Under the pieces are notes generated by a model that saw only the letters and a program-made list of their open reading frames with translations, did not search any database and was not told where the DNA came from. This document shows, piece after piece, positions 1-64,000 of a DNA stretch of 64,000 bases. The position numbers were made by a program, and so were the translations under genes. The stretch is taken from NCBI GenBank assembly GCA_943846615.1, contig OX044354.1, positions 622,359 through 686,358 of the forward strand, in the 5' to 3' direction. The stretch's first letter is position 1; the number at the start of each line of letters is the position of its first letter. The DNA is from an uncultured Amylibacter sp. (GTDB taxonomy: Bacteria; Pseudomonadota; Alphaproteobacteria; Rhodobacterales; Rhodobacteraceae).

Positions 1-149
1 ACGTGAATGGTTCTTAGCCCCACTTTTTGTAATCAAAGAAGCTGTAGAAAAGATTAAGGACGGCACAATTACTAGTGTTCGGTACAATCCTAAAACGGTG
101 GCATTTGAAAAGATTTGATTGCCAGAAAATGAGCGAGGAAAGATGAGTT

Positions 150-533
150 ATGTGTAAACCTGGATACCACTTTAAGCTTTGCACATGTGCGGCAGAAGAC
201 ATTGATGAGGAAAATTTCTGGCGCTTATTGCGGATCGACACATCGCCGCAAACGTTTGAGAGAACCATTGGTGTTTTTTGTTTTCCAGAACCTAATGTCG
301 AAAATACTGCAAATTATTTGAAAAATAAAATGCTCGAGGACTTAAACAAACATTCAGTTTTTGATTTTGAATATGCGCCAGTAGAGGGCGATACTTTGGA
401 AGTCACAATGGATGGGCGTGAGCTTTCTTTTAAGTATGAAAATGGTAAGTTTGTTGAAGGTGAGGAAGATTATAGCTTCAGACCTATGGAAGAGCATGCG
501 GAAGGCCGCATTGATGTTTGGTCTAAAGGTTAA
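150..533 (+). CDS. hypothetical protein (127 aa)
   Basis: ORF track only. I recognise no motif. Confidence 0.3.
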   Translation: MCKPGYHFKLCTCAAEDIDEENFWRLLRIDTSPQTFERTIGVFCFPEPNVENTANYLKNKMLEDLNKHSVFDFEYAPVEGDTLEVTMDGRELSFKYENGKFVEGEEDYSFRPMEEHAEGRIDVWSKG

Positions 534-823
534 AGTGAAATTCTATTAAAAGCTAATAATTGGGTATCAACTCATAGTGCTCGCCATAAAGACTAAGCCC
601 TATTCTTTTCATATAACCTTCGCACTTCACTATCTTTTTTAGTGGCCATTTAGATAGTTTCCGTGTTCGATGTGACTCTTAAAACCAGTCTGCAATGCCC
701 TGTTTAGTGCAGTCTGATCCAATGCTGCTCCCGATGACTTGGTTACATGCGTGTTTCATTGCTCGAAGTAACTCATGTTTCTGATCGTCAGCTACAATGA
801 CGCTCCCTCAAGAACACCCATCC

Positions 824-1312
824 TCAATTTAGGTATTTGCAACGTTTCTGCTGAAACGCCTCTTCAATCAAACATAACTGTTTGAACATATTCTCTGTTG
901 GCGAAGACTTAGTCTTTGGTGGGTAAAGGTCATGAGGGAAAACACTTGGTACGTAAGTATCGATACCGTGCTTCTGCGCATGATTATCAGCCTTGAATAT
1001 GTAATTGATGTAGTTTGAAAACGACGACGAGAACTTATGCTTTGGCTTGGTACTTTCCTCAAACTTCCGGACCCAAATCGTATTCCAACTGCATACACCA
1101 TCAGCATCAATAAGAGGCTTTTTCACTTCCCGTATGTCTGAAATTGCTGATTGTATTAGACAGATATATTTGGGTAGGTCTGCCTCAATGCGACACCAAT
1201 CTGATTTAGAAAAGACCATTAAGCCATGGAAATGAGGTTCATATGCTGCCTTTAAGGTTTCCAATCCAACTGTCCCAGACCTTGAGCTTTCAACATCACC
1301 TGCAATCATCAT
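824..1312 (-). CDS. hypothetical protein, possible remnant of an HUH-type rolling-circle Rep
   Basis: Contains EPHFHGLMVF (His-hydrophobic-His) and NYINYIFK (Tyr..Tyr..Lys). Upstream, 1313-1540 continues as open stretches in two other frames, which suggests decay. Confidence 0.25.
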   Translation of the reverse strand: MMIAGDVESSRSGTVGLETLKAAYEPHFHGLMVFSKSDWCRIEADLPKYICLIQSAISDIREVKKPLIDADGVCSWNTIWVRKFEESTKPKHKFSSSFSNYINYIFKADNHAQKHGIDTYVPSVFPHDLYPPKTKSSPTENMFKQLCLIEEAFQQKRCKYLN

Positions 1313-1892
1313 AGAATAGGTAAAGTTATCTGGTTTTGATATATCTCCATAAAGTATGCTCGATGTACCTTCTCGAAGACTGCTCTCTTGAAGTGTTCTG
1401 TATCAAATACTTCATTTGTATATATGGTAATGGCTAATGATCTCTCTGATGCTGACTTCAACATTATCATGCTTAAATAACAGTCTAGATTGATACATGA
1501 GTGTTTCTTGTTGGTTTTTGTTTAGTCTCATAATGCAAATTCCTTTCGGCAATAGAAATCCATTGACGTCGATGTACGCGCCTTTGGATCGTCAGTGATT
1601 TAGATGGTTAGAAGCATCACCGCGGCGTTGCTTTTTCGCCACCCATCTATTTATGTGGGCAGAACGGTCTCATTCGAAAAAAACTGAAAATTTTTGAATT
1701 ATTTTCGCAGAACGCTCATCGAGCGTCTGAGCTTAGCATTGTGCATCCAACTGGGATGTACTGCTTTGGTCATTCTGTCTCAAATAATATGCCTTATTCT
1801 AACAACGAGTAATTAGAACGTTCATAGGCTCATCCCAGTCAAAGCTGACATTCCGTAGTAACACCTGAGTACACTTAAAGATGGCTGGTGCA

Positions 1893-1974
1893 TGTTACCA
1901 CATAGATAGTAACATTATGGCTATATTTGATTTACTTGTTACTAGAATCAGCGTACACTAGACTCAAATGTTAC
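1893..1974. promoter_or_regulatory. TGTTAC repeat cluster upstream of the recombinase gene (putative res/operator site)
   Basis: Inverted pair TGTTAC-N10-GTAACA at 1893-1914, plus direct TGTTAC copies at 1937-1942 and 1969-1974, directly 5' of the serine recombinase start. Confidence 0.3.
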
Positions 1975-1988
1975 CAAAGAGGTATGTG

Positions 1989-2543
1989 ATGTCTTTAATC
2001 GGGTATAAGCGCGTTAGTTCTGAAGCTCAGTCAACAGATCGTCAGGATTTGGGTGAGCTTGATAAGGTCTTTGAGGAAAAGCTATCAGGCAAAAGTGCAT
2101 CTGATCGACCAGCACTATTGGCTATGATTGATTATGCTCGTGATGGTGACACGGTTAAGGTTCACTCTATTGATCGACTAGCAAGAGACCTGCGTGATCT
2201 ACAGTCCATCATTAGTCAGCTTAACGACAAAGGTGTTGCGATCTCGTTCTTGAGTGAGAGGCTGACATTTAACGCAGGTGCTGATGATGCCTTCGCTAAA
2301 CTACAACTACAGATGATGGGTGCGTTTGCTGAGTTTGAGCGCAACATTATTCGCAAGCGTCAAGCTGAGGGCATCGCCAAAGCTAAAGCCCGTGGCGTTT
2401 ATAAAGATCGAAAGCGTTCAACAGTTATTGATCGTGACGAGGTACGCAAGCTCAAGGCTGAGGGTCTTTCCACATACAAGATAGCTGACAAGATGGGCAT
2501 CTCACGGATGTCAGTTCATCGTATTCTTAACAACGCTGCTTGA
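1989..2543 (+). CDS. serine recombinase (resolvase/invertase family)
   Basis: MSLIGYKRVSSEAQSTDRQ places the catalytic Ser in context. It also has SIDRLARD and a C-terminal HTH (KIADKMGISRMSVHRIL). The ATG at 1989 is preceded by AAAGAGG at 1976-1982. The ORF track start at 1968 is probably too early. Confidence 0.9.
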   Translation: MSLIGYKRVSSEAQSTDRQDLGELDKVFEEKLSGKSASDRPALLAMIDYARDGDTVKVHSIDRLARDLRDLQSIISQLNDKGVAISFLSERLTFNAGADDAFAKLQLQMMGAFAEFERNIIRKRQAEGIAKAKARGVYKDRKRSTVIDRDEVRKLKAEGLSTYKIADKMGISRMSVHRILNNAA

Positions 2544-3109
2544 TAGGTAAAAGGGTGCGCCCCCAGAAGGCTGTAGCGCCTCACTGAGGGGCAGTAAACT
2601 CTGGGTCACTCGAGATTGTTTGAGGTTGGTCTGAGCCTGTAGGGTGCGTCTGAGGGGCAGTGGAACCTATGAAAAGCCAAAGAACTTTTCGGTTTGTCCG
2701 TGGAGTAAAATTTGCCGATGTGTTTTTAGGTAGCGACAGCGGCTCAACGATCACGAACCTCGAAGCACATCAGGCCACTGGCATAACCAAGATGATGGAG
2801 ATGAAAGGTGTTAAAAGATCAGAGAAATTTTTGTCAATATTACCAAATATTTTAACCCTTTGTTACCAGCCCAAAGTTAAAATCTTAGTTCTGAAAAAAT
2901 CAACTTTCTCCATAAGTGGTTCCTCAGGCAGTAGGTCCTTAAAGCCTTTCAGTATCATTTTTTGATCTGTTACCACCCCACATGAAAGACAAATCCACTT
3001 TTTAGATTGAGGGGCGACAGTAAAGAAACAACTTCTTTCTTTGTTTAGAGGGCACTGTGTTTGTGGGTAAGTAAAGACACGCGACAGAAATTTATTAGAA
3101 TATTCGCGT

Positions 3110-4773
3110 CTATTTTTCGAAGTTTTTTAAGTTATCCTGTCTGATAGCATCCATATAATTCATATATTCAGTAAATAAATATAACAGTTGATCGCCTGAC
3201 AGAGACATTAATTTTGGCCAAATTACTGCCCACCGCTTATTACCCCTGCTTATCTCTTCCCAACTCGTAATTCCAAAAAAAGTGTAGGGTTTTGAAAGTT
3301 TTCCCAACCTTAATATTGTCTCCTTAATTTTTTGAGTATCAAGATTAGTTCCAAAGCAATAAAGCAACTTTCTATTTTTATTGCCCTTACGACCGCCATA
3401 ATAGTGGAAAATTACAGTTTTTGGATCAGCATATTTCACTTCAACGTAAGCTTTATCAGAACTTTTATTTGGCGTTTTGATGACGTCACCGACATAAACT
3501 TTTTCTAATGGGACAATGTCTTTCGCGCTGCTCGTGCCTACTATTGCCCCACAAAATCTACAGTTTTCAGAGGTAGCAGCAATAATAGCATCACAACTTT
3601 CGCACTTTTTGGGTCTTGCAAAATACTCATTAGCCAGGGCCGCCTCTGGTATACTCACATCATTAACAAAACCTAACCTGCTGATGTTACCACCATAATC
3701 CAGTACAAGACAATTTTCCTTTTTGGCGTGAGGGCGCATTCCCCTACCTAACATTTGTATATGCAGAGATGGGCTTCGCGTGGGGCGTGCCATCACAATG
3801 AAGTCTAAGTCAGGTGCATCAAAACCAGTTGTAAGCACACCCACATTAGCAATTAATGAAACATCGCCCTTTTTAAACTTCAATAACCGTTCTGCTCTAT
3901 CAATTGCCGATAAATCAGAATGAATGAATGTTGAAGCTAAACCAGCCTCACCAAACCGAGCAGACATGTCCTCAGCATGAGATTTACTCACACAAAAAGC
4001 TAAACCCTTTTTCCGCCCCATGATCCTTCCCATTGTTTCAGAAACGATTTTTTTTGTAATTTCAGCACGATTGATATGCTCATCAAGCGACCAGTCAGCA
4101 AAATCATTTTTTGTTTTTTGAACCTTTGACAAATCGAGCGTGTCATGGGGTTGGATACCCTTTAAATCGCTTAAATACCCCTCAGAAATTAGCTTTGTGA
4201 AATCTGCGCCCCCCGAAATATCATAGAAAACTTTATCAAATGTCTTACCCCTCGCACAAATGCCCCATATCCATACGGAAAGGCGTGGCAGTGAGGCCAA
4301 CAATTCGAAGTGCAGGATTTACTTCTTTCAAATCATGAATGAACTGTTGGTACATTCCCTCACTTTTGTCAGAAAGCAAATGGCATTCATCAATAAGCAG
4401 TAAGTTGATAGTGCCAAATTTTTTAGCAGATCGAAATACCGATTGAATACCAGCGTAGATAATTGGTTGTGTAAACGCTCGGGAATTTAAGCCAGCGGAA
4501 TTTATCCCAGCTGGTGGCCTTCCAGGGGGGTGTTCCCAATGCATTTTAAGTTTTTCAAAATTTTGCTCAATTAGTTCTTTAACATGCGTCCACCATTAAT
4601 ATTCTGATGGTATTGTTGTGTCTAAAATACGTTTGAACGAGGTCAGCAATTATATGACTTTTACCAGTTCCAGTGGGCAGTACCGCTAAACCAGCTGAAC
4701 CACCGTCTTTCAGATATTTGCTAGCCGCTCGAACTGCTTCAGCTTGATAATATCGTGGCTTGTAACCTTGCAT
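3110..4773 (-). pseudogene. SF2 DEAD/DEAH-type helicase, disrupted by two frameshifts
   Basis: Three consecutive minus-strand ORFs (4579-4773, 4245-4544, 3110-4303) give ordered helicase motifs: LPTGTGKSH (I), LLIDECH (II), GLTATP (III) and HIQMLGRGMRP (VI). A CxxC..CxxC zinc ribbon follows. The frame changes near 4545-4580 and 4245-4303. Confidence 0.8.
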
Positions 4774-4919
4774 GCTACTCCTAAGAATCTAACCTCATAA
4801 AAGGTGAGAATTATTTCTCATAAATTTATTCATCATAATTCATTCCTTAATCTCAACAGCAGTGACACTCGCTGTCAGCATCACCAAAGAACAAGGACGA
4901 CTCATTAGCCAAGTTTAAG

Positions 4920-5942
4920 CTAGTCGGCATCGCTTTTCTTTGACCACCATGTGCCAACTTTCCCACCAAAATCAGAAACCGCTCCTTCGCCAGTCTCCCA
5001 CCAGTCTTTGATATCAGGCATTTCCATTCCCTTAATATCTTCCAAACTTGGAGTAGCTTCCTTTGCTATCTCCCATGCTTTGCTTGGAGATGCTTTGACA
5101 GCAGCCATAATTTCTTCTTTAGGCGGCACTTTAACAGCGCAAACTTTTAAATCGTTATCATTTGTTGTAAAATTAGGATCAAAAGCTCGCTGTAGTTCAG
5201 TCATATCTTTCATCGTAAGGCAGAGGTCTCTGATCTCCAGTGACGTCACTCCGACAATTACAGCAGTCCCAATCCATGGAATTGCTTCACCAGGCATCGA
5301 TGCTACGTTTCGTGCAGCAGAGCGTGCAGACCGTTTTCCAATCTGCTCTGAAGTTTGAGCTACAGCTTTCTTTAAAGCAACTTTTTCACCTTTAAACGTA
5401 ACCAACCCAGCTAACATATCATTATAACGGGATTTCAGAATGCCGTTTGATGCTTTCTGTGTCGCGAGTTCTCCAGCTTGGCTAGTAATTTTTGACTGGA
5501 GTGTCCTCTTGGCTTGTTTTTCAATGACAAGGTTTTGTGAAGCGCGGCCTAATTGTGACTTTAGTTCACTCTTGATCTTTTTTTCTGCTGCTAATTCTAC
5601 CGACGTTTGGGCCAATTGAGTAGACAGTTCGCGCTTCATCTTTTTCTCAGTTATCAGTTTGGCACTTGTTTCGCCCAATTCGGTTTTGAGTTCGCGTTTT
5701 ACTTGCCGCTCAACTACTAAATTATCACCTAATTGAGCAATTTCTGCTTTGTTGCGAGAGCCAATTGTTTGTATGTTTGTTACTGCTTCAAAGCCACTGT
5801 TCAAAATTGAGAACAGAGAGCCGCCAAGGAAGAGAGCCAGATTGATACAAAGCGATAATACCAAAACGAACGATACCAAAAGGAATTTGACAGTTTTAAG
5901 TGCGCGCCAGATGAGTTTTAAAGTTTTCAAGTTGGGTTCCAT
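4920..5942 (-). CDS. membrane-anchored coiled-coil repeat protein, unknown function
   Basis: N-terminal hydrophobic helix (FLLVSFVLVLSLCINLALFLGG). Four to five ~21-aa units of the type xEKKxKRELxxQLxxTSxxL. A second hydrophobic segment (IPWIGTAVIVGVTSL). Confidence 0.5.
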   Translation of the reverse strand: MEPNLKTLKLIWRALKTVKFLLVSFVLVLSLCINLALFLGGSLFSILNSGFEAVTNIQTIGSRNKAEIAQLGDNLVVERQVKRELKTELGETSAKLITEKKMKRELSTQLAQTSVELAAEKKIKSELKSQLGRASQNLVIEKQAKRTLQSKITSQAGELATQKASNGILKSRYNDMLAGLVTFKGEKVALKKAVAQTSEQIGKRSARSAARNVASMPGEAIPWIGTAVIVGVTSLEIRDLCLTMKDMTELQRAFDPNFTTNDNDLKVCAVKVPPKEEIMAAVKASPSKAWEIAKEATPSLEDIKGMEMPDIKDWWETGEGAVSDFGGKVGTWWSKKSDAD

Positions 5943-6136
5943 CCATCAAAATAATCAAAATTTACTGTGTCTACGTAATACACTTTGAACAACCCCAAAA
6001 GACAACAAGCCCCTCAGATCAACTGTGAGCAACCTTGTTATGGGAGACACAAGGCTGGCACAACGGCATTAGCAAATGAAGATATCCATTTTGGATGGAA
6101 CTTTCTCAGCACTCAAATGGCACCTCAACGAAATTG

Positions 6137-6451
6137 TTATACCGCCTTCTCCAACCACTCCCTCATCACACTCACTGGATAACCTGAACCGTACCCCTGC
6201 CCTACACCATCAGTCGTCCACCCACCTATCTGGTAGGTAGTATCTGAAGGACATTGTACTGCCCTCAATCTGTCTCGTATTGAGTGGCTGAAGCTGTGCA
6301 TCGTGCATCCATCAGGAACGTACTGTTCTAACCATTTATTAAGTGCTTTACGGGTGACTTTTCGGTTGTACCTTGTGAAGATAAAAGCTGATGCCGTACC
6401 CACTTCTACCATGCAATTAAGTGCCCATAAAATATTTAAAAACCTATACAC
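6137..6451 (-). pseudogene. tyrosine recombinase (integrase) C-terminal fragment
   Basis: Box-II-like MHSFSHSIRDRL, GGW, and a terminal GYGSGY tyrosine region. About three quarters of a normal integrase is missing. Only ~48 nt separate the top of the ORF from R1. Confidence 0.7.
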
Positions 6452-6499
6452 AAAACCAATACACCGTCAATTAAGTCATTGTTAATAAACAATTGATAT

Positions 6500-6546
6500 G
6501 GATTGCAAATCCGTGTACACGAGTTCGATTCTCGTACTCGCCTCCA
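6500..6546 (+). repeat. R1: 3' 47 nt of a tRNA-Cys(GCA) gene (anticodon loop to CCA), no 5' half
   Basis: Sequence is ggaTTGCAAAtccgt gtac ACGAGttcgattCTCGT actcgcc t cca. It shows the anticodon loop with GCA, the T-arm, the 3' acceptor strand, discriminator U and CCA. No matching GGCGAGT acceptor 5' strand lies upstream. Confidence 0.85.
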
Positions 6547-6685
6547 ATAAAATCAATGGGTTAGCCAATTTTCGTGCAATATGGTTTGTAAAACGGTTCC
6601 CACGAATGCAAAAACACTAAGTAAAATAAGCAATTGTGCTGATCTTACCCCCCCGACTTTCAATGTTTGCTTAGGGCCCTTTCCT
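6547..6685 (+). repeat. cassette left arm (homologous to 23535-23685)
   Basis: Shared blocks include ataaaatcaatgggttagc, tGTAAAAC and cttcaatgtttgctt.g.gccct. Confidence 0.6.
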
Positions 6686-6937
6686 TACAAATTTCAATCC
6701 ATCGTTAGGAACCATATCGTGGAGGGGATGAATTTGGAAACTAAGATATGAATTACGGCCCATTCTTCGTTTCGCATCAGCTCCTCTGCTGTGTGACACT
6801 AACGTCTCATTCATTCAGGGTGCCTGTTTGATGACAGTTGTGCCGGCTAAGAATCTCGCTTGTTTTTATGATTGGTATTCTAATAAATTCATGTATTATT
6901 ATTTAAATTCTTGTGACCTAAGAAATGGGGGCTTCTT

Positions 6938-8926
6938 ATGCCAACTAATATTATTAAAAAAACCGCAATGGGTGCGTCTCTGATAGCAATGTCCGTGGCT
7001 GCTCCTGCAGTATTTGCGGATACTCCTGCAAAAACAGTTAACTGGGAAGGTACATATGCCGGTGTCGGTTTAGATATTTCAGACACGAGTGTTGCCGGCT
7101 CGACAGATTATGGGGGGATGTATGGTGGTGATATAAAGCCTTCTCCAAATATATCTCTTGGTAAAAACTGGCAATCTGGCAATGTTGTAAAAGGTATTGA
7201 GCTTTCCTTTTTTGGTGGAATGGATGGCGGCTATCTTTTTGATGAACCACAATTTAACAATGCATATTTGGCGACTTATGATTGGAATTGGGCAGCATCT
7301 ATTTCTGGCCGCGTTGGTATTGCGAATGGTCGCTGGCTAACTTACGCCTCCGCAGGTGTAACTTATGCCGATCTCTTTCTTTTAGCGAGTGAAGACCAAC
7401 CATTGGCTACTGACACATACGCAATTTTTTCCGATTCCAAACAATTGGGCTTCAACGCAGGATTTGGCGTGGAATATGCGTTAAATAAGGGTGGATCGTT
7501 GGGATTGGAATATGTTTATACAGCATTTCCATCGGTTTTTTCTGATACACGACCAAATGGTGCAACCTCAAACTCAGCAGGTGATCTTGCTACAGATTCC
7601 CATACGCTTCGGTTCACTTATAATTACTACTTTGGTGATGGATTGAAGGAAACTGAAAACAGTTCTCTAGATCCTTCCGCCTCATGGGCGGGTGGATATC
7701 TATCGACTTTTGCCCAAGCTGGATTAATTTTGGACGATAACCTGAATGGTAATTATTACGGAAACACTCGTGCCTATTCTTCTGCAAACGCTCTAGGGCT
7801 TGGCGTTGGATATAATTGGCAGATTGGTAATTTTGTTTACGGTGCGGCTGTTGATGTAGCCAGCGGTGGTTTAAAATCTGATTCATACTATGGGGACGAT
7901 TACGCAAAAGAGCTAGAGTGGAATTGGCTCACAACTATCAGAGGCCGTGCAGGTATCGCTACTGGTGATTTGTTATTTTACGGAACGGCAGGGCTTGCAG
8001 TGGCCGATGCTTTCATGGGCCTTTGTGACACAACTAATGCTTCTAACGGATGCGATGCTGCTGACTTTGAAAATACTTATGACGGCACTACTTTGGGATT
8101 GGTCGCTGGGATTGGTGCTGAATATCGCTTAAGCGGACGTAGCACAATTTTCATGGAATATAATACACTATCGTTTCCTTCGGTTTTATCCACGACTGCA
8201 GGAAGTACCGCACCTGTCGGAGCGGCAGATTCTACAGCAAGTGCGCACTTCTTGAAATTTGGATTAAATTATTCCTTTGCGCCGAGCCAATCAAAAAGCG
8301 CCGTTGAAACCCACGACTGGTCAGGAACTTACGCAGGGCTTGCTTTCGCACCTCAAAACCAATTTCTATCTGCAGCACATTACGATACTGGTGGTAACGG
8401 CGCTGAATTAGTGGTGCCTGCTGCTGTTACGTTTGGTAAAAATTGGCAAAGTGGAAATTCAGTGTGGGGCATTTCCGGTGATTTCATGGCTGGCGCTGAT
8501 GAAGTGCATATCCGTTGGGATGATTTTGATTATCAAATTGCTTCTCAGTGGAATTGGTCAGCGTCAATACGCGGTCGAGTGGGTATAGCAACTGGCGATG
8601 CTCTTTTATACGCAACTGCAGGTGTGACCGTTGCAGATATCGAAGCTAGATCTTGCGAATCCAATGGCCCTGGCTCTACGGATTGTACTTTTGCAGGCTC
8701 TTCCGATGTTGAAGCAAGTATTGACGATATCTTTGTTGGCCTCACAGCGGGTATAGGTATTGAGTATGCTGTGAAAGAGAATATGAGTATGTTTGCTGAA
8801 TACCGTTACACTGGATTTTCAAGTAAAAGCAGATTTGGATCGGCAGTTGCGTCAGACTATTATGGTGATTTTACAAATTACAGCCACGGAGTGTTGTTGG
8901 GATTGAACTACAAATTTGGTAAATAA
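6938..8926 (+). CDS. outer-membrane protein with three tandem Omp25/Omp31-type beta-barrel domains
   Basis: Signal peptide ...SVAAPAVFA. Three ~200-aa units (approx nt 7019-7642, 7685-8278, 8299-8923). Each unit has WNW.ASI(S/R)GR.GIA.G..L.Y..AG(V/L)..AD, G...AG.G.EY and a terminal (Y/L)NY.F motif. Confidence 0.8.
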   Translation: MPTNIIKKTAMGASLIAMSVAAPAVFADTPAKTVNWEGTYAGVGLDISDTSVAGSTDYGGMYGGDIKPSPNISLGKNWQSGNVVKGIELSFFGGMDGGYLFDEPQFNNAYLATYDWNWAASISGRVGIANGRWLTYASAGVTYADLFLLASEDQPLATDTYAIFSDSKQLGFNAGFGVEYALNKGGSLGLEYVYTAFPSVFSDTRPNGATSNSAGDLATDSHTLRFTYNYYFGDGLKETENSSLDPSASWAGGYLSTFAQAGLILDDNLNGNYYGNTRAYSSANALGLGVGYNWQIGNFVYGAAVDVASGGLKSDSYYGDDYAKELEWNWLTTIRGRAGIATGDLLFYGTAGLAVADAFMGLCDTTNASNGCDAADFENTYDGTTLGLVAGIGAEYRLSGRSTIFMEYNTLSFPSVLSTTAGSTAPVGAADSTASAHFLKFGLNYSFAPSQSKSAVETHDWSGTYAGLAFAPQNQFLSAAHYDTGGNGAELVVPAAVTFGKNWQSGNSVWGISGDFMAGADEVHIRWDDFDYQIASQWNWSASIRGRVGIATGDALLYATAGVTVADIEARSCESNGPGSTDCTFAGSSDVEASIDDIFVGLTAGIGIEYAVKENMSMFAEYRYTGFSSKSRFGSAVASDYYGDFTNYSHGVLLGLNYKFGK

Positions 8927-8953
8927 TCCTGATCACTATTTAAAGTATTTAAA

Positions 8954-8980
8954 GGGGCGATTGATTGATCGTCCCTTTTT
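8954..8980 (+). terminator. rho-independent terminator after the OMP gene
   Basis: ggggcgat-tgattg-atcgtccc stem-loop followed by TTTTT. Confidence 0.6.
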
Positions 8981-9037
8981 GCATAGGACTACTGGAACGA
9001 TGATAAGTTGTAAAATTTCTTTTTTGAAGGCGAATGC

Positions 9038-10561
9038 ATGAGTTCTAGCACCAGCCAATTAGCAAACAAAATTCAAACCTTAATTCATTCTGGAAGATTG
9101 AATGACGCTGAAGATATACTGAAGTCAGAATGTACGCTTGTCAAAATGGATGCTGACTTAACAACGGCTGCTGGACAAATTGCCTTACAGAAAGGTGACA
9201 TATACCAATCGGTCGTTCACTTTAACCGAGCGGTAAAATTGAAGCCAAATACCTGGGAGTTTTTGAACAACCTAGCTTTAATTAATCTGAAAACCGGGCG
9301 TCCAGATTTAGCGGTTAACGCTATTCGAAAATCTGCAAAACTCAATCCTAGAAATGCCGAGACATTAAAAATCGAAATAGAGGCTTTGTTTGCATTAAAC
9401 AAAATTGAACAAGCAAAATCGAAAATCGAAAATGCGATGTCGTCAGGCTTGAGGAATGTTCATGTTCTTGTCGATCTTGCACGTATGCATCGCGCTTTGG
9501 GTCAGAATAACAAAGCCCTAAAGATATATCGTGATATATCCAATTCCCCAACTGCAACGGCTGGGGCCATTTTTGGCATGGCGCAATTAGTTGATAAGCA
9601 CGACCCTTATCCCGAAGCATCTATTGTTAACACGATGATAGAGCGTGGCGATTTACCTCCTGATCAAATGGCGAATTTGCATCGTGCAACTGCCATCCGC
9701 GCCGACCAAATATCCGACTATGCAATTGCATTCAAACACCATGAGATGGCCAGCCAAATAATTTCACACGGGCGCGATGGGACGCAAAGACTTAGGAGTT
9801 TTCTCACGCACGCAAGAAAAAATTTCACCAAAGAGAACATATCAAAGGCCCAAAAACACACAAGTAAATCAACGAAGCCGGTATTCATTTTCGGCATGCC
9901 TCGCACCGGAACAACACTAGTGGAGCAAATTATTTCAGCGAATGAAGTCGTTCATGCTGGAGGTGAAATTGATTTTTTCAATCACGTTGTTAATAAATTT
10001 GAAAATCAATGGCCTGACCGTTCTGAATTAAAGTCAATAGCGAAGGATTACCTAACGCTTTTAAAGGAACATGGCGGCACGAAGAGTTATATAACAAACA
10101 AGTTACCCGGTAACTTTCAACATCTTTGGATTATCTCAGCGTTGTTCCCAAATGCAAAATTAATTTTTTGTCAACGCGACCCATGTGCCACGTGTACATC
10201 GTGCCTTACAACTTCACTAGGTACGGTGCATGACTATGTTGGGTCGCAAAAGAATCTAGCTGACTATTACAAAATGCATTTGCAACTTATGAACTTTTGG
10301 AAAGCTAACATTTCACAAGTTATTCATCATGTTCAGTATGAAAGACTCGTGAAATATCCAAAAACAGAAATTAAGAGCCTCGCAAAATTCTTAGGGATAG
10401 ATGCAACTCCTGAAATGTTTAATTTTCACACCTCAAATCGCCCTATCCAAACACCGAGCATCGATCAGGTACGCCGCCCCATGGATACAGGAAAAGTCAG
10501 TAGTTGGAGGCGTTACGAGCCCTTTTTGCAAGAGCTAATTATCGAGCTCTCTAAGACATAA
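9038..10561 (+). CDS. TPR-repeat protein with C-terminal sulfotransferase domain
   Basis: N-terminal TPR-like helices. FIFGMPRTGTTLVEQ is a PAPS 5'-phosphosulfate loop, and FCQRDPCATCTS is 3'-phosphate-motif-like. No signal peptide. Confidence 0.8.
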   Translation: MSSSTSQLANKIQTLIHSGRLNDAEDILKSECTLVKMDADLTTAAGQIALQKGDIYQSVVHFNRAVKLKPNTWEFLNNLALINLKTGRPDLAVNAIRKSAKLNPRNAETLKIEIEALFALNKIEQAKSKIENAMSSGLRNVHVLVDLARMHRALGQNNKALKIYRDISNSPTATAGAIFGMAQLVDKHDPYPEASIVNTMIERGDLPPDQMANLHRATAIRADQISDYAIAFKHHEMASQIISHGRDGTQRLRSFLTHARKNFTKENISKAQKHTSKSTKPVFIFGMPRTGTTLVEQIISANEVVHAGGEIDFFNHVVNKFENQWPDRSELKSIAKDYLTLLKEHGGTKSYITNKLPGNFQHLWIISALFPNAKLIFCQRDPCATCTSCLTTSLGTVHDYVGSQKNLADYYKMHLQLMNFWKANISQVIHHVQYERLVKYPKTEIKSLAKFLGIDATPEMFNFHTSNRPIQTPSIDQVRRPMDTGKVSSWRRYEPFLQELIIELSKT

Positions 10562-10631
10562 TTTGTATTGTTGGCAAATTTCACAGATAGCATCCCGAAC
10601 AAGATTTCGAAAATTGTATTGTATGGCTGTT

Positions 10632-10755
10632 TTCCCCACACCTGACGTTGAGAATCGAATATCCATTTTACATTAAACTGATAACCCACTGATATTACAC
10701 GGGTACTCTGCGGTTCATTTTGCAAAATAATCTAATGAAATCAATGGATGTAGTA
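10632..10755 (+). repeat. cassette right arm (homologous to 27601-27723)
   Basis: Shared blocks include ttcccca..., tatccattttacatt, taacccactga, cggttcatttt, ctaatgaaatcaa and atgtagta, immediately 5' of R2 and R4. Confidence 0.65.
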
Positions 10756-10802
10756 GGATTGCAAATCCGTGTACACGAGTTCGATTCTCGTACTCGCCTC
10801 CA
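10756..10802 (+). repeat. R2: tRNA-Cys(GCA) 3' fragment, identical 47 nt to R1
   Basis: Same 47-mer as R1. The upstream sequence is not a tRNA 5' half. Confidence 0.85.
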
Positions 10803-10809
10803 AATAAAA

Positions 10810-11634
10810 TCAATGACTTGCGGTGAATTGTACATCTTGATGTCCTTTCGGTTTACATTGTATCCCGTCATCGCCATTGAGACAGACTGCGGGTTTGAAA
10901 TTTGCCCGTTTGGCCAGCGCCACATCGATGATCGCCAATGCATAGAGTTGGCCAAAGAGTGTTGGCAAGAATAAGAAAACACCCGGACCAATCCCACCAA
11001 GCAAAGTTAGGTCGCGCATTTGGGATACAATCTGTAAATCTAAACTGCTGACATAATATGAAACCATGATGGCAATCATCATGGTGATTAACAGTCTGGC
11101 AACTGCCTTGCGGTTACTGACGGGGCGATGTTCGATTGGGATGCGGTCAGGCATGCGGCCGCGTTCCAACAGCTTGAACGAATAGACGGCGAAGCCAAGT
11201 AAACCCGATATAATTGCGCTGAAATGAAGTGAATACCCAATGTCAAAAAATGAGCTAAGGGTAATATTCGCCAGATCGAGTAAAGCGCAAATCAGGGCGT
11301 AACTGAATACCATATCTAACGCATACAGGAGCCGTGCGACGCCACCGCCCGAGCTGAACGCAGCGAAGGAGATAAAAAACGAAAATATGAAAATGCGAAC
11401 GGCCACGGCATGCCGCCCCTCATATGGTGACAAGACAAAATCCCTGTTTGGGAAATATGTGGACACAAAGGGTGTATTCACCAACCAAAGGAAAAAAGTC
11501 GCAATAACACAAAATGCCAACAGCATAGCGGGTGCGCGCATTTGTGAAACGGGACCAGCGAAACGTTTGGGGGCGCTGTCGACGGACACAAAGCTGATTT
11601 GATCGCGATTATCTTCTGTGTTTGTATCTGTCAA
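10810..11634 (-). CDS. polytopic membrane protein, possibly 3'-truncated
   Basis: Roughly 6-7 hydrophobic segments. The start overlaps the stop of the upstream gene by 4 nt. Its stop codon (10810-10812) lies in the conserved 'aataaaatcaatg' flank of R2. Confidence 0.45.
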   Translation of the reverse strand: MTDTNTEDNRDQISFVSVDSAPKRFAGPVSQMRAPAMLLAFCVIATFFLWLVNTPFVSTYFPNRDFVLSPYEGRHAVAVRIFIFSFFISFAAFSSGGGVARLLYALDMVFSYALICALLDLANITLSSFFDIGYSLHFSAIISGLLGFAVYSFKLLERGRMPDRIPIEHRPVSNRKAVARLLITMMIAIMVSYYVSSLDLQIVSQMRDLTLLGGIGPGVFLFLPTLFGQLYALAIIDVALAKRANFKPAVCLNGDDGIQCKPKGHQDVQFTASH

Positions 11635-13196
11635 AATGTATCCTTCGCGGCTGGAACCCTGATTAAGAGCGCATTAGGCGCGCCTAGGCGATTTAACCCC
11701 ACTTTAGAAAAATCAATTTTTTCGACCTGAATTTCACCTTCGTCGTCAAAACGAACAACCCAGTTTTGAAAACCATCCTTTATAACGTCCTCGTCAAATT
11801 GAAGGATAGAGCGATCGAAGAATGCGATGTTGCCACCCGCCCGCGTCCCAACCAGCGTAGCGTCTTTTGGGGTAAGGTAACTGATCATTTGGGACAGGAA
11901 TAATGCTTGGTTATGCGTCGTCGTCTGAATGCCGCTGACCGTTATTTTTTGCATCTTACGAAGCGCGTTTTGCAATTCTGTTAGCGGATCATCAAAGGTG
12001 GATTTTCCCGCCGTCAAAACAGTATCCCGTTCCATTTGCGCAAACATGACAGGTCCTTCATTGCATTCGCCAATGTTGACATGCGATGAATGAATGCTGA
12101 CTTCGATCAGGTTTTTTGCGTCTTGGAGTTCAATCGGCAAGTTGATGGCAGCACGGTACATACGTGCATTGCGTTCCAATCTTTGATTAAGAATAGTCGC
12201 GCCGTTCAACGTCACGTTTACCTGCCACAATGCATCATCCAAAAGCGATGACATCGTTAAATGGAGATCAAGCACATCCGGCAGTGATTGATGTTTGAAT
12301 TCACGCGGTTCGTACTTAATCCGCCAACTTGTGGTTTCATAAAACTTACGTGATCCGTAATTTGAACCTTTGACGGCAACATAGTGCGGGAAACTGATTT
12401 CTGGCTCCAATACTTTTGGCAAACTGGTTTCCAAAAGTTGCAAATTTGGTCCGGAGAATGCGTTGATATCATCCTTGGCGCTGAATTGAACGCGTTCACC
12501 TTGTTGGATGAACCGTGACGCAATTTCGATTTGCGCAACCTGGTTTTTGAGCTGTTTGTTTTCATTCCATTGAATTGGGATTTTGCGTCCCAATGCAAGA
12601 ACTTGATCGCGCGGCGTTTCAATCGCGCGATCAAGGTTCAAGTATAATCCGCTGGTCGTTTCCACTTCTACGATAGCAGCTATGCCATCTTGAGAACTGC
12701 ATGTTTGGGTGCTGTGAGACCCCAACAAGCTGTAGGAAACGACCAGCCGCTCTTTTACCAATTCCTCTGCGTGTAAAGGAATTCGCAAAGAGCGCCCTGC
12801 TTCGCCTGGATACAATAGCATTTCACCTCTTTTGGTGTTTTCAATCGAAACGCGCAGAACGCCTTTCACACCATTTAGGACCTGAGATGTAATATCTATT
12901 TGGAGGTAACCAGACGTTGGGCGCGCATCGATTGGCATCGAAAACACAGCGCCCTGATAAGCAGGTAAGCCAGTAAGAATAGTTGGGTTATCGGTGTGAG
13001 ATCCGAAAAACACATTTGTGGTATTACCAAGGTGTGCATCCCGTTCATCGACATTCGATATTTCGAAGTTCAATTGTGGACCGAATGCAATTTCGTTAAA
13101 TTGCTGAATTCCACGTTTTGTAATGTTCTGCGACGACAGTAAAAACACTGCCCACGCGACGATAAAGGCCATAAGCCCGATGCCAATCATTCTCAT
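11631..13196 (-). CDS. N-terminally anchored periplasmic protein; BcsB-like is only a weak impression
   Basis: One N-terminal TM (IGIGLMAFIVAWAVFLLS) followed by a ~490-aa soluble region. Co-oriented downstream of sqdB. Confidence 0.4.
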   Translation of the reverse strand: MRMIGIGLMAFIVAWAVFLLSSQNITKRGIQQFNEIAFGPQLNFEISNVDERDAHLGNTTNVFFGSHTDNPTILTGLPAYQGAVFSMPIDARPTSGYLQIDITSQVLNGVKGVLRVSIENTKRGEMLLYPGEAGRSLRIPLHAEELVKERLVVSYSLLGSHSTQTCSSQDGIAAIVEVETTSGLYLNLDRAIETPRDQVLALGRKIPIQWNENKQLKNQVAQIEIASRFIQQGERVQFSAKDDINAFSGPNLQLLETSLPKVLEPEISFPHYVAVKGSNYGSRKFYETTSWRIKYEPREFKHQSLPDVLDLHLTMSSLLDDALWQVNVTLNGATILNQRLERNARMYRAAINLPIELQDAKNLIEVSIHSSHVNIGECNEGPVMFAQMERDTVLTAGKSTFDDPLTELQNALRKMQKITVSGIQTTTHNQALFLSQMISYLTPKDATLVGTRAGGNIAFFDRSILQFDEDVIKDGFQNWVVRFDDEGEIQVEKIDFSKVGLNRLGAPNALLIRVPAAKDTF

Positions 13197-13262
13197 ATCA
13201 CAAACTCACACGAATTGGCGTTGATGCCCCTCCTCCAAGAGGGAGCATCAACACCGTTATGG

Positions 13263-14474
13263 TTAAGCCGCTAAAGGCTTTTGCACTAATCCTGGACGTT
13301 GGTTTTCAGTCCATGTCGAAACACAAGGGATCATGTTGACCTGACAACGCTTTGCAAATCGCATTGCGATTTCTTGCGTTTCGTCCATCAAACCTTCCTC
13401 GAGTGTGATCGGTTTAAGGCCCAACGAAATGAATGTTTTGTTGCACACCCGCAGCCCGTTTTCAGCAGCCTCGTTACGGGGATTATCAACATTCGCGATC
13501 AAGGCATCGGTAATTTTTGATACGATGTTTGCTAAATCCCGAACGGTATGGGTTTCCGTCATTTGGTTTAGGATTTTCACTTTACCATTTCGCTCTGGTG
13601 GGTTTTCCACCGCCAAGGCCAAGCATTGTACCGTGTCTTGAATGTGAATAAATGCCCGCGTTTGCCCGCCTGTACCATGGACGGTCAAAGGATGACCAAT
13701 GGCAGCTTGCATCAAGAACCGATTTAAGACGGTGCCATAATCACCATCGTAATCAAAACGATTGATCAAACGGTCATCCAATTTTGTTTCCGCCGTTTGC
13801 GTTCCCCAAACGATACCTTGGTGTAAATCCGTAATCCGCAGGCGATCATTTTTGGCATAAAATTGAAACAACAACTGATCCATAGATTTCGTCATATGGT
13901 AAACACTGCCCGGATTAGTTGGGTACAAAATATCGCGTGGATAGATTTGTTTGTCATCCCCAGGAATGTAAACTTTCAAATATCCTTCGGGAATTTCAAT
14001 GCCATCATCGTCGTAGCCATAAACACCCATCGTCCCGAGGTGAACAACGTGACTGTCCAGTTTTAGATGCGTGATCGCGGCCAAAATATTGTGCGTTGCG
14101 GAGATGTTGTTTTCAACGGTGTAACATTTTTCATAGCTACCCTTCATCGAATATGGCGCCGCACGTTGTTCGCCAAAATGAATAATTGTGTCAGGTTTTA
14201 AGCTTGCTAACAGTTTTTCCAACTGATCGTAATCGGTTGCCACGTCGATTTCATCAAAGGCAATAATTTTACCAGTTTCTTCTTTCCATGCCTGCAAACG
14301 CTCTTTCATGCTGCAGATTGGTGTCAGGCTGTTCGCGCCCAACTCGATATCAATTTCACGGCGCGCAAAATTGTCTACGATTGATACTTTGTGTCCAAGA
14401 TTTGACAGGTGCAATGCTGTTGGCCATCCGCAAAATCCATCGCCGCCAATTACCAGAATATTTTTCATTTTCAT
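13263..14474 (-). CDS. sqdB: UDP-sulfoquinovose synthase
   Basis: MKNILVIGGDGFCGWPTALHLS Rossmann start, YHMTK (YxxxK), ~400 aa. The overall sequence is familiar from SqdB/SQD1. Confidence 0.85.
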   Translation of the reverse strand: MKMKNILVIGGDGFCGWPTALHLSNLGHKVSIVDNFARREIDIELGANSLTPICSMKERLQAWKEETGKIIAFDEIDVATDYDQLEKLLASLKPDTIIHFGEQRAAPYSMKGSYEKCYTVENNISATHNILAAITHLKLDSHVVHLGTMGVYGYDDDGIEIPEGYLKVYIPGDDKQIYPRDILYPTNPGSVYHMTKSMDQLLFQFYAKNDRLRITDLHQGIVWGTQTAETKLDDRLINRFDYDGDYGTVLNRFLMQAAIGHPLTVHGTGGQTRAFIHIQDTVQCLALAVENPPERNGKVKILNQMTETHTVRDLANIVSKITDALIANVDNPRNEAAENGLRVCNKTFISLGLKPITLEEGLMDETQEIAMRFAKRCQVNMIPCVSTWTENQRPGLVQKPLAA

Positions 14475-14659
14475 TTCTTTCCATTATCGCCGGTCGAAAT
14501 TGACGAATGCAGTCATTGCATTTTCGGCGTCTCTGAAACCTTTGTATTCTGAAGACGGGTATGAAATCTTCTGTCAGGGAGTATAGAGAAAGATGTAAAA
14601 GTTTAGCGGCACTATCCCTTAGGATAGTTTTGACGGTCAAAATGGTGGTCTGTGAAAAC

Positions 14660-15358
14660 TTATTTCAGCATCCGGTATGTCAGTAACAAAATACCGAATG
14701 CGGACAATCCGATTACGGGCCAATTTTGCGATCCAATGTTTGCACCAATGACACCAAAAAGCGCCCAAATGACGGCAATTGTATATGCCCATTCCTGTCT
14801 GCGAAGTGATTGAACATATAATGCGGCAACCAAAACACTGCTTAACATCAATAAGGCAGCCACTTGGGGACTTACGATTGCGTATCCAGAGAGTACGACG
14901 CCAATTCCCACCCCTGTCGCAGCCGTCAACCAACCCGCGTACAGGGCAACAGGTCTAACTTGCCAAATTGGGTCGTTTGAACCAGCGTTGAGCATTGCAC
15001 GGACGGCCAAGACAACCATGGCGACAATCATGAGCGTTGCGAGAATTGGAGATGCATTGGCGGCGGCAACCCAAAACGTTCCGATTCCCAAGCTTGCGAG
15101 GAGTGGTAGGCGCATTGAAGTCCATGCGCGATCAAATGGTGCCTTGAGCAGCCCCCAAAGTGAGCCAGAGATCAGCCAGATGTAAATGACACCCCAGATG
15201 CTAAAGGTCCAACCTGCGGGTTGCACAGGCCAAAAATCCTGTTGAACCGGAAATTGATCAGGTGAGAACCCCGCGAAGTTTTCGTTGAGCCATGGTGAGA
15301 TGGCAAATGCGATTGCTGTGATCAAGACAAAAAAGGCAAGGAATTGGGGTCGTTTCAT
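14660..15358 (-). CDS. Trp-rich membrane protein, TspO/MBR-related
   Basis: Multi-TM and W-rich (PAGWTFSIWGVIYIWLISGSLWGLL). Lies at the end of the cfa-type operon. Confidence 0.5.
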   Translation of the reverse strand: MKRPQFLAFFVLITAIAFAISPWLNENFAGFSPDQFPVQQDFWPVQPAGWTFSIWGVIYIWLISGSLWGLLKAPFDRAWTSMRLPLLASLGIGTFWVAAANASPILATLMIVAMVVLAVRAMLNAGSNDPIWQVRPVALYAGWLTAATGVGIGVVLSGYAIVSPQVAALLMLSSVLVAALYVQSLRRQEWAYTIAVIWALFGVIGANIGSQNWPVIGLSAFGILLLTYRMLK

Positions 15359-15395
15359 CTGTCGTGTGCCTGCATTGTTATGGTTAGGGTTGATT

Positions 15396-15956
15396 TCATT
15401 TCTGAGCAGCGGGGTTTGGACGCATTGTGGCGATTAATTCGGCCACTTTGATTCCAAACTTTCGCATTTCAGATTTATTCATGATCACACCATTATCTGT
15501 CAGATACATCCAGTCCGTCGCATTAAGAACGTAACCGCCTGCCTCTTTTGGTAGAATGATATCGTAAGTAAGTTTAACCGTTGAACCCGAAACTACACCT
15601 TGGGCGGTGCCAACAATGTCATCTGCGGTGGCGGTAAACATATTTTCAGAGACAATCATTAGATACCATTTGCGTTCCTGTTTGCGCCCATTGGTATAAG
15701 TGAAGCTTTCGCTGAGCGTGCCTTTGTCGCCGTCCCACTCGCCGACCATTTCCGCGACAAAACTGTTGGTCATTTTACCGTTTGGACCATAGATCAAACC
15801 CTCGGACAGGATGCGGCCCGAAAGTTGTTTTTTCAGATCAAAATCGGGCCCCGTATCGGCGTAATCCGCCGGTGACTGAGAACTAAAGCTGAAGAACAGT
15901 TTTTTCGTGACCAGTAATGTTAGCGCGAGAAGTAGAAATATTGTTAAAATTTTCAT
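15396..15956 (-). CDS. DUF3833-like lipocalin-fold protein
   Basis: Signal/anchor peptide, ~185 aa. This is the typical neighbour of cfa/MFS genes in RpoE-ChrR regulons. The family name is from memory. Confidence 0.45.
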   Translation of the reverse strand: MKILTIFLLLALTLLVTKKLFFSFSSQSPADYADTGPDFDLKKQLSGRILSEGLIYGPNGKMTNSFVAEMVGEWDGDKGTLSESFTYTNGRKQERKWYLMIVSENMFTATADDIVGTAQGVVSGSTVKLTYDIILPKEAGGYVLNATDWMYLTDNGVIMNKSEMRKFGIKVAELIATMRPNPAAQK

Positions 15957-17182
15957 GAATTTGGTTCCTCTGTCGGAAGCGTTAGGACATAGCCTAAGGC
16001 GATGAATTTAAGAATGCATGGTATGATCGCGTATGCGGTATTGAGGGTTGTCATTGCCTGTGGTGAATTTGCCTGACCAGGGACGAAGCCGTTTTGTGAC
16101 AGTAGCGGCAAAACGATAAATGCGGCCAAGGCGAGACCAAGCTTGCCTGCAAATGACCAAATGCCAAACGCCGCCGACGCGTTTAAACCCGCCTTGTTCA
16201 GCGCCACAGAAAACATTGTGGGAAGCACGACCATATCGGCGCCCAAGGCCACACCCGAAGCCACGCATATTGCGGCAAATCCGATCAAGTTTCCTTGGGC
16301 CAAAAAGGCCGCGCCCACAAATCCAAGGATACTCAATGGCATCGCAATCAAGAGAACGTTTTTGCCCCCTAAGCGATTGCTTAGCTTTGCCCAAAGGGGC
16401 ACGCTGAGCCCTGCGCATAGGAAGAACAGGATCAAAAGTGGGCCCGCTTTGCCCACCAATTGTAAACGATCCTCTACGAAAAATAAGAATAATGTAGACG
16501 TTATGGCAACAGGCAAGCTGTTGATCAGAGCAAGAAGTAAAAGGCGCAACGCGCCAGCTTGGGCAAGATTTGAGATGGAAATGCGGTCGCCGACAATCGC
16601 GGGGCGTTGCCAGATTGGACGTGTGACAATTGCCGTCAGGATCGCCGTGCCCCCCAAGAAAACACCAAAAGCAGGGTAACCACCATCAGCGGCACCAAAA
16701 GCCACCAAAATCGCAGGTGCGATCGCGGCAATGACAACGCCTGCCAACATTCCACCTTCGCGAAAAGCAGCCAGCGTCATCAATTCGACGGGTTCTGTAT
16801 TTTTGGCAAGGGTTGCACTGCGCCCGTAAAGCAAAATCATGCCAATGCTGTAAGCAGAGAAAAGAAGTATCAGGATAAGAACCAGTTGAGTAACGACATT
16901 TTCCCCTGAACGCGGAGCGAAGAGGAGCGGAAATCCAATAGCCAGTCCGCCAGCCGCAGTAAGTGCAAATATGCCTTGGGCATTGGGCCAGCGATCAATA
17001 GCCCAACCGATCAACGGATCCTGTACCAGATCGATCAAGCGTATTAAAAGCAGTATTGTACCGATGGTACCCAATCCAATACCCAGATGAACCGCGGCAA
17101 ACCGCGGAAGATGGATATATAAGGGGATACCAGCCGCAGCCAGCATGAGTGCATAAAGACTGACGCGTGGATATACCATCAA
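15953..17182 (-). CDS. MFS-type transporter
   Basis: 409 aa with ~12 hydrophobic helices. Its stop overlaps the start of the downstream gene by 4 nt. Confidence 0.7.
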   Translation of the reverse strand: MMVYPRVSLYALMLAAAGIPLYIHLPRFAAVHLGIGLGTIGTILLLIRLIDLVQDPLIGWAIDRWPNAQGIFALTAAGGLAIGFPLLFAPRSGENVVTQLVLILILLFSAYSIGMILLYGRSATLAKNTEPVELMTLAAFREGGMLAGVVIAAIAPAILVAFGAADGGYPAFGVFLGGTAILTAIVTRPIWQRPAIVGDRISISNLAQAGALRLLLLALINSLPVAITSTLFLFFVEDRLQLVGKAGPLLILFFLCAGLSVPLWAKLSNRLGGKNVLLIAMPLSILGFVGAAFLAQGNLIGFAAICVASGVALGADMVVLPTMFSVALNKAGLNASAAFGIWSFAGKLGLALAAFIVLPLLSQNGFVPGQANSPQAMTTLNTAYAIIPCILKFIALGYVLTLPTEEPNS

Positions 17183-17224
17183 ACCGCCTGCCCCGCCACA
17201 GTATGTAAATTATTGTGTGTAATT

Positions 17225-18382
17225 TTATGCATGGGCCAATTCCACTTGGACCACATCTGTATGACCAACTGCGAATGAGGCGGCGCATATTTCAAGGTAG
17301 TATTGCCAATTGCGAAAGAACTCTTCGTCAAACCCTAGGCCCAAAACTTTACTCTTTTGTGCGGCCAAACGTTGCGCCCAGATACGACAGGTCTTTGCGT
17401 AATCCTGCCCAAAGGCGAAATTGTCATGTACCTTAAGTCCAGCGCGTTTCGCTTGCTCGGCAATCGCTTTGTCGGATAATAACATGCCACCAGGGAAAAC
17501 ATATTGTCGGATGTAATCGGATGATTTTCTGTAAGTCTCAAAGAAATCATCTTTAACGGTAATTGCCTGTAACAAGACGCGCCCATCGTCTGATAAGGCG
17601 CGTTTAAGTGTTGAAAAGTAGCTGGGCCAATATCGTTCACCAACTGCCTCGATCATTTCTATTGAAACAATGTTATCAAATTTTTCGTCTACATCGCGAT
17701 AATCGCGCAGCTGAATATCCGCACGTCCATCAAGACGACATTCTGCATAGCTATGTTGGTTACGTGATATCGTTATCCCTGTTACATCGCGACCCAAATT
17801 CGACGCATGCTCTGCAAATCCCCCCCAACCGCAACCGATTTCTAATATGCGATTACCGTTGTTTAGCCGCGAATATGCGCGGGCATTTTTACGTTTTTGA
17901 GCGGTACCAAGATCATTATCATCGGCCGTGAACAATCCAGATGAATACGTCATGCCTTCATCCAACCAAAGCTGATAGAACTCATTTCCCACATCGTAAT
18001 GTGATCGAATATTTTTACGTGAGCCGCGCCGTGTATTCGCCCGTAGGATATTATCCACGAGGCGAAACTTGGCTTTGTTAAATCCATTGGCCTTATCATA
18101 CTGACTGAGGTGATCTCGGTTACGCATGGCCATTGCCATCAATCCCTCGACGGATGGAGTATCCCACAGCCCCTGAACATACGCTTCGCCCAGCCCAACC
18201 TGTCCATGCGCAGCCAGAGCCGATACGGCAGACCAATCACGGATGATCATTTCTGCCTCTGGTCCAGCTGTGCCAAAATTGTAGCGTTCACCATCGGGTG
18301 TGCGAAGGGTTAATTGCCCATCATTCAGACCTTCACATGTTGAAAGAAATTGCGATTTAAGCGCTTTGTTTGTCGAAAGCAT
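17225..18382 (-). CDS. cfa: cyclopropane-fatty-acyl-phospholipid synthase family methyltransferase
   Basis: ILEIGCGWGGFAEHA SAM motif, with CMAS-family length and context. Confidence 0.85.
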   Translation of the reverse strand: MLSTNKALKSQFLSTCEGLNDGQLTLRTPDGERYNFGTAGPEAEMIIRDWSAVSALAAHGQVGLGEAYVQGLWDTPSVEGLMAMAMRNRDHLSQYDKANGFNKAKFRLVDNILRANTRRGSRKNIRSHYDVGNEFYQLWLDEGMTYSSGLFTADDNDLGTAQKRKNARAYSRLNNGNRILEIGCGWGGFAEHASNLGRDVTGITISRNQHSYAECRLDGRADIQLRDYRDVDEKFDNIVSIEMIEAVGERYWPSYFSTLKRALSDDGRVLLQAITVKDDFFETYRKSSDYIRQYVFPGGMLLSDKAIAEQAKRAGLKVHDNFAFGQDYAKTCRIWAQRLAAQKSKVLGLGFDEEFFRNWQYYLEICAASFAVGHTDVVQVELAHA

Positions 18383-19661
18383 GCTCTGCTCCTGTTAGAT
18401 ATGAAGCAGAGTTGAGAACGCGGACAACACGCATAGCACTGGCGATGCCGTCTTCGTGGAAACCGTGACGATTGTATGCGCCGACAAACCAGGTTCTGTT
18501 TAGACCTTGAATGTCGCGAATGGTTTGTTGCGCATTCAGTGCAGCCTTGTCGAACATAGGATGTGCAAAATCAACGGTGTCATAAATCTTGTCTGTAGGA
18601 ATTTCTGATGAAGGGTTTATAGTCACAAATAATGGATCGTTTTCAGGAATATTCTGAAGTTGGTTCATCCAGTATGTAACGCTTGTTGCGCCATTGTCGG
18701 ATTTATATACCCAACTGGACCAACAATTGCGATGCTTTGGCATTTGTGTTTCATCACAATGCAGAACCGCAGTGTTAGGTTGATACCGAATAGCGCTAAG
18801 TGCTGCTGTTTCCACTTTGGTAGCATCATTGCCAAGGATTTTCAGTGCTTCGTCAGAATGACATGCAAATATAACGTCGTCAAAATCTGTGGTAGCGGTT
18901 CCGACACCTATGGATACGCCTGTGTTGTGGCGCTTTACATGTGAAACGGGCGAATTGGTTCGGATATCACAGCCCCGCGCAACAAGTGCGGTTTCTAATC
19001 TACGTACGTATTCAATACTGCCCCCCTGCACCGTCCACCATTGGTGTTGACCTGTACCCGAGAGTAAGGCGTGGTTTCGAAAGAACTGAACCAGAGATTT
19101 CGCAGGAAACGCATCTACGTCATCTGTTGGTGTAGACCAGATGGCGCCACACATCGGCAAAAGATAATTGTTTTTGAACCATAGCCCCAAGCCAAGTTCA
19201 TCGACCAATTCACCTATGGTTTTGTTGTCGTCTGTTGCGGCGGCTTCGGCCCATTTTCCAAAACGGATAATGTCGAAGAACATTTTGTAGAATTGTGGTC
19301 GAAAAATATTCCGTTTTTGCGCCAAAATAGAACGGACACCCTTTAGGCCATATTCAAGTGAGCCAAAATTGATACTTGCGCCAAAGCTCATCTCACTTTT
19401 GATCACTGGGACATCTAGTTCGCTAAATAGCCGTGTAAGATTGGGATATGTGGCGTAGTTAAATACGATAAAACCTGTATCTACGGGCTGATTGTTTTGC
19501 TTACCCGCAATGACTGTTCGTGCGTGCCCGCCTAGGCGAGACGCAGATTCGAACAAAGTAACATCGTGAAATGCGGACAAATAGTATGCAGAGGAAAGTC
19601 CTGAAATTCCGGCGCCTATTATTGCTATTTTTTTGCGGGGGCCTTGGGTTTGGTCAAGCAT
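18357..19661 (-). CDS. FAD/NAD(P)-dependent amine-oxidase-type oxidoreductase
   Basis: KIAIIGAGISGLSSAYYLS dinucleotide fold. Overlaps cfa by 26 nt. Confidence 0.85.
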   Translation of the reverse strand: MLDQTQGPRKKIAIIGAGISGLSSAYYLSAFHDVTLFESASRLGGHARTVIAGKQNNQPVDTGFIVFNYATYPNLTRLFSELDVPVIKSEMSFGASINFGSLEYGLKGVRSILAQKRNIFRPQFYKMFFDIIRFGKWAEAAATDDNKTIGELVDELGLGLWFKNNYLLPMCGAIWSTPTDDVDAFPAKSLVQFFRNHALLSGTGQHQWWTVQGGSIEYVRRLETALVARGCDIRTNSPVSHVKRHNTGVSIGVGTATTDFDDVIFACHSDEALKILGNDATKVETAALSAIRYQPNTAVLHCDETQMPKHRNCWSSWVYKSDNGATSVTYWMNQLQNIPENDPLFVTINPSSEIPTDKIYDTVDFAHPMFDKAALNAQQTIRDIQGLNRTWFVGAYNRHGFHEDGIASAMRVVRVLNSASYLTGAEHAFDKQSA

Positions 19662-19692
19662 ATATTCCTCGTTTTAATGTGTTATAAATAAT

Positions 19693-19719
19693 ATACGATG
19701 GAGACTTGGCCTTGGATCA
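19693..19719 (-). promoter_or_regulatory. RpoE(sigmaE)-type promoter for the oxidoreductase-cfa operon
   Basis: The minus strand reads TGATCC-aaggccaagtctccat-CGTAT, ~30 nt before the ATG at 19661. Confidence 0.6.
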
Positions 19720-19737
19720 ATGTTTTTGATTTTTTTT

Positions 19738-19764
19738 TGATCCGAAAACGGACAAGCTTCGTAT
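19738..19764 (+). promoter_or_regulatory. RpoE(sigmaE)-type promoter for the DUF1365-SDR operon
   Basis: TGATCC-gaaaacggacaagctt-CGTAT, 10 nt before the ATG at 19775. Confidence 0.6.
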
Positions 19765-19774
19765 TTAGGGTATT

Positions 19775-20542
19775 ATGTTAGAACACATCCAAGCAAAAAC
19801 GTATCACTCGCGCCGCGGGAGCCTTAAGAACGCTTTCAGCTATGGCGTTGATTATGTGATGAGTGATTTGAAAAATGATGACAGTTTTTTGTTGTCATTA
19901 AATCGCTTTAACCTGTGGTCGATTTGGGACTTCCGTCATGGTGGGCTGCGCGGGCATGGGCAAGGTGTTGAATGGTTCAAGCAAGAATTGACTGTGCGGG
20001 GTTTGAATTTGGATGGCCTGCAACTTGTTCTTTTAACGCAACCAAGTTTCCTTTGGTTTCATTTTAATCCCGTCAGTTTTTGGATAGCACTGCGTGATGA
20101 AGTACCTATAGCGATTATCGCAGAAGTGAATAACACATTTGGACACCGGCATTGTTATTTTTGCGCGCATTCCGATTTTGGACCTATCGACAAATCGCAT
20201 ACAATCATCGCAGAAAAAATGATGCATGTTTCCCCTTTTCAAAAGGTAGCTGGTCAATATCTGTTTAATTTCGACATCTCTAGTGCGGAGATTTCAATCC
20301 GCATTGATTATCGCAATGGCGAACATGGTGTGCTGGCAACACTTGCGGGTAGGCGCCGCTCTGCTTCAAACCGATCACTACTTAAGGCCGCAATAATGCG
20401 CCCGTTTGGGGCCGTTCGGGTTGTTGCGTTGATACATTTTCAGGCGATCATTCTGTATTTAAAGCGTGCGCCTTTCACGAAAACACCAACCCCACCAAAA
20501 CAACCCACCTCAGACAGTTGTTCGTTTAGAAAGAAATCGTGA
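19775..20542 (+). CDS. DUF1365-family protein
   Basis: 255 aa, at the conserved position divergent from the oxidoreductase-cfa genes. The family name is from memory. Confidence 0.5.
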   Translation: MLEHIQAKTYHSRRGSLKNAFSYGVDYVMSDLKNDDSFLLSLNRFNLWSIWDFRHGGLRGHGQGVEWFKQELTVRGLNLDGLQLVLLTQPSFLWFHFNPVSFWIALRDEVPIAIIAEVNNTFGHRHCYFCAHSDFGPIDKSHTIIAEKMMHVSPFQKVAGQYLFNFDISSAEISIRIDYRNGEHGVLATLAGRRRSASNRSLLKAAIMRPFGAVRVVALIHFQAIILYLKRAPFTKTPTPPKQPTSDSCSFRKKS

Positions 20543-21267
20543 TGACGAAGTTTTCAGGTAAAACATATTGGTTGATTGGCGCCAGCGAAGGTTTGGGGCG
20601 CGCATTGGCCAAAAAACTGAGCGACGCGGGGGCGCATCTAATTTTATCGGCGCGCAATCGCGCGCGGCTTGAAAGTTTGTCCGCGACATTACCCAATGCA
20701 CGGGTTTTGGTTTTGGATGTGACGGATTCTGTTGCAGTGGAAAATGCCATCGCAAAAATTGGTGCCATTGACGGTGTGATTTACAACGTGGGTGCCTATG
20801 AGCCAATGCGCGCAACCGAATGGGATGTGGACGCAGCCTTGTTGATGACAGAAGTGAACTTTACCGGTGCGCTTCGGGTATTGGGAGGTGTTGTTCCGAA
20901 ATTTTTACGTTCAGGACACGGTGACATTACCTTAATCGGTTCATTGGCCGGATATCGCGGGTTGCCGGCGTCAATTGGATATGGGGCAAGCAAGGCGGCA
21001 CTGGTCAGCTTAGCAGAAACAATGCGCCATGATTTGAAGGGTACTGGCGTTATCGTACGGGTCGTCAACCCTGGTTTTATAAAGACGCGCTTAACGGAAA
21101 AAAACGCGTTTAGGATGCCGATGCTTATGTCGAGCGATAAGGCCGCCACTCGTGTATTAAAGGCAATGTCGTCGAAGCGGTTTAGAACAGACTTTCCTGC
21201 TCCGTTTTCTTGGTTCATTAAAGCACTTCAACTTGTTCCAGATTTCGTTCTGTACCGCGGAAAATAA
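20539..21267 (+). CDS. short-chain dehydrogenase/reductase
   Basis: LIGASEGLGRALA glycine motif and YGASKAAL (YxxxK). Confidence 0.85.
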   Translation: MMTKFSGKTYWLIGASEGLGRALAKKLSDAGAHLILSARNRARLESLSATLPNARVLVLDVTDSVAVENAIAKIGAIDGVIYNVGAYEPMRATEWDVDAALLMTEVNFTGALRVLGGVVPKFLRSGHGDITLIGSLAGYRGLPASIGYGASKAALVSLAETMRHDLKGTGVIVRVVNPGFIKTRLTEKNAFRMPMLMSSDKAATRVLKAMSSKRFRTDFPAPFSWFIKALQLVPDFVLYRGK

Positions 21268-21304
21268 AGTAGAATGATCCGTTATTAGCGACATCATTAA
21301 ATAT

Positions 21305-21338
21305 AAAAACCTGTGCCGATCTTTGCGATCAGCACAGG
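21305..21338. terminator. hairpin terminator between convergent SDR and fasciclin genes
   Basis: cctgtgccgatc-tttgc-gatcagcacagg. The minus strand continues with TTTTTATAT. Confidence 0.55.
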
Positions 21339-21381
21339 CAGCAATTTTGGTGTGATTAGGATCTAGAACAGACCGTTTTGA

Positions 21382-21897
21382 TTAATGACAAGCAGGGCGT
21401 GTGCCTGGCAATAGGACTTTGTCGATGACGTGGATAACACCGTTATCCGCCATGATATCCGCAATAACAACATTTGCCATTTCCCCTGTTCCATCTGCGA
21501 TTTTAACGCCGCTGCTGTCAGCCTTGATGCACAAACGTTCGCTGTCCAACAGTGGTTTGAAATAGTTCGATCCAGCAGGGATCATTTCAGCAGATAGTTT
21601 CCGATCATCAACATGGTAAAGTAGAATGTTGGTTAACTGATCTTTGTTTTCCGGTTTTAGCAATGTTTCAACCGTGCCCTCTGGTAGTGCCGCAAAAGCA
21701 TCATTTACAGGTGCGTAAACAGTGAATGGACCCGGACCCGATAAAGCATCAGCCAATCCAACCGCGCCAACTGCGGCGACCAATGTAGAAAAGCGTGCAT
21801 CAGCCGCAGCAATTTCAACGATGTTGTCTGCTTGTACGGCGCTGGTAGAAACGACAATTGCAAGTGCGGCGGCGGCTGTTTTGAATGGGTTAGTCAT
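21382..21897 (-). CDS. secreted fasciclin (FAS1) domain protein
   Basis: Signal peptide, FTVYAPVNDAF and HVIDKVLLP motifs. Confidence 0.8.
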   Translation of the reverse strand: MTNPFKTAAAALAIVVSTSAVQADNIVEIAAADARFSTLVAAVGAVGLADALSGPGPFTVYAPVNDAFAALPEGTVETLLKPENKDQLTNILLYHVDDRKLSAEMIPAGSNYFKPLLDSERLCIKADSSGVKIADGTGEMANVVIADIMADNGVIHVIDKVLLPGTRPACH

Positions 21898-22024
21898 TTA
21901 GAAATCTCCAAAGTTGGTAGGCTTATTAGCCTGTTTAATTTTGTGTTAGTATAAAGGTTACGCATGGCAACAGCGTATGGATTACAACTTCACAAGAACG
22001 TGATAATAATCCCGTAAGTATTTG

Positions 22025-22060
22025 AAATAAAAAGAAACCACCGAACAATTCGGTGGTTTC
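22025..22060 (-). terminator. rho-independent terminator after chrR
   Basis: The minus strand reads gaaaccaccgaa-ttg-ttcggtggtttc followed by TTTTTATTT. Confidence 0.7.
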
Positions 22061-22085
22061 GAAAAGGTTATTAATGTGTGTTTGT

Positions 22086-22721
22086 TTAGATTCTAAACAA
22101 TGGCTGGAAGAGGCGCGGCACCAAGGATTTGAACCGCAGAGGCGCATCGGTTGCGGCGAGGCAAATACATGGATCGCCTGGGTCTGCTATCGGCGTATGT
22201 TCGAGATCAGGGTCACCAATTTCAACATCCCCAATTCCAAATTGACCAGTGTGGTCACTAAAGCTTCCTTGTAAAATCAAGGTCAATTCCAATCCGCTAT
22301 GGCTGTGTTCTGGCACGGCTTGGCCAGCGGGAATGTAGAGCAATCTTAATGAACCCTCGCTGTCTGCGGACAGAATATCCTGACGCACTCCCATTCCCAA
22401 AGTTTTCCAACGCGGCTCATTACCTTTTAGTGTTTTAACAACGGGTCCTGGATAAATACCTGATCGATCGTAAACCGCCGCCGGTGTGAATGGCTCATCA
22501 AGTTGCGTAAGAATACTTGATTTAAGATCGCCCGAGATTTTGGCAATCTCTGTTCCGTCAAGGACAACCCCTCCTACCGCTTGATGGGCTTCGTATGAAC
22601 CACGGCAATGGGCGCACATTGAAATATGGCTAGCGACAACAATAGCGAAAGGTTGCGGAAGAGTACCCGCAGCGTAGGCCGCTAACATGGAATCTGGAAT
22701 GTGGTGATTAATTTTGGTCAT
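22086..22721 (-). CDS. chrR: anti-sigma-E factor ChrR (zinc anti-sigma domain + cupin)
   Basis: HISMCAHC (HxxxCxxC) and a C-terminal cupin region. Its start abuts the stop codon of rpoE. Confidence 0.85.
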   Translation of the reverse strand: MTKINHHIPDSMLAAYAAGTLPQPFAIVVASHISMCAHCRGSYEAHQAVGGVVLDGTEIAKISGDLKSSILTQLDEPFTPAAVYDRSGIYPGPVVKTLKGNEPRWKTLGMGVRQDILSADSEGSLRLLYIPAGQAVPEHSHSGLELTLILQGSFSDHTGQFGIGDVEIGDPDLEHTPIADPGDPCICLAATDAPLRFKSLVPRLFQPLFRI

Positions 22722-23353
22722 TATCTTAAACCTTTTAACTCAAGTCGAAGTCGTTCTAGACCAAGACGTATGCGTGATTTTATCGTCCCAAGTGGAAGAC
22801 CAGTTTGTTCACTGATTTCTTGGTGTGTTAATTCCCCTAAATATGCCTTTTCGACGGCTAAACGTTGATCATCACTGAGTTGAGCAAGCGCCTGTCTTAA
22901 GTGTTGCCCTTCTTGATCAAGTGCCAGCATTTGGCTTATATCGCATTCCAAACTTGGTGGTTCGATCAACTCTTCGGGCAATGGTCTATTGTTTTTACGA
23001 ATGACATCAATTTGCCGATTGCGTGTTATTTGATAAATCCATGCGGATACCTGTGCGCGATGGGGATCAAATTGTGCGGCTTTGCGCCAAACGGTCAGCA
23101 TTACGTCTTGCACAATCTCTTCGGCTTGCTCGCCTGGCATGCCGGTTTTCATGATAAACCCCTTCAAACGCGGGGCAAAATGATCAAACAAATTTGCAAA
23201 TGCTGCCTTGTCACGCTTGTCACGTACAGCAAGCATCCAAACGGTTTCATCAGATACTTCTTTCTGGGTTTCTTCCACCAAATTTCTTTCGTACCTGCGC
23301 GCGCCAAAAGTTGGTTTTTTGCCGCGGGTTATATTTTGTTCATAAGCTATCAT
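22721..23353 (-). CDS. rpoE: ECF sigma factor RpoE
   Basis: Sigma-70 regions 2 and 4 (DVMLTVWRKAAQFD; GLPLGTIKSRIRLG). The promoter sits only ~7 nt upstream of ATG 23353, so the TTG/GTG pair at 23281/23278 is the more likely start. Confidence 0.85.
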   Translation of the reverse strand: MIAYEQNITRGKKPTFGARRYERNLVEETQKEVSDETVWMLAVRDKRDKAAFANLFDHFAPRLKGFIMKTGMPGEQAEEIVQDVMLTVWRKAAQFDPHRAQVSAWIYQITRNRQIDVIRKNNRPLPEELIEPPSLECDISQMLALDQEGQHLRQALAQLSDDQRLAVEKAYLGELTHQEISEQTGLPLGTIKSRIRLGLERLRLELKGLR

Positions 23354-23360
23354 ACACTCA

Positions 23361-23387
23361 TTACGAATGCTCAGCGTTTTTGGATCA
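23361..23387 (-). promoter_or_regulatory. RpoE-type autoregulatory promoter
   Basis: The minus strand reads TGATCC-aaaaacgctgagcatt-CGTAA. Confidence 0.6.
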
Positions 23388-23489
23388 CTTTTGTGATTTT
23401 TTTCCTCTCATTGAGGGAAAAAAGTGTTGGTCAAAGTATTACGGCATTTTGCCCCCCAACCAATTCAACGATCTATCATCCGCGTAATT

Positions 23490-23534
23490 ATTGCAAATCC
23501 GTGTACACCGGTTCGATTCCGGTACTCGCCTCCA
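23490..23534 (+). repeat. R3: variant tRNA-Cys(GCA) 3' fragment (45 nt)
   Basis: attgcaaatccgtgtac ACCGGttcgattCCGGT actcgcctcca. The T-stem differs from R1/R2/R4 by paired (compensatory) changes. Confidence 0.8.
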
Positions 23535-23685
23535 ATAATATCAATGGGTTAGCTGTTTTACGTGCAGTGATTAATGTAAAATGGCCTGTAAAACAGCCCC
23601 TATGGGTGCACAAGACACCAAATCATCCTCGACTGTTCTGATCTCGGCTAGTCTGCGATCTTCAATGTTTGCTTTGAGCCCTTAT
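23535..23685 (+). repeat. cassette left arm (homologous to 6547-6685)
   Basis: Contains ataatatcaatgggttagc, GTAAAAT (23576), GTAAAAC (23588) and cttcaatgtttgctttgagccct. Confidence 0.6.
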
Positions 23686-23925
23686 ACGACATTCAGTTTG
23701 ATAAACTCGCAGCTACTTACGGCTCAAAGCTTCCGTTCGCCGAGGACCAAGTCTTCGCCGTGTCGCTTTTACAAAGCTACCATTGGCAGCCGAGATGTTG
23801 CCGTCATTTATTGAAACATTCCATCCAAAATCATAGCTCCTTTGACAGTGCAGAGATAACTATGCTTTGAAATTGGACTGAGTTGCGATCTTCGCCCAGA
23901 CAAAGGTGCTTGCTTGGGCAACATC

Positions 23926-26900
23926 TTAAAATCGGATGTTATACTTCAGGCCACCGCTTAACTGAATATGCCCACCACTGGAAGCTTGTAGCTCACCATT
24001 GGCGCTAAACGTTTTCAAGCCATCTTCGGATACACGCTTGAAACTTGCGCCCGCGAAACCACCAAGTAAATCGTTTGCACTGGCATCAAAGTTTAATGCC
24101 CCGCCCGCGACAGCGCCTGTTACGTCAGAACTAAGATCGAATTGCCCTACAAGACCCGCGCGCCATTCTACATTTTGCTGCGACCCATCCTTGTTTGTCG
24201 TGTTGCTAGGAAGTGCCAGTTGTGCGCGAACATCCAGAATATGCACATCACGCGCATCAATGCTTGCATTGTTTGTGACGCCCGTTTCGGTATAGCCGTC
24301 CATGAATAGGCCTGTGTAGCCAACGCGTAAGCTACCAATAGCGTCGCGCGCGGCAACTGATACAGGTTTCGAAAATGTCGCTGCTGGTGATATGAACCAG
24401 CCGTCATAGTTGGCCGAGGCCGTTTCGACCCCACCGCTGACTGTGTTGTTTGCAACATTACGTTCATGTTCATGATTGGCAGTCCCTGCCACAAGAGATA
24501 GATTTAGGTCATAGTTCCCAAGCCCCCCGTCCCAGCTTAGGCCTGCGAAGGCACTGCTGATATCCGTTTGGCTCGCATTGCCTTGAACATCTGCCGAACC
24601 TGAGCTGCCACCAGCAAAGATATTTATCGCCCCTGTGTCATAACCTGCAATAACACCAGCAAAGTGACTATCAACGGATGCTAACGATCCACTTGCGCCG
24701 GTCTGACCAATACTCCCAAAAGCACTTACCCATGCGCCTCGTTGTGAGGCTTGATAACTTTTACTTACTTCGGCTACGGGTTCCAATGTCGGAGCCGATT
24801 GACCCAAAACGTTGTGGATGCCGGTAGAAAGATCACCAATAAGCAAATTTGAAACGGCAAAACCAGTTGGGTCTACCGCTACAACATGGTCTGCAGATGG
24901 CATTACATAAGCCGTTGCATTCACCTCAGTAGGGCCATTGCCGGAAGTAAAACTTAAATCCGCATTTAGTCCAGCGCCGATGTTTAAAGTCCTGCTGCCA
25001 GCCCCACTCATTGCAATTTCGCCCATGATCTTAGAGCCGCTCAACAGTGTTAGGGCAGAATCTGCACCCGCCACATACACACGTCCAATCGTTCCCGAGT
25101 TTGTGATCGTGCTGTTGTCGCCATTGATAGAGGCGAAGGTTCCAATCGTACCCGAATTTGTAATCGCGCTATCGACGCCACTGGTAGAGGCGAAGGTTCC
25201 AATCGTTCCCGAGTTAGTGATCGCGCTGTTGTCGCCATTGGTCCGGACATAGCCGTCAATTGTGCCCGAGTTTGTGATCGCGCTGTTCGCGCGGCTAGTA
25301 GTGGCAGCGGTTACAATCGTGCCCGAGTTTATGATCGCGCTGTTCGCGCCATAGGTAGATGCATAGTTTCCAATCGTACCTGAGTTTGTGATCGTGCTGT
25401 CGGCGCCATTGGTCTGGGCATAGCCTGCTATCGTACCCGAGTTAGTGTTGGTGATCGCGCTGTTTTCTCTTAAAGTAAAGGCATCGCCATTTATCGTACC
25501 CGAGTTTGTGATCGCGCTGTTGGCGCCAAAGGTATTGGCAGAGCGTTCAATCGTGCCCGAGTTAGTGACCGCGCTGTTAGCGCCATAGGTCAGGGCATAG
25601 AGTTCAATCGTGCTAGAATTTGTTATCGCGCTGTTGTCGCCATTGGTAGTGGCAGAGGCTTTAATCGTGCCCGAGTTTATGATCGCGCTGTTAGCGCCAT
25701 AGGTCAGGGCATTGAGTTCAATCGTGCCTGAGTTAGTGATCGCGCTGTTGTGGCTACGTGTAGTGGCATAGCCTCCAATCGTGCCCGAGTTAGTGATCGC
25801 GCTGTACTCCTCCTCCGTATAGGCAAAGCTATAAATCGTGCCCGAGTTAGTGATCGCGCTGTTGGCGCCTTCGGCATCGGCAAAACCTTCAATCGTACCT
25901 GAGTTTGTGATCGCGCTGTTGGCGCCATAGGTCCGGGCATTGCCTTCAATCGTGCCCGAGTTTGTGATCGCGCTGTCGGCGCCAATGGTAGTGGCAGAGT
26001 TTCCAATCGTGCCCGAGTTAGTGATCGAGCTGTTGGCGCCACCGGTTGCGGCGAAAGATCCAATCGTTCCCGAGTTTGTAATTGCGCTATCGACGCCACT
26101 GGTAGAGGCGAAGGTTCCAATCGTGCTCGAGTTTGTGATCGCGCTGTTGTCGCCATAGGTCTGGGCATTCAAGTCAATGGTGTCCGAGTTTGTGATCGCG
26201 CTGTTGGTGCCCCTCGTAACGGCATAGTCTTCAATCGTGCCCGAGTTTGTGATCGCGCTGTTGTCTCCCTCAGTCAAAGCATCACCTTCAATCGTGCCCG
26301 AGTTTGTGATTGCGCTGTTGTTGCCTGTGGTAGAGGCATTGCCTCCAATCTTGTCCGAGTTTGTAATCGCGCTGTCGTCGCCTGTGGTAGAGGCAGGACC
26401 TTCAATCGTGTCCGAGTTAGTGATCGCGCTGTTGGCGCCATTTGTAGTGGCAGAGCCTTTAATCGTACCCGAGTTAGTGATCGCGCTGTTGGTGCCCCTG
26501 GTATGGGCGAAGGGTCCAATCGTACCTGAGTTTGTGATCGCGCTGTTGGCGCCATAGGTTCGGGCAAAGGCATTAATTGTGCCCGAGTTTATGATCTCGC
26601 TGTTCGTGCCATCGGTAAATGCGTAGTTTCCAATCGTACCTGAGTTCGTGATCGCGCTGTTGTTGGCGCCATCGGTCTGGGCATAGCCTACTATCGTACC
26701 CGAGTTAGTGTTAGTGATCGCGCTGTTTTCCCCCTCGGTATAGGCATTGGCATTTATCGTACCCGAGTTAGTGATCTCGCTGTTGGCGCCAAAGGTATTG
26801 GCAGAACGTTCAATCGTGCCCGAGTTAGTGATCGAGCTGTTAGCGCCATGGGTCAGGGCATTGACTTCAATCGTACCCGAGTTGTTAATAGTCCTACTAT

Positions 26901-27084
26901 CACCGCTGGTTTCGACGCCACCTGATAACGTTACTCCAGAATCTACGACACAAGGGTTGTTGTTTATACCTACAACACATGCGGCTTGCGCGAGCGCAGG
27001 TGTCGCCCCAATACCCGAAAGGCAAGTCGCAGTTAAAAGGCTGGAAACCAGTCCCGTTGGTGCATTGAAGTAATTACGTGTCAT
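23926..27084 (-). CDS. autotransporter with highly repetitive passenger domain
   Basis: The start at MTRNYF... (ATG 27084) gives a signal peptide ending ...ATPALAQA. The passenger is made of 32 AITNSGTI-type 19-aa units. The C-terminal ~280 aa form a beta-barrel ending GGLKYNIRF. Confidence 0.85.
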   Translation of the reverse strand: MTRNYFNAPTGLVSSLLTATCLSGIGATPALAQAACVVGINNNPCVVDSGVTLSGGVETSGDSRTINNSGTIEVNALTHGANSSITNSGTIERSANTFGANSEITNSGTINANAYTEGENSAITNTNSGTIVGYAQTDGANNSAITNSGTIGNYAFTDGTNSEIINSGTINAFARTYGANSAITNSGTIGPFAHTRGTNSAITNSGTIKGSATTNGANSAITNSDTIEGPASTTGDDSAITNSDKIGGNASTTGNNSAITNSGTIEGDALTEGDNSAITNSGTIEDYAVTRGTNSAITNSDTIDLNAQTYGDNSAITNSSTIGTFASTSGVDSAITNSGTIGSFAATGGANSSITNSGTIGNSATTIGADSAITNSGTIEGNARTYGANSAITNSGTIEGFADAEGANSAITNSGTIYSFAYTEEEYSAITNSGTIGGYATTRSHNSAITNSGTIELNALTYGANSAIINSGTIKASATTNGDNSAITNSSTIELYALTYGANSAVTNSGTIERSANTFGANSAITNSGTINGDAFTLRENSAITNTNSGTIAGYAQTNGADSTITNSGTIGNYASTYGANSAIINSGTIVTAATTSRANSAITNSGTIDGYVRTNGDNSAITNSGTIGTFASTSGVDSAITNSGTIGTFASINGDNSTITNSGTIGRVYVAGADSALTLLSGSKIMGEIAMSGAGSRTLNIGAGLNADLSFTSGNGPTEVNATAYVMPSADHVVAVDPTGFAVSNLLIGDLSTGIHNVLGQSAPTLEPVAEVSKSYQASQRGAWVSAFGSIGQTGASGSLASVDSHFAGVIAGYDTGAINIFAGGSSGSADVQGNASQTDISSAFAGLSWDGGLGNYDLNLSLVAGTANHEHERNVANNTVSGGVETASANYDGWFISPAATFSKPVSVAARDAIGSLRVGYTGLFMDGYTETGVTNNASIDARDVHILDVRAQLALPSNTTNKDGSQQNVEWRAGLVGQFDLSSDVTGAVAGGALNFDASANDLLGGFAGASFKRVSEDGLKTFSANGELQASSGGHIQLSGGLKYNIRF
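25054..26892 (-). repeat. 32 tandem 57-bp (19-codon) coding repeats
   Basis: Counted unit by unit from the translation. Two units are 21-22 aa. Units 2-5 resemble units 24-27, and unit 14 resembles unit 30, which indicates a higher-order duplication. Confidence 0.85.
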
Positions 27085-27600
27085 TGATGTGCCCTTAAAA
27101 TATTTTAAAGTATTTTCCTGTACAGCTAACAATTTATTAATATTAATAACAAGATGAAACATTCAAAATCGCAAGCGTTGTGTTGAAAGCATATTTTGGG
27201 AACGTACCTTAACCTCCTGAAATTGCGCCAAGCCATTATTTGCTAGCCCAAGGCGTAACGAAATATGGTGCTGAAACGGTATTCAGCTGAAGATGATCGC
27301 AAGATAGATATGCATCTACACGATGGCTTGGGTATTGTGAGTTCCAGTCGGAAACAGAAGCTTCAGACTAGAGTTTTTACTATTGGCGTAAGAAATTTGG
27401 AGCGCTGGATAATTGAGTTTTCACTTTTCCACGTCGGAAATGTCAACTTGGGCTCTTTGCCGGCATCGCCGGTAAGTTTTCCTCAATTGGTGGTCGAATG
27501 ACTGCTTTTCGAAAATTGGACCTAAAAGTTTATAGCCGAGCGAAGGTCTGCAATCCGCCCGTTTAAGTCATTGGACAGATTTGTCGAAACGGTCACTAAG

Positions 27601-27723
27601 TTCCCCATAGCCACATTTGAGGCCAATTATCCATTTTACATTCGACTATTAACCCACTGAAATTCCACGGGCACTCTACGGTTCATTTTACAAAAAAACC
27701 TAATGAAATCAACGAATGTAGTA
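27601..27723 (+). repeat. cassette right arm (homologous to 10632-10755)
   Basis: See the 10632-10755 entry. Confidence 0.65.
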
Positions 27724-27770
27724 GGATTGCAAATCCGTGTACACGAGTTCGATTCTCGTACTCGCCTCCA
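27724..27770 (+). repeat. R4: tRNA-Cys(GCA) 3' fragment, identical 47 nt to R1/R2
   Basis: Same 47-mer, followed by ataaaatcaatgggtta as at R1. Confidence 0.85.
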
Positions 27771-27812
27771 ATAAAATCAATGGGTTACATCGATTTTAAA
27801 GTAATATTAAAT

Positions 27813-27847
27813 GTAAAATCATAGGTAAGATGGTAAAATAGTAAGAT
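27813..27847 (+). repeat. four direct GTAA(A/G)AT repeats (candidate recombinase arm sites)
   Basis: GTAAAAT at 27813, GTAAGAT at 27825, GTAAAAT at 27833 and GTAAGAT at 27841. GTAAAA(T/C) also occurs right of R1 (6588, 6621) and R3 (23576, 23588). Confidence 0.4.
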
Positions 27848-27989
27848 ACTTTGCATTGAGCTCCTACACATTGCTATTTTAATCTCTTCCATACATTCAC
27901 CTACCGCCATCATATTTTACCAAATTTAGCTATAACGTTCGCAAGTGGTTATTCATTGATCTCAAAAAACAAATCAGATTTTATTTCCA

Positions 27990-30900
27990 TTACGGAAAAG
28001 TATTTTTTAGCAGTTGATTACGAATACAGCCTGCTAAACTCAGTATATTAATTGGATCGAAAAAATGCCCATGGCCGCCACGGGTCGTATCCAGTTGATA
28101 TCCCTGTCGGTAAGTTTCGTCACAAAGGTTTTGAAAACTAAATGCTTCATTTTCGTAACGGCTTTCTGGGTGCAGAAAACTCTCCGCACCGAAAATATAC
28201 CCAACGCTTTTGCTATAAGGTAGAATATTGGCTTGTTCCATTAGAACTAAATGCGTGACCTCGCGGCCCGCGTTTAACAAAAGTTCTGCTAGAGAATGTG
28301 CGATGGGGCCACCTTGGCAATTACCGCCGATAAGTAGAGACCCTGTTGGATGAAGTGTTTGTATTTCATTGAAGTAATGAGAAGCCAATGCTGTGATTTG
28401 TGACTTTACATCATCAACAAGTAAATATGCAGAACGCATTCCATGTACGCGAATATCCGGCGCCAGTGCCTCGGCAAGTGCGGTCAGTTCGTGCCCGCCT
28501 TGGAAGCACCAAAACAACTGCTGCTTTGCGCCGCAATCGTCGGAAGATACAATCAGACTGTGATCATTTTCGCGGTGGCCTTGCCACTCTGCAACATAAC
28601 GCAACTGTTTTTGGAAGATTTCGGGTTGCAGCGGGCTGTCGACCAACATCTGATTCACTGCGCTTTTTTCACGAGCCAGAAGCCTATCAACTTGGCCTGC
28701 TAGAAGTTTCAATGTCGTGATTTGCCCCAAGATCCCCGGAGAAACCGAGATATCAAAATGTTTCTCGATCATAAGAATGAGCATCATATGATGCAAAGAG
28801 TCGCCGCCGTTTGCCTGAAAGTCATGCATCCTTCCAAATTTTGTTTGACCAGCGAAAACTTGCTGCCATATTTCCGCCAATGCGCGTTCAGTGGACGTGA
28901 TGGGAGCAATGTAAGGTATATCTTGTTGGCTCAATAGCGACGCATGGATACGAAAGGCCGCCCGATCTTTTTTACCTGATCGCGTTTTTGGGATACTCGG
29001 TACAATGACAAATCTTGAAGGTTGCATATGTGTTGGTATCGCAGTTTTTGCATGTTGCCTTAGCGTATTGATGGTTAAGGATTTGGGGGTATCTGTAACG
29101 ACGTATGCCGTTAGCTTTGAGCCGTTTTCGTCAAGTTGAGCAATACAATCGCTGACACCCAAAAACTGTGTAATTTGGGCTTCGACATCTTCCAGTTCTA
29201 TGCGGACACCGTTTCGTTTTACTTGGTTGTCGATACGCCCAATGAATTCAATTTTTCCGTCAGCATTGTGACGTGCAAAATCACCGGTTTTGAAGACAAT
29301 TTGATCGTCAGTATGGTGTGTCCTTAACACGGTAAAGCGATCTGTTTGTGTTGCATTTCGCCCCAAATATGAATGGCAAATACCGCCAGAGAGGCAGATT
29401 TCACCGACTTCGCCTTGTTGAACGCGACATGTATCCGCATTCAGTAGATGCAGTGCCACGTGCGGTAAAGTTCTTCCAATACTGACAGGCACCCCTTTTT
29501 CGAACGCCCAGATGGTTGAAAAAATTGCGGCCTCTGCAGGGCCGTAGATATTGAACACCTTGGCCATCGTTGCAAGCCGTTCAATTTCATGAATTTCAAT
29601 TTTTTCACCACCGGTCATGATCACACGCAGGTTCGGAAATGATCTAACAGGCAAGGTTCGCCAAACACTTGGGGTCGCGAGAATGTGAGATATCTGTTGA
29701 TCATGAATAAAATTAGCCAGATCCGCACCCACGATTGGGCCACGCTGATGCGGATAGATCAGCGTGGCGCCACTGGTCAATGCAAGCAGCATGTCCGAGA
29801 TAGCAGCATCAAAACTCAACGATGAGACCGACCCAAGTCGGCAACCAGCATCGATACTGAGTTGTTGGATCGCTCCAGTTAACATTTCAATCAACGCATT
29901 GTGACCCGTAGCGATACCTTTGGGCTGACCAGTTGTTCCAGAAGTAAAAGTTATGAAAGCGGTCTTTGCAGATGGCACATGCGTTTCAGCTGGAGCTTTT
30001 TTTGAGGGCTCTAACGATAATACATCCGCAAGCAACAGTGTTTTAATGTGAAACTCATCCAAGCATAATTTGCAACTGCCGTAAGTCAGCAGGACAGAGG
30101 CTTCACTGGCATCCAACATTGAAGCCAAACGTGCTCTGGGCAATGTCTCGTCCAATAACAAACAACTACATCCCATGCGCAAAACAGCAACGATAGCGCA
30201 AATGAGATCGGTTGATGGTAGGAATCCGATCGCCACCACATCACCTGTTTGAACACCGGAGCTAAAGAGTTTGGATGCGAGATCCGCCGATGCGGCACCC
30301 AGCTCGCCATAGGTTAAAGATTGCGCGCCACATACGACGGCAATTGCATTTGGCATTTGTTCTGATGCAGTCAAAATTGACGCAGCGACGTTTCCAATAT
30401 GGGGTGTTTCCATGGCATCACTAGGAATTGTAATGTGATTGGCCAGATGGCGTTGGCAAAGATCGTAATCTTCGGAGTATTGTGCGGTTAAGCTCTTTGC
30501 TGCAATTTTAATGTCGCCTGCACCAGCCACGTAGACGATATCATTTGGTGTCAGATCTTCGGACACGGCCTGTATCAGGTCTTGTACGTTGTCAAATTGA
30601 AAGCATGTGTCGAGTTGTTTCGCAATCTGATCCATTACAGCATGTTTTGTGTGTGGTGCCCGTGGCGTTTCCCCCTTGGGATCGAGATCAAGTAAGAACA
30701 CCATATCACTTTGCTTCAACGCTGCAGCGAATTCTGCCGTACGCGTTTGCGTTCGGGAATATGTTTGCGGCTGGAACAGTGTAATAACCCGTTCACCATT
30801 GCCAGCAATCGACTTTATTGTTTCAAGGTTCGTCGCAAGCTCTTTTGGGTGATTGGCAAAATCGTCAATGATCCGTGGGCCCTGCCCCATTGAAACATCT

Positions 30901-31859
30901 CCCCACCTACCATTAACCCCCGCGAAGCTGGCAAGGCCCGATTTGATCTCATCCAACGGCAGTTGCAGCGCATCACAGGCAGCAATACAGGCGAGTGCAT
31001 TTTGCACCATATGTCGGCCTGGCTGCTTTATATAAATTTCCCCTAAATTTCGCCCGTTGTGAACAACGTCGAATTTGGACCCGTCCCAATGATGGATGAT
31101 ATTCTGCGCGCTCCATTCGTTTTCGGCGTTGAGTCCGTAGGTGATAATCGAGCCTGTGGATTGGTTAACGTTCGGGGCAAAGTGTTGGCAATCCCCGTTT
31201 AGAATGACGGTCCCTTCTACCGTAACCTGTGAAATCAATGCGTTAAATTCGGCCTTCAATGCCTGTTGGCCGCCATAGTGTTCTGCATGATCGTCTGTAA
31301 GGTTGGTAAGAACTGCGATATTTGGAGTGTAGTGCCTTATATTTCCAAATGCTTCGCATGCCTCAGCAACAAGGGTTTTGCCGACGCCATTGGCGCGACC
31401 GAAGGGGGTGTTTTTTTGACGAAGAGACGCGCCCAGAATATAGCTTGTTGTTGGGTCATATTGCGACAATACATGTGCGATCATGGCAGAGGTTGTCGAT
31501 TTTCCATGAGAACCCGCGACAAATATCGAGTGTTTCGCCTTAGCAAGCGAGTTCAAAAATATGGCGCGCCGTTTGATCGTTATGCCCTGTGCGCGAGCAG
31601 CCGTTATCATTGGATGTGTTTCGGGAACAGCGTCACTGACCACCATTATGTCGATGCTGTTTGCGATCTCTTTTGACAAAACCGCACCACGTGCAACCAA
31701 CGCATCGATATTTGGGCCATGACGATCATCCCAGCCATGAACACAGACATTTAGGTCAAGAAGGTAATGCGCAATAGCGCTCATTCCACTGCCACCTAGG
31801 CCCAGAAGAAAAACGTTTTCTGCGCGTTGGGCCGTCATTTCAAACGTCAATGTCGCCAC
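27990..31859 (-). CDS. fusion protein: MurC/Mpl-like Mur ligase + NRPS adenylation + carrier (PCP) + thioesterase-like domain
   Basis: Mur ligase motifs: GLGGSGMS, GSHGKSTT, NLTDDHAEHY, GRHMVQNALA, DDFANHP, FQPQTYSRT (approx nt 30435-31859). A domain motifs: FTSGTTGQPKG, FDAA, NIYGPAE, FKTGD, GRIDNQVKRNGVRIELEDVE, PKTRSGKKDR. PCP: GGDSL (Ser codon 28797-28799). TE: GGNCQGG (Cys codon 28317-28319) and GGHGHFF. The start is either GTG 31859 or ATG 31838. Confidence 0.85.
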   Translation of the reverse strand: MATLTFEMTAQRAENVFLLGLGGSGMSAIAHYLLDLNVCVHGWDDRHGPNIDALVARGAVLSKEIANSIDIMVVSDAVPETHPMITAARAQGITIKRRAIFLNSLAKAKHSIFVAGSHGKSTTSAMIAHVLSQYDPTTSYILGASLRQKNTPFGRANGVGKTLVAEACEAFGNIRHYTPNIAVLTNLTDDHAEHYGGQQALKAEFNALISQVTVEGTVILNGDCQHFAPNVNQSTGSIITYGLNAENEWSAQNIIHHWDGSKFDVVHNGRNLGEIYIKQPGRHMVQNALACIAACDALQLPLDEIKSGLASFAGVNGRWGDVSMGQGPRIIDDFANHPKELATNLETIKSIAGNGERVITLFQPQTYSRTQTRTAEFAAALKQSDMVFLLDLDPKGETPRAPHTKHAVMDQIAKQLDTCFQFDNVQDLIQAVSEDLTPNDIVYVAGAGDIKIAAKSLTAQYSEDYDLCQRHLANHITIPSDAMETPHIGNVAASILTASEQMPNAIAVVCGAQSLTYGELGAASADLASKLFSSGVQTGDVVAIGFLPSTDLICAIVAVLRMGCSCLLLDETLPRARLASMLDASEASVLLTYGSCKLCLDEFHIKTLLLADVLSLEPSKKAPAETHVPSAKTAFITFTSGTTGQPKGIATGHNALIEMLTGAIQQLSIDAGCRLGSVSSLSFDAAISDMLLALTSGATLIYPHQRGPIVGADLANFIHDQQISHILATPSVWRTLPVRSFPNLRVIMTGGEKIEIHEIERLATMAKVFNIYGPAEAAIFSTIWAFEKGVPVSIGRTLPHVALHLLNADTCRVQQGEVGEICLSGGICHSYLGRNATQTDRFTVLRTHHTDDQIVFKTGDFARHNADGKIEFIGRIDNQVKRNGVRIELEDVEAQITQFLGVSDCIAQLDENGSKLTAYVVTDTPKSLTINTLRQHAKTAIPTHMQPSRFVIVPSIPKTRSGKKDRAAFRIHASLLSQQDIPYIAPITSTERALAEIWQQVFAGQTKFGRMHDFQANGGDSLHHMMLILMIEKHFDISVSPGILGQITTLKLLAGQVDRLLAREKSAVNQMLVDSPLQPEIFQKQLRYVAEWQGHRENDHSLIVSSDDCGAKQQLFWCFQGGHELTALAEALAPDIRVHGMRSAYLLVDDVKSQITALASHYFNEIQTLHPTGSLLIGGNCQGGPIAHSLAELLLNAGREVTHLVLMEQANILPYSKSVGYIFGAESFLHPESRYENEAFSFQNLCDETYRQGYQLDTTRGGHGHFFDPINILSLAGCIRNQLLKNTFP

Positions 31860-32412
31860 GCTCTGCGTATTTGGCGATAGACGCCAACTCGTTCAGCACG
31901 TGTTTGCGGCCTCGTTCGGTTTTATACCAAGTATCAGCCTGTATATCATTGGGCGACGTTGCAGGTTGCAGGACATATTTCAGTTTTTTCGGGAAGCAAG
32001 TTTTGGCCGTCATGAGCGCACGGCGCATATGTAACGGTTTAGCGCAAATGGCCACGGTTTCGATGTTTTCCCATCCTATGGTTTCTTCAATAGCCGCCCT
32101 CGTAAACGTGAAGTTTTCCAAGGTGTTGGTCGCCTTGGTTTCAAATTCCAACACACTTTCTGGGATGCCCGAATTGATCGCAATCCGCGCCATGACTTTG
32201 TATTCAGGAGTATGTTCTGAATTGTCCAATTGTGAAGCAGGGCCAAAGCCAGTGATTAAAATACGGCTCACTTGCCCAGCGTTAAAGAGCAAAATTGCCG
32301 GGTCGATACTGGATGGTGACGGCGCGCCCAAAACAACGCAAAGATCGACTGGTTCTGGCGGATCAGACAAAAACAGAAACTCTGTCAAGGCGGTTTTCGT
32401 ATCCTTATTCAT
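31840..32412 (-). CDS. DUF218 (YdcF/SanA/ElyC-like) protein
   Basis: LCVVLGAPS..., ILITGFGP, ETKATNTLENF and AICAKPLHMRRA match the DUF218 pattern. ATG 32412 is preferred over 32520, which would sit 4 nt from the divergent start at 32525. The stop TGA at 31840-31842 is 1 nt from ATG 31838 of the fusion gene. Confidence 0.75.
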   Translation of the reverse strand: MNKDTKTALTEFLFLSDPPEPVDLCVVLGAPSPSSIDPAILLFNAGQVSRILITGFGPASQLDNSEHTPEYKVMARIAINSGIPESVLEFETKATNTLENFTFTRAAIEETIGWENIETVAICAKPLHMRRALMTAKTCFPKKLKYVLQPATSPNDIQADTWYKTERGRKHVLNELASIAKYAERGDIDV

Positions 32413-32524
32413 GCGTAGCTCTAAGTATTGATGTCGTTGCGTTGAAACCTTGTAAGACGTATAAAATCCATCGACAATATCAGCAAGTACAATACCTGCA
32501 TTGCACACCAAGGGCGGCATCTGA

Positions 32525-33265
32525 ATGAACCAACGTGATCATGTAATTTGGTTTACGGCGCGGACCGGTTCAACCTGGCTGGCATCCATGCTGTTTTCGG
32601 CAGGATTTCCCAAAGCAAGTGAGTATTTCCACCCCAGTAAATATGATCGCCGCGCTGCCTATATGGGAGCTAACACGCCAGAGGACTATGTTCGCAGAAC
32701 ACGCGAGCAGCGCGCAAAAAACGGTGTGTTTTTGCATGAAATGACGTTCCAATTTTGGGAGATGATGTCAAAAAAGTCGACGATAATGTCAATGTTGGAT
32801 TTTCGAAATCCTTCAATAATGCTGTTCCGCGAGGATATCATTCAACAAGCCATTGCAATCCATTGCGCGATGCAAACTGGTAAGTGGCACAACTATGGTT
32901 TTTCGCAAAATACAGAAGCCATCACTCATGATGCGGAAGCGATCAAGAGATATGCACAGTTTATCATTGATCAAGAAAATGGAATGCGGCGACATCGGGA
33001 TCAATTGATCCCCAATGCATGCTATTTCAGTTATGAAAAACTGCGCCAGTTGCCAGCATCTACGGTTGCCTCCAAGGTCGGGCAACATTTGGACTACACG
33101 GCGTTCGACGCGTCAATAATAACGAGTATCCATCAACGCGTTGCATCACAAAAAAACGTCGAAATTTATGACAAATTTCAAAAAACGCATCCGAATTTTT
33201 GCAAAGCAGCACAGCAATCGCGGCGATGGTTATTTGACGCCCAATTAACAAACGGACTTTCTTAA
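32525..33265 (+). CDS. Stf0-like sulfotransferase
   Basis: N-terminal VIWFTARTGSTWLASML resembles the Stf0-family PAPS loop (..RSGSTLL..). ~245 aa. Confidence 0.65.
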   Translation: MNQRDHVIWFTARTGSTWLASMLFSAGFPKASEYFHPSKYDRRAAYMGANTPEDYVRRTREQRAKNGVFLHEMTFQFWEMMSKKSTIMSMLDFRNPSIMLFREDIIQQAIAIHCAMQTGKWHNYGFSQNTEAITHDAEAIKRYAQFIIDQENGMRRHRDQLIPNACYFSYEKLRQLPASTVASKVGQHLDYTAFDASIITSIHQRVASQKNVEIYDKFQKTHPNFCKAAQQSRRWLFDAQLTNGLS

Positions 33266-33428
33266 TACCACGATTGCCATCTCGTCGTGGCCCAAAAATT
33301 TTCCATAGAACAATGGCTTAGTTAGTTTAAGATATGTCCTTATTTGTGCCCCATCAACGACTTTGGAACAAATTCGAGTATTTGAATAATGGAGGGTTTC
33401 TGGTTCATCTAACAATTAGGAATTAAGC

Positions 33429-33512
33429 ATGACAAAGAAATCAGGGCAGTCGAAAACGGCCGCGGACAAATTGGTATAGAGCATCCGCCGCAAGACGCGG
33501 CAAACGGCTTAA
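33429..33512 (+). mobile_element. possible IS3-family orfA 5' remnant
   Basis: Translates as MTKKSGQSKTAADKLV*SIRRKTRQTA*. This resembles the N-terminus M.KKSGQSKT..EKLVK.IRRATR of an IS3-family transposase OrfA as I remember it. It is interrupted by stop codons and only ~80 nt are retained. Confidence 0.3.
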
Positions 33513-33779
33513 AATATGGGCGTCACGCCACTGTACCCGTTCTGGCCACATCAACTATACTGGTGGAAGATGAAGGAAATGCGTTGTCGGCCGCCAAACG
33601 GGAAAATCTGGCTGGGCCGTTTTTACATGGTGGAAACCCAAATCTTACTGAAGGTAGAGGACTACGCATGACGATTGTGTAGACAATCGCAACCCAACAC
33701 CAAGGATGTTTGAGTTTTGAACAAACATCCACAGGTGTGCGGGCGCGATTGGAAATTAACGATCTAGTTTCTAAAAGCT

Positions 33780-35294
33780 TTAGTCGCCGTCTGCCACTCC
33801 CGCAGATCGCAACCTTGCACGACGTGCCCGGAAACTAGGCAGTAGGACCAACAAAACCGATATAACGAGAAGGCCAAGCGTCATTGGGCGTTCCCAGATA
33901 AATGACACGCCGTCATACAGCTGCATCGAACGGGCGAAATTGTCTTCGAGCATGCCGCCCAAAATGAAACCGATCAACAATGGCGCCAATGGATAATCCG
34001 CAAAACGTAGAGCCGTTGCACAAACACCGAAGGCGACCAACAACAACAATTCCGTCGCATTATTTTGGCCAATATAGGCGCCCATCAAGGTAAAGAACAA
34101 AATGTATGGAATTAAGTAATTGCGCGGTACTGCCAATATCTTGGCGATGTATGGGATTAACGGAAGGTTTAAGACCAGTAAAACGAAGTTACCAATGTAC
34201 ATAGAAATGATAACGGCCCAGAAAATCTGTGGTTCGTCAATCATCAGGCGTGGGCCCGGTGTGACGTTCAACGCAATCAATGCACCCAACAAAATTGCTG
34301 TGGTGCCAGAGCCTGGAATGCCCAATGTCAGCAATGGAACGAATGATCCCGTACAAGCCGCGTTGTTAGCAGTTTCAGGTGCGGCGAGACCCTTGATTGA
34401 TCCCTTACCAAATTTTTCTTGTTCATCTTTGGATGCAATATTGCGCTCAACGGCGTAGCCCAAGAAGCTGGCGATAGTGGCCCCTGCCCCTGGCAGAACG
34501 CCGATAAAGAAACCCTGGATAGACTGGCGGCCAATAACGGGTGCGATTGATTTTGCCTCTGTGCGAGTGATGCGCAAATCTTTGATTTCTTCACTTTTGC
34601 CTGTTTCTGATGCGGCTGGGTTCAAGACCAGAAACAATGCTTCGGGCAGTGCGAACATCGCCATGGCAAGCGTGACAAAGCCTAAGCCAGATTGCAGATC
34701 CATGATACCCATTGTGAAACGTGGCAAGCTGAACATTGTGCCTTCGCCGACGGTTCCCAGCATGAGGCCAAGGATGGTCATCATCAATGCTTTGGCAACT
34801 TGACCCGTGCCTGCGAAGGCCGCGATGGCGGATAGACCCACGATCATAAGGGCGAAGTATTCAGCCGAGTGGAATAACAGTGCGACAGATGACAATGCTG
34901 GTGCAAAGATCATCAACAAGATTGCGCCGATAGTACCCCCACAAAAACTGGCGATCGCGGCAACGGTTAGAGCTTTACCTGCCTTGCCTTGCTTCGCCAT
35001 TGGATAACCATCGAAACTGGTGGCGACGGTGCCGGCGACACCGGGTGCGTTAAGTAGGATTGATGAAGTGGAACCGCCAAAGATTGCGCCGTAATATACG
35101 CCAGCCAGCAGGATGATTGCGGCGGCAGGGTCGCCCATAGAAATGGCAACGGGGATCATGATTGCGATGATCGACATAGGGCCAAGGCCCGGCAACATTC
35201 CGATGAATGTCCCGATCAAACAGCCACCAATCACCATCAACAACATTTGCACGGAAAAGGCCGTTTGTAGGCCGAGTAGGATACCTTCTAACAT
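33780..35294 (-). CDS. tctA: tripartite tricarboxylate transporter large permease
   Basis: 504 aa, polytopic, with TctA-type sequence (GMLPGLGP..., GVLPGAGATIASF). Confidence 0.85.
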   Translation of the reverse strand: MLEGILLGLQTAFSVQMLLMVIGGCLIGTFIGMLPGLGPMSIIAIMIPVAISMGDPAAAIILLAGVYYGAIFGGSTSSILLNAPGVAGTVATSFDGYPMAKQGKAGKALTVAAIASFCGGTIGAILLMIFAPALSSVALLFHSAEYFALMIVGLSAIAAFAGTGQVAKALMMTILGLMLGTVGEGTMFSLPRFTMGIMDLQSGLGFVTLAMAMFALPEALFLVLNPAASETGKSEEIKDLRITRTEAKSIAPVIGRQSIQGFFIGVLPGAGATIASFLGYAVERNIASKDEQEKFGKGSIKGLAAPETANNAACTGSFVPLLTLGIPGSGTTAILLGALIALNVTPGPRLMIDEPQIFWAVIISMYIGNFVLLVLNLPLIPYIAKILAVPRNYLIPYILFFTLMGAYIGQNNATELLLLVAFGVCATALRFADYPLAPLLIGFILGGMLEDNFARSMQLYDGVSFIWERPMTLGLLVISVLLVLLPSFRARRARLRSAGVADGD

Positions 35295-35295
35295 A

Positions 35296-35778
35296 TCAAA
35301 CTCCTAAAAATTCGGGAAATGGGCGCAGATAGATGCCCAAGACTTGTTGAACCAAGTACCAGATGAAGAGTGTAGCGATCAGTGCGACGGGGATCATGGT
35401 AAACCATTTGCGCTCACCCAAAATGAAACTGCCCAAGATCAGGAATGCAGATGTTGAGAATATAAATCCAAGAGGGCGAAGGCACAGCGCATAGGCAACC
35501 ATCAAGGCCAATAGAAACAAAGCTTGGCCGATTTTATATTCGAACAGGCGACGGTAATCCATATCCATTTCTTTTGGTTCACCCTTTTCAAGGTTCAAAA
35601 GAATAATCAGGGATGCCCCGATGCCAACGATCGACAAGAGTTTGGGGAATGTGCTGGGCCAAATCGGATTACGCTTCATGAATGGAGCAAGGCTTGCGTC
35701 CATTGTGAACCACGCGGTGTAGCCATAGATCAGGCAAAAGCCCAATAAAATTAATGCAATCCAACGATCCAACGCCAT
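35296..35778 (-). CDS. tctB: tripartite tricarboxylate transporter small membrane subunit
   Basis: 160 aa with 4 TM, directly upstream of tctA. Confidence 0.75.
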   Translation of the reverse strand: MALDRWIALILLGFCLIYGYTAWFTMDASLAPFMKRNPIWPSTFPKLLSIVGIGASLIILLNLEKGEPKEMDMDYRRLFEYKIGQALFLLALMVAYALCLRPLGFIFSTSAFLILGSFILGERKWFTMIPVALIATLFIWYLVQQVLGIYLRPFPEFLGV

Positions 35779-35840
35779 GTGTGAATTCCCCCGAAATCAA
35801 AAGTGTTGGCAAAGCGGCGAACCGCTTTGCCGGTAATAGC

Positions 35841-36827
35841 TTACAAGAAGCCTAGTTTTTTCATCAGATCGCCGATGACTGTTTCTTGGGCCTCTAGGAA
35901 CGCTTTGAAATCGTCGCCAGAGTTGTGGATGTTTACCCAACCGTTGCGTGCACGAACTGCTTCCCATTCTGGAGTATCGTACATTTCATCGATTGCTTTT
36001 TGGTACATTGCCACTTTGTCAGCAGGCATGCCTGGTGCGCCAAAGAAGCCGCGCCAGTTTACGAATGATGTATCGATGCCTTGCTCTTTCATGGTCATCG
36101 CATCGGCTGCTGCTGCAACACGCTCATCTGCGGTAACGCCGATGATTTTCACTTCGCCCGCTGCTGCCAAATCAACAGCTTCAGAGAAGCCCGTTGATAG
36201 TGCTTTGATTTCGCCAGAAAGCAATGCTGCCATCGCTTTGCCGCCAGCATCGTATGGAATGTACTTAACACCCAATGCATCTTTGCCAGCTGCTTCCATA
36301 ACCATGGCCGCTACAAGGTGATCCATGCCACCTGGAACGGAACCGCCACCGATGGCTGTGCCTGCCGGGTCTGCGTCATATGCGGCAATCAAATCAGCCA
36401 TTGAATTCATTGGGCTGTCTTTGCCAACAACAATCGCTGCGTAGTCTCCGATGGTACCTGAAACCAATGTCAGATCACGGAAGTTATGTGGGAATACGCC
36501 AGTCAACGAACGGATTACGATTGGCGTAGAGTTCACCATCAATGTACCGTGGTTGCTGTCTGCGTTTTCGATCAGATAACCAATGGCCTTACCGCCACCG
36601 CCGCCAGACATGTTTTCGTAAGACGCAGTGCCAACAATGCCAGCGCCTGTTAATGCTTCGCCAGTTCCACGTGCGGTTCCGTCCCAACCACCACCAGCAC
36701 CGCCGGGGATCAAGAAGTGAATGCTGTCTAAAACTTTGTGTCCATCTGCGAACATCGGTGAACCAAAGCTGATTGCGGCCACAGCAGTGGCCATAAGGGC
36801 GCGTCTGCCCAAGTTAAATTTCGTCAT
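35841..36827 (-). CDS. tctC: tripartite tricarboxylate transporter substrate-binding protein
   Basis: The start at MTKFNLGRRALMATAVAA (ATG 36827, preceded by GGGAGGAA) gives a signal peptide. The longer ORF-track start at 37019 would overlap tctD. Confidence 0.8.
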   Translation of the reverse strand: MTKFNLGRRALMATAVAAISFGSPMFADGHKVLDSIHFLIPGGAGGGWDGTARGTGEALTGAGIVGTASYENMSGGGGGKAIGYLIENADSNHGTLMVNSTPIVIRSLTGVFPHNFRDLTLVSGTIGDYAAIVVGKDSPMNSMADLIAAYDADPAGTAIGGGSVPGGMDHLVAAMVMEAAGKDALGVKYIPYDAGGKAMAALLSGEIKALSTGFSEAVDLAAAGEVKIIGVTADERVAAAADAMTMKEQGIDTSFVNWRGFFGAPGMPADKVAMYQKAIDEMYDTPEWEAVRARNGWVNIHNSGDDFKAFLEAQETVIGDLMKKLGFL

Positions 36828-36932
36828 AATTTCCTCCCATTTGACAACTCGCCACAAAACGGGCCAGTTAAAACAACAAACCACTGTAACCTGACACAAA
36901 CCTGTCATTTGAAAAATTAGCTGTAAAAAATC

Positions 36933-37598
36933 ATGAAATACCTGTTGGTCGAAGATAATCATGAATTGGCAAATGCCGTCTGTTCGCGTTTGGAATTTGA
37001 CGGCCATGTCGTTGATCATGCTGATAAATTACAAGATGCCATCGCCTATGCCGACACCAGTGAATATGATTTGATCTTGTTGGATATTAACCTGCCTGAT
37101 GGCGATGGTCGCACGTTCTTGAAACATCACAGAGACCGTAAACAGATCACGCCAATCATAGTTTTGACAGCCCGATCACAGGTGTCCGACAGAATCAGTA
37201 TTCTTGACTTAGGTGCAGATGATTACGTCACAAAACCATTCGATCATTCGGAATTACAGGCCCGATGCCGCGCCGTGTTGCGGCGAAATTCAGGGGCTGT
37301 TCAGACTATTTTAGAATTTGGTGATGTGGCCTTTAACCAGGTTGCGGGGCAACTAATGATCCGTGGCGAATTGGTGAATTTGCGCAATCGAGAGTTGCGG
37401 TTATTTGAATTACTGTTGAATGCACGCGGGCAAATTTTCTCGAAACAAAAACTGGCTGATCGGCTATTTTCCTACGATGAAGATGTTTCTGAAAATGCTA
37501 TTGAAGTCTATATTGGAAGGCTTCGCAAACACCTAGAAAACACCAACCTTGTGATAACCACTCATCGCGGATTGGGGTACAGGTTGGACGATGTCTGA
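36933..37598 (+). CDS. tctD: OmpR-family response regulator
   Basis: Receiver domain (LLDINLPDGDG) plus winged helix (HRGLGYRL). Divergent from tctCBA. Confidence 0.8.
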   Translation: MKYLLVEDNHELANAVCSRLEFDGHVVDHADKLQDAIAYADTSEYDLILLDINLPDGDGRTFLKHHRDRKQITPIIVLTARSQVSDRISILDLGADDYVTKPFDHSELQARCRAVLRRNSGAVQTILEFGDVAFNQVAGQLMIRGELVNLRNRELRLFELLLNARGQIFSKQKLADRLFSYDEDVSENAIEVYIGRLRKHLENTNLVITTHRGLGYRLDDV

Positions 37599-38958
37599 AA
37601 TCGTACGCACATCGGGGTCACTCAGAAAACGCTTGATGATTACCTTGATCAGCGGCGCTGCGGTTTTGGCGATTGTTTTGTTTTTGATTGTGCGTGGTTA
37701 CGCCACCCAAATCGCGCAAAATGGCCAAGATAATATTCTAAGTGCATCGGTTTCGTCGCTGTTGGATGCCGCAGTCGTCCAAGATGGCACTGTCGAAGTC
37801 GATTTTCCATATTCTTCATTTTCGATGCTTGATACCGAGTTGGATGATCGCGTTTTTTATGGCATTTACCAAGATGGTAGGTTGCTGTCGGGTTATGAAG
37901 ATTTGCCGCGCCCATCTCTGAAAGATGGAGAGAGACGCTCTTTTCAAACATTGGACTATGCGGGAACGACTGTTAGGTTGGCCAGCGCCAAGCGAACATT
38001 GGTCGGGGCCACTGGACGCACCGAAATTTCGGTTTCCATTGCGCAAACCCAAGACGCCCTCTCGCAAACTTTAGGCGATATTTCCCAAACTGTGACTCTG
38101 TTCGGCACAGGTTTTTTCTTGTTGATTGTATTATTGTCTTATTGGGCGACTACGGTCACCATCAACCCGCTGATGCGCCTTGCGATGTCTGTCCAACGTC
38201 GTGGCCCACAGGACCTAAGCCCGTTTAGAAAAGAGGTGCCTTCGGAAATGGTTCCTTTGGTTTCGTCGCTAAATACGCTGATGGGGCGTTTGGATCATTC
38301 CCTGACCCAATCCGAAGATTTCATCGCCGAAGCCGCGCACCGCGTGCGAACACCATTGGCTACCGTGCGATCATATGCTGATGCAACGTTACAGCGCGTC
38401 ACAAAAAAACAGAACCGCGATGCGCTGCGTTCGATGGTGCGCGCAATCGACGAGAGTTCACGCGCCGCCAGCCAGTTATTGGACCATGCGATGATCACGT
38501 TTCGCGCGGATCATTTGGAGAAAAAGCAAATTGATTTGGTGGCATTGGTACAAGAGCTTGTTGTTCGATTGGCGCCCATTGCCGAGATGAAGGATGTAAC
38601 ATTAGATTTCGCACATGACGATGTGGTGACGACCAAAGGCGATATTATCCTGTTGCAAAATGCCATTCGAAATTTGATCGACAATGCACTTAAGTACGCA
38701 CCAAACGAGTCCGACATCTATATATCTGTTAAATCTGATCCAAACCCAAATGTGATGGTTTTAGACCAAGGCCCAGGATATCCGGTTGAGGATTTTGACA
38801 ACCTAACCACTCGCTTTGCCAGGGGCAAAAACGCCGATGGCGTCGTTGGGTCGGGGCTTGGGTTAACGATTGCCAAAGACGTCGCAGTGGCACATGACGG
38901 CGATCTTCTACTCAGCAATCATGAAAAGGGGGGCGCATGCGCTATTTTATCACTGTAA
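37591..38958 (+). CDS. tctE: sensor histidine kinase
   Basis: Two TM segments, H-box EAAHRVRTPLA, and G-box GSGLGLTIAKD. Overlaps tctD by 8 nt. Confidence 0.8.
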   Translation: MSEIVRTSGSLRKRLMITLISGAAVLAIVLFLIVRGYATQIAQNGQDNILSASVSSLLDAAVVQDGTVEVDFPYSSFSMLDTELDDRVFYGIYQDGRLLSGYEDLPRPSLKDGERRSFQTLDYAGTTVRLASAKRTLVGATGRTEISVSIAQTQDALSQTLGDISQTVTLFGTGFFLLIVLLSYWATTVTINPLMRLAMSVQRRGPQDLSPFRKEVPSEMVPLVSSLNTLMGRLDHSLTQSEDFIAEAAHRVRTPLATVRSYADATLQRVTKKQNRDALRSMVRAIDESSRAASQLLDHAMITFRADHLEKKQIDLVALVQELVVRLAPIAEMKDVTLDFAHDDVVTTKGDIILLQNAIRNLIDNALKYAPNESDIYISVKSDPNPNVMVLDQGPGYPVEDFDNLTTRFARGKNADGVVGSGLGLTIAKDVAVAHDGDLLLSNHEKGGACAILSL

Positions 38959-39935
38959 TAGCTATGTTTTTTACATGGTCGGCAAGCGCGCAAGATTGGG
39001 AAGATCGAAGTGTTTTTTCAGGTGCGGATACCAGTCAAAGTTTACGTGTTCTTTCAAGTACGGACACTTCATTTTTCGAACCCATTATTAATAAATTTCG
39101 CATCGCTTATCCCAACGTGAGTGTTGAGTATTTGGTAACCACCACAGCGGAGATTGATAAAATTTTTCGCGCATCACCCGAAGATTACGATGTTGTCATT
39201 TCCAGCGCGATGGATTTGCAATTGAAACTTGTCAACGATGGGTATGCGGCAAAGATTGCCAATGTCGAAACCCCTGATTGGGCGAAATGGCGCGATAGCT
39301 TATTTGCATTCACAATCGAACCTGCTGCAATAGTAATTAACAAAGCTGCTTTCCTAGGGCATAAAATACCAAAAACCAGACAAGAACTGATCCAAAGCTT
39401 GCGTGCGAGGCCAGCACTTTTTCAAGATAAATTGGGCACCTATGACGTCCGGGAATCGGGATTGGGGTATCTATTTGCAACCCAAGATGCACGTGCGTCA
39501 GAAACATACTGGCGCTTAATGGAGGTGATGGGTGGGCTTGGTACCAAGCTTTATTGTTGCTCGGGTGCGATGATCGACGACCTAGAGAGTGGTAAAATTG
39601 CAGTCGCCTATAATGTGCTGAGTAGTTATGCCAAAGCGCGCAAAGGCCAAGACACTTCGATAGAAATTATATTACCTGCGGATTTCCCAACAACCATGAT
39701 GCGAACTGCTATCGTTTCCGATTCTACCATTAACGTAAAAAATGCGGAAAACTTTGTTCGTCATCTATTAGATATTCAATCGGAAGGCCAAAAGGATGCA
39801 ACAACTTCACTACCTTCGTTGTTTTTAAACCCTGGGGAGCAAACGATACCTCTTGAACCCGCGTTGATGACGTACCTGGATAGATTAAAGCGCAAAACGT
39901 TTTTATTGGAATGGGAACGGGCAATAGTACAATGA
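38937..39935 (+). CDS. periplasmic solute-binding protein (type-2 PBP fold), orphan
   Basis: Signal peptide MFFTWSASAQD. Overlaps the tctE 3' end by 22 nt. No permease or ATPase gene follows. Confidence 0.6.
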   Translation: MRYFITVIAMFFTWSASAQDWEDRSVFSGADTSQSLRVLSSTDTSFFEPIINKFRIAYPNVSVEYLVTTTAEIDKIFRASPEDYDVVISSAMDLQLKLVNDGYAAKIANVETPDWAKWRDSLFAFTIEPAAIVINKAAFLGHKIPKTRQELIQSLRARPALFQDKLGTYDVRESGLGYLFATQDARASETYWRLMEVMGGLGTKLYCCSGAMIDDLESGKIAVAYNVLSSYAKARKGQDTSIEIILPADFPTTMMRTAIVSDSTINVKNAENFVRHLLDIQSEGQKDATTSLPSLFLNPGEQTIPLEPALMTYLDRLKRKTFLLEWERAIVQ

Positions 39936-40068
39936 CAAGACTGGGGCAATTTATACGTCTGTTTTTAGTTACTCTGCCGGTTCCTAAGTAACGATGAATG
40001 AACGTCCGCTTGGGATCCTGAAATGAGGTCCCAAGCGACGTTCAAATTCTCTGATTACCTTTTATCCG

Positions 40069-42129
40069 TTACAGTGTTTTCAGATATTCAATGATTGCCG
40101 CGCGCTCCTGATCCGTGAATTCTGGACCAATAACGCCCGTTTTATCCCCGTTTGCTGATGCGCCGAATGCGTGACCTGTGTTGCGGTTACCGTCCAGTTT
40201 TGTATCCAGAATAAACAATCCATCCTGATACAGCGGGTAATGAGATTTATCCAAGATCGGTTGTTTCACGCCCACCTTTTGTACATCGAATTCCAAGGTG
40301 CCAAGGCGCACAAATTCGGGGCGTTGATCGACGGGGCGTAACAGATCATCCAATGTTGGAACTGAACCGTTGTGTAAAAATGGACCCGTTGCCCATACGC
40401 CGTTTAGTGGACGCGCTTTGTAACCCGCACCGCTTTGCAAACAATTTGGGCGTTCGCCCTCAAAATACGGACGCAATTCTTCGGGGATGAAATTTTGATC
40501 GAACCATTGATCATTCACCTGTTGTACGACGGCACCTAAAGCCAATGCGAAGCTGACCATGGGACCGTCGGTGACGTCCACCTCTACCAATTGGTTTTCA
40601 CCGCTTTTGGTACGTTGGGTGACAGCCGTGTCCAAACGTGCCTTGGCCAAACGTGGGTTACCTGCACCGAAATCTGGTAGTGGTGTACAAACAGTGGCGT
40701 CGATGCCCATGCTTTTGCCGGTTGTCCCACCCGTAGTATTCACGGTGCGTTTCGCCAAAATATCCGCTTGGGCGCTGTCGGTTCCAATTACGCGCAGGGG
40801 CAGAATGTTTACGGCCAAGAATGCCTCGGGCGTTTTCTTTTGTTGGCCGTTTTGAATGTATTCGATTGGTTTAAAGTAGCGTTCGGTAAAAATTTCATCG
40901 CTATTTAAAGCGGGCAAGTGACAGCCCATGCAACGGCGTTCGTACAAGGCCTGTCCCTTTGCGGCCAAGGCAGTATCGATCGTGCCAAGAGATGCAGGCC
41001 ATGTCGGGCCGTGTAAACCACCAAAGGCGCCCGCTTGCATAGGGTTTTTATCGCCGGCTAATGAATCCTCGATCCATTTTAGGTTTTTAACGGGAACCGA
41101 GGAGGAGAAGCGCCCTTCGCCCTTGGGGGCGGTGGTGTTGATGGCGGCGTGAACGCCCAATGCTTCGCCAGAGTTGCGCACCAAGGGTTGCATGATGGAA
41201 CCGTCGTATTGAACCCAATCAAACCAGCTGGATGTCCAGATGTGTGGATAGTTTACGGGCGCATCGATCGGTGCATAGTTTTCGCGTTGTTTTGTGTTGG
41301 TCGAAAACACCTGATTGCCGATGCGGTTCAGCGCGTCCAGACGACCGAATCCTTCGGCAACGTCGATCACATCGCCGCCTGTCGCAGCCACCGCGTTTAC
41401 GACACTTTCCAAATCCTTGGCCAGCTGGGCCTTGGCGGTTTGGGTGTAAGTATCACCCAGAACAGCCTTTGCGAAACGATTGAAACGTTTGTTTGGTAGG
41501 GGCAGTTTTGACGCAATCAAAGTTTGACCCAATGCGGAACCCAGACCTTTGGTCAGCGCGTTCAGGTCGGTAACGGCAGGGCCGCCATTGACGATATATT
41601 CTGTGTCACCTTGGGTGAATTTACCGGTGTGGCACGCCGCACAGGTAAAGCCGACGCTGGTGGTTAATGTCGGATAGCCCGAAACGTTTTGAAACGCGGT
41701 TCCCGCGAAACCGATGGGCAGGCCATCTGGGTTATGCGCGGATGTTGTGCCCGAAATAAATCCATAGCGTTGGATGTAATCGGGATCGGTAAACGCGCCC
41801 TCGCGGCTGGGCCATAGCAATCCCCATACGGATTTTTCAGGCTGCTCCAACGCAACCAACCAATCATATGGGATGGGCAATGTTCCCGTACCTTGGGAAA
41901 TGTGGTGGAATTGCTCACTGGTTTTTTCATCCCAGTTTTGCGCCAAATATTCGCGCTTTTCGGGCTGGATGTATTTTGGCAGGCTTGGTGGGGTCAGGTT
42001 TTCAACGATGACGCGCACAGCAGAACTGCGCAGCACGAAGATTAGGGCCAAAATTGCCACACAGATAGCTGTGATCCAAAACCGTTTAGATAAAAACAAA
42101 GACAATGAAATACGCATATTTAACCCCAA
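40069..42129 (-). CDS. membrane-anchored di-haem c-type cytochrome (peroxidase/MauG-like)
   Basis: Two CxxCH motifs (CAACH, CMGCH) and an N-terminal TM. Confidence 0.6.
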   Translation of the reverse strand: MGLNMRISLSLFLSKRFWITAICVAILALIFVLRSSAVRVIVENLTPPSLPKYIQPEKREYLAQNWDEKTSEQFHHISQGTGTLPIPYDWLVALEQPEKSVWGLLWPSREGAFTDPDYIQRYGFISGTTSAHNPDGLPIGFAGTAFQNVSGYPTLTTSVGFTCAACHTGKFTQGDTEYIVNGGPAVTDLNALTKGLGSALGQTLIASKLPLPNKRFNRFAKAVLGDTYTQTAKAQLAKDLESVVNAVAATGGDVIDVAEGFGRLDALNRIGNQVFSTNTKQRENYAPIDAPVNYPHIWTSSWFDWVQYDGSIMQPLVRNSGEALGVHAAINTTAPKGEGRFSSSVPVKNLKWIEDSLAGDKNPMQAGAFGGLHGPTWPASLGTIDTALAAKGQALYERRCMGCHLPALNSDEIFTERYFKPIEYIQNGQQKKTPEAFLAVNILPLRVIGTDSAQADILAKRTVNTTGGTTGKSMGIDATVCTPLPDFGAGNPRLAKARLDTAVTQRTKSGENQLVEVDVTDGPMVSFALALGAVVQQVNDQWFDQNFIPEELRPYFEGERPNCLQSGAGYKARPLNGVWATGPFLHNGSVPTLDDLLRPVDQRPEFVRLGTLEFDVQKVGVKQPILDKSHYPLYQDGLFILDTKLDGNRNTGHAFGASANGDKTGVIGPEFTDQERAAIIEYLKTL

Positions 42130-42337
42130 AATAAATAAACCTAGTGAGGAGTTACACGCAGTGGTTGTTTAAATGCAAGTAATCAAATGTAAATGTGCCA
42201 AATTTTGGAAAAAAGAGTGCAAATACTCACTTATGCAACGAGATCAGAAATTTGGCCCTCCTATTTCATCGATTACGGATAAGATGTATCAACGCCAAAG
42301 CGCGGTTAAGGAAAATTTAGGTTAAGGGTAATCGGTT

Positions 42338-43690
42338 ATGTCACACATTTTCTGGAAACAACTAAGCGATACAGTATTTGGGAACAGTGTTTCGACGCCA
42401 AAAATCGCATATGATGGCACCCTGCCCTGTCTATTGCCCGTGACAGAATTATTGGCGGAAGCCACAGGTTTGGCGGGCGTTGCATTGGCCAAGTTGCGTG
42501 GACAGGCCTCAGATGAGGTTCATGTTGATGCGCGGTTATGTGGATTATGGGCGGATACGTCCTATACGCCGATAGGATGGGTACCACCCGAAATGTGGGA
42601 TCCAATTTCCAGCATATTTAAAACCAAGGATGGTTGGATCAGGTTGCATACGAATGCCGCGCATCACAAAGCGGCCGCGGCAGCGGTGCTGGGGGATGTT
42701 TCAAACAAACGATCAGTTGGCGAAGTCATCGCGCAACACGATGGTGAAGAATTGGAAAACCTGTTTGTGAAAAACAACGGTGCGGCGGCGCGATACATAC
42801 GTTGGGAAGATTGGAAAATGCACCCCCAAGGAATAGCAATTTCGCGTGCGCCCTTGGTAGAATGGTCGACGAAATCAGCCCCATCCAGCGACCGATTGCG
42901 CGAATTCAATTATTCGTCTGACAGGCCATTGGCGGGCATAAAGGTGTTGGATATGACCCGGGTTCTGGCCGGCCCCGTTGCGACGCGCACCTTGGCTGGG
43001 TTTGGTGCACAGGTTTTACGAATTGATCCCCATAATTGGGACGATCACGGGGTTTTGCAGGATACGACATTAGGAAAACGATGCACGGGATTGGATTTAA
43101 AACGAGCCGATGACCGCGCAATTTTTGATGGCTTGTTGGCGCAGGCTGATGTTTTGGTGCATGGGTATCGACCCGAAGCGTTGGCGAATTTGGGATATGG
43201 GCCACAAGCGTTGGTGGCGAAAAACCCCAGCTTGATCGATGTTTCCTTATGTGCATATGGCTGGCATGGGCCATGGGCGAAACGGCGTGGGTTTGACAGT
43301 TTGGTTCAGCTGAGTTCGGGCATCGCGGATATTTGTGCGGATGCTGATGGGCCCGGAAAATTGCCAGTGCAGGCGTTAGATCATGCAACGGGATATATCA
43401 TGACCGCCTGTATTTTTGAGGCGTTGAGGCAAGCGCAGCAAGGCAAAGTTATGTCGGCGCGCACGTCATTAGCGGGGGTTGCGATGATGTTGTCTCAGGC
43501 GTTGGGTGCGTCACAGATCGATGATATCGCGCGACCTGTTGGCGATGCGGATTATGATGATACCATCGAGCACAGCGATTGGGGTGACTTGCAACGTTTG
43601 CGTCCACAGATGGCAATTTCTGGGGCACCGATGCGATGGGATATTGCATCTGGGAATTTGCGCCGTCATCATCCACATTGGGGCGAATAG
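42338..43690 (+). CDS. family III CoA-transferase (CaiB/BaiF-like)
   Basis: LAGIKVLDMTRVLAGPVATRTLAGFGAQVLRIDP. The motif begins only at ~aa 195, so there is a long N-terminal extension. Confidence 0.75.
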   Translation: MSHIFWKQLSDTVFGNSVSTPKIAYDGTLPCLLPVTELLAEATGLAGVALAKLRGQASDEVHVDARLCGLWADTSYTPIGWVPPEMWDPISSIFKTKDGWIRLHTNAAHHKAAAAAVLGDVSNKRSVGEVIAQHDGEELENLFVKNNGAAARYIRWEDWKMHPQGIAISRAPLVEWSTKSAPSSDRLREFNYSSDRPLAGIKVLDMTRVLAGPVATRTLAGFGAQVLRIDPHNWDDHGVLQDTTLGKRCTGLDLKRADDRAIFDGLLAQADVLVHGYRPEALANLGYGPQALVAKNPSLIDVSLCAYGWHGPWAKRRGFDSLVQLSSGIADICADADGPGKLPVQALDHATGYIMTACIFEALRQAQQGKVMSARTSLAGVAMMLSQALGASQIDDIARPVGDADYDDTIEHSDWGDLQRLRPQMAISGAPMRWDIASGNLRRHHPHWGE

Positions 43691-43753
43691 GCACGTCGTT
43701 TTGAGTGGATATTAAAGTTTATTAACCAAACCTTAACCCTATCCTCGCAACCG

Positions 43754-45088
43754 TTGAATGTGAGAGAAAATTCGTTTTTATTCTTTGTGAAGTTGCTTCG
43801 AATGCCCGTGACATTGGTCGGCTTTCGCATCTTTGGTGCGCTTAGTGGCATGGCAATGGCGATTGTGTTGACTTCGCAATTGGGGGCCGCGCAATTTGGA
43901 TTGATTGCGCAGGCACTTTCACTGGCGATGTTGTTATCGCTGTTCTGTACGTTGGGCCTAGAGGCCGCCTGCCCGAAATTCCTGATCGGTAATATTGAGC
44001 AGTCTGATTTCAAGGCTGCGCGGTCTTTTGTGTATTTCAATTTTCTTGTTACAATCGCGATGAGCGTGATTGTTGTTAGTGCCGCATTTTGGGTTTTGGG
44101 CAGTACATCCCCGTCGACAACCATCGCAATCTTGGCCGCGCCTATTGTGGCGCTGACCCGTATGGCTGCGGGGTTCAGTATGGGGTTTTCCAACGTGTAT
44201 GCTGCGGTCATCCCGCGCAGTTTCCTACGCCCTTTCTTGTGTTTATGTTTGGTGGCGAGTGTAGTTTATCAGTCCACCGCCGCGCCGATCCATTGGGTTT
44301 TGATCTGCTTTTTCCTGGCGAACTTCTTGGTGTTTGTCGTCCAAACCGTCACCTTGGCCCGCCCAATCGCCCAACTGCGCCGCGAGGCGGGCGCGCAGAA
44401 GGTTTCATTCGTCGATTGGTGTAAATGGTTGGGGTTTGGTACTGTCATCGGGGGCTCGATTTTGTTTATCGAGTTTTTCCAGCACATCAGCATTTTGATC
44501 GCCAGCATCACCCTGCCCGCCAGCGACATTGCCTATTTGGATGTTTGCATGAAATTGGTAGGCTTCGTCACCTTTGGCATTGTTGCCGTGAACCAGAGTT
44601 ATTTGCCGAGAAACGCACAGGCATTTTTCGGGTTTGAAACCACTAAGTTACAAGCGTTGTTGCGGCAGGCCGCGATGATCCGCTGTATCGCCAGTGCACT
44701 GGGCGTCGCTGTGATCTATTTTGCAGGCCCATCAGTTTTACGCCTATTCGGGGCCGAATTCAGCGCGGCAATGCCTGTTTTGAATGTCCTGTTGTGGCTG
44801 CCGTTTTTGATCGGTTTTTTTGGCCCCGCCGCGAACATGCTATCGATCACTGATCACCCCGTGGTTTTGTTGAAAATCGTAACGGTGGCGCTAATTTCGT
44901 TATGCGTTGGCGTCACGCTGGGCGGTAAATTTGGCGGCGTGATTGGTGTGGCCTATGGAGTTGTTTTCAGCTGGTTGGTTTGGGGCGCATTGGTTGCATT
45001 TGTCACGTGGCGACGAATGGGCGTTGATACGACTTTCATCGCGCTAATAATCAATCATCGCACCAATTCACGAAGGCAAGCAACATGA
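43754..45088 (+). CDS. polysaccharide flippase (Wzx/MOP superfamily)
   Basis: ~12-14 TM segments. ATGA overlap with the downstream sulfotransferase gene. The start is uncertain (TTG 43754 or ATG 43802). Confidence 0.65.
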   Translation: MNVRENSFLFFVKLLRMPVTLVGFRIFGALSGMAMAIVLTSQLGAAQFGLIAQALSLAMLLSLFCTLGLEAACPKFLIGNIEQSDFKAARSFVYFNFLVTIAMSVIVVSAAFWVLGSTSPSTTIAILAAPIVALTRMAAGFSMGFSNVYAAVIPRSFLRPFLCLCLVASVVYQSTAAPIHWVLICFFLANFLVFVVQTVTLARPIAQLRREAGAQKVSFVDWCKWLGFGTVIGGSILFIEFFQHISILIASITLPASDIAYLDVCMKLVGFVTFGIVAVNQSYLPRNAQAFFGFETTKLQALLRQAAMIRCIASALGVAVIYFAGPSVLRLFGAEFSAAMPVLNVLLWLPFLIGFFGPAANMLSITDHPVVLLKIVTVALISLCVGVTLGGKFGGVIGVAYGVVFSWLVWGALVAFVTWRRMGVDTTFIALIINHRTNSRRQAT

Positions 45089-45909
45089 ACCAGACCAACA
45101 GCCAACGTTTCAAACGTCGTTTGCGCACATATACCGGACGTGTAAAATCGACCGTAGCAGGTGGAATAAGGCATCCGGTATTTTTCATGCACCTACCAAA
45201 ATGCGGTGGCACGTCCGTGGCAGAGGCGCTGTATGCGACCGTCCCATTACAACGGCGCGTTGGTGTTATTGACGCGAACGCCACGCGGCGTACGGCGGCG
45301 ATTTTGTATGACGATGTCAATGAATTACATGTGCAACATGATGACATGTCGAACAGTAAAAACGTATATGATCTGCGTGCGGGGATGTTGATAAATCACA
45401 TGGCATGGAGCAGCCAGATGATCCACGGGCATGTCCTGTTTAGCGACACAGCGGATCGCCATTTTGGGGACCAATATAAATACGTGACAGTGCTGCGCGA
45501 ACCGATTTCCCGCACCCTGTCGAATTTCGCTCACACAGTTTCATCGGGTATGATTGCGGATGATTTTGATGCCTATTTGGGGGGGCCTTTTGTGCGTGCG
45601 CATGGGTTGACGTTTTTGCGGTATTTCAGCGGCACCCCCGTGTTGGAAAAAGCAAACGAAGAGGAAGCCTTGGAAACCGCCAAGAGCGCTTTGAAGAAGT
45701 TTTCGGTTGTTGGTTTTTTGGATGATCTGCCAGGGTTTTGTGATGATTACAAAGCAGCCTTGGGCGTGCGCCCGCGTATCGGAATCTACAATCAGGCAAA
45801 GGGTTCGGCGTTTAAACTCAGTGACGTGCAGATGGCAAAATTAACTGAAATTTTGCATACGGAAATTGCCTTTTGGAATTATGCGCGGCGATTAAAAGGC
45901 ATGGCGTAG
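45085..45909 (+). CDS. carbohydrate sulfotransferase (family-2-like)
   Basis: FFMHLPKCGGTSVAEALY resembles the HIPKTGGTS PAPS loop. VLREPISRTLS resembles the 3'-phosphate motif. Confidence 0.7.
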   Translation: MNQTNSQRFKRRLRTYTGRVKSTVAGGIRHPVFFMHLPKCGGTSVAEALYATVPLQRRVGVIDANATRRTAAILYDDVNELHVQHDDMSNSKNVYDLRAGMLINHMAWSSQMIHGHVLFSDTADRHFGDQYKYVTVLREPISRTLSNFAHTVSSGMIADDFDAYLGGPFVRAHGLTFLRYFSGTPVLEKANEEEALETAKSALKKFSVVGFLDDLPGFCDDYKAALGVRPRIGIYNQAKGSAFKLSDVQMAKLTEILHTEIAFWNYARRLKGMA

Positions 45910-47117
45910 ATATAGCAAAATACCATCATTATATAGCTGCCAGAATGTTGTTTAAAACCCACGTCCTGAATCATCATCGCCACCATCACATAGCACATTA
46001 ACACGCTGAACCAGATCATCGCATCGTGTGATAAGTATTTAAAAATTAACGCACTTAGGCGAAAGGCGGCTATGGAAACAGTCATGATTAGAATCAGCGC
46101 GCCAATCCCCCCCATCGCTACCAGACATTCTAGAAATGCATTATGGAACCCATCCAGACGATCATCGACGTAGACGCGGATATGGTTCACGGACATGACG
46201 TGTTCACTACTGTGCCAGAACGCGCTGAACCCGACACCCAGCAAAGGCGCGTCGCGCCAAATATCGATTGCGATCTGCCACAATTCCGTGCGTCCAGTTA
46301 GCGTCGTGGTTTTACCCAACGCCGTCAAAATTACGCTGGTTAAAGTTTGTGAGAACATCACCAAACATGTTACGGCGCTCCCCATAATCATCGTTAGAAG
46401 CAATAATATACGTCTGGCCGGGATAACGGGAAATTGGCGTAATGAAAGTAGGAAAAACAACACGAAAACGATTGAAAAGCTACCGATGGCGGTGGTGGAT
46501 TGTGTGTTAATAACCAAAGGTGAGATTAGCAGGGCTAACAAGAATCCCCATGCCTCTTTACCGCGAAACGAGAGCCATGCCAGCAAGGCAAAGCTTGTTA
46601 ACACCGCGCTGTACCCAAAGGCAGTTTTGTGTCCATAGATACCAATTAAACTGCCGTTGATGGGGCTGCTGGCGGGAATGATTGGGGCGATGATATTGAC
46701 CAGTGAAAACAAAAATCCAACCGCCTGCCCGATCAACAATGCCAGCATTAATTGCCGTGTGCTCATCACCTGTGAAATCATTACAGCGATCAAGGTGGTC
46801 ATGAATAATTGAAATCCCGCAACAGGTGTGCGGGTTGGCGCCGATGTCCAGAGCGTCGACAAGATGGCCAGTGCGGGGATTAAGAAAACCGGCCAGTGTC
46901 GGATCAGAATGGAGATCGACCTCTCTGACGATGCTATAAAAATGATCGCAACACAGGCGTAGGCCATCAGCCAGATAGCGGGGGCGACGGGACCAAAGCG
47001 TACGAAGCCGTCGAACATTGTGAAAAATAAAATCGCACAGGCAAAGACCGAGAGATCACTGAACCGTAGATAAGTGCGGTGCGGTGCAATTTGATTTGGG
47101 GTGATGCAAATTGGCAT
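45879..47117 (-). CDS. O-antigen/EPS polymerase or ligase-like membrane protein (Wzy family)
   Basis: ~10-12 TM with a large loop. ATG 47117 lies 1 nt after the stop of the upstream Wzc-like gene. Confidence 0.6.
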   Translation of the reverse strand: MPICITPNQIAPHRTYLRFSDLSVFACAILFFTMFDGFVRFGPVAPAIWLMAYACVAIIFIASSERSISILIRHWPVFLIPALAILSTLWTSAPTRTPVAGFQLFMTTLIAVMISQVMSTRQLMLALLIGQAVGFLFSLVNIIAPIIPASSPINGSLIGIYGHKTAFGYSAVLTSFALLAWLSFRGKEAWGFLLALLISPLVINTQSTTAIGSFSIVFVLFFLLSLRQFPVIPARRILLLLTMIMGSAVTCLVMFSQTLTSVILTALGKTTTLTGRTELWQIAIDIWRDAPLLGVGFSAFWHSSEHVMSVNHIRVYVDDRLDGFHNAFLECLVAMGGIGALILIMTVSIAAFRLSALIFKYLSHDAMIWFSVLMCYVMVAMMIQDVGFKQHSGSYIMMVFCYIYAMPFNRRA

Positions 47118-47118
47118 A

Positions 47119-49107
47119 CTAGGTCCACAAGCGTTGTTGTTGATAACGAAAACGTTCGCGCCCCAAACGATTGCCAAACTGTTTACGTGGGTCGAAATTC
47201 GCCAAGACCAATCCTGCAATATTTGCGTTGCTCATACGGAGATTTTCCAAAGCCTGATGCACGTCTTGGCGGCGTGTTTTTTCAGCACGCACAGACATTA
47301 CAACTTGGTCGCAAAACTGTCCCACAATACGTGCATCTGGGAACAGCAAAACTGGTGGTGTGTCGATGATGACGACATCATATTGTGTGCGCAATTTTTC
47401 CATCATTTCACGAAATGGGGATCCCGCCAACAAGTCAGCGGCGTTTTCAATGCCACCCTTGGCGGGCAGTGTATCAAACCCCGTTTTTTCATCGCGCGTA
47501 ATAGCCTGATCTTCGGGATGGTTATTTTGCAAAATATCGATCAGCGATCCATCATCAGGTGCGCCAAATTCGGATTGAAAGCTAACACGGCGCAGATCAC
47601 ATTCCAGTAGCAAAACCCGTTTTCCAAGAGAGGCAATTTGTTGGGACAAAAGGCGGGAATATGTGGACTTAAACTCGCCTGAAAGTGCGGAGCATACCAT
47701 AAGAGTTTTTGGTGTGTTCGTCATCAATGTCGTACGCAGATTTCGCATTGCGTCGCCCGCGAACGAGGATTGACGGTCCTCGATCACAGCGTTGATAGAT
47801 TGGCCACGACGATGGGCAATGCGTGGGATTGCGCCAAGGACGGGAATGTCGAATGCCTGCGCCAGCTCGTCACTGGTTTGGAAGGTTTGACGCAATCCTT
47901 GGCGAATGAAAAGAAAAGCGGTGCCACATAAAAACCCCACAATTCCCCCCATCAACAGCATCAGTTTTTTGCTGGACGATGAAGTGTTCATTGGCAATTC
48001 GGCGCGGGACAACAGGCGACTGTCGGCACGCTGGATACCCTGTTGGATTGATGTTTCTTTAAGGCGGGTCAGAAAAAACTCGTACAGGTTTTTCGACGCT
48101 TCGGTTTCACGTCGAATTTGACTGAGCGTTTGGAAATCATTCGCCTGATCATGAATTTCATCGGCGGCCAATTGGATCGCCTGATTTAAATTGCTTAACT
48201 GTTCCTTTACACGATTGAATTGCGTAGATCCGCGTAACTTGGCGGTTGTTACGATTGTACGATCGGTGCTTTTGAATTGTACGGCTGGATCATCCGACTG
48301 CACCATAATCGCATCCAGCATCTGATCGTGACGGGTTTGCATATCCACCGCGCGGGCGCGCATTTCCTTCAACTTTATTTCACGGCTTTGTAAATCTTCT
48401 TCGGTTAACAATGCCGTTTTTGCATCGAATTCGCGCATACGCCTTTCGTTGCTTTCCAAATCCCGTTTCAGGTCAGACACCCGTTCTGTCAGCCAAATCG
48501 TGGCCTGGCTGGTTGCCGTTTTCTTGTTTTCTAGCTGGGCACTGATGTATCTTTTCGCAATCGTGTTTGCGATATCTTGGGCCTGTTTGGCATCTGGGCT
48601 GTGCGCTGTGATGTGGAATGCGAAACTGTTCGGGACCAGTTTTATATCGACAGATTTCAACAATTTATCGATGGCAGCGTTCAATGTAGATTGCGTTTCC
48701 ATTGCCCTTTCTGGTGCATTCGGCTTGGGGAAAAGGAACGCCAAATACCCCGGACTTTCGACATCTTTCTGAAACGTAGGACTGTTTTGTAAATCCAGTT
48801 CACGCACAACATCACCCATCAACAGGCGCGAATTAAACACCTCTAACTGGGTGAAAAGGACCAGTTCGTTTGAATACCCTGCCAGAGGCATATCCGACAC
48901 AACGCCCTGGATACCATCGATACGTTGCACCTGCGTTTCCAACGCTAAAACGGCAGTGGCGCTGTACTTGGGAGCCATGCGTACGAAGGCCATATAGCCC
49001 GCAAGTGCAATACCCAGAATCACCGACAGAAACAATTTCCAACGTCCAATGCGCAGCGTTTCCCAGATGGCGTTCAGATCAACCAAATTCTCTTTATCTT
49101 GGTGCAT
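47119..49107 (-). CDS. polysaccharide co-polymerase / BY-kinase-like protein (Wzc/ExoP family)
   Basis: Has a Wzz-type N-terminus with 2 TM and a coiled coil. The C-terminal P-loop domain carries a degenerate Walker A (SALSGEFKST), Walker A' (LLLECDLRR) and Walker B (YDVVIIDTPP). Confidence 0.75.
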   Translation of the reverse strand: MHQDKENLVDLNAIWETLRIGRWKLFLSVILGIALAGYMAFVRMAPKYSATAVLALETQVQRIDGIQGVVSDMPLAGYSNELVLFTQLEVFNSRLLMGDVVRELDLQNSPTFQKDVESPGYLAFLFPKPNAPERAMETQSTLNAAIDKLLKSVDIKLVPNSFAFHITAHSPDAKQAQDIANTIAKRYISAQLENKKTATSQATIWLTERVSDLKRDLESNERRMREFDAKTALLTEEDLQSREIKLKEMRARAVDMQTRHDQMLDAIMVQSDDPAVQFKSTDRTIVTTAKLRGSTQFNRVKEQLSNLNQAIQLAADEIHDQANDFQTLSQIRRETEASKNLYEFFLTRLKETSIQQGIQRADSRLLSRAELPMNTSSSSKKLMLLMGGIVGFLCGTAFLFIRQGLRQTFQTSDELAQAFDIPVLGAIPRIAHRRGQSINAVIEDRQSSFAGDAMRNLRTTLMTNTPKTLMVCSALSGEFKSTYSRLLSQQIASLGKRVLLLECDLRRVSFQSEFGAPDDGSLIDILQNNHPEDQAITRDEKTGFDTLPAKGGIENAADLLAGSPFREMMEKLRTQYDVVIIDTPPVLLFPDARIVGQFCDQVVMSVRAEKTRRQDVHQALENLRMSNANIAGLVLANFDPRKQFGNRLGRERFRYQQQRLWT

Positions 49108-51100
49108 TTACGGCCTCCTTCAAACATCCTCGCGCGGGGAAATTAGTGGGATGTTGCTCGCTGATGGGCGCTGAAAAAGTGATGCCAGTCATGTCGGTGA
49201 ATTGTTGGATATCGGGATACATATCGATCCACATCGCCATTTTCATGGTGTCAGAAAATGTTGGCGGTATCCGAATTTTTTTCGTTTCGAGTTGCCGCTT
49301 GGCCCACTGTTTCACACCAGTAGGCAGATGGGATTTTAACGTCACAAAAAATGATTTTTCAGCGATGCGAAATACGGATTTGGGAAGGCTTGCCAGACTT
49401 CTGCTGCTATTAACGCGATTTGCGGTATCTGTTGACCAAGCGTCTGAAACATCCAAAAAATCCGAAATTTGCCTCAATGTCGACTGTGGATTTTTCACCA
49501 AATCATCGAAGTTTAATACCAACAATTGACTGGCGTGATAATATTTTAGGAATTGTTCGATCTGGCGATGATAGCTGCTGGTATCAATCAAATGCGCCCA
49601 TTCGTGCGATCCCAAAAGATGTGCCGTATCAGGCGGGTTTTGGCCCGACAGAAAGGAATGGTTATATTGCGAAATCGCACGATCCACGGGATGACGCACG
49701 ATATAGATTATTTTCGCATCGGGGATCACTGCATGCATCCGCTTTGGCACATCAGGGAATGCCGCCGCCTTGGTATAATTAGGAGAAAACTCGCCACAGA
49801 CTTTCGTGCGATTGGGAAACAATCCCTTGTACCAACCCAGCCCACGATCCAGGTTTTTCGATTTGATAAAGTAGTCCGTTTCCTTGATCCGACTGACGCC
49901 AATATCGGGGTGCTGGGCACAGTAATCATACAGTGTCGTCGTTCCCGCCCGCATAGCGCCAATACATACGAAATCAGGCAGGCGTACACGTGGGCGAGGC
50001 TTGAATGAAATAGCTTGCGCAAATTCGGTTGCGGTCATGCAAAACAATGCTGGATCCAGTTTTAGAATATCCTGACGTTTGGTCTGTGTGTCCGCTCGAT
50101 CAAGTTCCATAAGAAAATCCGCCAAGCCATTCGCATCGCGAATGACATAACCAATGTCCAAATCCGCTACCTTGCGTGCGGTGGCCGTGCCGGCGATGCA
50201 GATGCTGGGGCAACCATGCCAAGCAGCCTCGTAAATGCGATTGGGCAACAGCCAGTTGGAATTTGCACCCTTTTGCCACAAATCTTGGGCCCAAACCAAA
50301 TTCATTTGTCCATACACATCCGCCAGCCCATCAGGGTATTCATAAGCACCGTGAAAAATCACATTTTCACGTGCGGCAACGTGGTGATCGAAATAACGCA
50401 AGGCATGTTTATGCACCTTGCCATGAATATGGATTTCGACGTTTCCCATCTTATCCGCTAGTTTCATCAAAATTTCGAAACTTGGCTGACAGCGAATATT
50501 TCCGACCCAACCGATACGAATTTTGTCCCTATGCGACGCTGTGAAACGAGGGCGAAGTTTGGTTAGCGCACCTTGCCATAGTTTGTTTTCCAACAATCTC
50601 CAGTCGCCCTGAAATCCCTGAACTTTTTTGAAATATTCAGAAACGAAATCCGGAGAGGAAACAATTAAGCGTGTTGTGTGACGTAGTAAAAAGCGTTCCA
50701 GAAAACGCGCGAGAGGCTGCTTAAACCCACCGTTGGTGAATATGCCGTGGATGTCCAGCACTTCGTAAAACATGGGGGCCCGTGCCCAGATCAACAGGCG
50801 TATGAACCAAGCAAAAAACAACATATCCATGTTGCGGGCATAGATAAGATCAATCTTCTGCAACCCGCGAATGTGTATAAGTGTACACGGAATGGCCCAC
50901 AGGATTTTGCCGATACGGCCCGTCAAATTTTGATCATCAGTGCGACCCAAATCCAGATGTTCACCAATCGATGCAATTTTATCATCGCATTTTCGAAACC
51001 CAACCACATGCACCTGATTGCCCAGTGTTTGTAGTGCCAAAATACGGCGTTGTTGTGCCGCATCGGATAAATCACCCGCAAAGATAAGGATGTCCGTCAT
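49094..51100 (-). CDS. glycosyltransferase fused to a C-terminal sulfotransferase domain
   Basis: The N-terminal ~380 aa are GT-B-like. The C-terminus carries FVCIGAMRAGTTTLYDY and IIYIVRHPVDRAISQYNH (PAPS motifs). The start MTDILIF (ATG 51100) forms an ATGA overlap with the upstream GT2 stop. Confidence 0.75.
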   Translation of the reverse strand: MTDILIFAGDLSDAAQQRRILALQTLGNQVHVVGFRKCDDKIASIGEHLDLGRTDDQNLTGRIGKILWAIPCTLIHIRGLQKIDLIYARNMDMLFFAWFIRLLIWARAPMFYEVLDIHGIFTNGGFKQPLARFLERFLLRHTTRLIVSSPDFVSEYFKKVQGFQGDWRLLENKLWQGALTKLRPRFTASHRDKIRIGWVGNIRCQPSFEILMKLADKMGNVEIHIHGKVHKHALRYFDHHVAARENVIFHGAYEYPDGLADVYGQMNLVWAQDLWQKGANSNWLLPNRIYEAAWHGCPSICIAGTATARKVADLDIGYVIRDANGLADFLMELDRADTQTKRQDILKLDPALFCMTATEFAQAISFKPRPRVRLPDFVCIGAMRAGTTTLYDYCAQHPDIGVSRIKETDYFIKSKNLDRGLGWYKGLFPNRTKVCGEFSPNYTKAAAFPDVPKRMHAVIPDAKIIYIVRHPVDRAISQYNHSFLSGQNPPDTAHLLGSHEWAHLIDTSSYHRQIEQFLKYYHASQLLVLNFDDLVKNPQSTLRQISDFLDVSDAWSTDTANRVNSSRSLASLPKSVFRIAEKSFFVTLKSHLPTGVKQWAKRQLETKKIRIPPTFSDTMKMAMWIDMYPDIQQFTDMTGITFSAPISEQHPTNFPARGCLKEAVNAPR

Positions 51101-52011
51101 CTGCCCCCCTTGCGCCGTGGCCGAATACCACGGGTGAAAACGCCAAAATGAAACAAGCAACGCATCAACCAGAAACCTGCCCGTTTGGCAGACAGTGCAA
51201 ACACAAGCGTGCAAATCGCGCTGTAGATCGATTTGATCAACGCCGATGCAACCAATGCCACGCGATGCATGTCCAGCATGGCAATGTCTGCGAAACTCTG
51301 ACCACTGCGGAAACGTCGTTTCGTCAACCAGCGCAGGTTCAGGCGGTTGTTGGTGACGGGTTCGTGCACAATCGCATTGGGATTGAACGACAGGATCGCG
51401 CCCAAATGATGCAGGCGGTTAAAAAAATCCGTATCCTCGCCCCCAGTGGTTCCAAGTGCCAAGTCAAAGCGTTGCACTGCCCACGGCATGTCGCGCCACC
51501 GTATCATCACGTTCCCAGCGTAGCCTGTGTTTATCTCCTCCGAGGGTGACAGCGTGGTCGTGTGAAAATCGTTATCTATGATCCAAGTCGGCGCACTCTT
51601 TGGGTAGCACGCCAAAACGGGGCCAAAGGCCACGTCATTCCCCGACATACCACGCCACAACTGCGCCAACCAATCCGTAGGTGCGGTTTCATCATCGTCG
51701 ATAAATGCCACAAAATCACCCGTCGCGTGATCCAAACATGCATTTCGCGCGATGGATATATTACCAACGGGGGCATGAATATATTGCACTAATGTTTCGG
51801 TGTCATTGGCATGTTCCAAAACGCATTTCTGTGCTGATTTTGTTGGCGCATTATCGGCTACAATGACATTCATCACTACACCGGCAGGTAATTTCTGTGC
51901 CAAAACCGAGGCCAAACAATCATCCAGCGTCGCACGCTGAAACGTGCAAATGAGAACGTCAATTTGGATGGGATCAGGCACATGATACCCCGCGCAAACG
52001 GGTATGTACAA
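51097..52011 (-). CDS. family 2 glycosyltransferase
   Basis: DVLICTFQRATLDDCLASVLAQ and VAFIDDDE (DxD). Confidence 0.8.
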   Translation of the reverse strand: MYIPVCAGYHVPDPIQIDVLICTFQRATLDDCLASVLAQKLPAGVVMNVIVADNAPTKSAQKCVLEHANDTETLVQYIHAPVGNISIARNACLDHATGDFVAFIDDDETAPTDWLAQLWRGMSGNDVAFGPVLACYPKSAPTWIIDNDFHTTTLSPSEEINTGYAGNVMIRWRDMPWAVQRFDLALGTTGGEDTDFFNRLHHLGAILSFNPNAIVHEPVTNNRLNLRWLTKRRFRSGQSFADIAMLDMHRVALVASALIKSIYSAICTLVFALSAKRAGFWLMRCLFHFGVFTRGIRPRRKGGR

Positions 52012-52954
52012 AACCAGCCGCCCATGCGTTGTGCATCGCCGCCAATGCTGGTCCAGCCCACAAACCGGACAGGTTGCGCAATTTGGTTGCCGCCACCAAT
52101 GAAATGCCGATCAGTGTCAAAATATATAAAGTCGGTAAAACCACCAACCAAGGCAGCCAGATCGCGCCAACCATACAGGCCAACATTAAAAACAGGTTCA
52201 CGGCGGGCAGGCTTTGGCGAAATTTTGGCCGCAACCCGTGTTTGGCACAGGTACGCGCGCGGCCCCTACCGTAGTTAAAATATTGGCGCTGCAATGCCCA
52301 AAGAGATCCACGCATATGATATGAAATCCGCGCATCGCCATTCATCCAAATCTTACCACCCGCGCGTGTTACGCGGTAATCGTATTCAGCGTCTTCATTA
52401 TGGCTAAAGTCCGTGTCATACCCGCCGACGGATCGAAACCAATCCAATCGCATCCCCGCGTGATGTCCATGATCAACCAATCCCGTAAAACGCCCACCGC
52501 GATGTTTAGCACCGCCATTGCCCAACACAGTATCAACAATCCACGCGGCACCCTTGGCGAATGCGTTATGGCCTGTAGCATCCATCGGAACAACAACGCT
52601 GGCGATATCATGCGCGTTGAAATCATTCAAAATCAGCGCGATAAAATCAGGCGGATAAACCGCATGCGCATCGCAACGGATCAGAATTTCATGAGCCTGT
52701 GTCCCGCATCGTGATACCGCCATATTCACACCGCTGGATTGAATGCGCCTGTCGTTTTTCCAAAACTTAAGACTGGGAATGTCGTGCATCAATTCGCGAA
52801 CGATCTGTTGGGTTCTATCGGTACTGTTCCCATCGACCACCACAATCGTCGCGTCGGGGGCCTGTTCGTACAGACCGTTCAAGCATGCGCTGATGTTGGC
52901 TTCTTCGTTTAATGTTGGAACGGCGATAAGGATGGATTTTTGGTTGAACTTCAA
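51974..52954 (-). CDS. family 2 glycosyltransferase (ExoA-like)
   Basis: ILIAVPTLNEEANISACL, VVVDGNSTDRT, and a C-terminal TM region. Confidence 0.8.
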   Translation of the reverse strand: MKFNQKSILIAVPTLNEEANISACLNGLYEQAPDATIVVVDGNSTDRTQQIVRELMHDIPSLKFWKNDRRIQSSGVNMAVSRCGTQAHEILIRCDAHAVYPPDFIALILNDFNAHDIASVVVPMDATGHNAFAKGAAWIVDTVLGNGGAKHRGGRFTGLVDHGHHAGMRLDWFRSVGGYDTDFSHNEDAEYDYRVTRAGGKIWMNGDARISYHMRGSLWALQRQYFNYGRGRARTCAKHGLRPKFRQSLPAVNLFLMLACMVGAIWLPWLVVLPTLYILTLIGISLVAATKLRNLSGLWAGPALAAMHNAWAAGFVHTRLRGVSCA

Positions 52955-53234
52955 AACTCAAAATACTCCGCAGAAATTTAGACGGTTTTTGCCGTACCCC
53001 AACAACCGCCACTACAAACACGCGCACCTTTCCGTCACGTGACAGAAAAATGGTAAATCAACTGTAAACAACAATGCAAAAACAGCGTTAATACATGGTT
53101 AACAGGCGCGTGAAGAACGCAATGTTCGCCAAATTTTTTTATAAAACCATCATTCTTCGTTTGGTTAAGAGTTTGTGAACCTTTGTCCGCAATTTTTTAC
53201 AAATTATTCATTCCTTGATCATCAGGCGGACATT

Positions 53235-53901
53235 ATGAGCTTTCAATTTAACAGCCTTCAATTCGACGATGCGCGAATACATACGCGCGGGAAGTATCCA
53301 TTGCTTGCAAAGCGGTATTTAGACATTGCGATCATCCTACTGACCGTCCCTATCACTCTGATAGCAATGATTTTTTTTAACCCTCATTTGTGCAATGGAC
53401 GGGTATTCACCCTTTTATTCTCAAACACGTGTTGGACGAAATGGGCGATTATTTAAATGTTGGAAATTTCGTACGATGGTAGCCAACAATGAACGCATTC
53501 TACAGCGCCATTTGTCCAAGAATCCAAATGCCATGCTGGAATGGTTGGCGTTGAATAAATTGAAAAACGATCCGCGCATTACCCCAATCGGACGGTTTTT
53601 GCGCCAAAGCAGCCTGGATGAATTACCCCAGCTTTTTAATATTTTACGTGGAGAGATGAGCATTGTTGGCCCCCGCCCCATTGTCCCCGAAGAAATGGAA
53701 AAGTATGGCGACAACGTCAAACATTACTTAGCTCTTCGCCCGGGACTGACTGGGTTGTGGCAGACCAGTGGACGCAATGATATTGATTACGACGCCCGTG
53801 TTGGATTGGATGTGACTTATCAACAAACGCTGTCCTTGGCGATGGACTTGAAAATCATCTATCGCACTTTTGGTACCGTGTTGACGCGCACGGGGTTTTA
53901 G
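53235..53901 (+). pseudogene. exoY: ExoY-like undecaprenyl-phosphate sugar phosphotransferase, frame broken at a T8 run
   Basis: The first ORF gives the TM helix KRYLDIAIILLTVPITLIAMIFF. The second frame gives DGYSPFYSQTRVGRNGRLFKCWKFRTM...LDELPQL...IVGPRP...RPGLTGLWQ. The frames join if the T8 at 53371-53378 were T7. Confidence 0.8.
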
Positions 53902-53979
53902 TGCCGGTTTTGCATTTACAATTTGGTTAACGGCTATACAGTTGGCCCATCAAAACATGGCGGCAATTGGAATAAAATT

Positions 53980-54867
53980 ATGAAAAATCGCATCACAAAG
54001 GCCGTCTTCCCAGTCGCGGGATTAGGCACGCGTTTTTTGCCCGCGACCAAGTCTATTCCAAAAGAGCTATTACCCTTGGTTGATCGCCCGTTGGTGCAGT
54101 ATGCGGTAGATGAAGCACGCGAAGCGGGGATTGAGAGTTTTCTGTTTGTATCGGCACGCGGCAAAACCGCCATGGCTGACTATTTTGATAAACATCCGTC
54201 ATTGGAACACCGTTTAAGCAAGGACGGCAAAGATGATTTACTGTCGAAATTGCAGAACTCAAATATCGCGTCTGGTGATATTGCCTATGTTCGCCAAGGC
54301 GAGCCATTGGGATTGGGCCACGCGGTTGCATGTGCGCGGCAATTCGTGGATCACGACGAATATTTCGCGGTGATCTTGCCCGATGATGTAATCAAAGGCA
54401 AACCAGGTTGTCTACGCCAGATGGTCGATGCGTGGCATGAACGCCCTGCGAATTATGTGGGAACGATGCAGGTCGAACCTGATCAGATTTCATCCTATGG
54501 TATTTTAGACGTCGCTTCTGAAGCGGGCCGACGGATCAAGGCCCGTGGTTTGGTTGAGAAGCCCTCAGTGGATGAAGCCCCTTCAAACAATGCCGTTATC
54601 GGACGCTATCTGTTGTCGCCAAATATCATGCATCGTTTGGTTAAAACCGTGCCCGGTTTTGGTGGCGAAATCCAATTAACCGACGCGATCAATGCCGAAG
54701 CCGCATCGCCCGAAGGGGTGTACGGATATCGTTTTGATGCCCAACGTTATGATTGCGGATCAATGGCTGGTTTTTTAAAGGCAACCATTGATTTTGGTCT
54801 GGATCGCCCAGAATTACGTGATGAATTGATGGACTATATGCGCACCATTTTGGACAGCGCGAAATAA
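53980..54867 (+). CDS. galU: UTP--glucose-1-phosphate uridylyltransferase
   Basis: VFPVAGLGTRFLPATKSIPKELLPLVDRPLVQYAVDEA. Confidence 0.9.
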   Translation: MKNRITKAVFPVAGLGTRFLPATKSIPKELLPLVDRPLVQYAVDEAREAGIESFLFVSARGKTAMADYFDKHPSLEHRLSKDGKDDLLSKLQNSNIASGDIAYVRQGEPLGLGHAVACARQFVDHDEYFAVILPDDVIKGKPGCLRQMVDAWHERPANYVGTMQVEPDQISSYGILDVASEAGRRIKARGLVEKPSVDEAPSNNAVIGRYLLSPNIMHRLVKTVPGFGGEIQLTDAINAEAASPEGVYGYRFDAQRYDCGSMAGFLKATIDFGLDRPELRDELMDYMRTILDSAK

Positions 54868-55887
54868 TCAACCGTCGGTAACACCCGCCTGTGCGAATGT
54901 TGCCATACCCGAATGGCACGCGATTGCGCCTTTCAGAACACCAATCGCCAGTGCGCCACCCGAACCCTCGCCCAGACGTAGACCAAGCGACAGCAATGGT
55001 TCCTTTTTCAAATGCGCCAACATTGCCTTGTGCGCCTGTTCATCGGATTGATGCCCTGCAACACAGTGATCCAACGAACCTGAAACGGCACTATCTAAAC
55101 ACGCGGCGGCGGCAGTGCAGATAAAGCCATCCAAAATGACAGGGATTGATTTGGCACGTGCCGATGCGATTGCACCCGCCATTGCCGCCAATTCGCGCCC
55201 CCCCAGACAACGCAGGGTTTCCAATCCATTTTCGATGGCTGATGGGTTCGCCGCCAAACCAGCCGCAACAACACGCGCCTTGTTTGCAACACCATGGTCA
55301 TCAACACCTGTGCCGCGCCCAACCCAATCATCGGCCGTGCCGCCAAATAGAGCGTTTGCAATGGCCGCAGCGGGGGTGGTATTACCAATGCCCATTTCGC
55401 CTGCAACAAACAGATCAGCGTTTTCATCAACAGCGTTCCAGCCCGCGCTCAATGCCGCAACGACCTCATCCTCGCTCATGGCGGGGCCCGTTGTGAAATC
55501 ATTTGTAGGTGTGTCCAGATCCAAGGCCACAACGTCCATGCTGGCGCCAAAGGCGGCGGATAATTGATTGATCGCCGCGCCACCATTTTGGAAATTCATC
55601 ACCATTTGTTCTGTAACTTCGGCGGGAAATGCCGATACGCCCTGCGCGGTTACACCATGGTTTCCTGCAAATACCACCACCTGAGGTGCGTCTAATGTTG
55701 GGGCAGCTTCCCCGCGCCAAGATGCGTACCAAATCGCCAATTCTTCCAATCGGCCCAAGGCACCTGGTGGTTTGGTCAACTGACCATTGCGATCCGTTGC
55801 ATCACTGGCCGCTTTCGCGTCTGCGATGGGCATTTCCAACAACAACTTTTTAAATTCTGACAGACTGGCAAAAGGGGTATTGGACAT
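54868..55887 (-). CDS. cobT: nicotinate-nucleotide--dimethylbenzimidazole phosphoribosyltransferase
   Basis: [20 protein letters not shown] and GEMGIGNTT motifs. 339 aa. Confidence 0.9.
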
Positions 55888-55954
55888 GGCGCGTTCACTT
55901 CTTCATTGATTTATCCAACTTAATAACGCCATTTAGTCCCAGATCAATTCCCAA

Positions 55955-56737
55955 TTGCGAAGGCACCGCATCATGAGCGACACCGAAAACCATATCACGC
56001 CAGAACCACATGATGTTTTAGCGGCGTTTTCCCTGTTAACCCGCCTACCGGTCCCAGTGGATCACACCCGAGCGGGTGAACGCGCAGCGGTGGCGACATG
56101 GGCCTATCCGTTGGTTGGGACGGTGGTCGGTGGGCTGTCTGGCTTGGCAGTTTACATCGCAATGGCCTTGCTGTTGCCCAGTGGGCTCGCGGCAGCGATG
56201 GGCCTGTTGACGGCGGCTTCACTTACAGGCGCTATGCACGAGGACGGTTTGGCGGATTGCGCGGATGGATTCTGGGGCGGGCATGATCGGACGCGTCGGC
56301 TAGAGATTATGAAAGACAGCTCTACCGGAGCCTACGGCGCTGTGGTTCTGGTGATTTTTCTGTTGGCGGAATGGTCCGCGATCGAGGCCTTGGTTTTCGC
56401 CAACCCGATCCAGACATTCGCAGGTATTGGTGCGATATCGCGCCTGCCCATGGTTTTGGCCATGTGGGTGATGCCAAATGCGCGCGAAAACGGATTGGCG
56501 GCGGGCGTTGGTATGCCGCCTGCAATTTCCGCTCAGATTGCGACTGGAATTACATTAGTCATCGCGCTAATCACGCTTGGCTGGGCGGGTATTGCAGTGA
56601 TGTTTTCCGCCGTATTTGCCGCACTGATTGTCGGCGGCATCGCAAATGCCAAAATCGAAGGATATACAGGCGATGTACTCGGCGCGATGCAGAAATGTGC
56701 GGCCTTGGCCGGCTTTACGGCCTACCTTTGCCTTTAG
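55955..56737 (+). CDS. cobS: adenosylcobinamide-GDP ribazoletransferase
   Basis: Polytopic, with HEDGLADCADGFWGG. Confidence 0.85.
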   Translation: MRRHRIMSDTENHITPEPHDVLAAFSLLTRLPVPVDHTRAGERAAVATWAYPLVGTVVGGLSGLAVYIAMALLLPSGLAAAMGLLTAASLTGAMHEDGLADCADGFWGGHDRTRRLEIMKDSSTGAYGAVVLVIFLLAEWSAIEALVFANPIQTFAGIGAISRLPMVLAMWVMPNARENGLAAGVGMPPAISAQIATGITLVIALITLGWAGIAVMFSAVFAALIVGGIANAKIEGYTGDVLGAMQKCAALAGFTAYLCL

Positions 56738-57204
56738 TTATATTTCGCTGAGGTGATGAATTCACCAAATGCTTCGCACCAAATCAATACCGTCGAATAG
56801 GCCGATGGATCAACAGATGCAGGAATTTCAGCAATGAAACCATCAAATGATTTCACGCTTCCAAGGTTTTGAGATTTTTCCTTCACGGCCAAAAACGTAG
56901 CTTCGTCTTCGACGAACTCAGGAACCAAATAAACCATATAATCTGGGCCGGGTGCCAAACTGCCGACGTGGACAATTTTGTTTGCCGTGATGCTGACCTT
57001 GCCTTCGCCCCAATGCAAGAAGTCGCTGCCCTTCAGCTCGCGCGTGAATTCCCCGGTAAACATCGCGTTTTGTGATGACGCAGCAAGAGTTGCTGCATCT
57101 GGACTTTTGGGTGCTGTCAAAATTGGCAACAAGTATATCCCCAGAACGAAACCAATGATCAACATGATACTGTGCGAAATAAGCATCAAAAACTTAAACA
57201 TCAT
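56734..57204 (-). CDS. membrane-anchored DM13-domain-like protein
   Basis: N-terminal TM, then FLHWGEGKVSI...GPDYMVYL. The DM13 family assignment is from memory. Confidence 0.4.
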   Translation of the reverse strand: MMFKFLMLISHSIMLIIGFVLGIYLLPILTAPKSPDAATLAASSQNAMFTGEFTRELKGSDFLHWGEGKVSITANKIVHVGSLAPGPDYMVYLVPEFVEDEATFLAVKEKSQNLGSVKSFDGFIAEIPASVDPSAYSTVLIWCEAFGEFITSAKYN

Positions 57205-57235
57205 TGGTTCCTTTCTTAGATTTTACGTTCGCAGC

Positions 57236-57748
57236 TTAGCTGCCGCGTGACACCAAAATGCCAACAACTTTTTCGCCTGCCACACCTTCATCGGTGGCAT
57301 CAACCGCCGCTACTTCGCGTGTCAAACGCTCCAAAGCTGCTTCGTATAATTGACGCTCTGAATAAGATTGCTCGCGCTCTTCGTCGTTGCGGTGTAAATC
57401 ACGAACCACTTCGGCAATTGACATCAGATCACCTGAATTGATTTTTTGCTCATATTCTTGGGCGCGACGTGACCACATTGCGCGTTTTACACGTGCGCGG
57501 CCTTTTAATGTTTTCATCGCTTTGGCGATCTCTTCTGGCGATGACAGGTTACGCATGCCCACGGCGGTTGCCTTGGCCGTTGGAACACGCAGGGTCATTT
57601 TATCCTTTTCGAACAAAATCACGAACAGTTCCATTTCGGTGCCTGCGATTTCCTGTGTTTCCACAGTCGTAATTTTGCCAACGCCATGCGCTGGGTACAC
57701 AACGAAATCATTGATGCGAAAATCGCCGTATTTTTTATTCTTAGCCAT
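57236..57748 (-). CDS. carD: CarD-family transcriptional regulator
   Basis: FRINDFVVYPAHGVGKITTVE. ATG 57748 is preferred over the longer ORF. Confidence 0.85.
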   Translation of the reverse strand: MAKNKKYGDFRINDFVVYPAHGVGKITTVETQEIAGTEMELFVILFEKDKMTLRVPTAKATAVGMRNLSSPEEIAKAMKTLKGRARVKRAMWSRRAQEYEQKINSGDLMSIAEVVRDLHRNDEEREQSYSERQLYEAALERLTREVAAVDATDEGVAGEKVVGILVSRGS

Positions 57749-57954
57749 AAAATGCCATTCCTTTGGTTGCGGAGCATCCACACATACGCCCGACACCTGA
57801 ACAGGTGGTAAAGGGCGCAATTTGTGGGATATGTGGTGAATTATAATGTGTTATTTGTGATCATAATTCGTCCAGAAAACTCCTTGGTTCTGGGGACAGT
57901 ATATCACATTTCTGCCCCATATGCCAGCGGGGTCAAAACGACGCGAAAATCCAA

Positions 57955-57990
57955 TAAAATAAGGGGCAAAAACATTTCTGTTTCGCCCCT
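57955..57990 (-). terminator. rho-independent terminator after fdxA
   Basis: The minus strand reads aggggcgaaa-cagaaatg-tttttgcccct followed by TATTTTATT. Confidence 0.6.
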
Positions 57991-58018
57991 AAAATTTCAA
58001 ATCTGGAAGTGATTCCAA

Positions 58019-58357
58019 TCAGCCACCTTCGCCTGGATTTTCAGAGAAGTATTTCTCCAATTTGCCCTCTTCGCCATCGCGCGCTTCGGCGTCTGGCAAA
58101 GGTTCCTTTTGGCTGATAATCACCGGCCAAATTTCGGAATACTTGCGATTGAATTCAACCCATTTTTCCGTGTCAGGTTCCGTGTCTGGCAGGATCGCAT
58201 CCGCAGGACATTCAGGTTCACAAACACCACAATCGATACATTCATCAGGGTGGATCACCAGCATATTTTCGCCCTCATAGAAACAATCTACGGGGCACAC
58301 TTCGACACAGTCGGTGTATTTACAGGCGATACAAGCATCGTTGACGATATAGGTCAT
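58019..58357 (-). CDS. fdxA: 7Fe ferredoxin
   Basis: [14 protein letters not shown] and [12 protein letters not shown] cluster motifs. Confidence 0.9.
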
Positions 58358-58408
58358 GGGAATTGTCCAAAAATTGTGGTCTTACGCGTATTATTGCGGA
58401 TGGGCGGA

Positions 58409-58780
58409 TCAATCAAGACCGCGTTTTGAAAAAGAATGTAACCCACGGCGCCATTTGCCTGTCGGGCGACCTTTTCCCTCGAATTTTGGGTTGTGTGGAA
58501 TTTTTTCCCGAACTGGCGGCGGATCGGATCGATCTGTGTATAATGTTTGCGCCTCGGGCGCCGGGCCGCGACGTTTGCCAATGGCGGTAACCTCGATCAA
58601 ACGAATCCAATCACCTGTGGCGAATGTCAGCGTATCGCCAACTTTAACATCATGGGATGGTTTGCTGATGCGCGTTCCATTAACGCGCACTTTGCCTTCG
58701 CGAACCAATTTTGCGGTCAGGCTGCGCGATTTGAAAAACCGCGCATGCCACAGCCATTTATCGATGCGATCCGTTATGAT
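58409..58780 (-). CDS. S4-domain RNA-binding protein (Hsp15-like)
   Basis: The conserved RIDKWLWHARFFKSRS is encoded upstream of the first TTG/ATG (58708). The frame is open back to 58780. Confidence 0.7.
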   Translation of the reverse strand: MITDRIDKWLWHARFFKSRSLTAKLVREGKVRVNGTRISKPSHDVKVGDTLTFATGDWIRLIEVTAIGKRRGPAPEAQTLYTDRSDPPPVREKIPHNPKFEGKGRPTGKWRRGLHSFSKRGLD

Positions 58781-61428
58781 TTATCCTTTAGCGCCATTAG
58801 GGCCGCAAACGGGTTATCGGGATCCAAAGGTTTGTCTTTCTTGGCAGGTGCCGCTGAATGACGTTTTGCTTTGTTGCCCTGTTTGCCACCTTGCTTGCCC
58901 TGTGGCTTACCTTTGCCACGTGGTTTTTGCGATTGCTCTGCGCGTTGTGGACGTGCTTTTGGCACCCACTTGAAGGTATAGAACGTTTCCGTTGTTTCTT
59001 CGTCCTCGGCGGCGGGTTTAACCTCTTCACCCTCTTTGGGTTCAGGTTTCACCTTGTCGCGTTCGCCTTTTTCAACGGCAAAGCCCAATCCGTCCATCAT
59101 ATTGGCGAATTGATCCAAAGTTGTGCCAGAAATCGACAGCATGTCTGGGTTTGCTTCAAAGCCCGCTTTTACATCCTGTGTACGTGTCAAATCAGCCAAG
59201 CGTTCCAACATATCAATACGGATCGCGCGTTCGCCGGCCAAACGATAACCAGCGCGTGGGTAATACCCCTTGGGCGCGCCTTTGGTTTCTGGGATTGTCA
59301 CCAGACCAGCGGGTGGAGCTTCTGGGAATTCGTCCAATTCTTCGAACAACGACCACAGAACCAAACGCAGGCGCGTTGGTGCAGGTTTCAACATCAGCTG
59401 TTGGAACAATGTGTACTGGCCAAAACGAACGCCGTGTTTACGCAGCAATCCACGACCGTCCTGATCCAATTCCTTGACTTCCTTTGCCACGACTGAGCGC
59501 GGAATCACGCCCAAGCTTTCAACCAAGCGGAACGCCAAACCGCGTGCCATTCCCGTAACCATTTCATCATCGCGCATTGCGATTAACGGTTCAAATGCCG
59601 CGTTGATTTTACGATCCATAAAGTGCCCAAGGCGCTTTTTAACCTTGTCGGCCACATCTGCGCCCGCTTCGTCGTCTACGAAAACTTCGATACGCGGTGC
59701 CAGAACATCATCGCCTTTGACCAATTTACCAACGCCGTACTCGCCCCACATCAGGCCGCCTTGTTCGGTAAATTCGAATTCAGTGTCAGGTGCATTATAC
59801 ATGCGATCCGCACGTAAATTGAATTCAGGTTGTAACGCCTGGATCGATGCCGTGCGCAGGGTTTTACCCTCTTCTGCCGTGGCATCCTTGTCCATTTGGA
59901 AACGGAATCCGTTCAATTTTCCGACGAATTCACCTTCGATCGTCACTTCACCCTTGGTATCTACCTCAGCCACAAGGCTCTCCTTTTGTTTCAAGCGGCG
60001 CATCAGAATTGATGTGCGCCGGTCGATAAATCGTTGCGTTAACGCGCTATGCAGCGCATCAGATAGGCGGTCTTCTACTGCACGTGTCTCTTCGCGCCAA
60101 TAGGTTTCATTCTGAACCCAGCCTTTTCTTTGACAGATGTAGGTCCATGTGCGGATAAACGCCAATCTTTTGGAAATTGTGTCAATTTCGCCACCCTGTT
60201 TGTCGATATTCGCGATCTTTTGCGCCAACCATGTTTCGGGCACCTGACCCGATTCATGCAGGAAATTGTAGATGCGCATCACCAGATTTGTATGGTCGGT
60301 AAAGCTGACGCCGCGAAAATCAGGAATCCCGCATGCGTCCCACAGCAATTTCACCGATGGTCCATCGGATGCCCGCGCCGCCACTTCGCCGTCCTCGACC
60401 AATGTGGTCAGTGTGCGGAAATCCTCGGCAGGTTGGGATTTGATTAACAATGGGTCATTGGGCGATTTATCCAACGCATTGATCAACGCATTGGATGATC
60501 CAAATTCCAGTCGCGAATTACGCCATTGTAGTTTTTTCAACGGGCTGAACATGTGGTTTTCAATGGCATAGACGACTTCCTCGTCCAACGGCGATGCCTC
60601 GCCCGTTACGCCGAACGTACCCGAATTCAAATGCCGCCCAGCGCGGCCCGCAATTTGCGCCAACTCGTTTGGAAACAGATACCGCATCCGCCGCCCGTCA
60701 AATTTCGTCAGACTGGAAAATGCAACGTGTTTGACATCCAGATTCAATCCCATACCGATGGCATCCGTCGCAACCAGATAATCAACATCACCGTTTTGAT
60801 ACAATTCCACCTGTGCGTTTCTCGTGCGTGGCGACAGTGCGCCCATCACCACAGCCGCGCCCCCCTTTTGGCGGCGTAATAACTCGGCGTTGGCGTAAAC
60901 ACTGTCCACGGAAAACCCAACGATGGCGGATCGCGTGGGCATGCGGCTGGTTTTCTTGGCCCCCGTGTACTCCAATTCTGAAAACCGCTCGCGGGTGACG
61001 AATTCAACGTTGGGTATCAACTGCCCAATGACCTTACGCATGGTGTATGCACCCAAAAACAATGTTTCCATCGTACCGCGCATATTCAACAAACGATCCG
61101 TGAAAATATGTCCACGGGCGGGATCGGCGCACAGCTGGATTTCATCAATTGCAACGAATTCCGCGCCAATATCCAGTGGCATCGCTTCGACCGTGCATAT
61201 CCAATATTGTGCGCGGGTCGGAACGATACGTTCCTCGCCCGTCACTAACGCCACGGCATTCGGCCCTCGCAACGCAACCACCTTGTCATAAACCTCCCGC
61301 GCCAACAGGCGCAACGGCAGGCCGATCACACCCGTGCGGCGCGCCAACATACGTTCAATCGCATAATGGGTTTTGCCCGTATTTGTCGGGCCCAGCACAG
61401 CGGCCAAGCGGGAATGGGGAATGGACAT
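58774..61428 (-). CDS. SF2 helicase (alphaproteobacterial Suv3-like helicase-related protein)
   Basis: GPTNTGKT (I), AIDEIQ (II), GRAGR (VI), and a basic C-terminal tail. Confidence 0.8.
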   Translation of the reverse strand: MSIPHSRLAAVLGPTNTGKTHYAIERMLARRTGVIGLPLRLLAREVYDKVVALRGPNAVALVTGEERIVPTRAQYWICTVEAMPLDIGAEFVAIDEIQLCADPARGHIFTDRLLNMRGTMETLFLGAYTMRKVIGQLIPNVEFVTRERFSELEYTGAKKTSRMPTRSAIVGFSVDSVYANAELLRRQKGGAAVVMGALSPRTRNAQVELYQNGDVDYLVATDAIGMGLNLDVKHVAFSSLTKFDGRRMRYLFPNELAQIAGRAGRHLNSGTFGVTGEASPLDEEVVYAIENHMFSPLKKLQWRNSRLEFGSSNALINALDKSPNDPLLIKSQPAEDFRTLTTLVEDGEVAARASDGPSVKLLWDACGIPDFRGVSFTDHTNLVMRIYNFLHESGQVPETWLAQKIANIDKQGGEIDTISKRLAFIRTWTYICQRKGWVQNETYWREETRAVEDRLSDALHSALTQRFIDRRTSILMRRLKQKESLVAEVDTKGEVTIEGEFVGKLNGFRFQMDKDATAEEGKTLRTASIQALQPEFNLRADRMYNAPDTEFEFTEQGGLMWGEYGVGKLVKGDDVLAPRIEVFVDDEAGADVADKVKKRLGHFMDRKINAAFEPLIAMRDDEMVTGMARGLAFRLVESLGVIPRSVVAKEVKELDQDGRGLLRKHGVRFGQYTLFQQLMLKPAPTRLRLVLWSLFEELDEFPEAPPAGLVTIPETKGAPKGYYPRAGYRLAGERAIRIDMLERLADLTRTQDVKAGFEANPDMLSISGTTLDQFANMMDGLGFAVEKGERDKVKPEPKEGEEVKPAAEDEETTETFYTFKWVPKARPQRAEQSQKPRGKGKPQGKQGGKQGNKAKRHSAAPAKKDKPLDPDNPFAALMALKDKS

Positions 61429-61436
61429 AGTCGGCC

Positions 61437-62057
61437 TTAAAGTGCGGTGCCTTGCAGCAATTCAGATAATCGCGCCACTGCCTTTAGTGCGCTTTCGTTA
61501 TGTGGATGCACCTTTAGCAACTGCTTGTAAACGTCCATTGCTTGTTTGGGGCGTTGGGTGTCCTCTAGAATCATACCAAATCCGCCCAGCGCACCGAAAT
61601 GACGCGGGTTCAGGCGCAATGTCTCCTGAATATCCGCAACAGACGGGCCATAACGTTTCAAATTAAAATAGGCTGTCGCCCGCATATTATAGCCTTCGGC
61701 AAAATCGGGCGCATGATCAATTGCAGCGGTGAAATGTTCCACAGCCGTCTTAAAATCGCCGCCATCCATCGAATCCATGCCACGTTCCAACAAAAAATCG
61801 ACCGCATCCGATCCAGAACGCCGCCATTCACGCCAAATTTTACGTTCAAGGCGTTCAATATTCGCTGGTTCAGGCGCTTGAAGCTGCTCAAACAGCGTGT
61901 CCAACGTGTGTGACTGCGCCAAAACGTGACTATTGTCACCAATTTGAAAAAAAATTAGAAATGACGCCACGACAAATAGCTTGAAACTTCTAACATTAAG
62001 GCAAATCTCTCTCATGTGTTGCAGGTTAGCATTTTGCCAGCCAAAAGGAAGACACAA
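61437..62057 (-). CDS. secreted TPR-repeat protein
   Basis: Hydrophobic N-terminus followed by three to four TPR-like units. Confidence 0.6.
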   Translation of the reverse strand: MCLPFGWQNANLQHMREICLNVRSFKLFVVASFLIFFQIGDNSHVLAQSHTLDTLFEQLQAPEPANIERLERKIWREWRRSGSDAVDFLLERGMDSMDGGDFKTAVEHFTAAIDHAPDFAEGYNMRATAYFNLKRYGPSVADIQETLRLNPRHFGALGGFGMILEDTQRPKQAMDVYKQLLKVHPHNESALKAVARLSELLQGTAL

Positions 62058-62077
62058 ACATCTTACGGGAGTTAAAG

Positions 62078-62368
62078 ATGAACGCAGTAATTGAAAAAGC
62101 CGTAGCGGCGATAAATGAAAAACTAGCTGGAGACGGCTTTGACGGTTCGATCAAGATCGAAATCGAAGACGAAGGTGCAATGATCATCGACGAGAATGGC
62201 GCCAGCGCCAGCGACGCGGATGCAGATTGCACAATGACATCAGACGCCGAAACATTCCAAGGCATCTTGACCGGCGAAGTAAATGCAACATCTGCATTTA
62301 TGTCTGGCAAATTAACTGTTGATGGCGATATGTCTGTTGCCATGAAGTTAGGAAGTGTTCTGAGCTGA
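62078..62368 (+). CDS. SCP2 sterol-carrier-like domain protein
   Basis: 96 aa, with ...FQGILTGEVNATSAFMSGKLTVDGDMSVAMKL. Confidence 0.7.
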   Translation: MNAVIEKAVAAINEKLAGDGFDGSIKIEIEDEGAMIIDENGASASDADADCTMTSDAETFQGILTGEVNATSAFMSGKLTVDGDMSVAMKLGSVLS

Positions 62369-63300
62369 TGCAAACCGCACCGTTCTTTGATGATATTGCG
62401 CGCGCGCCTGAGGGTGGAATTTTCGAATTCCGCACCTGTACTGACGGTGTGCGCGTGCGTCTGGCTTGCTGGAAGGGCGGTACCAAGGGTACCATTCTGA
62501 TTTTCCAGGGCCGCACAGAATTCATTGAAAAATACGGCCCCACGATCCAGCGTTTTCTGGATCGCGGATACAGTGTAGCGGCGGTTGATTGGCGTGGGCA
62601 TGGATTGTCAGATCGCTTGACCGACCGTCCAACCTTGGGACATGTGAACGCGTTCAAGGATTACCAATTGGACGTGGCAGAATTGTTGAAGTTCACCGAA
62701 GATCACGATTTACCAACGGATTTCACCGTGTTGGCCCATTCCATGGGTGGTGCGATTAGTTTGCGCGCGATCCAAGGTGGATTGAAAGCGAACCGCGCAA
62801 TCTTTTCCGCACCGATGTGGGATATCGCGGTGAATTCGTTCGGGGATAGCGCGATAAAGTGTTACAGCAAATCAATGGGGCGATATTTTAGTCGCAAAAT
62901 TTTGGTTCCATCCACAAGTATCCGCAATGCATCCTTTGTGCATGGGTATGAGGGTAATAATCTAACCAATAATAAGAAAGAACACGACCTGCGGGCCAAA
63001 CAATTGGATGATCATCCAGAATTAGAAGTCGGCGGCCCATCAATCGGATGGGTCAGCGAAGCATTGAACGACACCAGGAAACTTCGCGCCAAGGATTTAC
63101 CCGACATACCCGCCATTTGTTTTATGGGTACAAACGAAAATATCGTCAGCCAGAAAGCGATCCATCAGGTGATGTCGCATTGGAACCGTGGTGAATTGAT
63201 TGTGTTTGACGGCGCACAACATGAGTTATTAATCGAAAATCCCGATGTTGTTGAACGCGTGTGGGACAAAATTGATCAACTGCTATCAGCCCCCGTTTAG
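62368..63300 (+). CDS. alpha/beta hydrolase (lysophospholipase-like)
   Basis: HSMGG nucleophile elbow and HGLSD. Confidence 0.75.
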   Translation: MQTAPFFDDIARAPEGGIFEFRTCTDGVRVRLACWKGGTKGTILIFQGRTEFIEKYGPTIQRFLDRGYSVAAVDWRGHGLSDRLTDRPTLGHVNAFKDYQLDVAELLKFTEDHDLPTDFTVLAHSMGGAISLRAIQGGLKANRAIFSAPMWDIAVNSFGDSAIKCYSKSMGRYFSRKILVPSTSIRNASFVHGYEGNNLTNNKKEHDLRAKQLDDHPELEVGGPSIGWVSEALNDTRKLRAKDLPDIPAICFMGTNENIVSQKAIHQVMSHWNRGELIVFDGAQHELLIENPDVVERVWDKIDQLLSAPV

Positions 63301-64000
63301 AATTTTCATCGTTTGGGCATGAACACGCGGATCACTGGCCGCGATCACTTGGCCACCCATGGCCGCCGAACCACCCTGCCAATTTGTGATAATGCCCCCT
63401 GCCCCTTGGACAACGGCCAATGGGCCTTGGATATCATACGGGTTTAACCCCGCCTCAATCACGAGATCGATTTGCCCTGCTGCGAGTAACCCATAAGCAT
63501 AACAGTCCATTCCAAAACGCGTTAATTTGCATTTGGCACTAACACGGTTGAACGCGGCAATTTCAGCTTCATTTCCGATGTCTGGCATCGTTGTGAACAA
63601 CACCGCTTGCCCCAAATCATCGCATGCACGGGTCTTCAACGCCTTGATGCCATCGCGGCTCTCCAATTTCCCTGAACCAAACCCACCCAGAAAACGTTCC
63701 TGCGTATAGGGTTGATCGATCATACCATAAATAACATTCGTACCGTCATAAACGCCGATCAACATACCCCAAGTGGGCGTACCAGAAATAAACCCTCGCG
63801 TGCCATCAATGGGATCTAAAACCCATGTCAGCCCTGATTTACTGGCGATGTCTTCGAACTCTTCGCCCAGAACACCATCATTGGGACGTCTTTGCGACAG
63901 CACTTGCCGAAATGCCAATTCGATTTCTTTGTCTGCGATGGTGACGGGATCGAAACCCTGTGCCAGTTTGTTTTCAACGGATTGAGTATCTGTGCGGAAA
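63286..64000 (-). CDS. inositol-monophosphatase-family protein (possibly histidinol-phosphatase), 5' end outside window
   Basis: DPVTIADKEIE (encoded at 63919-64000), WVLDPIDGTRGF. The frame is open to the window edge. Confidence 0.75.
   Translation of the reverse strand, partial: FRTDTQSVENKLAQGFDPVTIADKEIELAFRQVLSQRRPNDGVLGEEFEDIASKSGLTWVLDPIDGTRGFISGTPTWGMLIGVYDGTNVIYGMIDQPYTQERFLGGFGSGKLESRDGIKALKTRACDDLGQAVLFTTMPDIGNEAEIAAFNRVSAKCKLTRFGMDCYAYGLLAAGQIDLVIEAGLNPYDIQGPLAVVQGAGGIITNWQGGSAAMGGQVIAASDPRVHAQTMKILNGG

Follow-up and report, generated by a model that had tools for sequence, protein, structure and literature searches.

Copies of a tRNA-Cys 3' end bordering two integrase-less cassettes in an Amylibacter genome

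In the window (the whole stretch of 64,000 nt that was analysed), four direct copies of the 3' part of tRNA-Cys(GCA), here termed R1 to R4, border two small cassettes, E1 (between R1 and R2) and E3 (between R3 and R4). With a probability of roughly 80%, we consider these copies to be the att cores of elements that inserted serially at a tRNA-Cys gene of a marine roseobacter, E1 and E3 having since been reduced to cassettes without an integrase. Such tandem accretion with remnants resembling CIMEs (cis-mobilisable elements) is a well-known genome architecture, here with a few unusual details. E1 and E3 are described as CIME-like because both of their arms have been kept but no integrase, in line with the definition in PMC5704250; this agrees with the preliminary description of the locus, which proposed elements reduced to surface-protein cargo.

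Four copies of a tRNA-Cys 3' end

An exact 47-mer, spanning the anticodon stem to the CCA of tRNA-Cys(GCA), is found on the + strand at 6500-6546 (R1), 10756-10802 (R2) and 27724-27770 (R4); the number of matches expected by chance is zero. R1 forms the junction between E1 and the DNA to its left (E0), and is the exact point at which strains diverge, R2 marks the end of E1, and R4 has the T-stem variant native to the host. The remaining copy, R3 (23490-23534, + strand), is a 45 nt variant with a compensatory T-stem change from CGAG/CTCG to CCGG/CCGG, a form that is typical of the family and foreign to the host lineage. Its identity with the other copies starts 2 nt late, at the anticodon loop (TTATTGC vs GGATTGC). 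The preliminary description had reported the same three 47-mers and 45 nt variant, all on the + strand, and the spacings of 4256 nt (R1-R2) and 4236 nt (R3-R4), all of which were recovered. Its statement that none of the four copies is an intact tRNA also holds: neither ARAGORN nor Rfam detected a tRNA gene in the whole 64,000 nt.

The core is evidently tRNA-derived. At 47 of 47 positions the direct repeat agrees with the 3' section of an intact tRNA-Cys(GCA) gene of L149, a close relative, and compensatory changes give three variants of the T-stem in the copies and their relatives. Across the Rhodobacteraceae, the family of the host, this 47 nt segment is a heavily used att site for integrase-bearing elements of ~50 kb, phages and small islands. 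At least 119 stretches matching the core were found in a genome scan; among the matches listed, around a quarter are 3' fragments, as read from the printed flanks, all starting at the same GG|ATTGC position. Where a tRNA and a fragment are paired on one contig they lie ~50 kb apart, and 36 contigs carrying the core were present in IMG/VR. The earlier view of the copies as att-site scars of elements targeting tRNA-Cys is supported.

Cassettes with shared arms and unrelated cargo

Both cassettes are organised as core, left arm, cargo, right arm and core. The P'-type left arm of E1 (6547-6682, + strand), which has ATAAAATCAATGGGTTA adjoining the core and TGTAAAA at +40, is homologous to the left arm of E3 (23535-23684, + strand) in an indel-containing alignment, the score of which was reached by none of 2000 shuffles. 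The P-type right arm of E1 (10660-10755, + strand) has TTTTACA at -92 and -40, TAACCCACTGATAT at around -80 and AAATCAATG at around -20, and is ~90% identical to that of E3 (27628-27723, + strand), with weaker similarity extending back to ~10629 and ~27597. The arm homology of the preliminary description is confirmed on both sides by these comparisons. TTTTACA is present twice on the right arm and in inverted form (TGTAAAA) on the left; these short motifs, each of which is singly within chance levels and gains weight only from its conserved position across copies, are putative integrase-binding sites.

R4 is followed by a 50 nt left-arm stub (27771-27820, + strand) with TGTAAAA at +41. Its alignment score was reached by none of 2000 shuffles against the left arm of E3 and by three of 2000 against that of E1, and it is the leftover of a further, truncated element, E4. 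Only ~12-20 nt of left-arm-like sequence follow R2. The arms of E1 and E3 are diverged homologues of those of the large (~50 kb) elements, and their right arm has the motif layout seen in the family-B elements of this size at tRNA-Cys. In other roseobacters (L088/L127, L124, L125 and L126) this right-arm type adjoins different cargo or flanks, and it is 75-90% identical over six independent loci in different lineages.

The cargo of the two cassettes is unrelated, as had been noted previously. E1 encodes a 662 aa outer-membrane protein (6938-8926, + strand), matching PF13505 (OMP_b-brl) in three stretches and having only 11 homologues among 5.8 billion proteins, and a 507 aa TPR-sulfotransferase (9038-10561, + strand; PF13469, PF00685 and TPR families); the same gene pair is found in a different orientation in L190. 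E3 carries a 1078 aa autotransporter-like protein (23926-27162, - strand) with a signal peptide, ~38 repeats of 19 aa (a DNA period of 57 nt) and a C-terminal barrel ending ...YNIRF. A Pfam scan of this whole protein gave no match; precomputed PF03797 (Autotransporter) matches are present on fragments of it in the sister assemblies L128 and L129.

All of these cargo ORFs are intact, and the two genes of E1 and the one of E3 leave no space for others. In keeping with the preliminary description, no integrase was found in either cassette, whether by Pfam searches of the large ORFs or when the arms were compared by blastx with site-linked integrases, and no residual element genes were found. An arm search for the integrase-bearing parent, which had been suggested as a check, was unsuccessful: scans of genomes, metagenomes and viruses returned none whose arms were of exactly the TTTTACA subtype. 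Every strain available has both E1 and E3, in identical form.

The slot left of R1 and the chromosome beyond R2

To the left of R1 lies E0a (1-6499), the low GC (39-42%) right part of a strain-variable island that fills the slot between R1 and a probable off-window tRNA-Cys. It runs for more than 5 kb past the window start, with genes for an MmeI-type R-M system, a ResIII helicase and T5orf172, and includes a frameshifted ResIII/Helicase_C gene, a 340 aa coiled-coil protein and a serine recombinase with resolvase and HTH domains (1968-2543, + strand; PF00239, E = 6e-33). Its integrase trace is just a C-terminal stump at the distal end (6137-6451, - strand): of a tyrosine integrase of the DUF6538 type, roughly the final 100 aa remain, and the three quarters on the N-terminal side are absent. 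Direct searches of Pfam, NCBIfam, PHROG and PDB with the stump gave no match; it has 965 homologues, and the full-length ones (366-408 aa) consist of DUF6538 and PF00589 with a C-terminus that aligns to the stump. The integrase remnant previously noted left of R1 is hence supported, by transitive homology only.

From 6500 rightward, the window is matched at 99.6-100% identity by four long-read assemblies. They diverge exactly at that position, to the left of which there are two unrelated types of E0, one being a family-B element with a conserved 269 aa gene. In the sister strains L133 and L134, which are 99.95-100% identical from 6500 on, the DNA to the left is unrelated and the family-B element lies directly beside R1. 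Because strains this similar carry unrelated DNA there, the slot must have turned over recently. Recent turnover is limited to this position; E0 is probably the youngest slot, and strains are still exchanging it.

The interval from R2 to R3 had been taken to be backbone. This is supported for 14656-23414, a conserved, backbone-like RpoE-ChrR regulon block, recognised from Pfam matches and collinearity with relatives, with genes for a 232 aa protein, DUF3833, an MFS protein, a CFA synthase, an amine oxidase, DUF1365, an SDR, a fasciclin protein, ChrR and an ECF sigma factor. The block is collinear and 79-89% identical at the nucleotide level in L147, L148 and L149. In L149 (88.8% nucleotide identity) it begins 40 nt past an intact tRNA-Cys, within the order cobQ, a 189 aa gene, tRNA-Cys and rpoE block; the alignment to relatives proposed earlier has therefore yielded an empty site. 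The backbone assignment is not supported for 10803-14655 (- strand), a 3.85 kb segment missing from this empty site, which encodes a 274 aa membrane protein, a BcsB-like 521 aa protein and an NAD-epimerase and is not bordered by a repeat copy on the right. This segment is either what remains of an island or an indel specific to the lineage. By comparison with L149, most of the R2-R3 interval appears to be ordinary chromosome that natively follows tRNA-Cys.

The last bases of a short-read contig from the same sample series (L151), ...GGCGAGTTGGCGGAGTGGTGACGCAGCGG, are the 5' half of the tRNA and stop precisely at the repeat start. From this contig end and the adjacency of tRNA-Cys to rpoE-chrR in L149, we infer that an intact tRNA-Cys is probably the first member of the array, lying to the left of the window; no contig was seen to carry it contiguous with E0.

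Proposed origin of the array and placement of the second cassette

In the proposed mechanism, tyrosine-integrase elements would share the 47 nt core with the tRNA-Cys gene, and their integration would duplicate it. Elements would enter one by one at the intact gene next to cobQ, left of the window, each arrival pushing the older elements and one core copy rightward, to give the presumed order of insertions reflected in tRNA-Cys, E0, R1, E1, R2 and chromosome. E1 and E3 may descend from the ~50 kb integrase-bearing family that uses the same site in roseobacters, having lost every element gene, that for the integrase included, and retained both arms around one or two surface-protein genes. R3-E3-R4 would be another unit of this element type, placed on its own. 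Both cassettes are probably passive now, and could in principle be excised by a related integrase acting in trans. The preliminary description had noted that elements of this kind can be mobilised in trans or by accretion. No evidence was found that E1 or E3 still move: they are fixed in all strains seen, and neither an excised circle nor an empty junction was found, nor strains differing in the presence of either cassette. The notion of an accretion array in the preliminary description is supported for E0 and E1, in tandem after the probable off-window tRNA-Cys, but not for R3-E3-R4, 12.7 kb away beside rpoE.

Among the ICESt1/ICESt3-related islands of Streptococcus thermophilus, CIMEs and tandem accretion were described by Pavlovic (2004) and Bellanger (2011), both cited in PMC5704250. 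Likewise, E1 and E3 each lie between an attL- and an attR-type site with a common, directly oriented core (R1/R2 and R3/R4), have lost the genes for integration and transfer (from Pfam searches of the large ORFs and the blastx comparison of the arms), are in tandem with another element using the same att core, and have kept cargo at the expense of the element backbone. However, the host here is an alphaproteobacterium and the elements target a tRNA gene at its 3' end, as a result of which the intact gene is at the attL end and newcomers enter on the tRNA side. In addition, no functional partner excising or transferring E1 and E3 was seen, their parent element is recognised by arm homology alone, and R3-E3-R4 stands apart from the array.

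With tRNA-targeting islands, ICEs and prophages that have tyrosine integrases and att sites of the anticodon-loop class, the locus shares a direct repeat running from the anticodon stem to the CCA, strain-variable occupancy of the site, and a newest element that is low in GC and carries defence genes. The tyrosine-integrase gene abuts the tRNA in full-length relatives (65-90 nt after the CCA in ~20 related loci in other genera), whereas E1 and E3 have none beside the tRNA-proximal att site, measure just 4.2 kb and carry one or two genes each. SGI1 and the MGIs (PMC5704250) are comparable in their tandem integration at one site and reliance on helper functions; unlike E1 and E3, they encode their own integrase and usually an oriT or relaxase. 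Integron cassettes, too, are small and promoter-poor, hold one or two genes of variable content and follow one another in series between recombination sites. However, there is no attI or integron integrase (IntI-like) gene, the cargo is on the + strand in E1 and the - strand in E3, the sites are 47 nt tRNA cores with ~100-150 nt arms typical of attP, and the right arm has no attC hairpins, RNAalifold on its alignment showing covariation only in the tRNA T-stem; an integron cassette array was hence rejected. A transposon or MITE, which would have terminal inverted repeats at its very ends, was likewise rejected, as inverted matches between the arms are confined to internal motifs of 12-16 nt and the direct repeat is the 47 nt core at one site.

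Simple accretion at the tRNA does not explain the position of R3-E3-R4. In the relatives examined, neither a tRNA-Cys nor a repeat copy was found at this position beside rpoE, and no recognisable right arm precedes R3. A possible but less likely reading is a single tandem array of E0, E1, E2, E3 and the E4 stub that would begin at the off-window tRNA-Cys and run as far as R4, with R2-R3 as an old island slot; the rpoE-chrR block would then have arrived, or been captured, as island cargo. The flanks of the cores fit tandem junctions, with the E1 right arm to the left of R2 and the E3 left arm to the right of R3, and the ~20 nt after R2 resemble the left arm of L011-type elements. The tRNA adjoining the rpoE block also varies among the relatives, being Cys in L149 and Arg in L150, while in L147 the neighbour is a Trp-like 3' end; the far flank of the block differs in every genome. 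However, the block has a backbone-like GC content and is not flanked by direct repeats of tRNA ends in L147, L149 or L150, and L149 retains the tRNA-Cys/block adjacency with no repeat beyond rpoE. Furthermore, R4 is a 47/47 match to the functional tRNA, as against 11% divergence of the block from L149, and so could hardly be a 3' end displaced before the split from L149, unless the copies have been homogenised.

It is possible, though doubtful, that E3 and E4 were instead excised together from the main array as a two-core circle that re-integrated through one core at a pseudo-att site upstream of rpoE, E4 being truncated later. In that case R3 would represent a hybrid junction and R4 one that is internal, attP-like and still intact. 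Strand exchange by tRNA-targeting integrases of this class is expected at the anticodon loop, which is where the identity of R3 begins. To the left of R3 there is neither a tRNA 5' half nor a right arm, R4 is flanked by both a right arm and the left-arm stub, and the R3-E3-R4 unit is missing from all relatives. Secondary-site and tandem integration are both documented for other elements (PMC5704250). Against this, the predicted right-hand hybrid junction, consisting of a right arm and a partial core, is missing from the window, so that a further deletion has to be assumed.

It seems unlikely that units of the E1/E3 type are still active, as integrase-less cassettes moved in trans by co-resident integrases such as that of family B. 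Their arms are complete and conserved, as the six right-arm loci demonstrate, their intact cargo is different in each instance, and a family-B element does adjoin R1 in two strains. However, the uniformity of E1 and E3 across the available strains and the failure to recover a circular or empty junction argue against present mobility, as does the arm motif, TTTTACA here vs GTTTACA in family B.

Finally, although tRNA genes can occur in arrays and short-read assemblies do break at these repeats, the copies are almost certainly not decayed tRNA-Cys duplicates or an assembly artefact unrelated to mobile elements: they all begin at the same nucleotide, their flanking arms are common to integrase-bearing elements in other genera, the T-stem of R3 is foreign to the host lineage, strains diverge exactly at R1, and four independent long-read assemblies have the same layout.

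Copies of the tRNA-Cys core and the cassettes between them

The 47-mer GGATTGCAAATCCGTGTACACGAGTTCGATTCTCGTACTCGCCTCCA, corresponding to the 3' core of tRNA-Cys(GCA), occurs exactly three times in the window, at 6500, 10756 and 27724 (copies R1, R2 and R4), and not once in shuffled sequence. The fourth copy, R3 (23490-23534), consists of the final 45 nt of the 47-mer, from which it differs solely in a paired change, CGAG/CTCG to CCGG/CCGG, that preserves the T-stem. All four lie on the + strand, as the preliminary description had it, and neither ARAGORN nor Rfam detected a tRNA gene at these sites or elsewhere in the 64 kb. The spacings originally reported, 4256 nt for R1-R2 and 4236 nt for R3-R4, are correct when measured from start to start. 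An 11-nt inverted partial core at 39212-39222 was judged to be a chance match.

R1, R2 and R4 share the CGAG/CTCG form of the T-stem, and each is identical at 47 of 47 positions to the intact tRNA-Cys of a close relative, represented by contig L149; this form is rare in the family, yet native to the lineage of the window. A third compensatory variant, GGAG/CTCC, is found in locus L125, and covariation detected by RNAalifold is confined to the tRNA T-stem. Such variation indicates that more than one host lineage contributed the functional tRNA-Cys genes from which the core copies descend, as would be expected if arriving elements carry their own core. Given that R1, R2 and R4 match a functional tRNA while the adjacent block is 11% diverged from L149, these copies are either young or homogenised.

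The two cassettes, E1 (between R1 and R2) and E3 (between R3 and R4), have the same order of parts: core, left arm, cargo, right arm, core. Their right arms (10660-10755 and 27628-27723) are approximately 90% identical. Alignment of the left arms (6547-6682 and 23535-23684) requires indels but scores far higher than shuffled sequence, and the homology first noticed in the sequence thus holds. Arms and cores are all that they have in common: E1 carries a rare triple-barrel OMP and a TPR-sulfotransferase, E3 an autotransporter-like repeat protein on the opposite strand, cargo as unrelated as was first described. The reported lack of an integrase in either interval was likewise borne out, with neither a gene nor a remnant found in E1, E3 or the arms through Pfam searches of ORFs and blastx of the arms.

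Both right arms have TTTTACA at -92 and -40, TAACCCACTGATAT near -80 and AAATCAAYG near -20; in the matching places the right arms of family B, a set of ~50-kb integrase-bearing elements at tRNA-Cys, have GTTTACA twice, GTAACCYATTGA and AAATCAAC. The left arm has an inverted TGTAAAA at +40. We infer these to be putative arm-type integrase sites, single matches to which are within chance level. No covariation was found in the right-arm alignment outside the tRNA T-stem, and promoter and terminator scans scored below shuffle expectation.

There are four other loci in which a right arm of the E1/E3 type lies ahead of a core: L124, L125, L126 and L088/L127, the last pair taken as one. In L088, an intact tRNA-Cys is followed by a matching left arm, one small gene, a right arm and a core, forming a 946-nt cassette. 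Searching for an integrase-bearing parent through the arms, as had been proposed, did not recover one: there were no matches to the TTTTACA arm subtype in IMG/VR, the four matches in metagenomes are all attR ends or the L088 locus, and the tRNA core was the sole match in plasmid and phage databases. Comparison by blastx of the E1, E3 and L088 left arms, and of the sequence following R2 and R4, with tRNA-Cys-adjacent integrases gave nothing below E = 0.1.

The E1 cargo may be a functional gene pair, because the pairing recurs in L190, an unrelated 3.3-kb contig without arms, in which (88-3268) a triple-barrel OMP (48% identical) adjoins a TPR-sulfotransferase (34% identical) in convergent orientation. 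In E3, around 30 tandem 57-nt units (25031-26910; 19 aa each, consensus NSAITNSGTIxxxAxTxGx) make up the passenger region of the encoded protein and lift the local GC content to 53%.

The probable head of the array and its variable slot

L149 has 88.8% nucleotide identity to the window over 8.8 kb and contains, in order, PCMT, OEP, a 240-aa gene, cobQ, a 189-aa gene, an intact tRNA-Cys, 40 nt, and the homologue of 14660 through rpoE. With no E1 after its tRNA, it provides an empty site of the kind that a comparison with related genomes had been proposed to find; its left-hand genes, from PCMT to the 189-aa gene, are absent from the window. L151, a short-read contig of the sample series to which the window organism belongs, has the 189-aa gene as well as the cobQ orthologue and ends in ...GGCGAGTTGGCGGAGTGGTGACGCAGCGG, the 5' half of the tRNA, stopping exactly at the start of the multi-copy 47-mer; the cobQ-orthologue contigs recovered were short-read only. 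From the gene order of L149 and the end of L151, we conclude that the intact tRNA-Cys is likely to head the array, off-window to the left, and that 14656-23414 would be the chromosome natively following it. The preliminary description of R2-R3 as backbone therefore stands for 14656-23414, which follows tRNA-Cys in L149, but not for the three genes of 10803-14655, which are absent from L149, have no core at their right end, and may be what is left of an older island after truncation, or else an indel.

The conserved rpoE-chrR regulon block (14656-23414) adjoins a different tRNA in each relative: tRNA-Cys in L149, tRNA-Arg(ACG) in L150 and, at the end of the contig L147, a Trp-like tRNA 3' end. 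Its far flank differs in every one of these genomes, and no direct repeats of the neighbouring tRNA were found around the block in the relatives.

Long-read metagenome contigs from four samples are 99.6-100% identical to the window from 6500 to beyond 33 kb, a span covering E1, R2, R3, E3 and R4. To the left of 6500 the strains split into two groups, with the breakpoint at the first base of R1, so the slot from the tRNA to R1 was refilled recently and E1 to E3 are fixed in the strains compared. The version in the window, E0a, is a low-GC defence-type island with an MmeI-type R-M system, helicases, T5orf172, a resolvase and an integrase stump; it exceeds 11 kb, its left end being beyond the reach of the contigs, and using its 340-aa protein as a link extended it 5 kb further, short of the end. 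The E0a resolvase protein differs between strains. The other version, E0b, has a family-B right arm, a conserved 269-aa gene and AbiEii/DUF6088 genes. The tRNA-side slot is still exchanging defence islands between near-identical strains.

The stump (6137-6451, minus strand) had no match in direct searches of Pfam, NCBIfam, PHROGs and PDB. Exhaustive searching turned up 965 homologues; those of full length have 366-408 aa and DUF6538 and PF00589 domains, and the stump matches their last ~100 residues. Hence the integrase trace previously noted left of R1 is a genuine C-terminal remnant, in which, on visual inspection, Ser replaces the Arg of the HxxR box. Also within E0a, a ResIII/Helicase_C gene (3110-4773, minus strand) is split into three ORFs of 64, 99 and 397 aa; the sister contigs L132, L139 and L140 have one undivided gene of 635 aa, the difference being due to a pseudogene or to a sequencing error in one of the versions.

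Proposed accretion and alternative explanations

The term CIME has been applied to elements that keep attL and attR but have lost their integration and transfer genes (PMC5704250). On its sequence features the locus fits tandem accretion together with such elements, transposed to a roseobacter tRNA site, the mobility of E1 and E3 being putative. It is a clear, well-resolved case of a tRNA attachment site gathering elements, the older arrivals apparently pared to bare att arms around surface-protein genes retained by the host. At present the finding extends a known mechanism to a further lineage, with some anatomical detail, and does not reveal a new one; what makes it useful is the clean picture of slot turnover at the level of strains, together with the minimal-cassette family and the second unit, R3-E3-R4. 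Were minimal cassettes mobilisable in trans, they would offer abundant marine bacteria a simple exchange route for outer-membrane and surface-modification genes.

The second unit does not fit the accretion array as originally proposed. It is separated from E1 by the rpoE block, beyond which relatives L147 to L150 have no tRNA-Cys or core, and flanks that are different in each. At R4 a complete native core is preceded by a right arm and followed by a 50-nt left-arm stub, which gives it the appearance of an internal junction between two elements; to the left of R3 there is no right arm, and the identity of that copy begins two bases late. A circle of two elements may have integrated at a secondary site through a crossover in the anticodon loop, with part later deleted, or the R2-R3 interval may itself be an old array slot. 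A weak by-eye likeness to a right arm left of R3 or R1 (CGG..CATTTTGC) was no better than shuffles.

Despite their unrelated cargo, E1 and E3 are 4256 and 4236 nt long, and gene transfer agents package DNA of similar size: 4.2 kb in the case of DsGTA (Dinoroseobacter) and ~4 kb in that of RcGTA (PMC5786225). Integrase-less, att-armed cassettes of this type might then form a family of mini-islands, their lengths tuned to the ~4.2-kb roseobacter GTA headful, travelling whole in GTA particles and re-entering via the tRNA-Cys core or the arms. However, the same-armed L088 cassette is just 946 nt, contrary to a general size rule, and nothing ties the tRNA-Cys locus to GTA packaging; we regard this explanation as highly improbable. 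An integron array is ruled out by the lack of attC-like structure in the right arms and of IntI and by the mixed orientation of the cargo, and a TIR transposon was rejected for E1 and E3.

The tRNA-Cys site across the roseobacter group, and other features of the window

An exact-pattern scan for the core, using one genome per species, matched at least 119 stretches. Among the matches listed, nearly all core-bearing genomes are Rhodobacteraceae (roseobacter group), and the pattern in most loci makes up the 3' portion of an intact tRNA-Cys, preceded by GGCGAGTTGGCGGAGTGGTGACGCAGC; about a quarter of the stretches, from a reading of flanks by eye, are bare fragments, the start of which is always identical (GG|ATTGC). 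CCGG/CCGG is the family-typical T-stem among these matches, CGAG/CTCG being rare. Also among the matches listed, around 20 loci have an oppositely oriented tyrosine integrase gene whose stop codon lies 65-90 nt past CCA, two contigs have an intact tRNA-Cys and a fragment ~50 kb apart, and a few recurrent right-arm types precede core fragments. The tRNA-Cys-adjacent integrases form several subfamilies (29-97% identity), and in the two main right-arm types, A and B, the conserved 269-aa gene starts ~230 nt from the core. A further 36 IMG/VR contigs contain the core, many of them resembling phage attP sites in which more of the tRNA is present. The integrase-linked loci, ~50-kb pairs, arm types and IMG/VR contigs thus show the tRNA-Cys 3' end to be a busy attachment site in Rhodobacteraceae, and a major, little-described roseobacter integration hot spot, used by ~50-kb elements, phages and minimal cassettes.

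The viral contigs in question (L156, L158, L160, L162, L168, L172-L174, L176, L179, L182, L183, L186 and L187) form two to three groups, in which the core is preceded by ...GCAGCGG and non-tRNA sequence, the tRNA-Cys segment exceeding the 47-nt core of the islands. In L124, six tandem 17-nt units, GACTTCCATCACCTCCA, directly follow the tRNA-Cys core (603-704), each ending like a tRNA 3' end (CCTCCA).

The only match in an Rfam scan of the window was to the Ruegeria cis8 sRNA (Cis8; 34129-34256, + strand; 82.6 bits, gathering score 58), which is antisense within a TctA transporter gene (33780-35294, minus strand) and unrelated to the repeats. An unusual 1289-aa fusion of Mur ligase (N, M and C domains), AMP-binding enzyme, PP-binding carrier and thioesterase is encoded at 27990-31859 (minus strand), followed by DUF218 and Stf0-type sulfotransferase genes. 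A surface polysaccharide cluster at 45879-52954 comprises a Wzy-like ligase, a Wzz/tyrosine-kinase, a sulfotransferase-glycosyltransferase fusion and two GT2 genes; with the E1 sulfotransferase and another at 32525-33265, sulfation genes are abundant in the region.

Follow-up and report, generated by a model that had tools for sequence, protein, structure and literature searches.

A predicted three-barrel outer membrane protein and the conserved linkage of its gene to a TPR-sulfotransferase gene

Introduction

One open reading frame of an uncultured Amylibacter sp. carries three domains that each resemble a complete small outer membrane barrel, and this raises the questions of whether such a chain is genuine, whether its product would fold as three barrels or as one, and what it could have to do with the sulfotransferase gene that stands next to it. 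We analysed this locus in a window of 64,000 nt (the whole stretch of DNA considered here) and in the relatives of both genes. An initial annotation had described the gene as encoding a secreted 662-aa chain with three Omp25/Omp31-type units, and much of what follows bears on that description.

Results

The open reading frame does encode a chain of this kind: a signal peptide is followed by three full matches to the Pfam family OMP_b-brl (PF13505), and the motifs quoted earlier for the three units are all in place (YDWNW at aa 114, LEWNW at 326 and SQWNW at 536; at the unit ends YNYYFG at 228, LNYSFA at 443 and LNYKFGK at 656). A domain scan had been expected to return three hits, and indeed PF13505 matched the whole 662-aa protein in 3 stretches (E=1.6e-26, 94 bits), while each unit scanned singly exceeded by itself the gathering score of 28.7 bits (Table 1) and covered positions ~17-175 of the 175 of the profile. 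The N-terminus, MPTNIIKKTAMGASLIAMSVAAPAVFA followed by DTP, has on inspection by eye the n-h-c layout of a Sec signal peptide, and AlphaFold models a low-confidence helix at residues 4-19 (pLDDT < 50 for residues 1-29). Together with the profile scores, the eight strands predicted per unit, the signal peptide and the C-terminal aromatic beta-signal (the last two read by eye) place the protein in the OMP_b-brl family. Between units the identity is 32-39% for the protein and, in the DNA stretches that are best conserved, about 60-70%.

Table 1. Coordinates of the features of the barrel-sulfotransferase locus in the window.
Feature	Position	Strand	Basis or detail
Left boundary, 47-nt tRNA-Cys 3' fragment	6500..6546	+	GCA anticodon loop, T-arm, acceptor 3' strand, CCA
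Three-barrel outer membrane protein gene (predicted)	6938..8926	+	662 aa, ATG start, stop codon included
Signal peptide, aa 1-27, predicted cleavage between VFA and DTP	6938..7018	+	Reading by eye, AlphaFold helix
Barrel unit 1, aa 28-233, 8 strands	7019..7636	+	Pfam 34.9 bits alone; DSSP strands 32-231
Linker 1, aa 234-249, DGLKETENSSLDPSAS, 16 aa	7637..7684	+	Between unit matches; varies among homologues
Barrel unit 2, aa 250-448, 8 strands	7685..8281	+	Pfam 37.8 bits alone; DSSP
Linker 2, aa 449-460, PSQSKSAVETHD, 12 aa	8282..8317	+	Between unit matches; varies among homologues
Barrel unit 3, aa 461-662, 8 strands, C-terminal ...GLNYKFGK	8318..8923	+	Pfam 43.4 bits alone; AlphaFold; Foldseek
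Terminator-like hairpin, 12-bp stem, 4-nt loop, U-run	8951..8980	+	Just 3' of the barrel gene; RNA folding
TPR + Sulfotransfer_3 protein, 507 aa, without signal peptide	9038..10561	+	Pfam; PDB sequence search
Right boundary, second perfect copy of the 47-nt tRNA-Cys 3' fragment	10756..10802	+	Repeat match

Each unit fits the family profile end to end, as do Omp25/Omp31 of Brucella and other single-barrel PF13505 proteins, and several homologues have been named 'outer membrane immunogenic protein' by JGI. The Brucella-type proteins, however, are single barrels of ~200-250 aa, whereas the present chain has three barrels, longer hairpins and a pair of cysteines in loop 3. One such pair per unit is the general pattern across orthologues in the unit comparison; in the window it is found in unit 2 (Cys363/Cys372) and unit 3 (Cys573/Cys583), and in unit 1, where the orthologues keep it, both cysteines have been lost together. 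A beta-signal-like motif, [RK]xGxNYx[FL], closes each unit (HTLRFTYNYYFG, HFLKFGLNYSFA and LLGLNYKFGK). The classical BAM signal is a free C-terminal aromatic residue; here the chain ends in ...GLNYKFGK, with the Phe at -3 and not terminal, and orthologues end in ...NY[RSA]F.

Could the long frame be an artefact, either a pseudogene or a tandem array of three single-barrel genes that was collapsed or wrongly corrected? What speaks for it is a near-identical metagenome contig (L001), in which the gene is split into calls of 328, 238 and 87 aa. That contig differs from the window, however, by 7 one-base insertions, 6 of them in homopolymer runs of 3-7 bases, and by 0 substitutions over 11.3 kb, a pattern that is the signature of long-read assembly error. 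Moreover, the seven other independently assembled proteins that are full-length orthologues at 36-50% identity (one of them N-terminally truncated) likewise carry the three units in one unbroken chain, with the linkers at conserved positions, and an assembler could not have collapsed units that are so divergent. Each unit of the window also best matches the same-numbered unit of close orthologues, at about 120-220 bits against 70-120 for the other units (with a narrow margin for unit 3 against P0004-P0006), and this unit-by-unit orthology, with the low identity between units, indicates from sequence comparison an old triplication, as opposed to a gene array that was collapsed. The case that the initial annotation had named against itself, a collapsed array with missed stop codons, is thus decided against by the divergent units, their orthology and the intact orthologues, and an artefact appears highly improbable.

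Whether the chain folds as three barrels or one large barrel had been left to structure prediction. AlphaFold arranged the full chain (pLDDT 83.8) in 24 strands as 8+8+8, with breaks at the linkers, and unit 3 modelled alone (pLDDT 90.1) again has 8 strands, all 12 of its DSSP segments agreeing to the residue with those of the full model. In Foldseek searches unit 3 alone matched OmpA (TM 0.68-0.69), OmpW (0.57) and NspA (0.56), all 8-stranded barrels; the OmpA transmembrane domain, OmpW, NspA and Ail/OmpX are the top structural matches of the single unit (TM 0.5-0.69) and differ from it in sequence, with only 9-18% identity. Separate barrels are most likely on these models, because none of the 14-22-stranded barrels could be superposed on the whole chain (TM 0.15-0.26, rmsd 15-23 A). 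Ranked by local similarity, FadL and TonB-dependent receptors do top the full-chain Foldseek matches, but their superpositions carry no meaning, so we do not regard them as homologues and read them as evidence against a single barrel. A PDB sequence search with the whole protein gave no match at E <= 1, and neither that search nor Foldseek with the full chain and unit 3 returned an experimental structure of a multi-barrel chain.

One 24-stranded barrel, on the model of an experimental two-OmpX fusion with a 2-residue linker, is for these reasons improbable. In its favour, a pairing between strand 8 of a unit and strand 1 of the following one is conceivable, the full-chain pTM of 0.83, high for three independent domains, would suit one rigid body, and Arnold et al. 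2007, as cited in PMC8346858, showed that such a fusion can work. Yet receptors with 22 strands and a similar length superpose poorly (TM <= 0.26, rmsd about 20 A), the top 50 Foldseek matches of the full chain include no usher or LptD of 24-26 strands, unit 3 is segmented identically by itself and within the full chain, the linkers vary and span 12-16 aa rather than 2 aa, the complete family motif set is kept in each unit, and the very wide pore of such a barrel would be without a plug domain. Very unlikely, too, is a polyprotein precursor, in which periplasmic cleavage of the chain would release three single barrels that BAM would insert individually: the beta-signal-like motif at the end of every unit would fit this, but the variable linkers carry no conserved cleavage motif, the module holds no peptidase gene, the units are confidently placed relative to each other by AlphaFold (same pTM), and the upkeep of multi-unit chains across many lineages would be hard to explain if the linkage were irrelevant.

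The three-barrel architecture is not new, being known from computation in other bacteria. Solan, Pereira, Lupas, Kolodny and Ben-Tal (PNAS 2021, PMC8346858) described computationally 12,643 multi-barrel proteins with 34 architectures in 186 MB-families, of which tandem 8-stranded barrels are the commonest type, including the poly-8 families 007 (8-8-8) and 001 (8-8); their linkers have a median of 22 +/- 13 aa, and for comparable 8-8 and 8-8-8 families the published contact maps speak for separate barrels. By the definition used there the present protein would probably count as a multibarrel, with three non-overlapping full-length matches and linkers of 16 and 12 aa. A survey of multi-domain homologues, suggested at the outset, yielded 55 three-unit, 77 two-unit and 4 four-unit relatives, such chains being conserved across many lineages, with median gaps between unit matches of 19 and 16 aa in the 55 three-unit relatives; among plasmid records we found single-barrel relatives only, and no DNA match to the cassette described below. 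The initial view that a string of barrels is essentially unprecedented was thus overstated, and its question about BAM is a real one, already stated as open by the authors of PMC8346858. The present family shares with the poly-8 multibarrels several complete 8-stranded barrels per chain, lineage-specific amplification, linkers of ~10-35 aa and evidence that is computational only. It differs in being of the Omp25/Omp31 type and from marine Alphaproteobacteria, the two superfamilies detailed there being from Bacteroidetes, and in its sulfotransferase pairing and cassette packaging, which do not appear in the main text of PMC8346858.

The partner gene encodes a protein that matches PF13469 (Sulfotransfer_3) at 113.9 bits and, among PDB sequences, is most like human TPST1/2 (TPST1 E=6e-13 across the whole catalytic domain). 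In the PAPS-binding 5'-PSB loop GMPRTGTTL aligns with GVPRSGTTL of TPST1, an RD is aligned in the 3'-PB region, and the G-E, NK.P and PS.DQV motifs are aligned with TPST1/2. The TPST catalytic residues, which we take from the TPST2 structure to be an Arg in the PSB loop, a Glu base, a Lys and a Ser, all have counterparts in the aligned columns (R, Glu in G-E, Lys in NK.P and Ser in PS.DQV). All five sulfotransferase orthologues compared share the R, E and S, and 4/5 keep the Lys. By its catalytic domain the partner resembles a TPST-like sulfotransferase, and its tyrosine-sulfating activity is putative.

The conserved linkage of these two genes is a new result, which the initial annotation had missed. 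Within the clade at >= 36% identity (at least 36%), the barrel gene adjoins an orthologous TPR-sulfotransferase gene for 7 distinct proteins on 8 contigs (the window, L002, L082, L083, L086, L088, L169 and L170) and in 4 gene arrangements, the pairs being tandem in both orders, convergent or divergent, and the identities of the sulfotransferases co-vary with those of the barrels. One member of the clade (P0003) has no sulfotransferase gene on its short contig (L087). In the clade at 28-30% identity the pairing is absent and the three-barrel relatives sit among housekeeping genes. As a background we used distant TPR-sulfotransferase paralogues (25-34% identity) from a metagenome scan with the sulfotransferase alignment, a scan that gave no closer ones, and a barrel neighbour was seen at 0 of the 80 loci. 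A literature search combining TPR-sulfotransferase, outer membrane and Rhodobacteraceae gave no match. Co-transcription is not the rule, since a terminator-like hairpin lies between the genes in the window and the pairs elsewhere are convergent or divergent; the 69-nt hairpin region folds at an MFE of -18.4 kcal/mol (z = -2.6), the hairpin alone having a centroid of -16.4 kcal/mol, and a simple terminator scan did not list it.

In the window the pair is also packaged as a unit. The gene had been called cargo of cassette A, and perfect 47-nt tRNA-Cys fragments do bracket the barrel gene and the gene that follows, with only these two genes in between; a third perfect copy lies at 27724-27770, and ARAGORN found no intact tRNA in the 64,000-nt window. 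In the other organisms no tRNA-Cys fragments were found around the gene pair; the cassette packaging is specific to this organism. An ORF at 6137..6451 on the minus strand was considered as integrase-like and set aside, as it is without Pfam support.

Discussion

Taken as a whole, we consider it probable (roughly 0.65) that the locus encodes a Sec-exported 8-8-8 poly-8 multibarrel with separately folding barrels, paired with a cytoplasmic TPR-sulfotransferase as a surface-modification module. Sec would export the chain of three tandem 8-stranded Omp25/Omp31-type barrels towards the outer membrane, where BAM may insert them one at a time, as suggested by the beta-signal-like closing strand that each unit has of its own. 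The even strand number would put both ends of each barrel, and thus the linkers, in the periplasm, and periplasmic linkers of 12-16 aa would make the three barrels neighbours within the membrane, much as in a trimer with covalent tethers. The long hairpins, with the loop-3 disulfide and the clade-specific motifs, would then project outward at the surface, and the adjacent sulfotransferase could have one of two substrates: the Tyr-rich loops of the barrel, sulfated before the chain is exported, or a glycan or lipid of the cell surface which the barrel binds or displays.

It is possible, though clearly the less likely reading, that the two genes share no function, the barrel being an ordinary structural or adhesive outer membrane protein, the sulfotransferase acting on an unrelated metabolite or polysaccharide, and their adjacency being inherited synteny or co-transfer. 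The TPR-sulfotransferase family is very large (> 600 matched stretches in metagenomes) and mostly without a barrel neighbour, the distant three-barrel relatives have housekeeping genes and no sulfotransferase around them, and crude counts of acidic-context tyrosines fail to tell the clades apart (6-12 per protein in the linked clade vs 2-10 in the unlinked), which leaves no support from this side for the barrel as a sulfation substrate. Against this stands an adjacency that has outlasted four rearrangements in gene order and direction, among proteins that are 36-50% identical, the co-divergence of barrel and sulfotransferase, and the fact that in the window the two genes alone make up the mobile cassette. 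The acidic or aromatic motifs specific to the clade (STDYGG, D.DY, WNW and GDDY, the last in loop 2 of unit 2) could stem from shared ancestry alone.

The surface-modification module can be compared with known systems. In Aah/AIDA-I, TibC/TibA and HMW1C/HMW1A a cytoplasmic enzyme modifies a substrate encoded by a neighbouring gene before Sec export, so that a topology of 'sulfate first, export later' appears feasible; those enzymes, however, are glycosyltransferases acting on the passenger domains of autotransporters or TPS proteins, and here a sulfotransferase would act on barrel loops. RaxST of Xanthomonas oryzae, also a Gram-negative bacterium, is likewise a PAPS enzyme of TPST type, but the present enzyme bears an N-terminal TPR domain, and raxST is grouped with genes for type I secretion in the raxSTAB-raxX cluster (PMC11554876) and not with an outer membrane protein gene. 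Ax21/Omp1X, of a small beta-barrel outer membrane protein family, was reported as an in vitro substrate of RaxST, its sulfation in vivo was never shown, and part of the Ax21 literature has been retracted (PMC4892823, PMC3897388). A more specific version of the module, in which the TPR domain would recognise the unfolded pre-protein, acidic-context tyrosines (in STDYGG, GDDY and D.DY) on the extracellular barrel tips would be sulfated and the module would pass from strain to strain as a surface-redecorating cassette, is doubtful. If true, it would provide the first in vivo tyrosine-sulfated bacterial outer membrane protein and the second bacterial tyrosine-sulfation system after RaxST-RaxX.

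Packaging as sole cargo of a cassette suggests that surface properties may be exchangeable as a two-gene unit. This 662-aa family, compact, confidently modelled and with a beta-signal-like motif for each barrel, offers a convenient test of separate insertion by BAM, and the pairing with a TPST-like enzyme gives a lead, open to testing, on what one multibarrel family does and, at the same time, on the function of one branch of the very large and uncharacterised family of bacterial TPR-sulfotransferases.

Three complete barrel units in one chain

The initial annotation had placed three Omp25/Omp31-type barrels in one secreted polypeptide, and this observation was confirmed: the ORF and all motifs quoted for it were present at their relative positions, and a domain scan matched OMP_b-brl (PF13505, the Pfam family to which Brucella Omp25/Omp31 belong) in three stretches (E = 1.6e-26). 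When units 1 to 3 were separated at the linkers and scanned singly, they scored 34.9, 37.8 and 43.4 bits, all exceeding the curated gathering threshold (28.7 bits), and each covered profile positions from about 17 to 175, the end of the profile, so that these are three complete copies and not fragments. The N-terminus of the protein, MPTNIIKKTAMGASLIAMSVAAPAVFA followed by DTP, has the appearance of a Sec signal peptide. The reading as three barrels has good support.

Features of the barrel gene, its protein and their surroundings
Feature	Position	Strand	Detail
Barrel gene	6938..8926	+	ATG start, 662 aa
A7 tract, barrel gene codons 6-8	6949-6955		
Linker 1	aa 234-249		DGLKETENSSLDPSAS
Linker 2	aa 449-460		PSQSKSAVETHD
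Unit 1 end, beta-signal-like motif			HTLRFTYNYYFG
Unit 2 end, beta-signal-like motif			HFLKFGLNYSFA
Unit 3 end, beta-signal-like motif			GVLLGLNYKFGK
Clade-specific, unit 1 loop 1	D57, G59		STDYGG
Clade-specific, unit 2 loop 1	Y274		
Clade-specific, loop-2 motifs	D320, Y532		GDDY and D.DY
Clade-specific, units 1, 2 and 3			first Trp of WNW
Clade-specific			a Cys pair
Sulfotransferase gene	9038..10561	+	507 aa, N-terminal TPR repeats and Sulfotransfer_3, no signal peptide
Sulfotransferase upstream, same strand			L002 (Loktanella), L082, L083
Sulfotransferase downstream, same strand			window
Sulfotransferase convergent, 17-nt overlap			L086, L088
Sulfotransferase divergent			L169, L170
tRNA-Cys 3' part, perfect 47-nt copies	6500-6546, 10756-10802, 27724-27770		anticodon loop to CCA
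tRNA-Cys 3' part, degenerate copy	near 23485-23535		
sRNA match	34129-34256	+	Rfam, Ruegeria cis8, 82.6 bits (gathering score 58)

Structure prediction, proposed earlier as a check on three barrels versus one, favours three groups of eight strands. The AlphaFold2 model of the full chain (22-sequence alignment; mean pLDDT 83.8, pTM 0.83) has 24 long strands grouped in this way, with dips in confidence at both linkers, and its high pTM suggests that AlphaFold fixes the barrels relative to each other. Unit 3 modelled alone reached a pLDDT of 90.1, and its best structural matches were classical 8-stranded barrels, led by the OmpA transmembrane domain (TM 0.68-0.69) and followed by OmpW (0.57), NspA (0.56) and Ail/OmpX (about 0.5). 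One single 24-stranded barrel is very improbable: all 12 DSSP segments of stand-alone unit 3 have exactly the same residue boundaries in the full-chain model, which makes its placement within a barrel of different curvature unlikely, and a structure search found no large barrel onto which the full chain can be superposed. For TonB-dependent receptors with 22 strands and comparable length the TM score was 0.16-0.26 (rmsd about 20 A), and no 24-26-stranded usher or LptD appeared among its top 50 structural matches. The variable linkers of 12-16 aa and the lack of a plug domain are both consistent with an 8+8+8 arrangement, and published contact maps indicate that the barrels are separate in comparable 8-8 and 8-8-8 families (PMC8346858). 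Overall, we put the probability of three separate barrels at roughly 0.85-0.9.

An artefactual three-unit ORF was ruled out by unit divergence, independent full-length relatives and unit-by-unit orthology. The units share 32-39% protein identity and about 60-70% DNA identity in their best-conserved stretches, a divergence large enough to exclude assembler collapse of copies. The same three units and linker positions recur at 36-50% identity in full-length relatives from independent assemblies (P0001, P0002, P0004, P0005 from Loktanella sp. Alg231-35, P0006 and P0044); a further relative, P0003, is N-terminally truncated (540 aa) and spans part of unit 1 and units 2 and 3. Each unit matches the same-numbered unit of its relatives best (about 120-220 bits, versus 70-120 bits for other units, the preference being slim for unit 3 against P0004-P0006), so the triplication is older than the divergence of the clade. 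In one near-identical metagenome contig, L001 (ENA ERZ10646685), the gene is broken into calls of 328, 238 and 87 aa. L001 has seven 1-base insertions but not one substitution over the 11.3 kb shared (L001 8719-20036, window 6500-17810). Six of the insertions fall in homopolymers 3-7 bases long, a pattern that marks long-read consensus error and not a real pseudogene. All seven lie within the 4.2-kb cassette A (six in the barrel gene) and none in the 7 kb to the right, a clustering that could stem from low read coverage of a cassette carried by part of the population, or from genuine slipped-strand variation.

A member of a published multi-barrel class

The premise that OMP_b-brl proteins are normally single-barrel was right; the description of the architecture as unusual was overstated, as multi-barrel chains are already published. 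Solan et al. (PNAS 2021; PMC8346858) counted 12,643 multi-barrel proteins, assigned to 34 architectures, with tandem 8-stranded barrels the commonest type and the 8-8-8 MB-family 007 backed by contact maps. The barrel protein adds a member to this class and does not stand for a novel protein type. When 1.84 billion cluster representatives were scanned exhaustively with HMMER, 4,046 relatives were found, of which 27 reached E <= 1e-30. The suggested survey of multi-domain homologues found two-, three- and four-unit proteins: among 186 collected relatives, a set skewed to multi-unit proteins by the three-unit query, a unit HMM counted one complete unit in 48, two in 77, three in 55 and four in 4. 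Three-unit ORFs among reference genomes occur in Loktanella sp. and two alphaproteobacterial MAGs, and plasmid records held no full-length relative.

Two paralogous multi-barrel genes stand in tandem (1349-2971 and 3120-4125) on contig L087, from a MAG labelled Verrucomicrobiota; they encode P0003 and a partial P0023, each sharing 47-49% identity with the query. Elsewhere OMP_b-brl units are fused to an autotransporter barrel (PF03797, ~920 aa; P0027, P0029, P0031, P0033), to the carbohydrate porin OprB (PF04966, ~740 aa; P0021, P0034) or to a TonB-dependent receptor (1062 aa; P0037), and by analogy with the 22-8 type of Solan et al. these may be further mixed multi-barrel architectures.

Topology and assembly

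Because each barrel has an even number of strands, its two ends lie on the periplasmic side, and so do the linkers; at 12-16 residues these can bridge only adjacent barrels. The protein thus amounts to three small barrels tethered covalently as a trimer. Beta-signal-like motifs close every unit, likewise in the orthologues, which bears on a question left open by Solan et al., namely whether a single C-terminal signal is enough or each barrel is recognised separately (PMC8346858); we infer that the barrels are inserted one by one. In the clade of barrel proteins at least 36% identical to ours (the linked clade, after its sulfotransferase neighbour) each unit has exactly two cysteines in loop 3, spaced about 5-10 residues from each other. 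In the window protein, unit 1 (7019-7636, aa ~150-160) has lost both (ASEDQPLATD versus GCEDLPCPTD in orthologues), and their joint loss fits a loop disulfide.

A two-gene cassette between tRNA-Cys fragments

The claim that the gene is cassette cargo held: between the first two tRNA-Cys copies lie the barrel gene, a terminator-like hairpin, the sulfotransferase gene and nothing else, which makes the two genes the entire cargo of cassette A. Each fragment is followed by a conserved ATAAAATCAATGGGTTA-like stretch, and for the copies at 10756 and 27724 the similarity also extends about 100 nt in front of the fragment. In the 64-kb window ARAGORN detected no intact tRNA of any kind, tRNA-Cys included. 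Such an array suggests that modules have accumulated in tandem at a tRNA attachment site, and it resembles the cargo arrays of tycheposon-type elements, which are bounded by partial tRNAs. Left of the first copy, L001 (1-8700; PglZ/BrxL (BREX) fragments, AbiEii) and the window (1-6499; a resolvase, a helicase-C protein and ORFs without known function) differ, although the assemblies are otherwise identical, so modules are arranged differently in closely related genomes. No tRNA-Cys fragments were found around the gene pair in other organisms.

Just before the first fragment ends a 104-aa ORF (6137-6451, minus strand) with a tyrosine-recombinase-like C-terminus by eye (HSFSHSIRDRL...GGW) and no Pfam match; it may be an integrase remnant. 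Directly right of cassette A, a minus-strand block (10810-20000) encodes a 274-aa protein, a BcsB-like 521-aa protein and an NAD-epimerase and, from the gene calls on the identical L001 stretch, a DUF3833 protein, an MFS transporter and a cyclopropane-fatty-acid-synthase-like methyltransferase; this may be an envelope- or polysaccharide-related locus. The cis8 sRNA match and the Loktanella orthologue together indicate a Rhodobacteraceae-like host, although the G+C content of the window, about 39-54%, is low for Rhodobacteraceae.

A conserved sulfotransferase partner

Wherever a contig of the clade at >= 36% identity is informative, an orthologous sulfotransferase (34-40% identity over full length, E down to 5e-126) lies directly beside the barrel gene; the only member with none on its contig is that of the short L087. 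The identity matrices of the two proteins run parallel (matching pairs 79/86, 50/61 and 62/60%, sulfotransferase/barrel). Three-barrel relatives at 28-30% identity lack the pairing and have housekeeping genes as neighbours, and in a background control none of 80 metagenome loci of distant TPR-sulfotransferases had an OMP_b-brl gene within about 4 kb, with all positive controls of the unit HMM scored. The two genes have stayed neighbours in four different arrangements of order and orientation, which points to selection for keeping them linked and to more than synteny by descent.

Among solved structures, human TPST1 and TPST2 are nearest in sequence to the catalytic domain (E 6e-13 to 1e-10, aligned over nearly the whole domain), with the next, CurM, far weaker (E 4e-5). 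The PAPS-binding loop is kept (GMPRTGTTL versus GVPRSGTTL), then G-E, the NK.P lysine and the PS.DQV serine. Across five orthologues the Arg, Glu and Ser columns are invariant and the lysine is kept in four (Leu in L086); we take these four residues to be the TPST catalytic positions. Cytoplasmic modification of the barrel protein before export would be feasible in principle; the glycosyltransferases encoded adjacent to AIDA-I, TibA and HMW1 modify in the cytoplasm before export.

The residues that every linked-clade protein keeps and no unlinked three-barrel protein has are concentrated on the side predicted to be extracellular; they may simply reflect shared ancestry, and a crude tally of acidic-context tyrosines does not separate linked from unlinked proteins. 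RaxST, the one bacterial tyrosine sulfotransferase with biochemical characterisation, acts on RaxX and, in vitro, on a peptide of Ax21/Omp1X, likewise a small beta-barrel OMP-family protein (PMC11554876, PMC4892823, PMC3897388); Ax21 sulfation was never shown in vivo and part of the Ax21 literature is retracted (PMC4892823, PMC3897388). The barrel sequences are at most suggestive of the barrel protein as a sulfotransferase substrate, and the enzyme might equally act on a glycan or lipid bound or displayed by the barrels; that the protein is specifically a tyrosine-sulfated outer-membrane protein is doubtful. What this analysis adds is a strictly conserved barrel-sulfotransferase partnership and a two-gene mobile cassette, and the pairing is a testable functional lead for the barrel protein.

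Follow-up and report, generated by a model that had tools for sequence, protein, structure and literature searches.

A MurC-like ligase fused to an A-PCP-TE module and paired with a DUF218 gene: a widespread architecture with a possible role in coupling nucleotide-sugar acids to amino acids on a carrier

Introduction

Can a polypeptide that begins as a Mur ligase and ends as an NRPS module be a real enzyme, and if so, what would it join? The question is raised by a locus in the window, a stretch of 64,000 nucleotides of DNA from an uncultured Amylibacter sp. (Rhodobacteraceae; contig OX044354.1). A Mur ligase and a second enzyme on one polypeptide are not new in themselves: a published survey of natural Mur chimeras includes MurE-MurF, MurC-Ddl, MurC-MurB, MurG-MurC, and MurD-FtsW, and such chimeras were among the weaker database matches of our fusion query. 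However, the surveyed partners are all peptidoglycan-pathway enzymes, with no NRPS partner in the survey. Our literature search found no description of a MurC-A-PCP-TE fusion, in agreement with an initial annotation of this DNA that knew of no described system with this architecture. The features of the locus, in window coordinates, are as follows.

27622 to 27784, plus strand: island end unit, made up of a 91-bp 'X' arm, a 59-nt 3' part of tRNA-Cys(GCA), and ATAAAATCAATGGG; left cassette boundary
27990 to 31838, minus strand: fusion gene, MurC-like ligase/A/PCP/Cys-type TE; 1282 aa from ATG 31838, or 1289 aa if from GTG 31859
28005 to 28607, minus strand: thioesterase-fold (TE) domain, residues ~1085-1285; predicted triad Cys1181 (GGNCQGG), Glu1208, His1263
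28686 to 28892, minus strand: peptidyl carrier domain (PCP), residues ~990-1058; GGDS1021L phosphopantetheine site
28950 to 30392, minus strand: NRPS adenylation (A) domain, residues ~490-970; Asp684 (=Asp235), Lys963 (=Lys517)
30489 to 31817, minus strand: MurC-like ligase domain, residues ~15-457; from Pfam, NCBIfam, and PDB matches and residue mapping
31840 to 32412, minus strand: DUF218 gene (YdcF-like, soluble), 190 aa from M37; translationally coupled upstream of the fusion gene
32413 to 32524, no strand: divergent intergenic region between the DUF218 and sulfotransferase genes, 112 bp; flanked by DUF218 start M37
32525 to 33265, plus strand: Stf0-like sulfotransferase, 246 aa; lineage-specific accessory gene
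33351 to 33515, plus strand: IS3-family element end/decayed OrfA start, matching IS3-family element ends; right cassette boundary

Results

The fusion reading frame (27990..31859, minus strand) runs without interruption for 1289 aa counted from the GTG. The ATG at 31838 is the likely start, and the resulting 1282-aa product is identical to database protein P0001/P0123. Pfam placed Mur_ligase N/M/C at residues 19-448, AMP-binding and AMP-binding_C at 499-963, PP-binding at 994-1055 (21.7 bits; PF00550 cutoff, 20.8), and Thioesterase at 1127-1208 (28.2 bits; PF00975 cutoff, 26.4), and the scan of the fusion protein gave no match to the condensation (C) domain, PF00668. Translation and domain scan thus bear out the initial annotation in its single uninterrupted four-part ORF, its Mur-ligase fold in the N-terminal part, and its lack of a condensation domain; every motif that it cited was found in the translation.

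Such a gene could owe its form to an assembly error or a frameshift, or be a functionless pseudogene in decay, and the metagenome members L090, L118, P0278, and P0356 are in fact frameshifted or truncated. The window's reading frame, however, is intact. Moreover, 4 contigs from 3 sources carry the identical protein, the architecture recurs in about 100 homologous loci at about 30% identity, and the catalytic residues in each of the four domains do not vary among 41 family members. Because of the identical copies and the shared architecture, chimeric assembly at the domain junction, a risk raised by the initial annotation, is excluded. Cross-genome conservation effectively refutes the artefact or pseudogene reading, to which we give next to no weight.

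The proposed search for other genomes with Mur, A, PCP, and TE on one polypeptide was productive, turning up the fusion architecture in 37 metagenome loci and in about 60 protein clusters, the clusters aligning over 97-99% of the length at 29-38% identity. A single-protein scan of genome contigs gave no match, a profile scan of genome contigs keyed on the generic A3 motif returned ordinary NRPS loci only, and an exhaustive search of representative proteins was dominated by giant multimodular NRPSs. P0278 and P0356, which carry the fusion signature, were considered as stand-alone Mur proteins or in-trans systems and rejected, being truncated or frameshifted fusion genes. Public annotation gives these proteins of 1260-1890 aa the misleading label 'UDP-N-acetylmuramate--L-alanine ligase'. 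The family is distributed patchily and is island-borne rather than core. In the window, positions 27712-27770 are the 3' part of tRNA-Cys (GCA loop, T-arm, and acceptor end), which occurs in three copies in the window, and the IS3 stretch at the other end matches Rhodobacteraceae plasmids. The cassette is cargo of a tRNA-Cys island, and the accessory islet that had been described between a tRNA-Cys fragment and an IS-like stump is now delimited by identified elements. Together with these IS3 matches, an Rfam match to 'Ruegeria cis8 sRNA' suggests a host of the roseobacter group. No near match was found among PLSDB plasmids, and the PADLOC defence models did not match any of the three proteins.

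The fusion has the three Mur domains (N-terminal UDP-binding, central ATPase, and C-terminal) of MurC from H. influenzae (1P3D) and M. bovis (7BVA), with all Pfam scores above the cutoffs (PF01225, 44.7; PF08245, 95; PF02875, 55.7 bits). The NCBIfam murC model TIGR01082 scored 330.0 bits, just below its equivalog cutoff of 335.1, and mpl scored only 124 bits; the best PDB sequence matches were all MurC (E 1e-59 to 1e-36). When MurC residue roles were mapped onto the domain via PMC3060825, the equivalents of the Gly-loop, Asp49, P-loop Lys/Thr, Glu173, Glu176, His198, and Arg380 were found to be kept; in the window protein these regions are the UDP loop G20-M26, D44, P-loop G116-T123, Mg ligands E166/E169/H191, and R369. 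K120/S121, E166, E169, H191, G20-M26, and D44 do not vary among the 41 members and are the same in 116 MurCs. The domain evidence shows the N-terminal third to be a MurC-type ATP-dependent ligase with a UDP-binding domain, predicted to be catalytically intact; by similarity, its carboxylate substrate would be UDP-MurNAc or a closely related UDP-sugar acid.

In contrast to MurC, this ligase is fused to an NRPS module and encoded on an island instead of in the dcw cluster, and the fused domains form a clade of their own (NJ bootstrap 89/100). The L-Ala pocket of MurC consists of Tyr346, His348, His376, Arg377, and Arg380 (PMC3060825). Its equivalents are F334, N336, Q365, T366, and R369 in the window protein and F/Y, H, Q/L, L, and R across the fused family, which reproduces the MurC set only in part. 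His376 of HiMurC, which contacts the incoming L-Ala, corresponds to Gln365 in the window protein and to Gln or Leu in 40 of the 41 fused domains, whereas it is kept in all 116 genuine MurCs (116/116); the 75% relative P0002 retains the His. Phe174 is Leu throughout the fused family, and Arg380, the ligand of the L-Ala carboxylate in MurC, is still present. The sequence EACEAF in place of EADESD was considered as a remodelled amine pocket and rejected, the signature being found also in a housekeeping MurC within a dcw cluster. Likewise, Asp175Cys, Ser177Ala, Asp178Phe/Tyr, and Arg377Leu all occur in P0296, a housekeeping MurC inside the dcw cluster, and most Mur-pocket changes are therefore lineage marks and not functional evidence. 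The window protein itself has replacements (S43W, N82H, E84M, and H336N) at four Mur positions that are otherwise invariant, and its nucleotide-sugar may therefore differ.

The middle of the fusion is shown at the domain level to be an A domain, predicted to activate an alpha-amino acid, followed by a carrier domain. The A domain scored 198 bits with PF00501 and 297.5 with TIGR01733 (cutoff, 317.4). Core motifs A3-A10 are present; T639-K647, D684, Y772-E776, D860, R875-K881, and K963 are invariant, as are D1020-S1021-L1022 of the carrier domain. The approximate specificity code, anchored on P281 = P730, is DASLMGIIFK, which would make the pocket of the window protein hydrophobic. Other clades carry DVAAIAAIYK, DVASICVIYK, and DVGSIAAVEK; comparison with known codes gave no confident substrate for any of the clades. 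Co-variation of the A code with the Mur pocket was considered as a functional link and discarded, as it follows the clades and is inseparable from phylogeny.

The best sequence match of the A-PCP half was LgrA (376 bits), the F-A-PCP initiation module of linear gramicidin synthetase; AB3403 scored 218 bits on the same half. In LgrA, an N-terminal tailoring domain that is not a C domain N-acylates (formylates) the PCP-bound amino acid. N-acylation of a PCP-bound amino acid by an N-terminal non-C domain is also the logic that we propose for the fusion. The two differ in chemistry, however: LgrA uses a formyltransferase with formyl-tetrahydrofolate as donor, whereas in the fusion the corresponding domain would be a UDP-binding, ATP-dependent ligase working through an acyl phosphate.

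At the C-terminus, the thioesterase-like end reported earlier was recovered by Pfam and by the fold model alike, whereas the invariant Cys nucleophile had been overlooked: 41 of 41 members have GxCxG instead of the serine-type GxSxG. An AF2 model of the domain (pLDDT 91.3) had NRPS/PKS TEs as its best Foldseek matches (E 9e-9, TM 0.6-0.65), with AB3403 at rank 4 and the SulM PCP-TE at rank 24. The catalytic acid follows the Cys at a distance of 27 residues, which is the canonical post-beta6 position. Thus, at the domain level, the C-terminal part is shown by modelling to be a thioesterase-fold domain with a predicted Cys-Glu-His triad. AB3403 (A. baumannii C-A-PCP-TE, PDB 4ZXH), functionally uncharacterised per PMC11298585, and the metagenomic sister protein L094 (Condensation-A-PCP-TE; Condensation, 372 bits) are, like the fusion, single-module terminating NRPSs with a Cys nucleophile and a post-beta6 acid. 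The TE of L094 is even of the same subtype as in the fusion (LFWCxQ, HGMRSGHL, and GGNCQGG). Both begin with a condensation domain, which in L094 sits exactly at the position that the MurC-type ligase holds in the fusion. Another relative, L156, is an A-PCP-sulfotransferase-TE protein on the same Cys-type TE chassis. P0111 (Formyl_trans-A-PCP-TE) was considered as a further relative on this chassis and rejected, having an ordinary Ser TE.

Divergently from the other two genes, across a region of 112 bp that the initial annotation had put at about 110 bp, lies the Stf0-like gene that it had recognised. Its product is a sulfotransferase of the Stf0 fold as judged from its sequence (PF09037, 38.6 bits; cutoff, 22), scoring 34 bits with the NCBIfam equivalog NF047724 (cutoff, 400). 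Promoter and terminator scans stayed at chance level, and the 112-bp region held no promoter signal above chance. For the window's lineage, the Cys-TE and the sulfotransferase acting in trans might be read as a route to a strained ring or elimination product, following monobactam/beta-lactone logic (SulM/SulN or ObiF) or CurM-type sulfate-assisted release. In sulfazecin biosynthesis, SulN sulfonates the PCP-bound intermediate in trans before the Cys-TE of SulM cyclises it; SulM and ObiF share the Cys nucleophile in an NRPS TE with the fusion, whose gene also has an adjacent sulfotransferase, and L156 joins a sulfotransferase and the same TE type in cis. The details differ, however. SulM and ObiF have an Asp relocated after beta7, Gln-Cys-Asn, and a Dap-specific last A domain, whereas the fusion has a post-beta6 acid, Asn-Cys-Gln, and a hydrophobic A pocket without an acidic residue for Dap, and on these three points the reading was rejected. 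Furthermore, the window's sulfotransferase is not of the SulN family but Stf0-like, a carbohydrate sulfotransferase type, and nearly all family members lack it. We regard this route as highly improbable.

The initial annotation asked whether the DUF218 and sulfotransferase genes co-occur with the fusion in other genomes, and the two fared differently. The DUF218 gene lies directly upstream in 27/27 and 8/8 Mur-fusion loci and in none of 14 non-Mur Cys-TE loci (p = 3e-11). Apart from the window locus, the sulfotransferase gene was found only in a 75% relative, and none of 80 metagenome loci had it; contrary to its suggested place in the pathway, it is an extra specific to the window's lineage and not part of the conserved system. 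The DUF218 gene abuts the fusion gene at GTT TGA A ATG, the TGA-A-ATG junction seen previously, and its start at M37 (32412) is backed by 190-aa homologues. The product matches PF02698 (62.7 bits) and no NCBIfam model. In 36 DUF218 cassette homologues, T97, H128, E70/E91, R130, and R131 show conservation of 95% or more, and the putative catalytic Thr/His/Glu set of DUF218 is conserved. SanA, ElyC, and YdcF share the domain and Thr/His/Glu-type residues (T97, H128, E91/E70), and YdcF is likewise soluble; the partner differs from them in its strict coupling to a MurC-like fusion gene and its missing NCBIfam match. Lipid II, which is a diphospho-MurNAc compound, has been put forward as a molecule that SanA-type DUF218 proteins bind or alter, and from its genomic context the partner may act on diphospho-MurNAc compounds as well.

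Neighbouring genes also bear on the function. A NagZ-like GH3 gene adjoins the fusion in about one-third of the loci, long-form fusions carry an extra GT-B glycosyltransferase domain, identified by fold, and polysaccharide genes lie near some loci. From this context, the GT-B domain and the GH3 would tie the family to amino-sugar/nucleotide-sugar chemistry. A periplasmic location of the GH3 neighbours was considered and dropped, their N-terminal hydrophobic segment being weak, and absent in L085. The GH3 genes could alternatively mark a peptidoglycan-salvage system, in which an Mpl/MurC variant re-attaches recycled material to UDP-MurNAc and the NRPS half re-activates an amino acid or peptide. 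L085 would suit salvage, being also near an SBP_bac_5 peptide-binding protein, an amidohydrolase, an S9 peptidase, and a gamma-glutamyltranspeptidase. However, the Mur domain scores as MurC and not as Mpl, the GH3 is absent from the window and two-thirds of the loci, the distribution is not that of a core function, and synthesis would better explain the fused GT-B domain and the polysaccharide genes close by. We consider salvage unlikely.

Discussion

The MurC-A-PCP-TE enzyme with its DUF218 gene is confirmed as real and widespread, and its architecture points to a nucleotide-sugar acid being joined to a carrier-bound amino acid. It is a serious possibility, though we stop short of calling it probable, that DUF218 and the fusion form the two-gene core of a horizontally mobile, uncharacterised pathway in which the Mur domain is a C-domain surrogate. 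The surrogate idea, raised in the initial annotation, gains indirect support because L094 has a C domain on the same Cys-TE chassis and because DUF218 co-occurs strictly with the Mur domain, being obligatory for the fusion and missing from Cys-TE relatives without Mur.

As a tentative mechanism, a MurC-type acyl-phosphate ligase may have been recruited as an NRPS condensation catalyst. The A domain would load an amino acid, selected in the window protein by a hydrophobic pocket, onto the PCP, and the Mur domain would phosphorylate UDP-MurNAc, or a closely related UDP-sugar acid, at its carboxylate. The Mur acceptor would be the amine of the PCP-tethered aminoacyl thioester and not free L-Ala, giving the Mur domain a starter-condensation role. 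The resulting UDP-MurNAc-aminoacyl-S-PCP would pass to the TE cysteine with its thioester kept, which would make simple hydrolysis less favoured than cyclisation or transfer to a nucleophile. The DUF218 protein, cytosolic and invariant, may have as its target the diphospho-MurNAc portion of substrate or product. In other lineages, the fused GT-B glycosyltransferase and the NagZ-like hexosaminidase would process the sugar part; in the window's lineage, the PAPS-type sulfotransferase may modify the product or a tethered intermediate.

A looser coupling of the two halves, which we find somewhat doubtful, would let the Mur domain make a UDP-MurNAc-amino acid from free substrates in the manner of ordinary MurC. 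The A-PCP-TE(Cys) would then add a second aminoacyl group (Fem/MurM-like, with PCP replacing tRNA), or the TE would release an amino-acid derivative for ligation by Mur. Either a side-chain amine or a hydroxyl of the sugar might accept this second aminoacyl group. In favour of such a coupling, the MurC active site is kept almost entirely, including the equivalents of Arg380 (R369) and Tyr346/His348, a housekeeping MurC shares most of the 'special' residues, and a Cys-TE, in retaining thioester energy, suits acyl transfer to an external nucleophile. Conversely, His376 is replaced in 40/41 members but in 0/116 MurCs, the domain order mirrors C-A-PCP-TE with Mur at the C position, and, as the protein has only one A domain, selection of a second free amino acid would fall to the Mur pocket alone.

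If the Mur domain does acylate a carrier-bound amino acid, the family would represent a new way to start an NRPS, with an ATP-dependent acyl-phosphate ligase replacing the condensation domain, and would link UDP-MurNAc cell-wall precursor chemistry to secondary metabolism. The products would form a previously unknown class of nucleotide-sugar/amino-acid conjugates, possibly muropeptide-like signals, surface-glycan decorations, or antibiotic-like mimics of the MraY/Mur pathway. The strict coupling of a soluble DUF218 protein to a MurC-like enzyme is, besides, a separate line of genomic evidence for DUF218 proteins acting on diphospho-MurNAc compounds, and it makes the SanA/ElyC mechanism directly testable with soluble proteins. 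Action of the partner on diphospho-MurNAc would open the SanA/ElyC/YdcF family to biochemical study for the first time.

The fusion protein and its family

The fusion ORF (27990-31859, minus strand) was unbroken and comprised 1289 aa when counted from GTG in the ORF list. The sequence of the upstream junction was ...GAC GTT TGA A ATG ACG GCC..., and the DUF218 gene therefore stops one base ahead of the ATG at 31838, as the initial annotation had claimed. Translated from this ATG, the protein is 1282 aa long and matches exactly a database protein found on four contigs from three sources. The initial annotation had also placed a Mur ligase, an NRPS adenylation (A) domain, a carrier domain (PCP), and a thioesterase (TE) on one ORF, and the Pfam scan recovered all four, with no condensation (C) domain in the fusion protein:

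Residues 19-448: Mur_ligase N, M, and C domains
Residues 499-963: AMP-binding and AMP-binding_C
Residues 994-1055: PP-binding
Residues 1127-1208: Thioesterase

By NCBIfam score, the N-terminal third lies beside MurC (TIGR01082, 330 bits; cutoff, 335.1), and Mpl is distant (124 bits). Pfam assigned the neighboring genes in the window to a DUF218 protein and an Stf0-type sulfotransferase, which together with the fusion gene are referred to here as the cassette. Homologs set the DUF218 start at M37 (position 32412; product, 190 aa), which leaves a divergent intergenic region of 112 bp. All checkable sequence-level claims of the initial annotation proved correct.

We found that the fusion is a real family and not an artefact. 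A protein search yielded approximately 60 clusters (90% identity) whose alignments spanned 97-99% of the query with 29-38% identity, except for one of them at 75% (hereafter, the 75% relative), and which have the same Pfam architecture as the window protein. Their sources, including a Pseudoruegeria MAG, Polynucleobacter paneuropaeus, and an uncultured Roseococcus, label them only as "UDP-N-acetylmuramate--L-alanine ligase". In addition, scanning metagenomes with a profile built on the family-specific TE domain gave 80 loci, 37 of which carried Mur, A, PCP, and TE domains in a single ORF. Aligning 41 members showed the catalytic residues of all four domains to be invariant or nearly so: the P-loop (G116/H118/G119/K120/T122) and E166, E169, H191, R318, D333, and H337 of the Mur domain; the A-domain motifs, including D684 (Asp235) and K963 (Lys517); D1020-S1021-L1022 of the PCP; and G1179-x-C1181-Q-G, E1208, and H1263 of the C-terminal domain. 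At the domain level, all four are catalytically intact.

Neighboring genes and variant architectures

Locus ORFs were scored with HMMs built from the fusion domains and known neighbors. The initial annotation had raised the co-occurrence of both cassette partners with the fusion, which held for DUF218 and failed for the sulfotransferase. DUF218 lay directly upstream on the same strand in all 27 Mur-fusion loci whose upstream sequence reached 700 bp or more, and was absent from the 14 loci with a Cys-type TE but no Mur domain joined to it (Fisher p = 3e-11, with near-duplicates among the loci), whereas the Stf0 HMM matched none of the 80 loci. Gene calls likewise placed DUF218 immediately upstream around seven of seven distant members. 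DUF218 is an obligatory partner that tracks the Mur domain. The cassette DUF218 proteins are without a membrane segment and conserve D23, E70, E91, N96, T97, N100, K125, H128, R130, and R131; like SanA, they keep the Thr/His/Glu set proposed to be catalytic in that protein.

A GH3 gene was present in 10 of the 30 loci having downstream sequence (3 of 8 among the first loci). Each of these GH3 proteins has a single domain, and the model that they matched best was a NagZ-type beta-N-acetylhexosaminidase (150-162 bits, short of the 207-bit cutoff). Two loci were situated amid polysaccharide genes (GT2, Wzx, Wzy, and GtrA). Unbiased clustering of all other neighbors revealed no further recurrent family, the next commonest being an ABC ATPase (four loci), a methyltransferase (three), and an IS3 transposase (three). 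Long forms of 1720-1890 aa, found in 13 of approximately 63 clusters and 7 of 37 loci, carry approximately 450 extra residues past the TE. The sequence signal of this region was weak (PF13524 in six of seven), and its model (pLDDT 81.7) matched solely GT-B/GT4 NDP-sugar glycosyltransferases (BshA, MshA, PglA, and HepE). The family has recurring ties to amino-sugar and nucleotide-sugar enzymes. A salvage role for the family fits less well than the N-acylating role of the Mur domain discussed below, and we consider it improbable. Stand-alone 206-aa Cys-TE ORFs, each with an oppositely oriented GH3 gene beside it (L126, 896-1516; L128, 6956-7576), may be what is left of fusion genes that have decayed.

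The same TE subtype also occurred in other architectures:

L094: Condensation-A-PCP-TE
L156 (4172-7693) and L160 (2813-6334): A-PCP-Sulfotransferase-TE, with the same Cys-type TE
L098: A-PCP-TE
L100: TPR-TE

These loci share the TE chassis with the Mur fusion, so the position of the Mur ligase can hold a canonical C domain. The L156/L160 order resembles the ST-TE of CurM/olefin synthase, with Cys as the nucleophile instead. L145 (1550-4756) and L158 (783-3602) encode a FAAL-like A-PCP-TE(Cys) followed by an extra C-terminal domain of approximately 150 aa without an assigned family (…HWxDxxG…APxxxGxYxLxxDxVEEGxxWF…).

Mur domain and thioesterase

Mur residues were mapped via the PaMpl/HiMurC comparison (PMC3060825; HiMurC is H. 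influenzae MurC). The fused domains formed a clade (bootstrap 89/100 in an NJ tree whose first reference set was narrow) and kept the UDP glycine loop and the equivalents of Asp49, Lys129/Thr130, Glu173, Glu176, His198, and Arg380, which were identical across 116 diverse stand-alone MurCs. The fused family has EACEAF against EADESD in MurC, Leu at Arg377, and Gln or Leu at His376. We rejected EACEAF with Arg377Leu as a functional mark of the fusion: two stand-alone EACEAY proteins, which also have Leu at Arg377, proved to be the housekeeping MurC of an Armatimonadota MAG, whose gene lies in a complete dcw cluster, flanked by murG and murB (L171, 7001-8377, GCA_052743995.1, with Cys at HiMurC Asp175 and FQPHLYSR). 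Such substitutions therefore characterise a genuine sub-lineage of MurC, which may be the source of the fused domains. Only two changes, His376 to Gln/Leu (40 of 41 fused domains versus 0 of 116 MurCs) and Phe174 to Leu, split the fused domains from all MurCs examined. His376 is among the residues touching the incoming L-Ala (PMC3060825), and its replacement is suggestive, if modestly so, of a different amine substrate. The window protein and the 75% relative were outliers at four elsewhere-invariant positions (S43W, N82H, E84M, and H336N), and theirs is the lineage with the sulfotransferase and a distinct A-domain code (DASLMGIIFK). The main rival to an N-acylating Mur domain, namely that it is an ordinary free-substrate ligase and that the A-PCP-TE half adds a second residue, appears rather unlikely.

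The TE nucleophile was Cys in 41 of 41 members (GGNCQGG or G[VI]CQGG), with the acid 27 residues further on (Glu, rarely Asp) and GxH close to the C-terminus. No solved TE aligned by sequence. An AlphaFold model from an input alignment of 23 sequences was confident (pLDDT 91.3, pTM 0.90), and its best PDB matches were NRPS/PKS thioesterases (E down to 9e-9, TM approximately 0.6-0.65): tautomycetin TE, NocB TE, AB3403, SrfTE, Pks13 TE, and SulM PCP-TE. Of the NRPS TEs with known structures, just three use Cys, namely SulM, ObiF, and the functionally uncharacterised AB3403; the acid stays after beta6 in AB3403, whereas SulM and ObiF have an Asp moved to after beta7 and the motif Gln-Cys-Asn (SulM structure paper). 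The fusion TE belongs with AB3403 rather than with the beta-lactam/lactone type of SulM and ObiF. A monobactam-like role fits less well than the N-acylating role of the Mur domain discussed below and is very improbable.

Genomic mobility

The DNA common to the window and the 75%-relative locus was only 27724-33276 (5.57 kb, 77% identity), exactly the three cassette genes. In the 75% relative, an intact tRNA-Cys(GCA) lies 181 bp past the fusion stop, and the distal cassette end is marked by a sequence of approximately 91 bp, arm X. At the window cassette, the 3' 59 nt of tRNA-Cys are left (27712-27770), with an IS3-family stump on the far side. No intact tRNA was found anywhere in the window, which holds three exact copies of the tRNA-Cys(GCA) 3' end:

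6518-6546, plus strand
10774-10802, plus strand
27742-27770, plus strand

Two of these copies have arm X ahead of them (10660-10760 and 27622-27712). The tRNA-Cys ends, X arms, and shared span thus identify the cassette as cargo of a tRNA-Cys-integrating island family, and islands look to have accreted in tandem at a tRNA-Cys site in the window genome. The large ORFs of window 1-24 kb included no integrase; in L002, another family member, the DUF218/fusion pair sits between integrase genes.

Other features were observed in the window. A 1078-aa ORF (23926-27162, minus strand) with approximately 40 degenerate repeats (…SAITNSGTI…), an autotransporter-like C-terminal region, and raised GC (0.51-0.54) had no Pfam match. 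Between two tRNA-Cys fragments, a second sulfotransferase gene (TPR + Sulfotransfer_3; 9038-10561, plus strand) adjoins an OMP beta-barrel gene (6938-8926). Rfam RF02646, "Ruegeria cis8 sRNA" (34129-34256, plus strand; 82.6 bits), is antisense inside a TctA gene (33780-35294, minus strand) and suggests that the host belongs to the roseobacter group.

Novelty and proposed mechanism

The initial annotation knew of no characterised system with this architecture, and our literature searches on Mur-ligase/NRPS combinations likewise found nothing relevant. Natural Mur chimeras in a 2023 survey had solely peptidoglycan-pathway partners, whereas the partner here is an NRPS module. No NCBIfam or PADLOC model covers a DUF218/Mur-NRPS system. 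Every part comes from known families; the combination and proposed logic are undescribed.

We tentatively propose, as a possible mechanism, that the A domain would put an amino acid on the PCP and that the Mur domain, acting as a starter C domain does, would N-acylate it there with UDP-MurNAc, or a closely similar compound, activated as the acyl-phosphate. The formyltransferase domain of LgrA, the protein that the A-PCP half matched best in sequence, parallels this step. The acyl group would then pass to the Cys-TE, be held there as a thioester, and either go to a nucleophile or be cyclised. SanA has been proposed to bind or alter lipid II, and the diphospho-MurNAc part may be what DUF218 binds or processes. 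Elaboration of the product may fall to GT-B domains, to NagZ-like enzymes, or, in the window, to the sulfotransferase.
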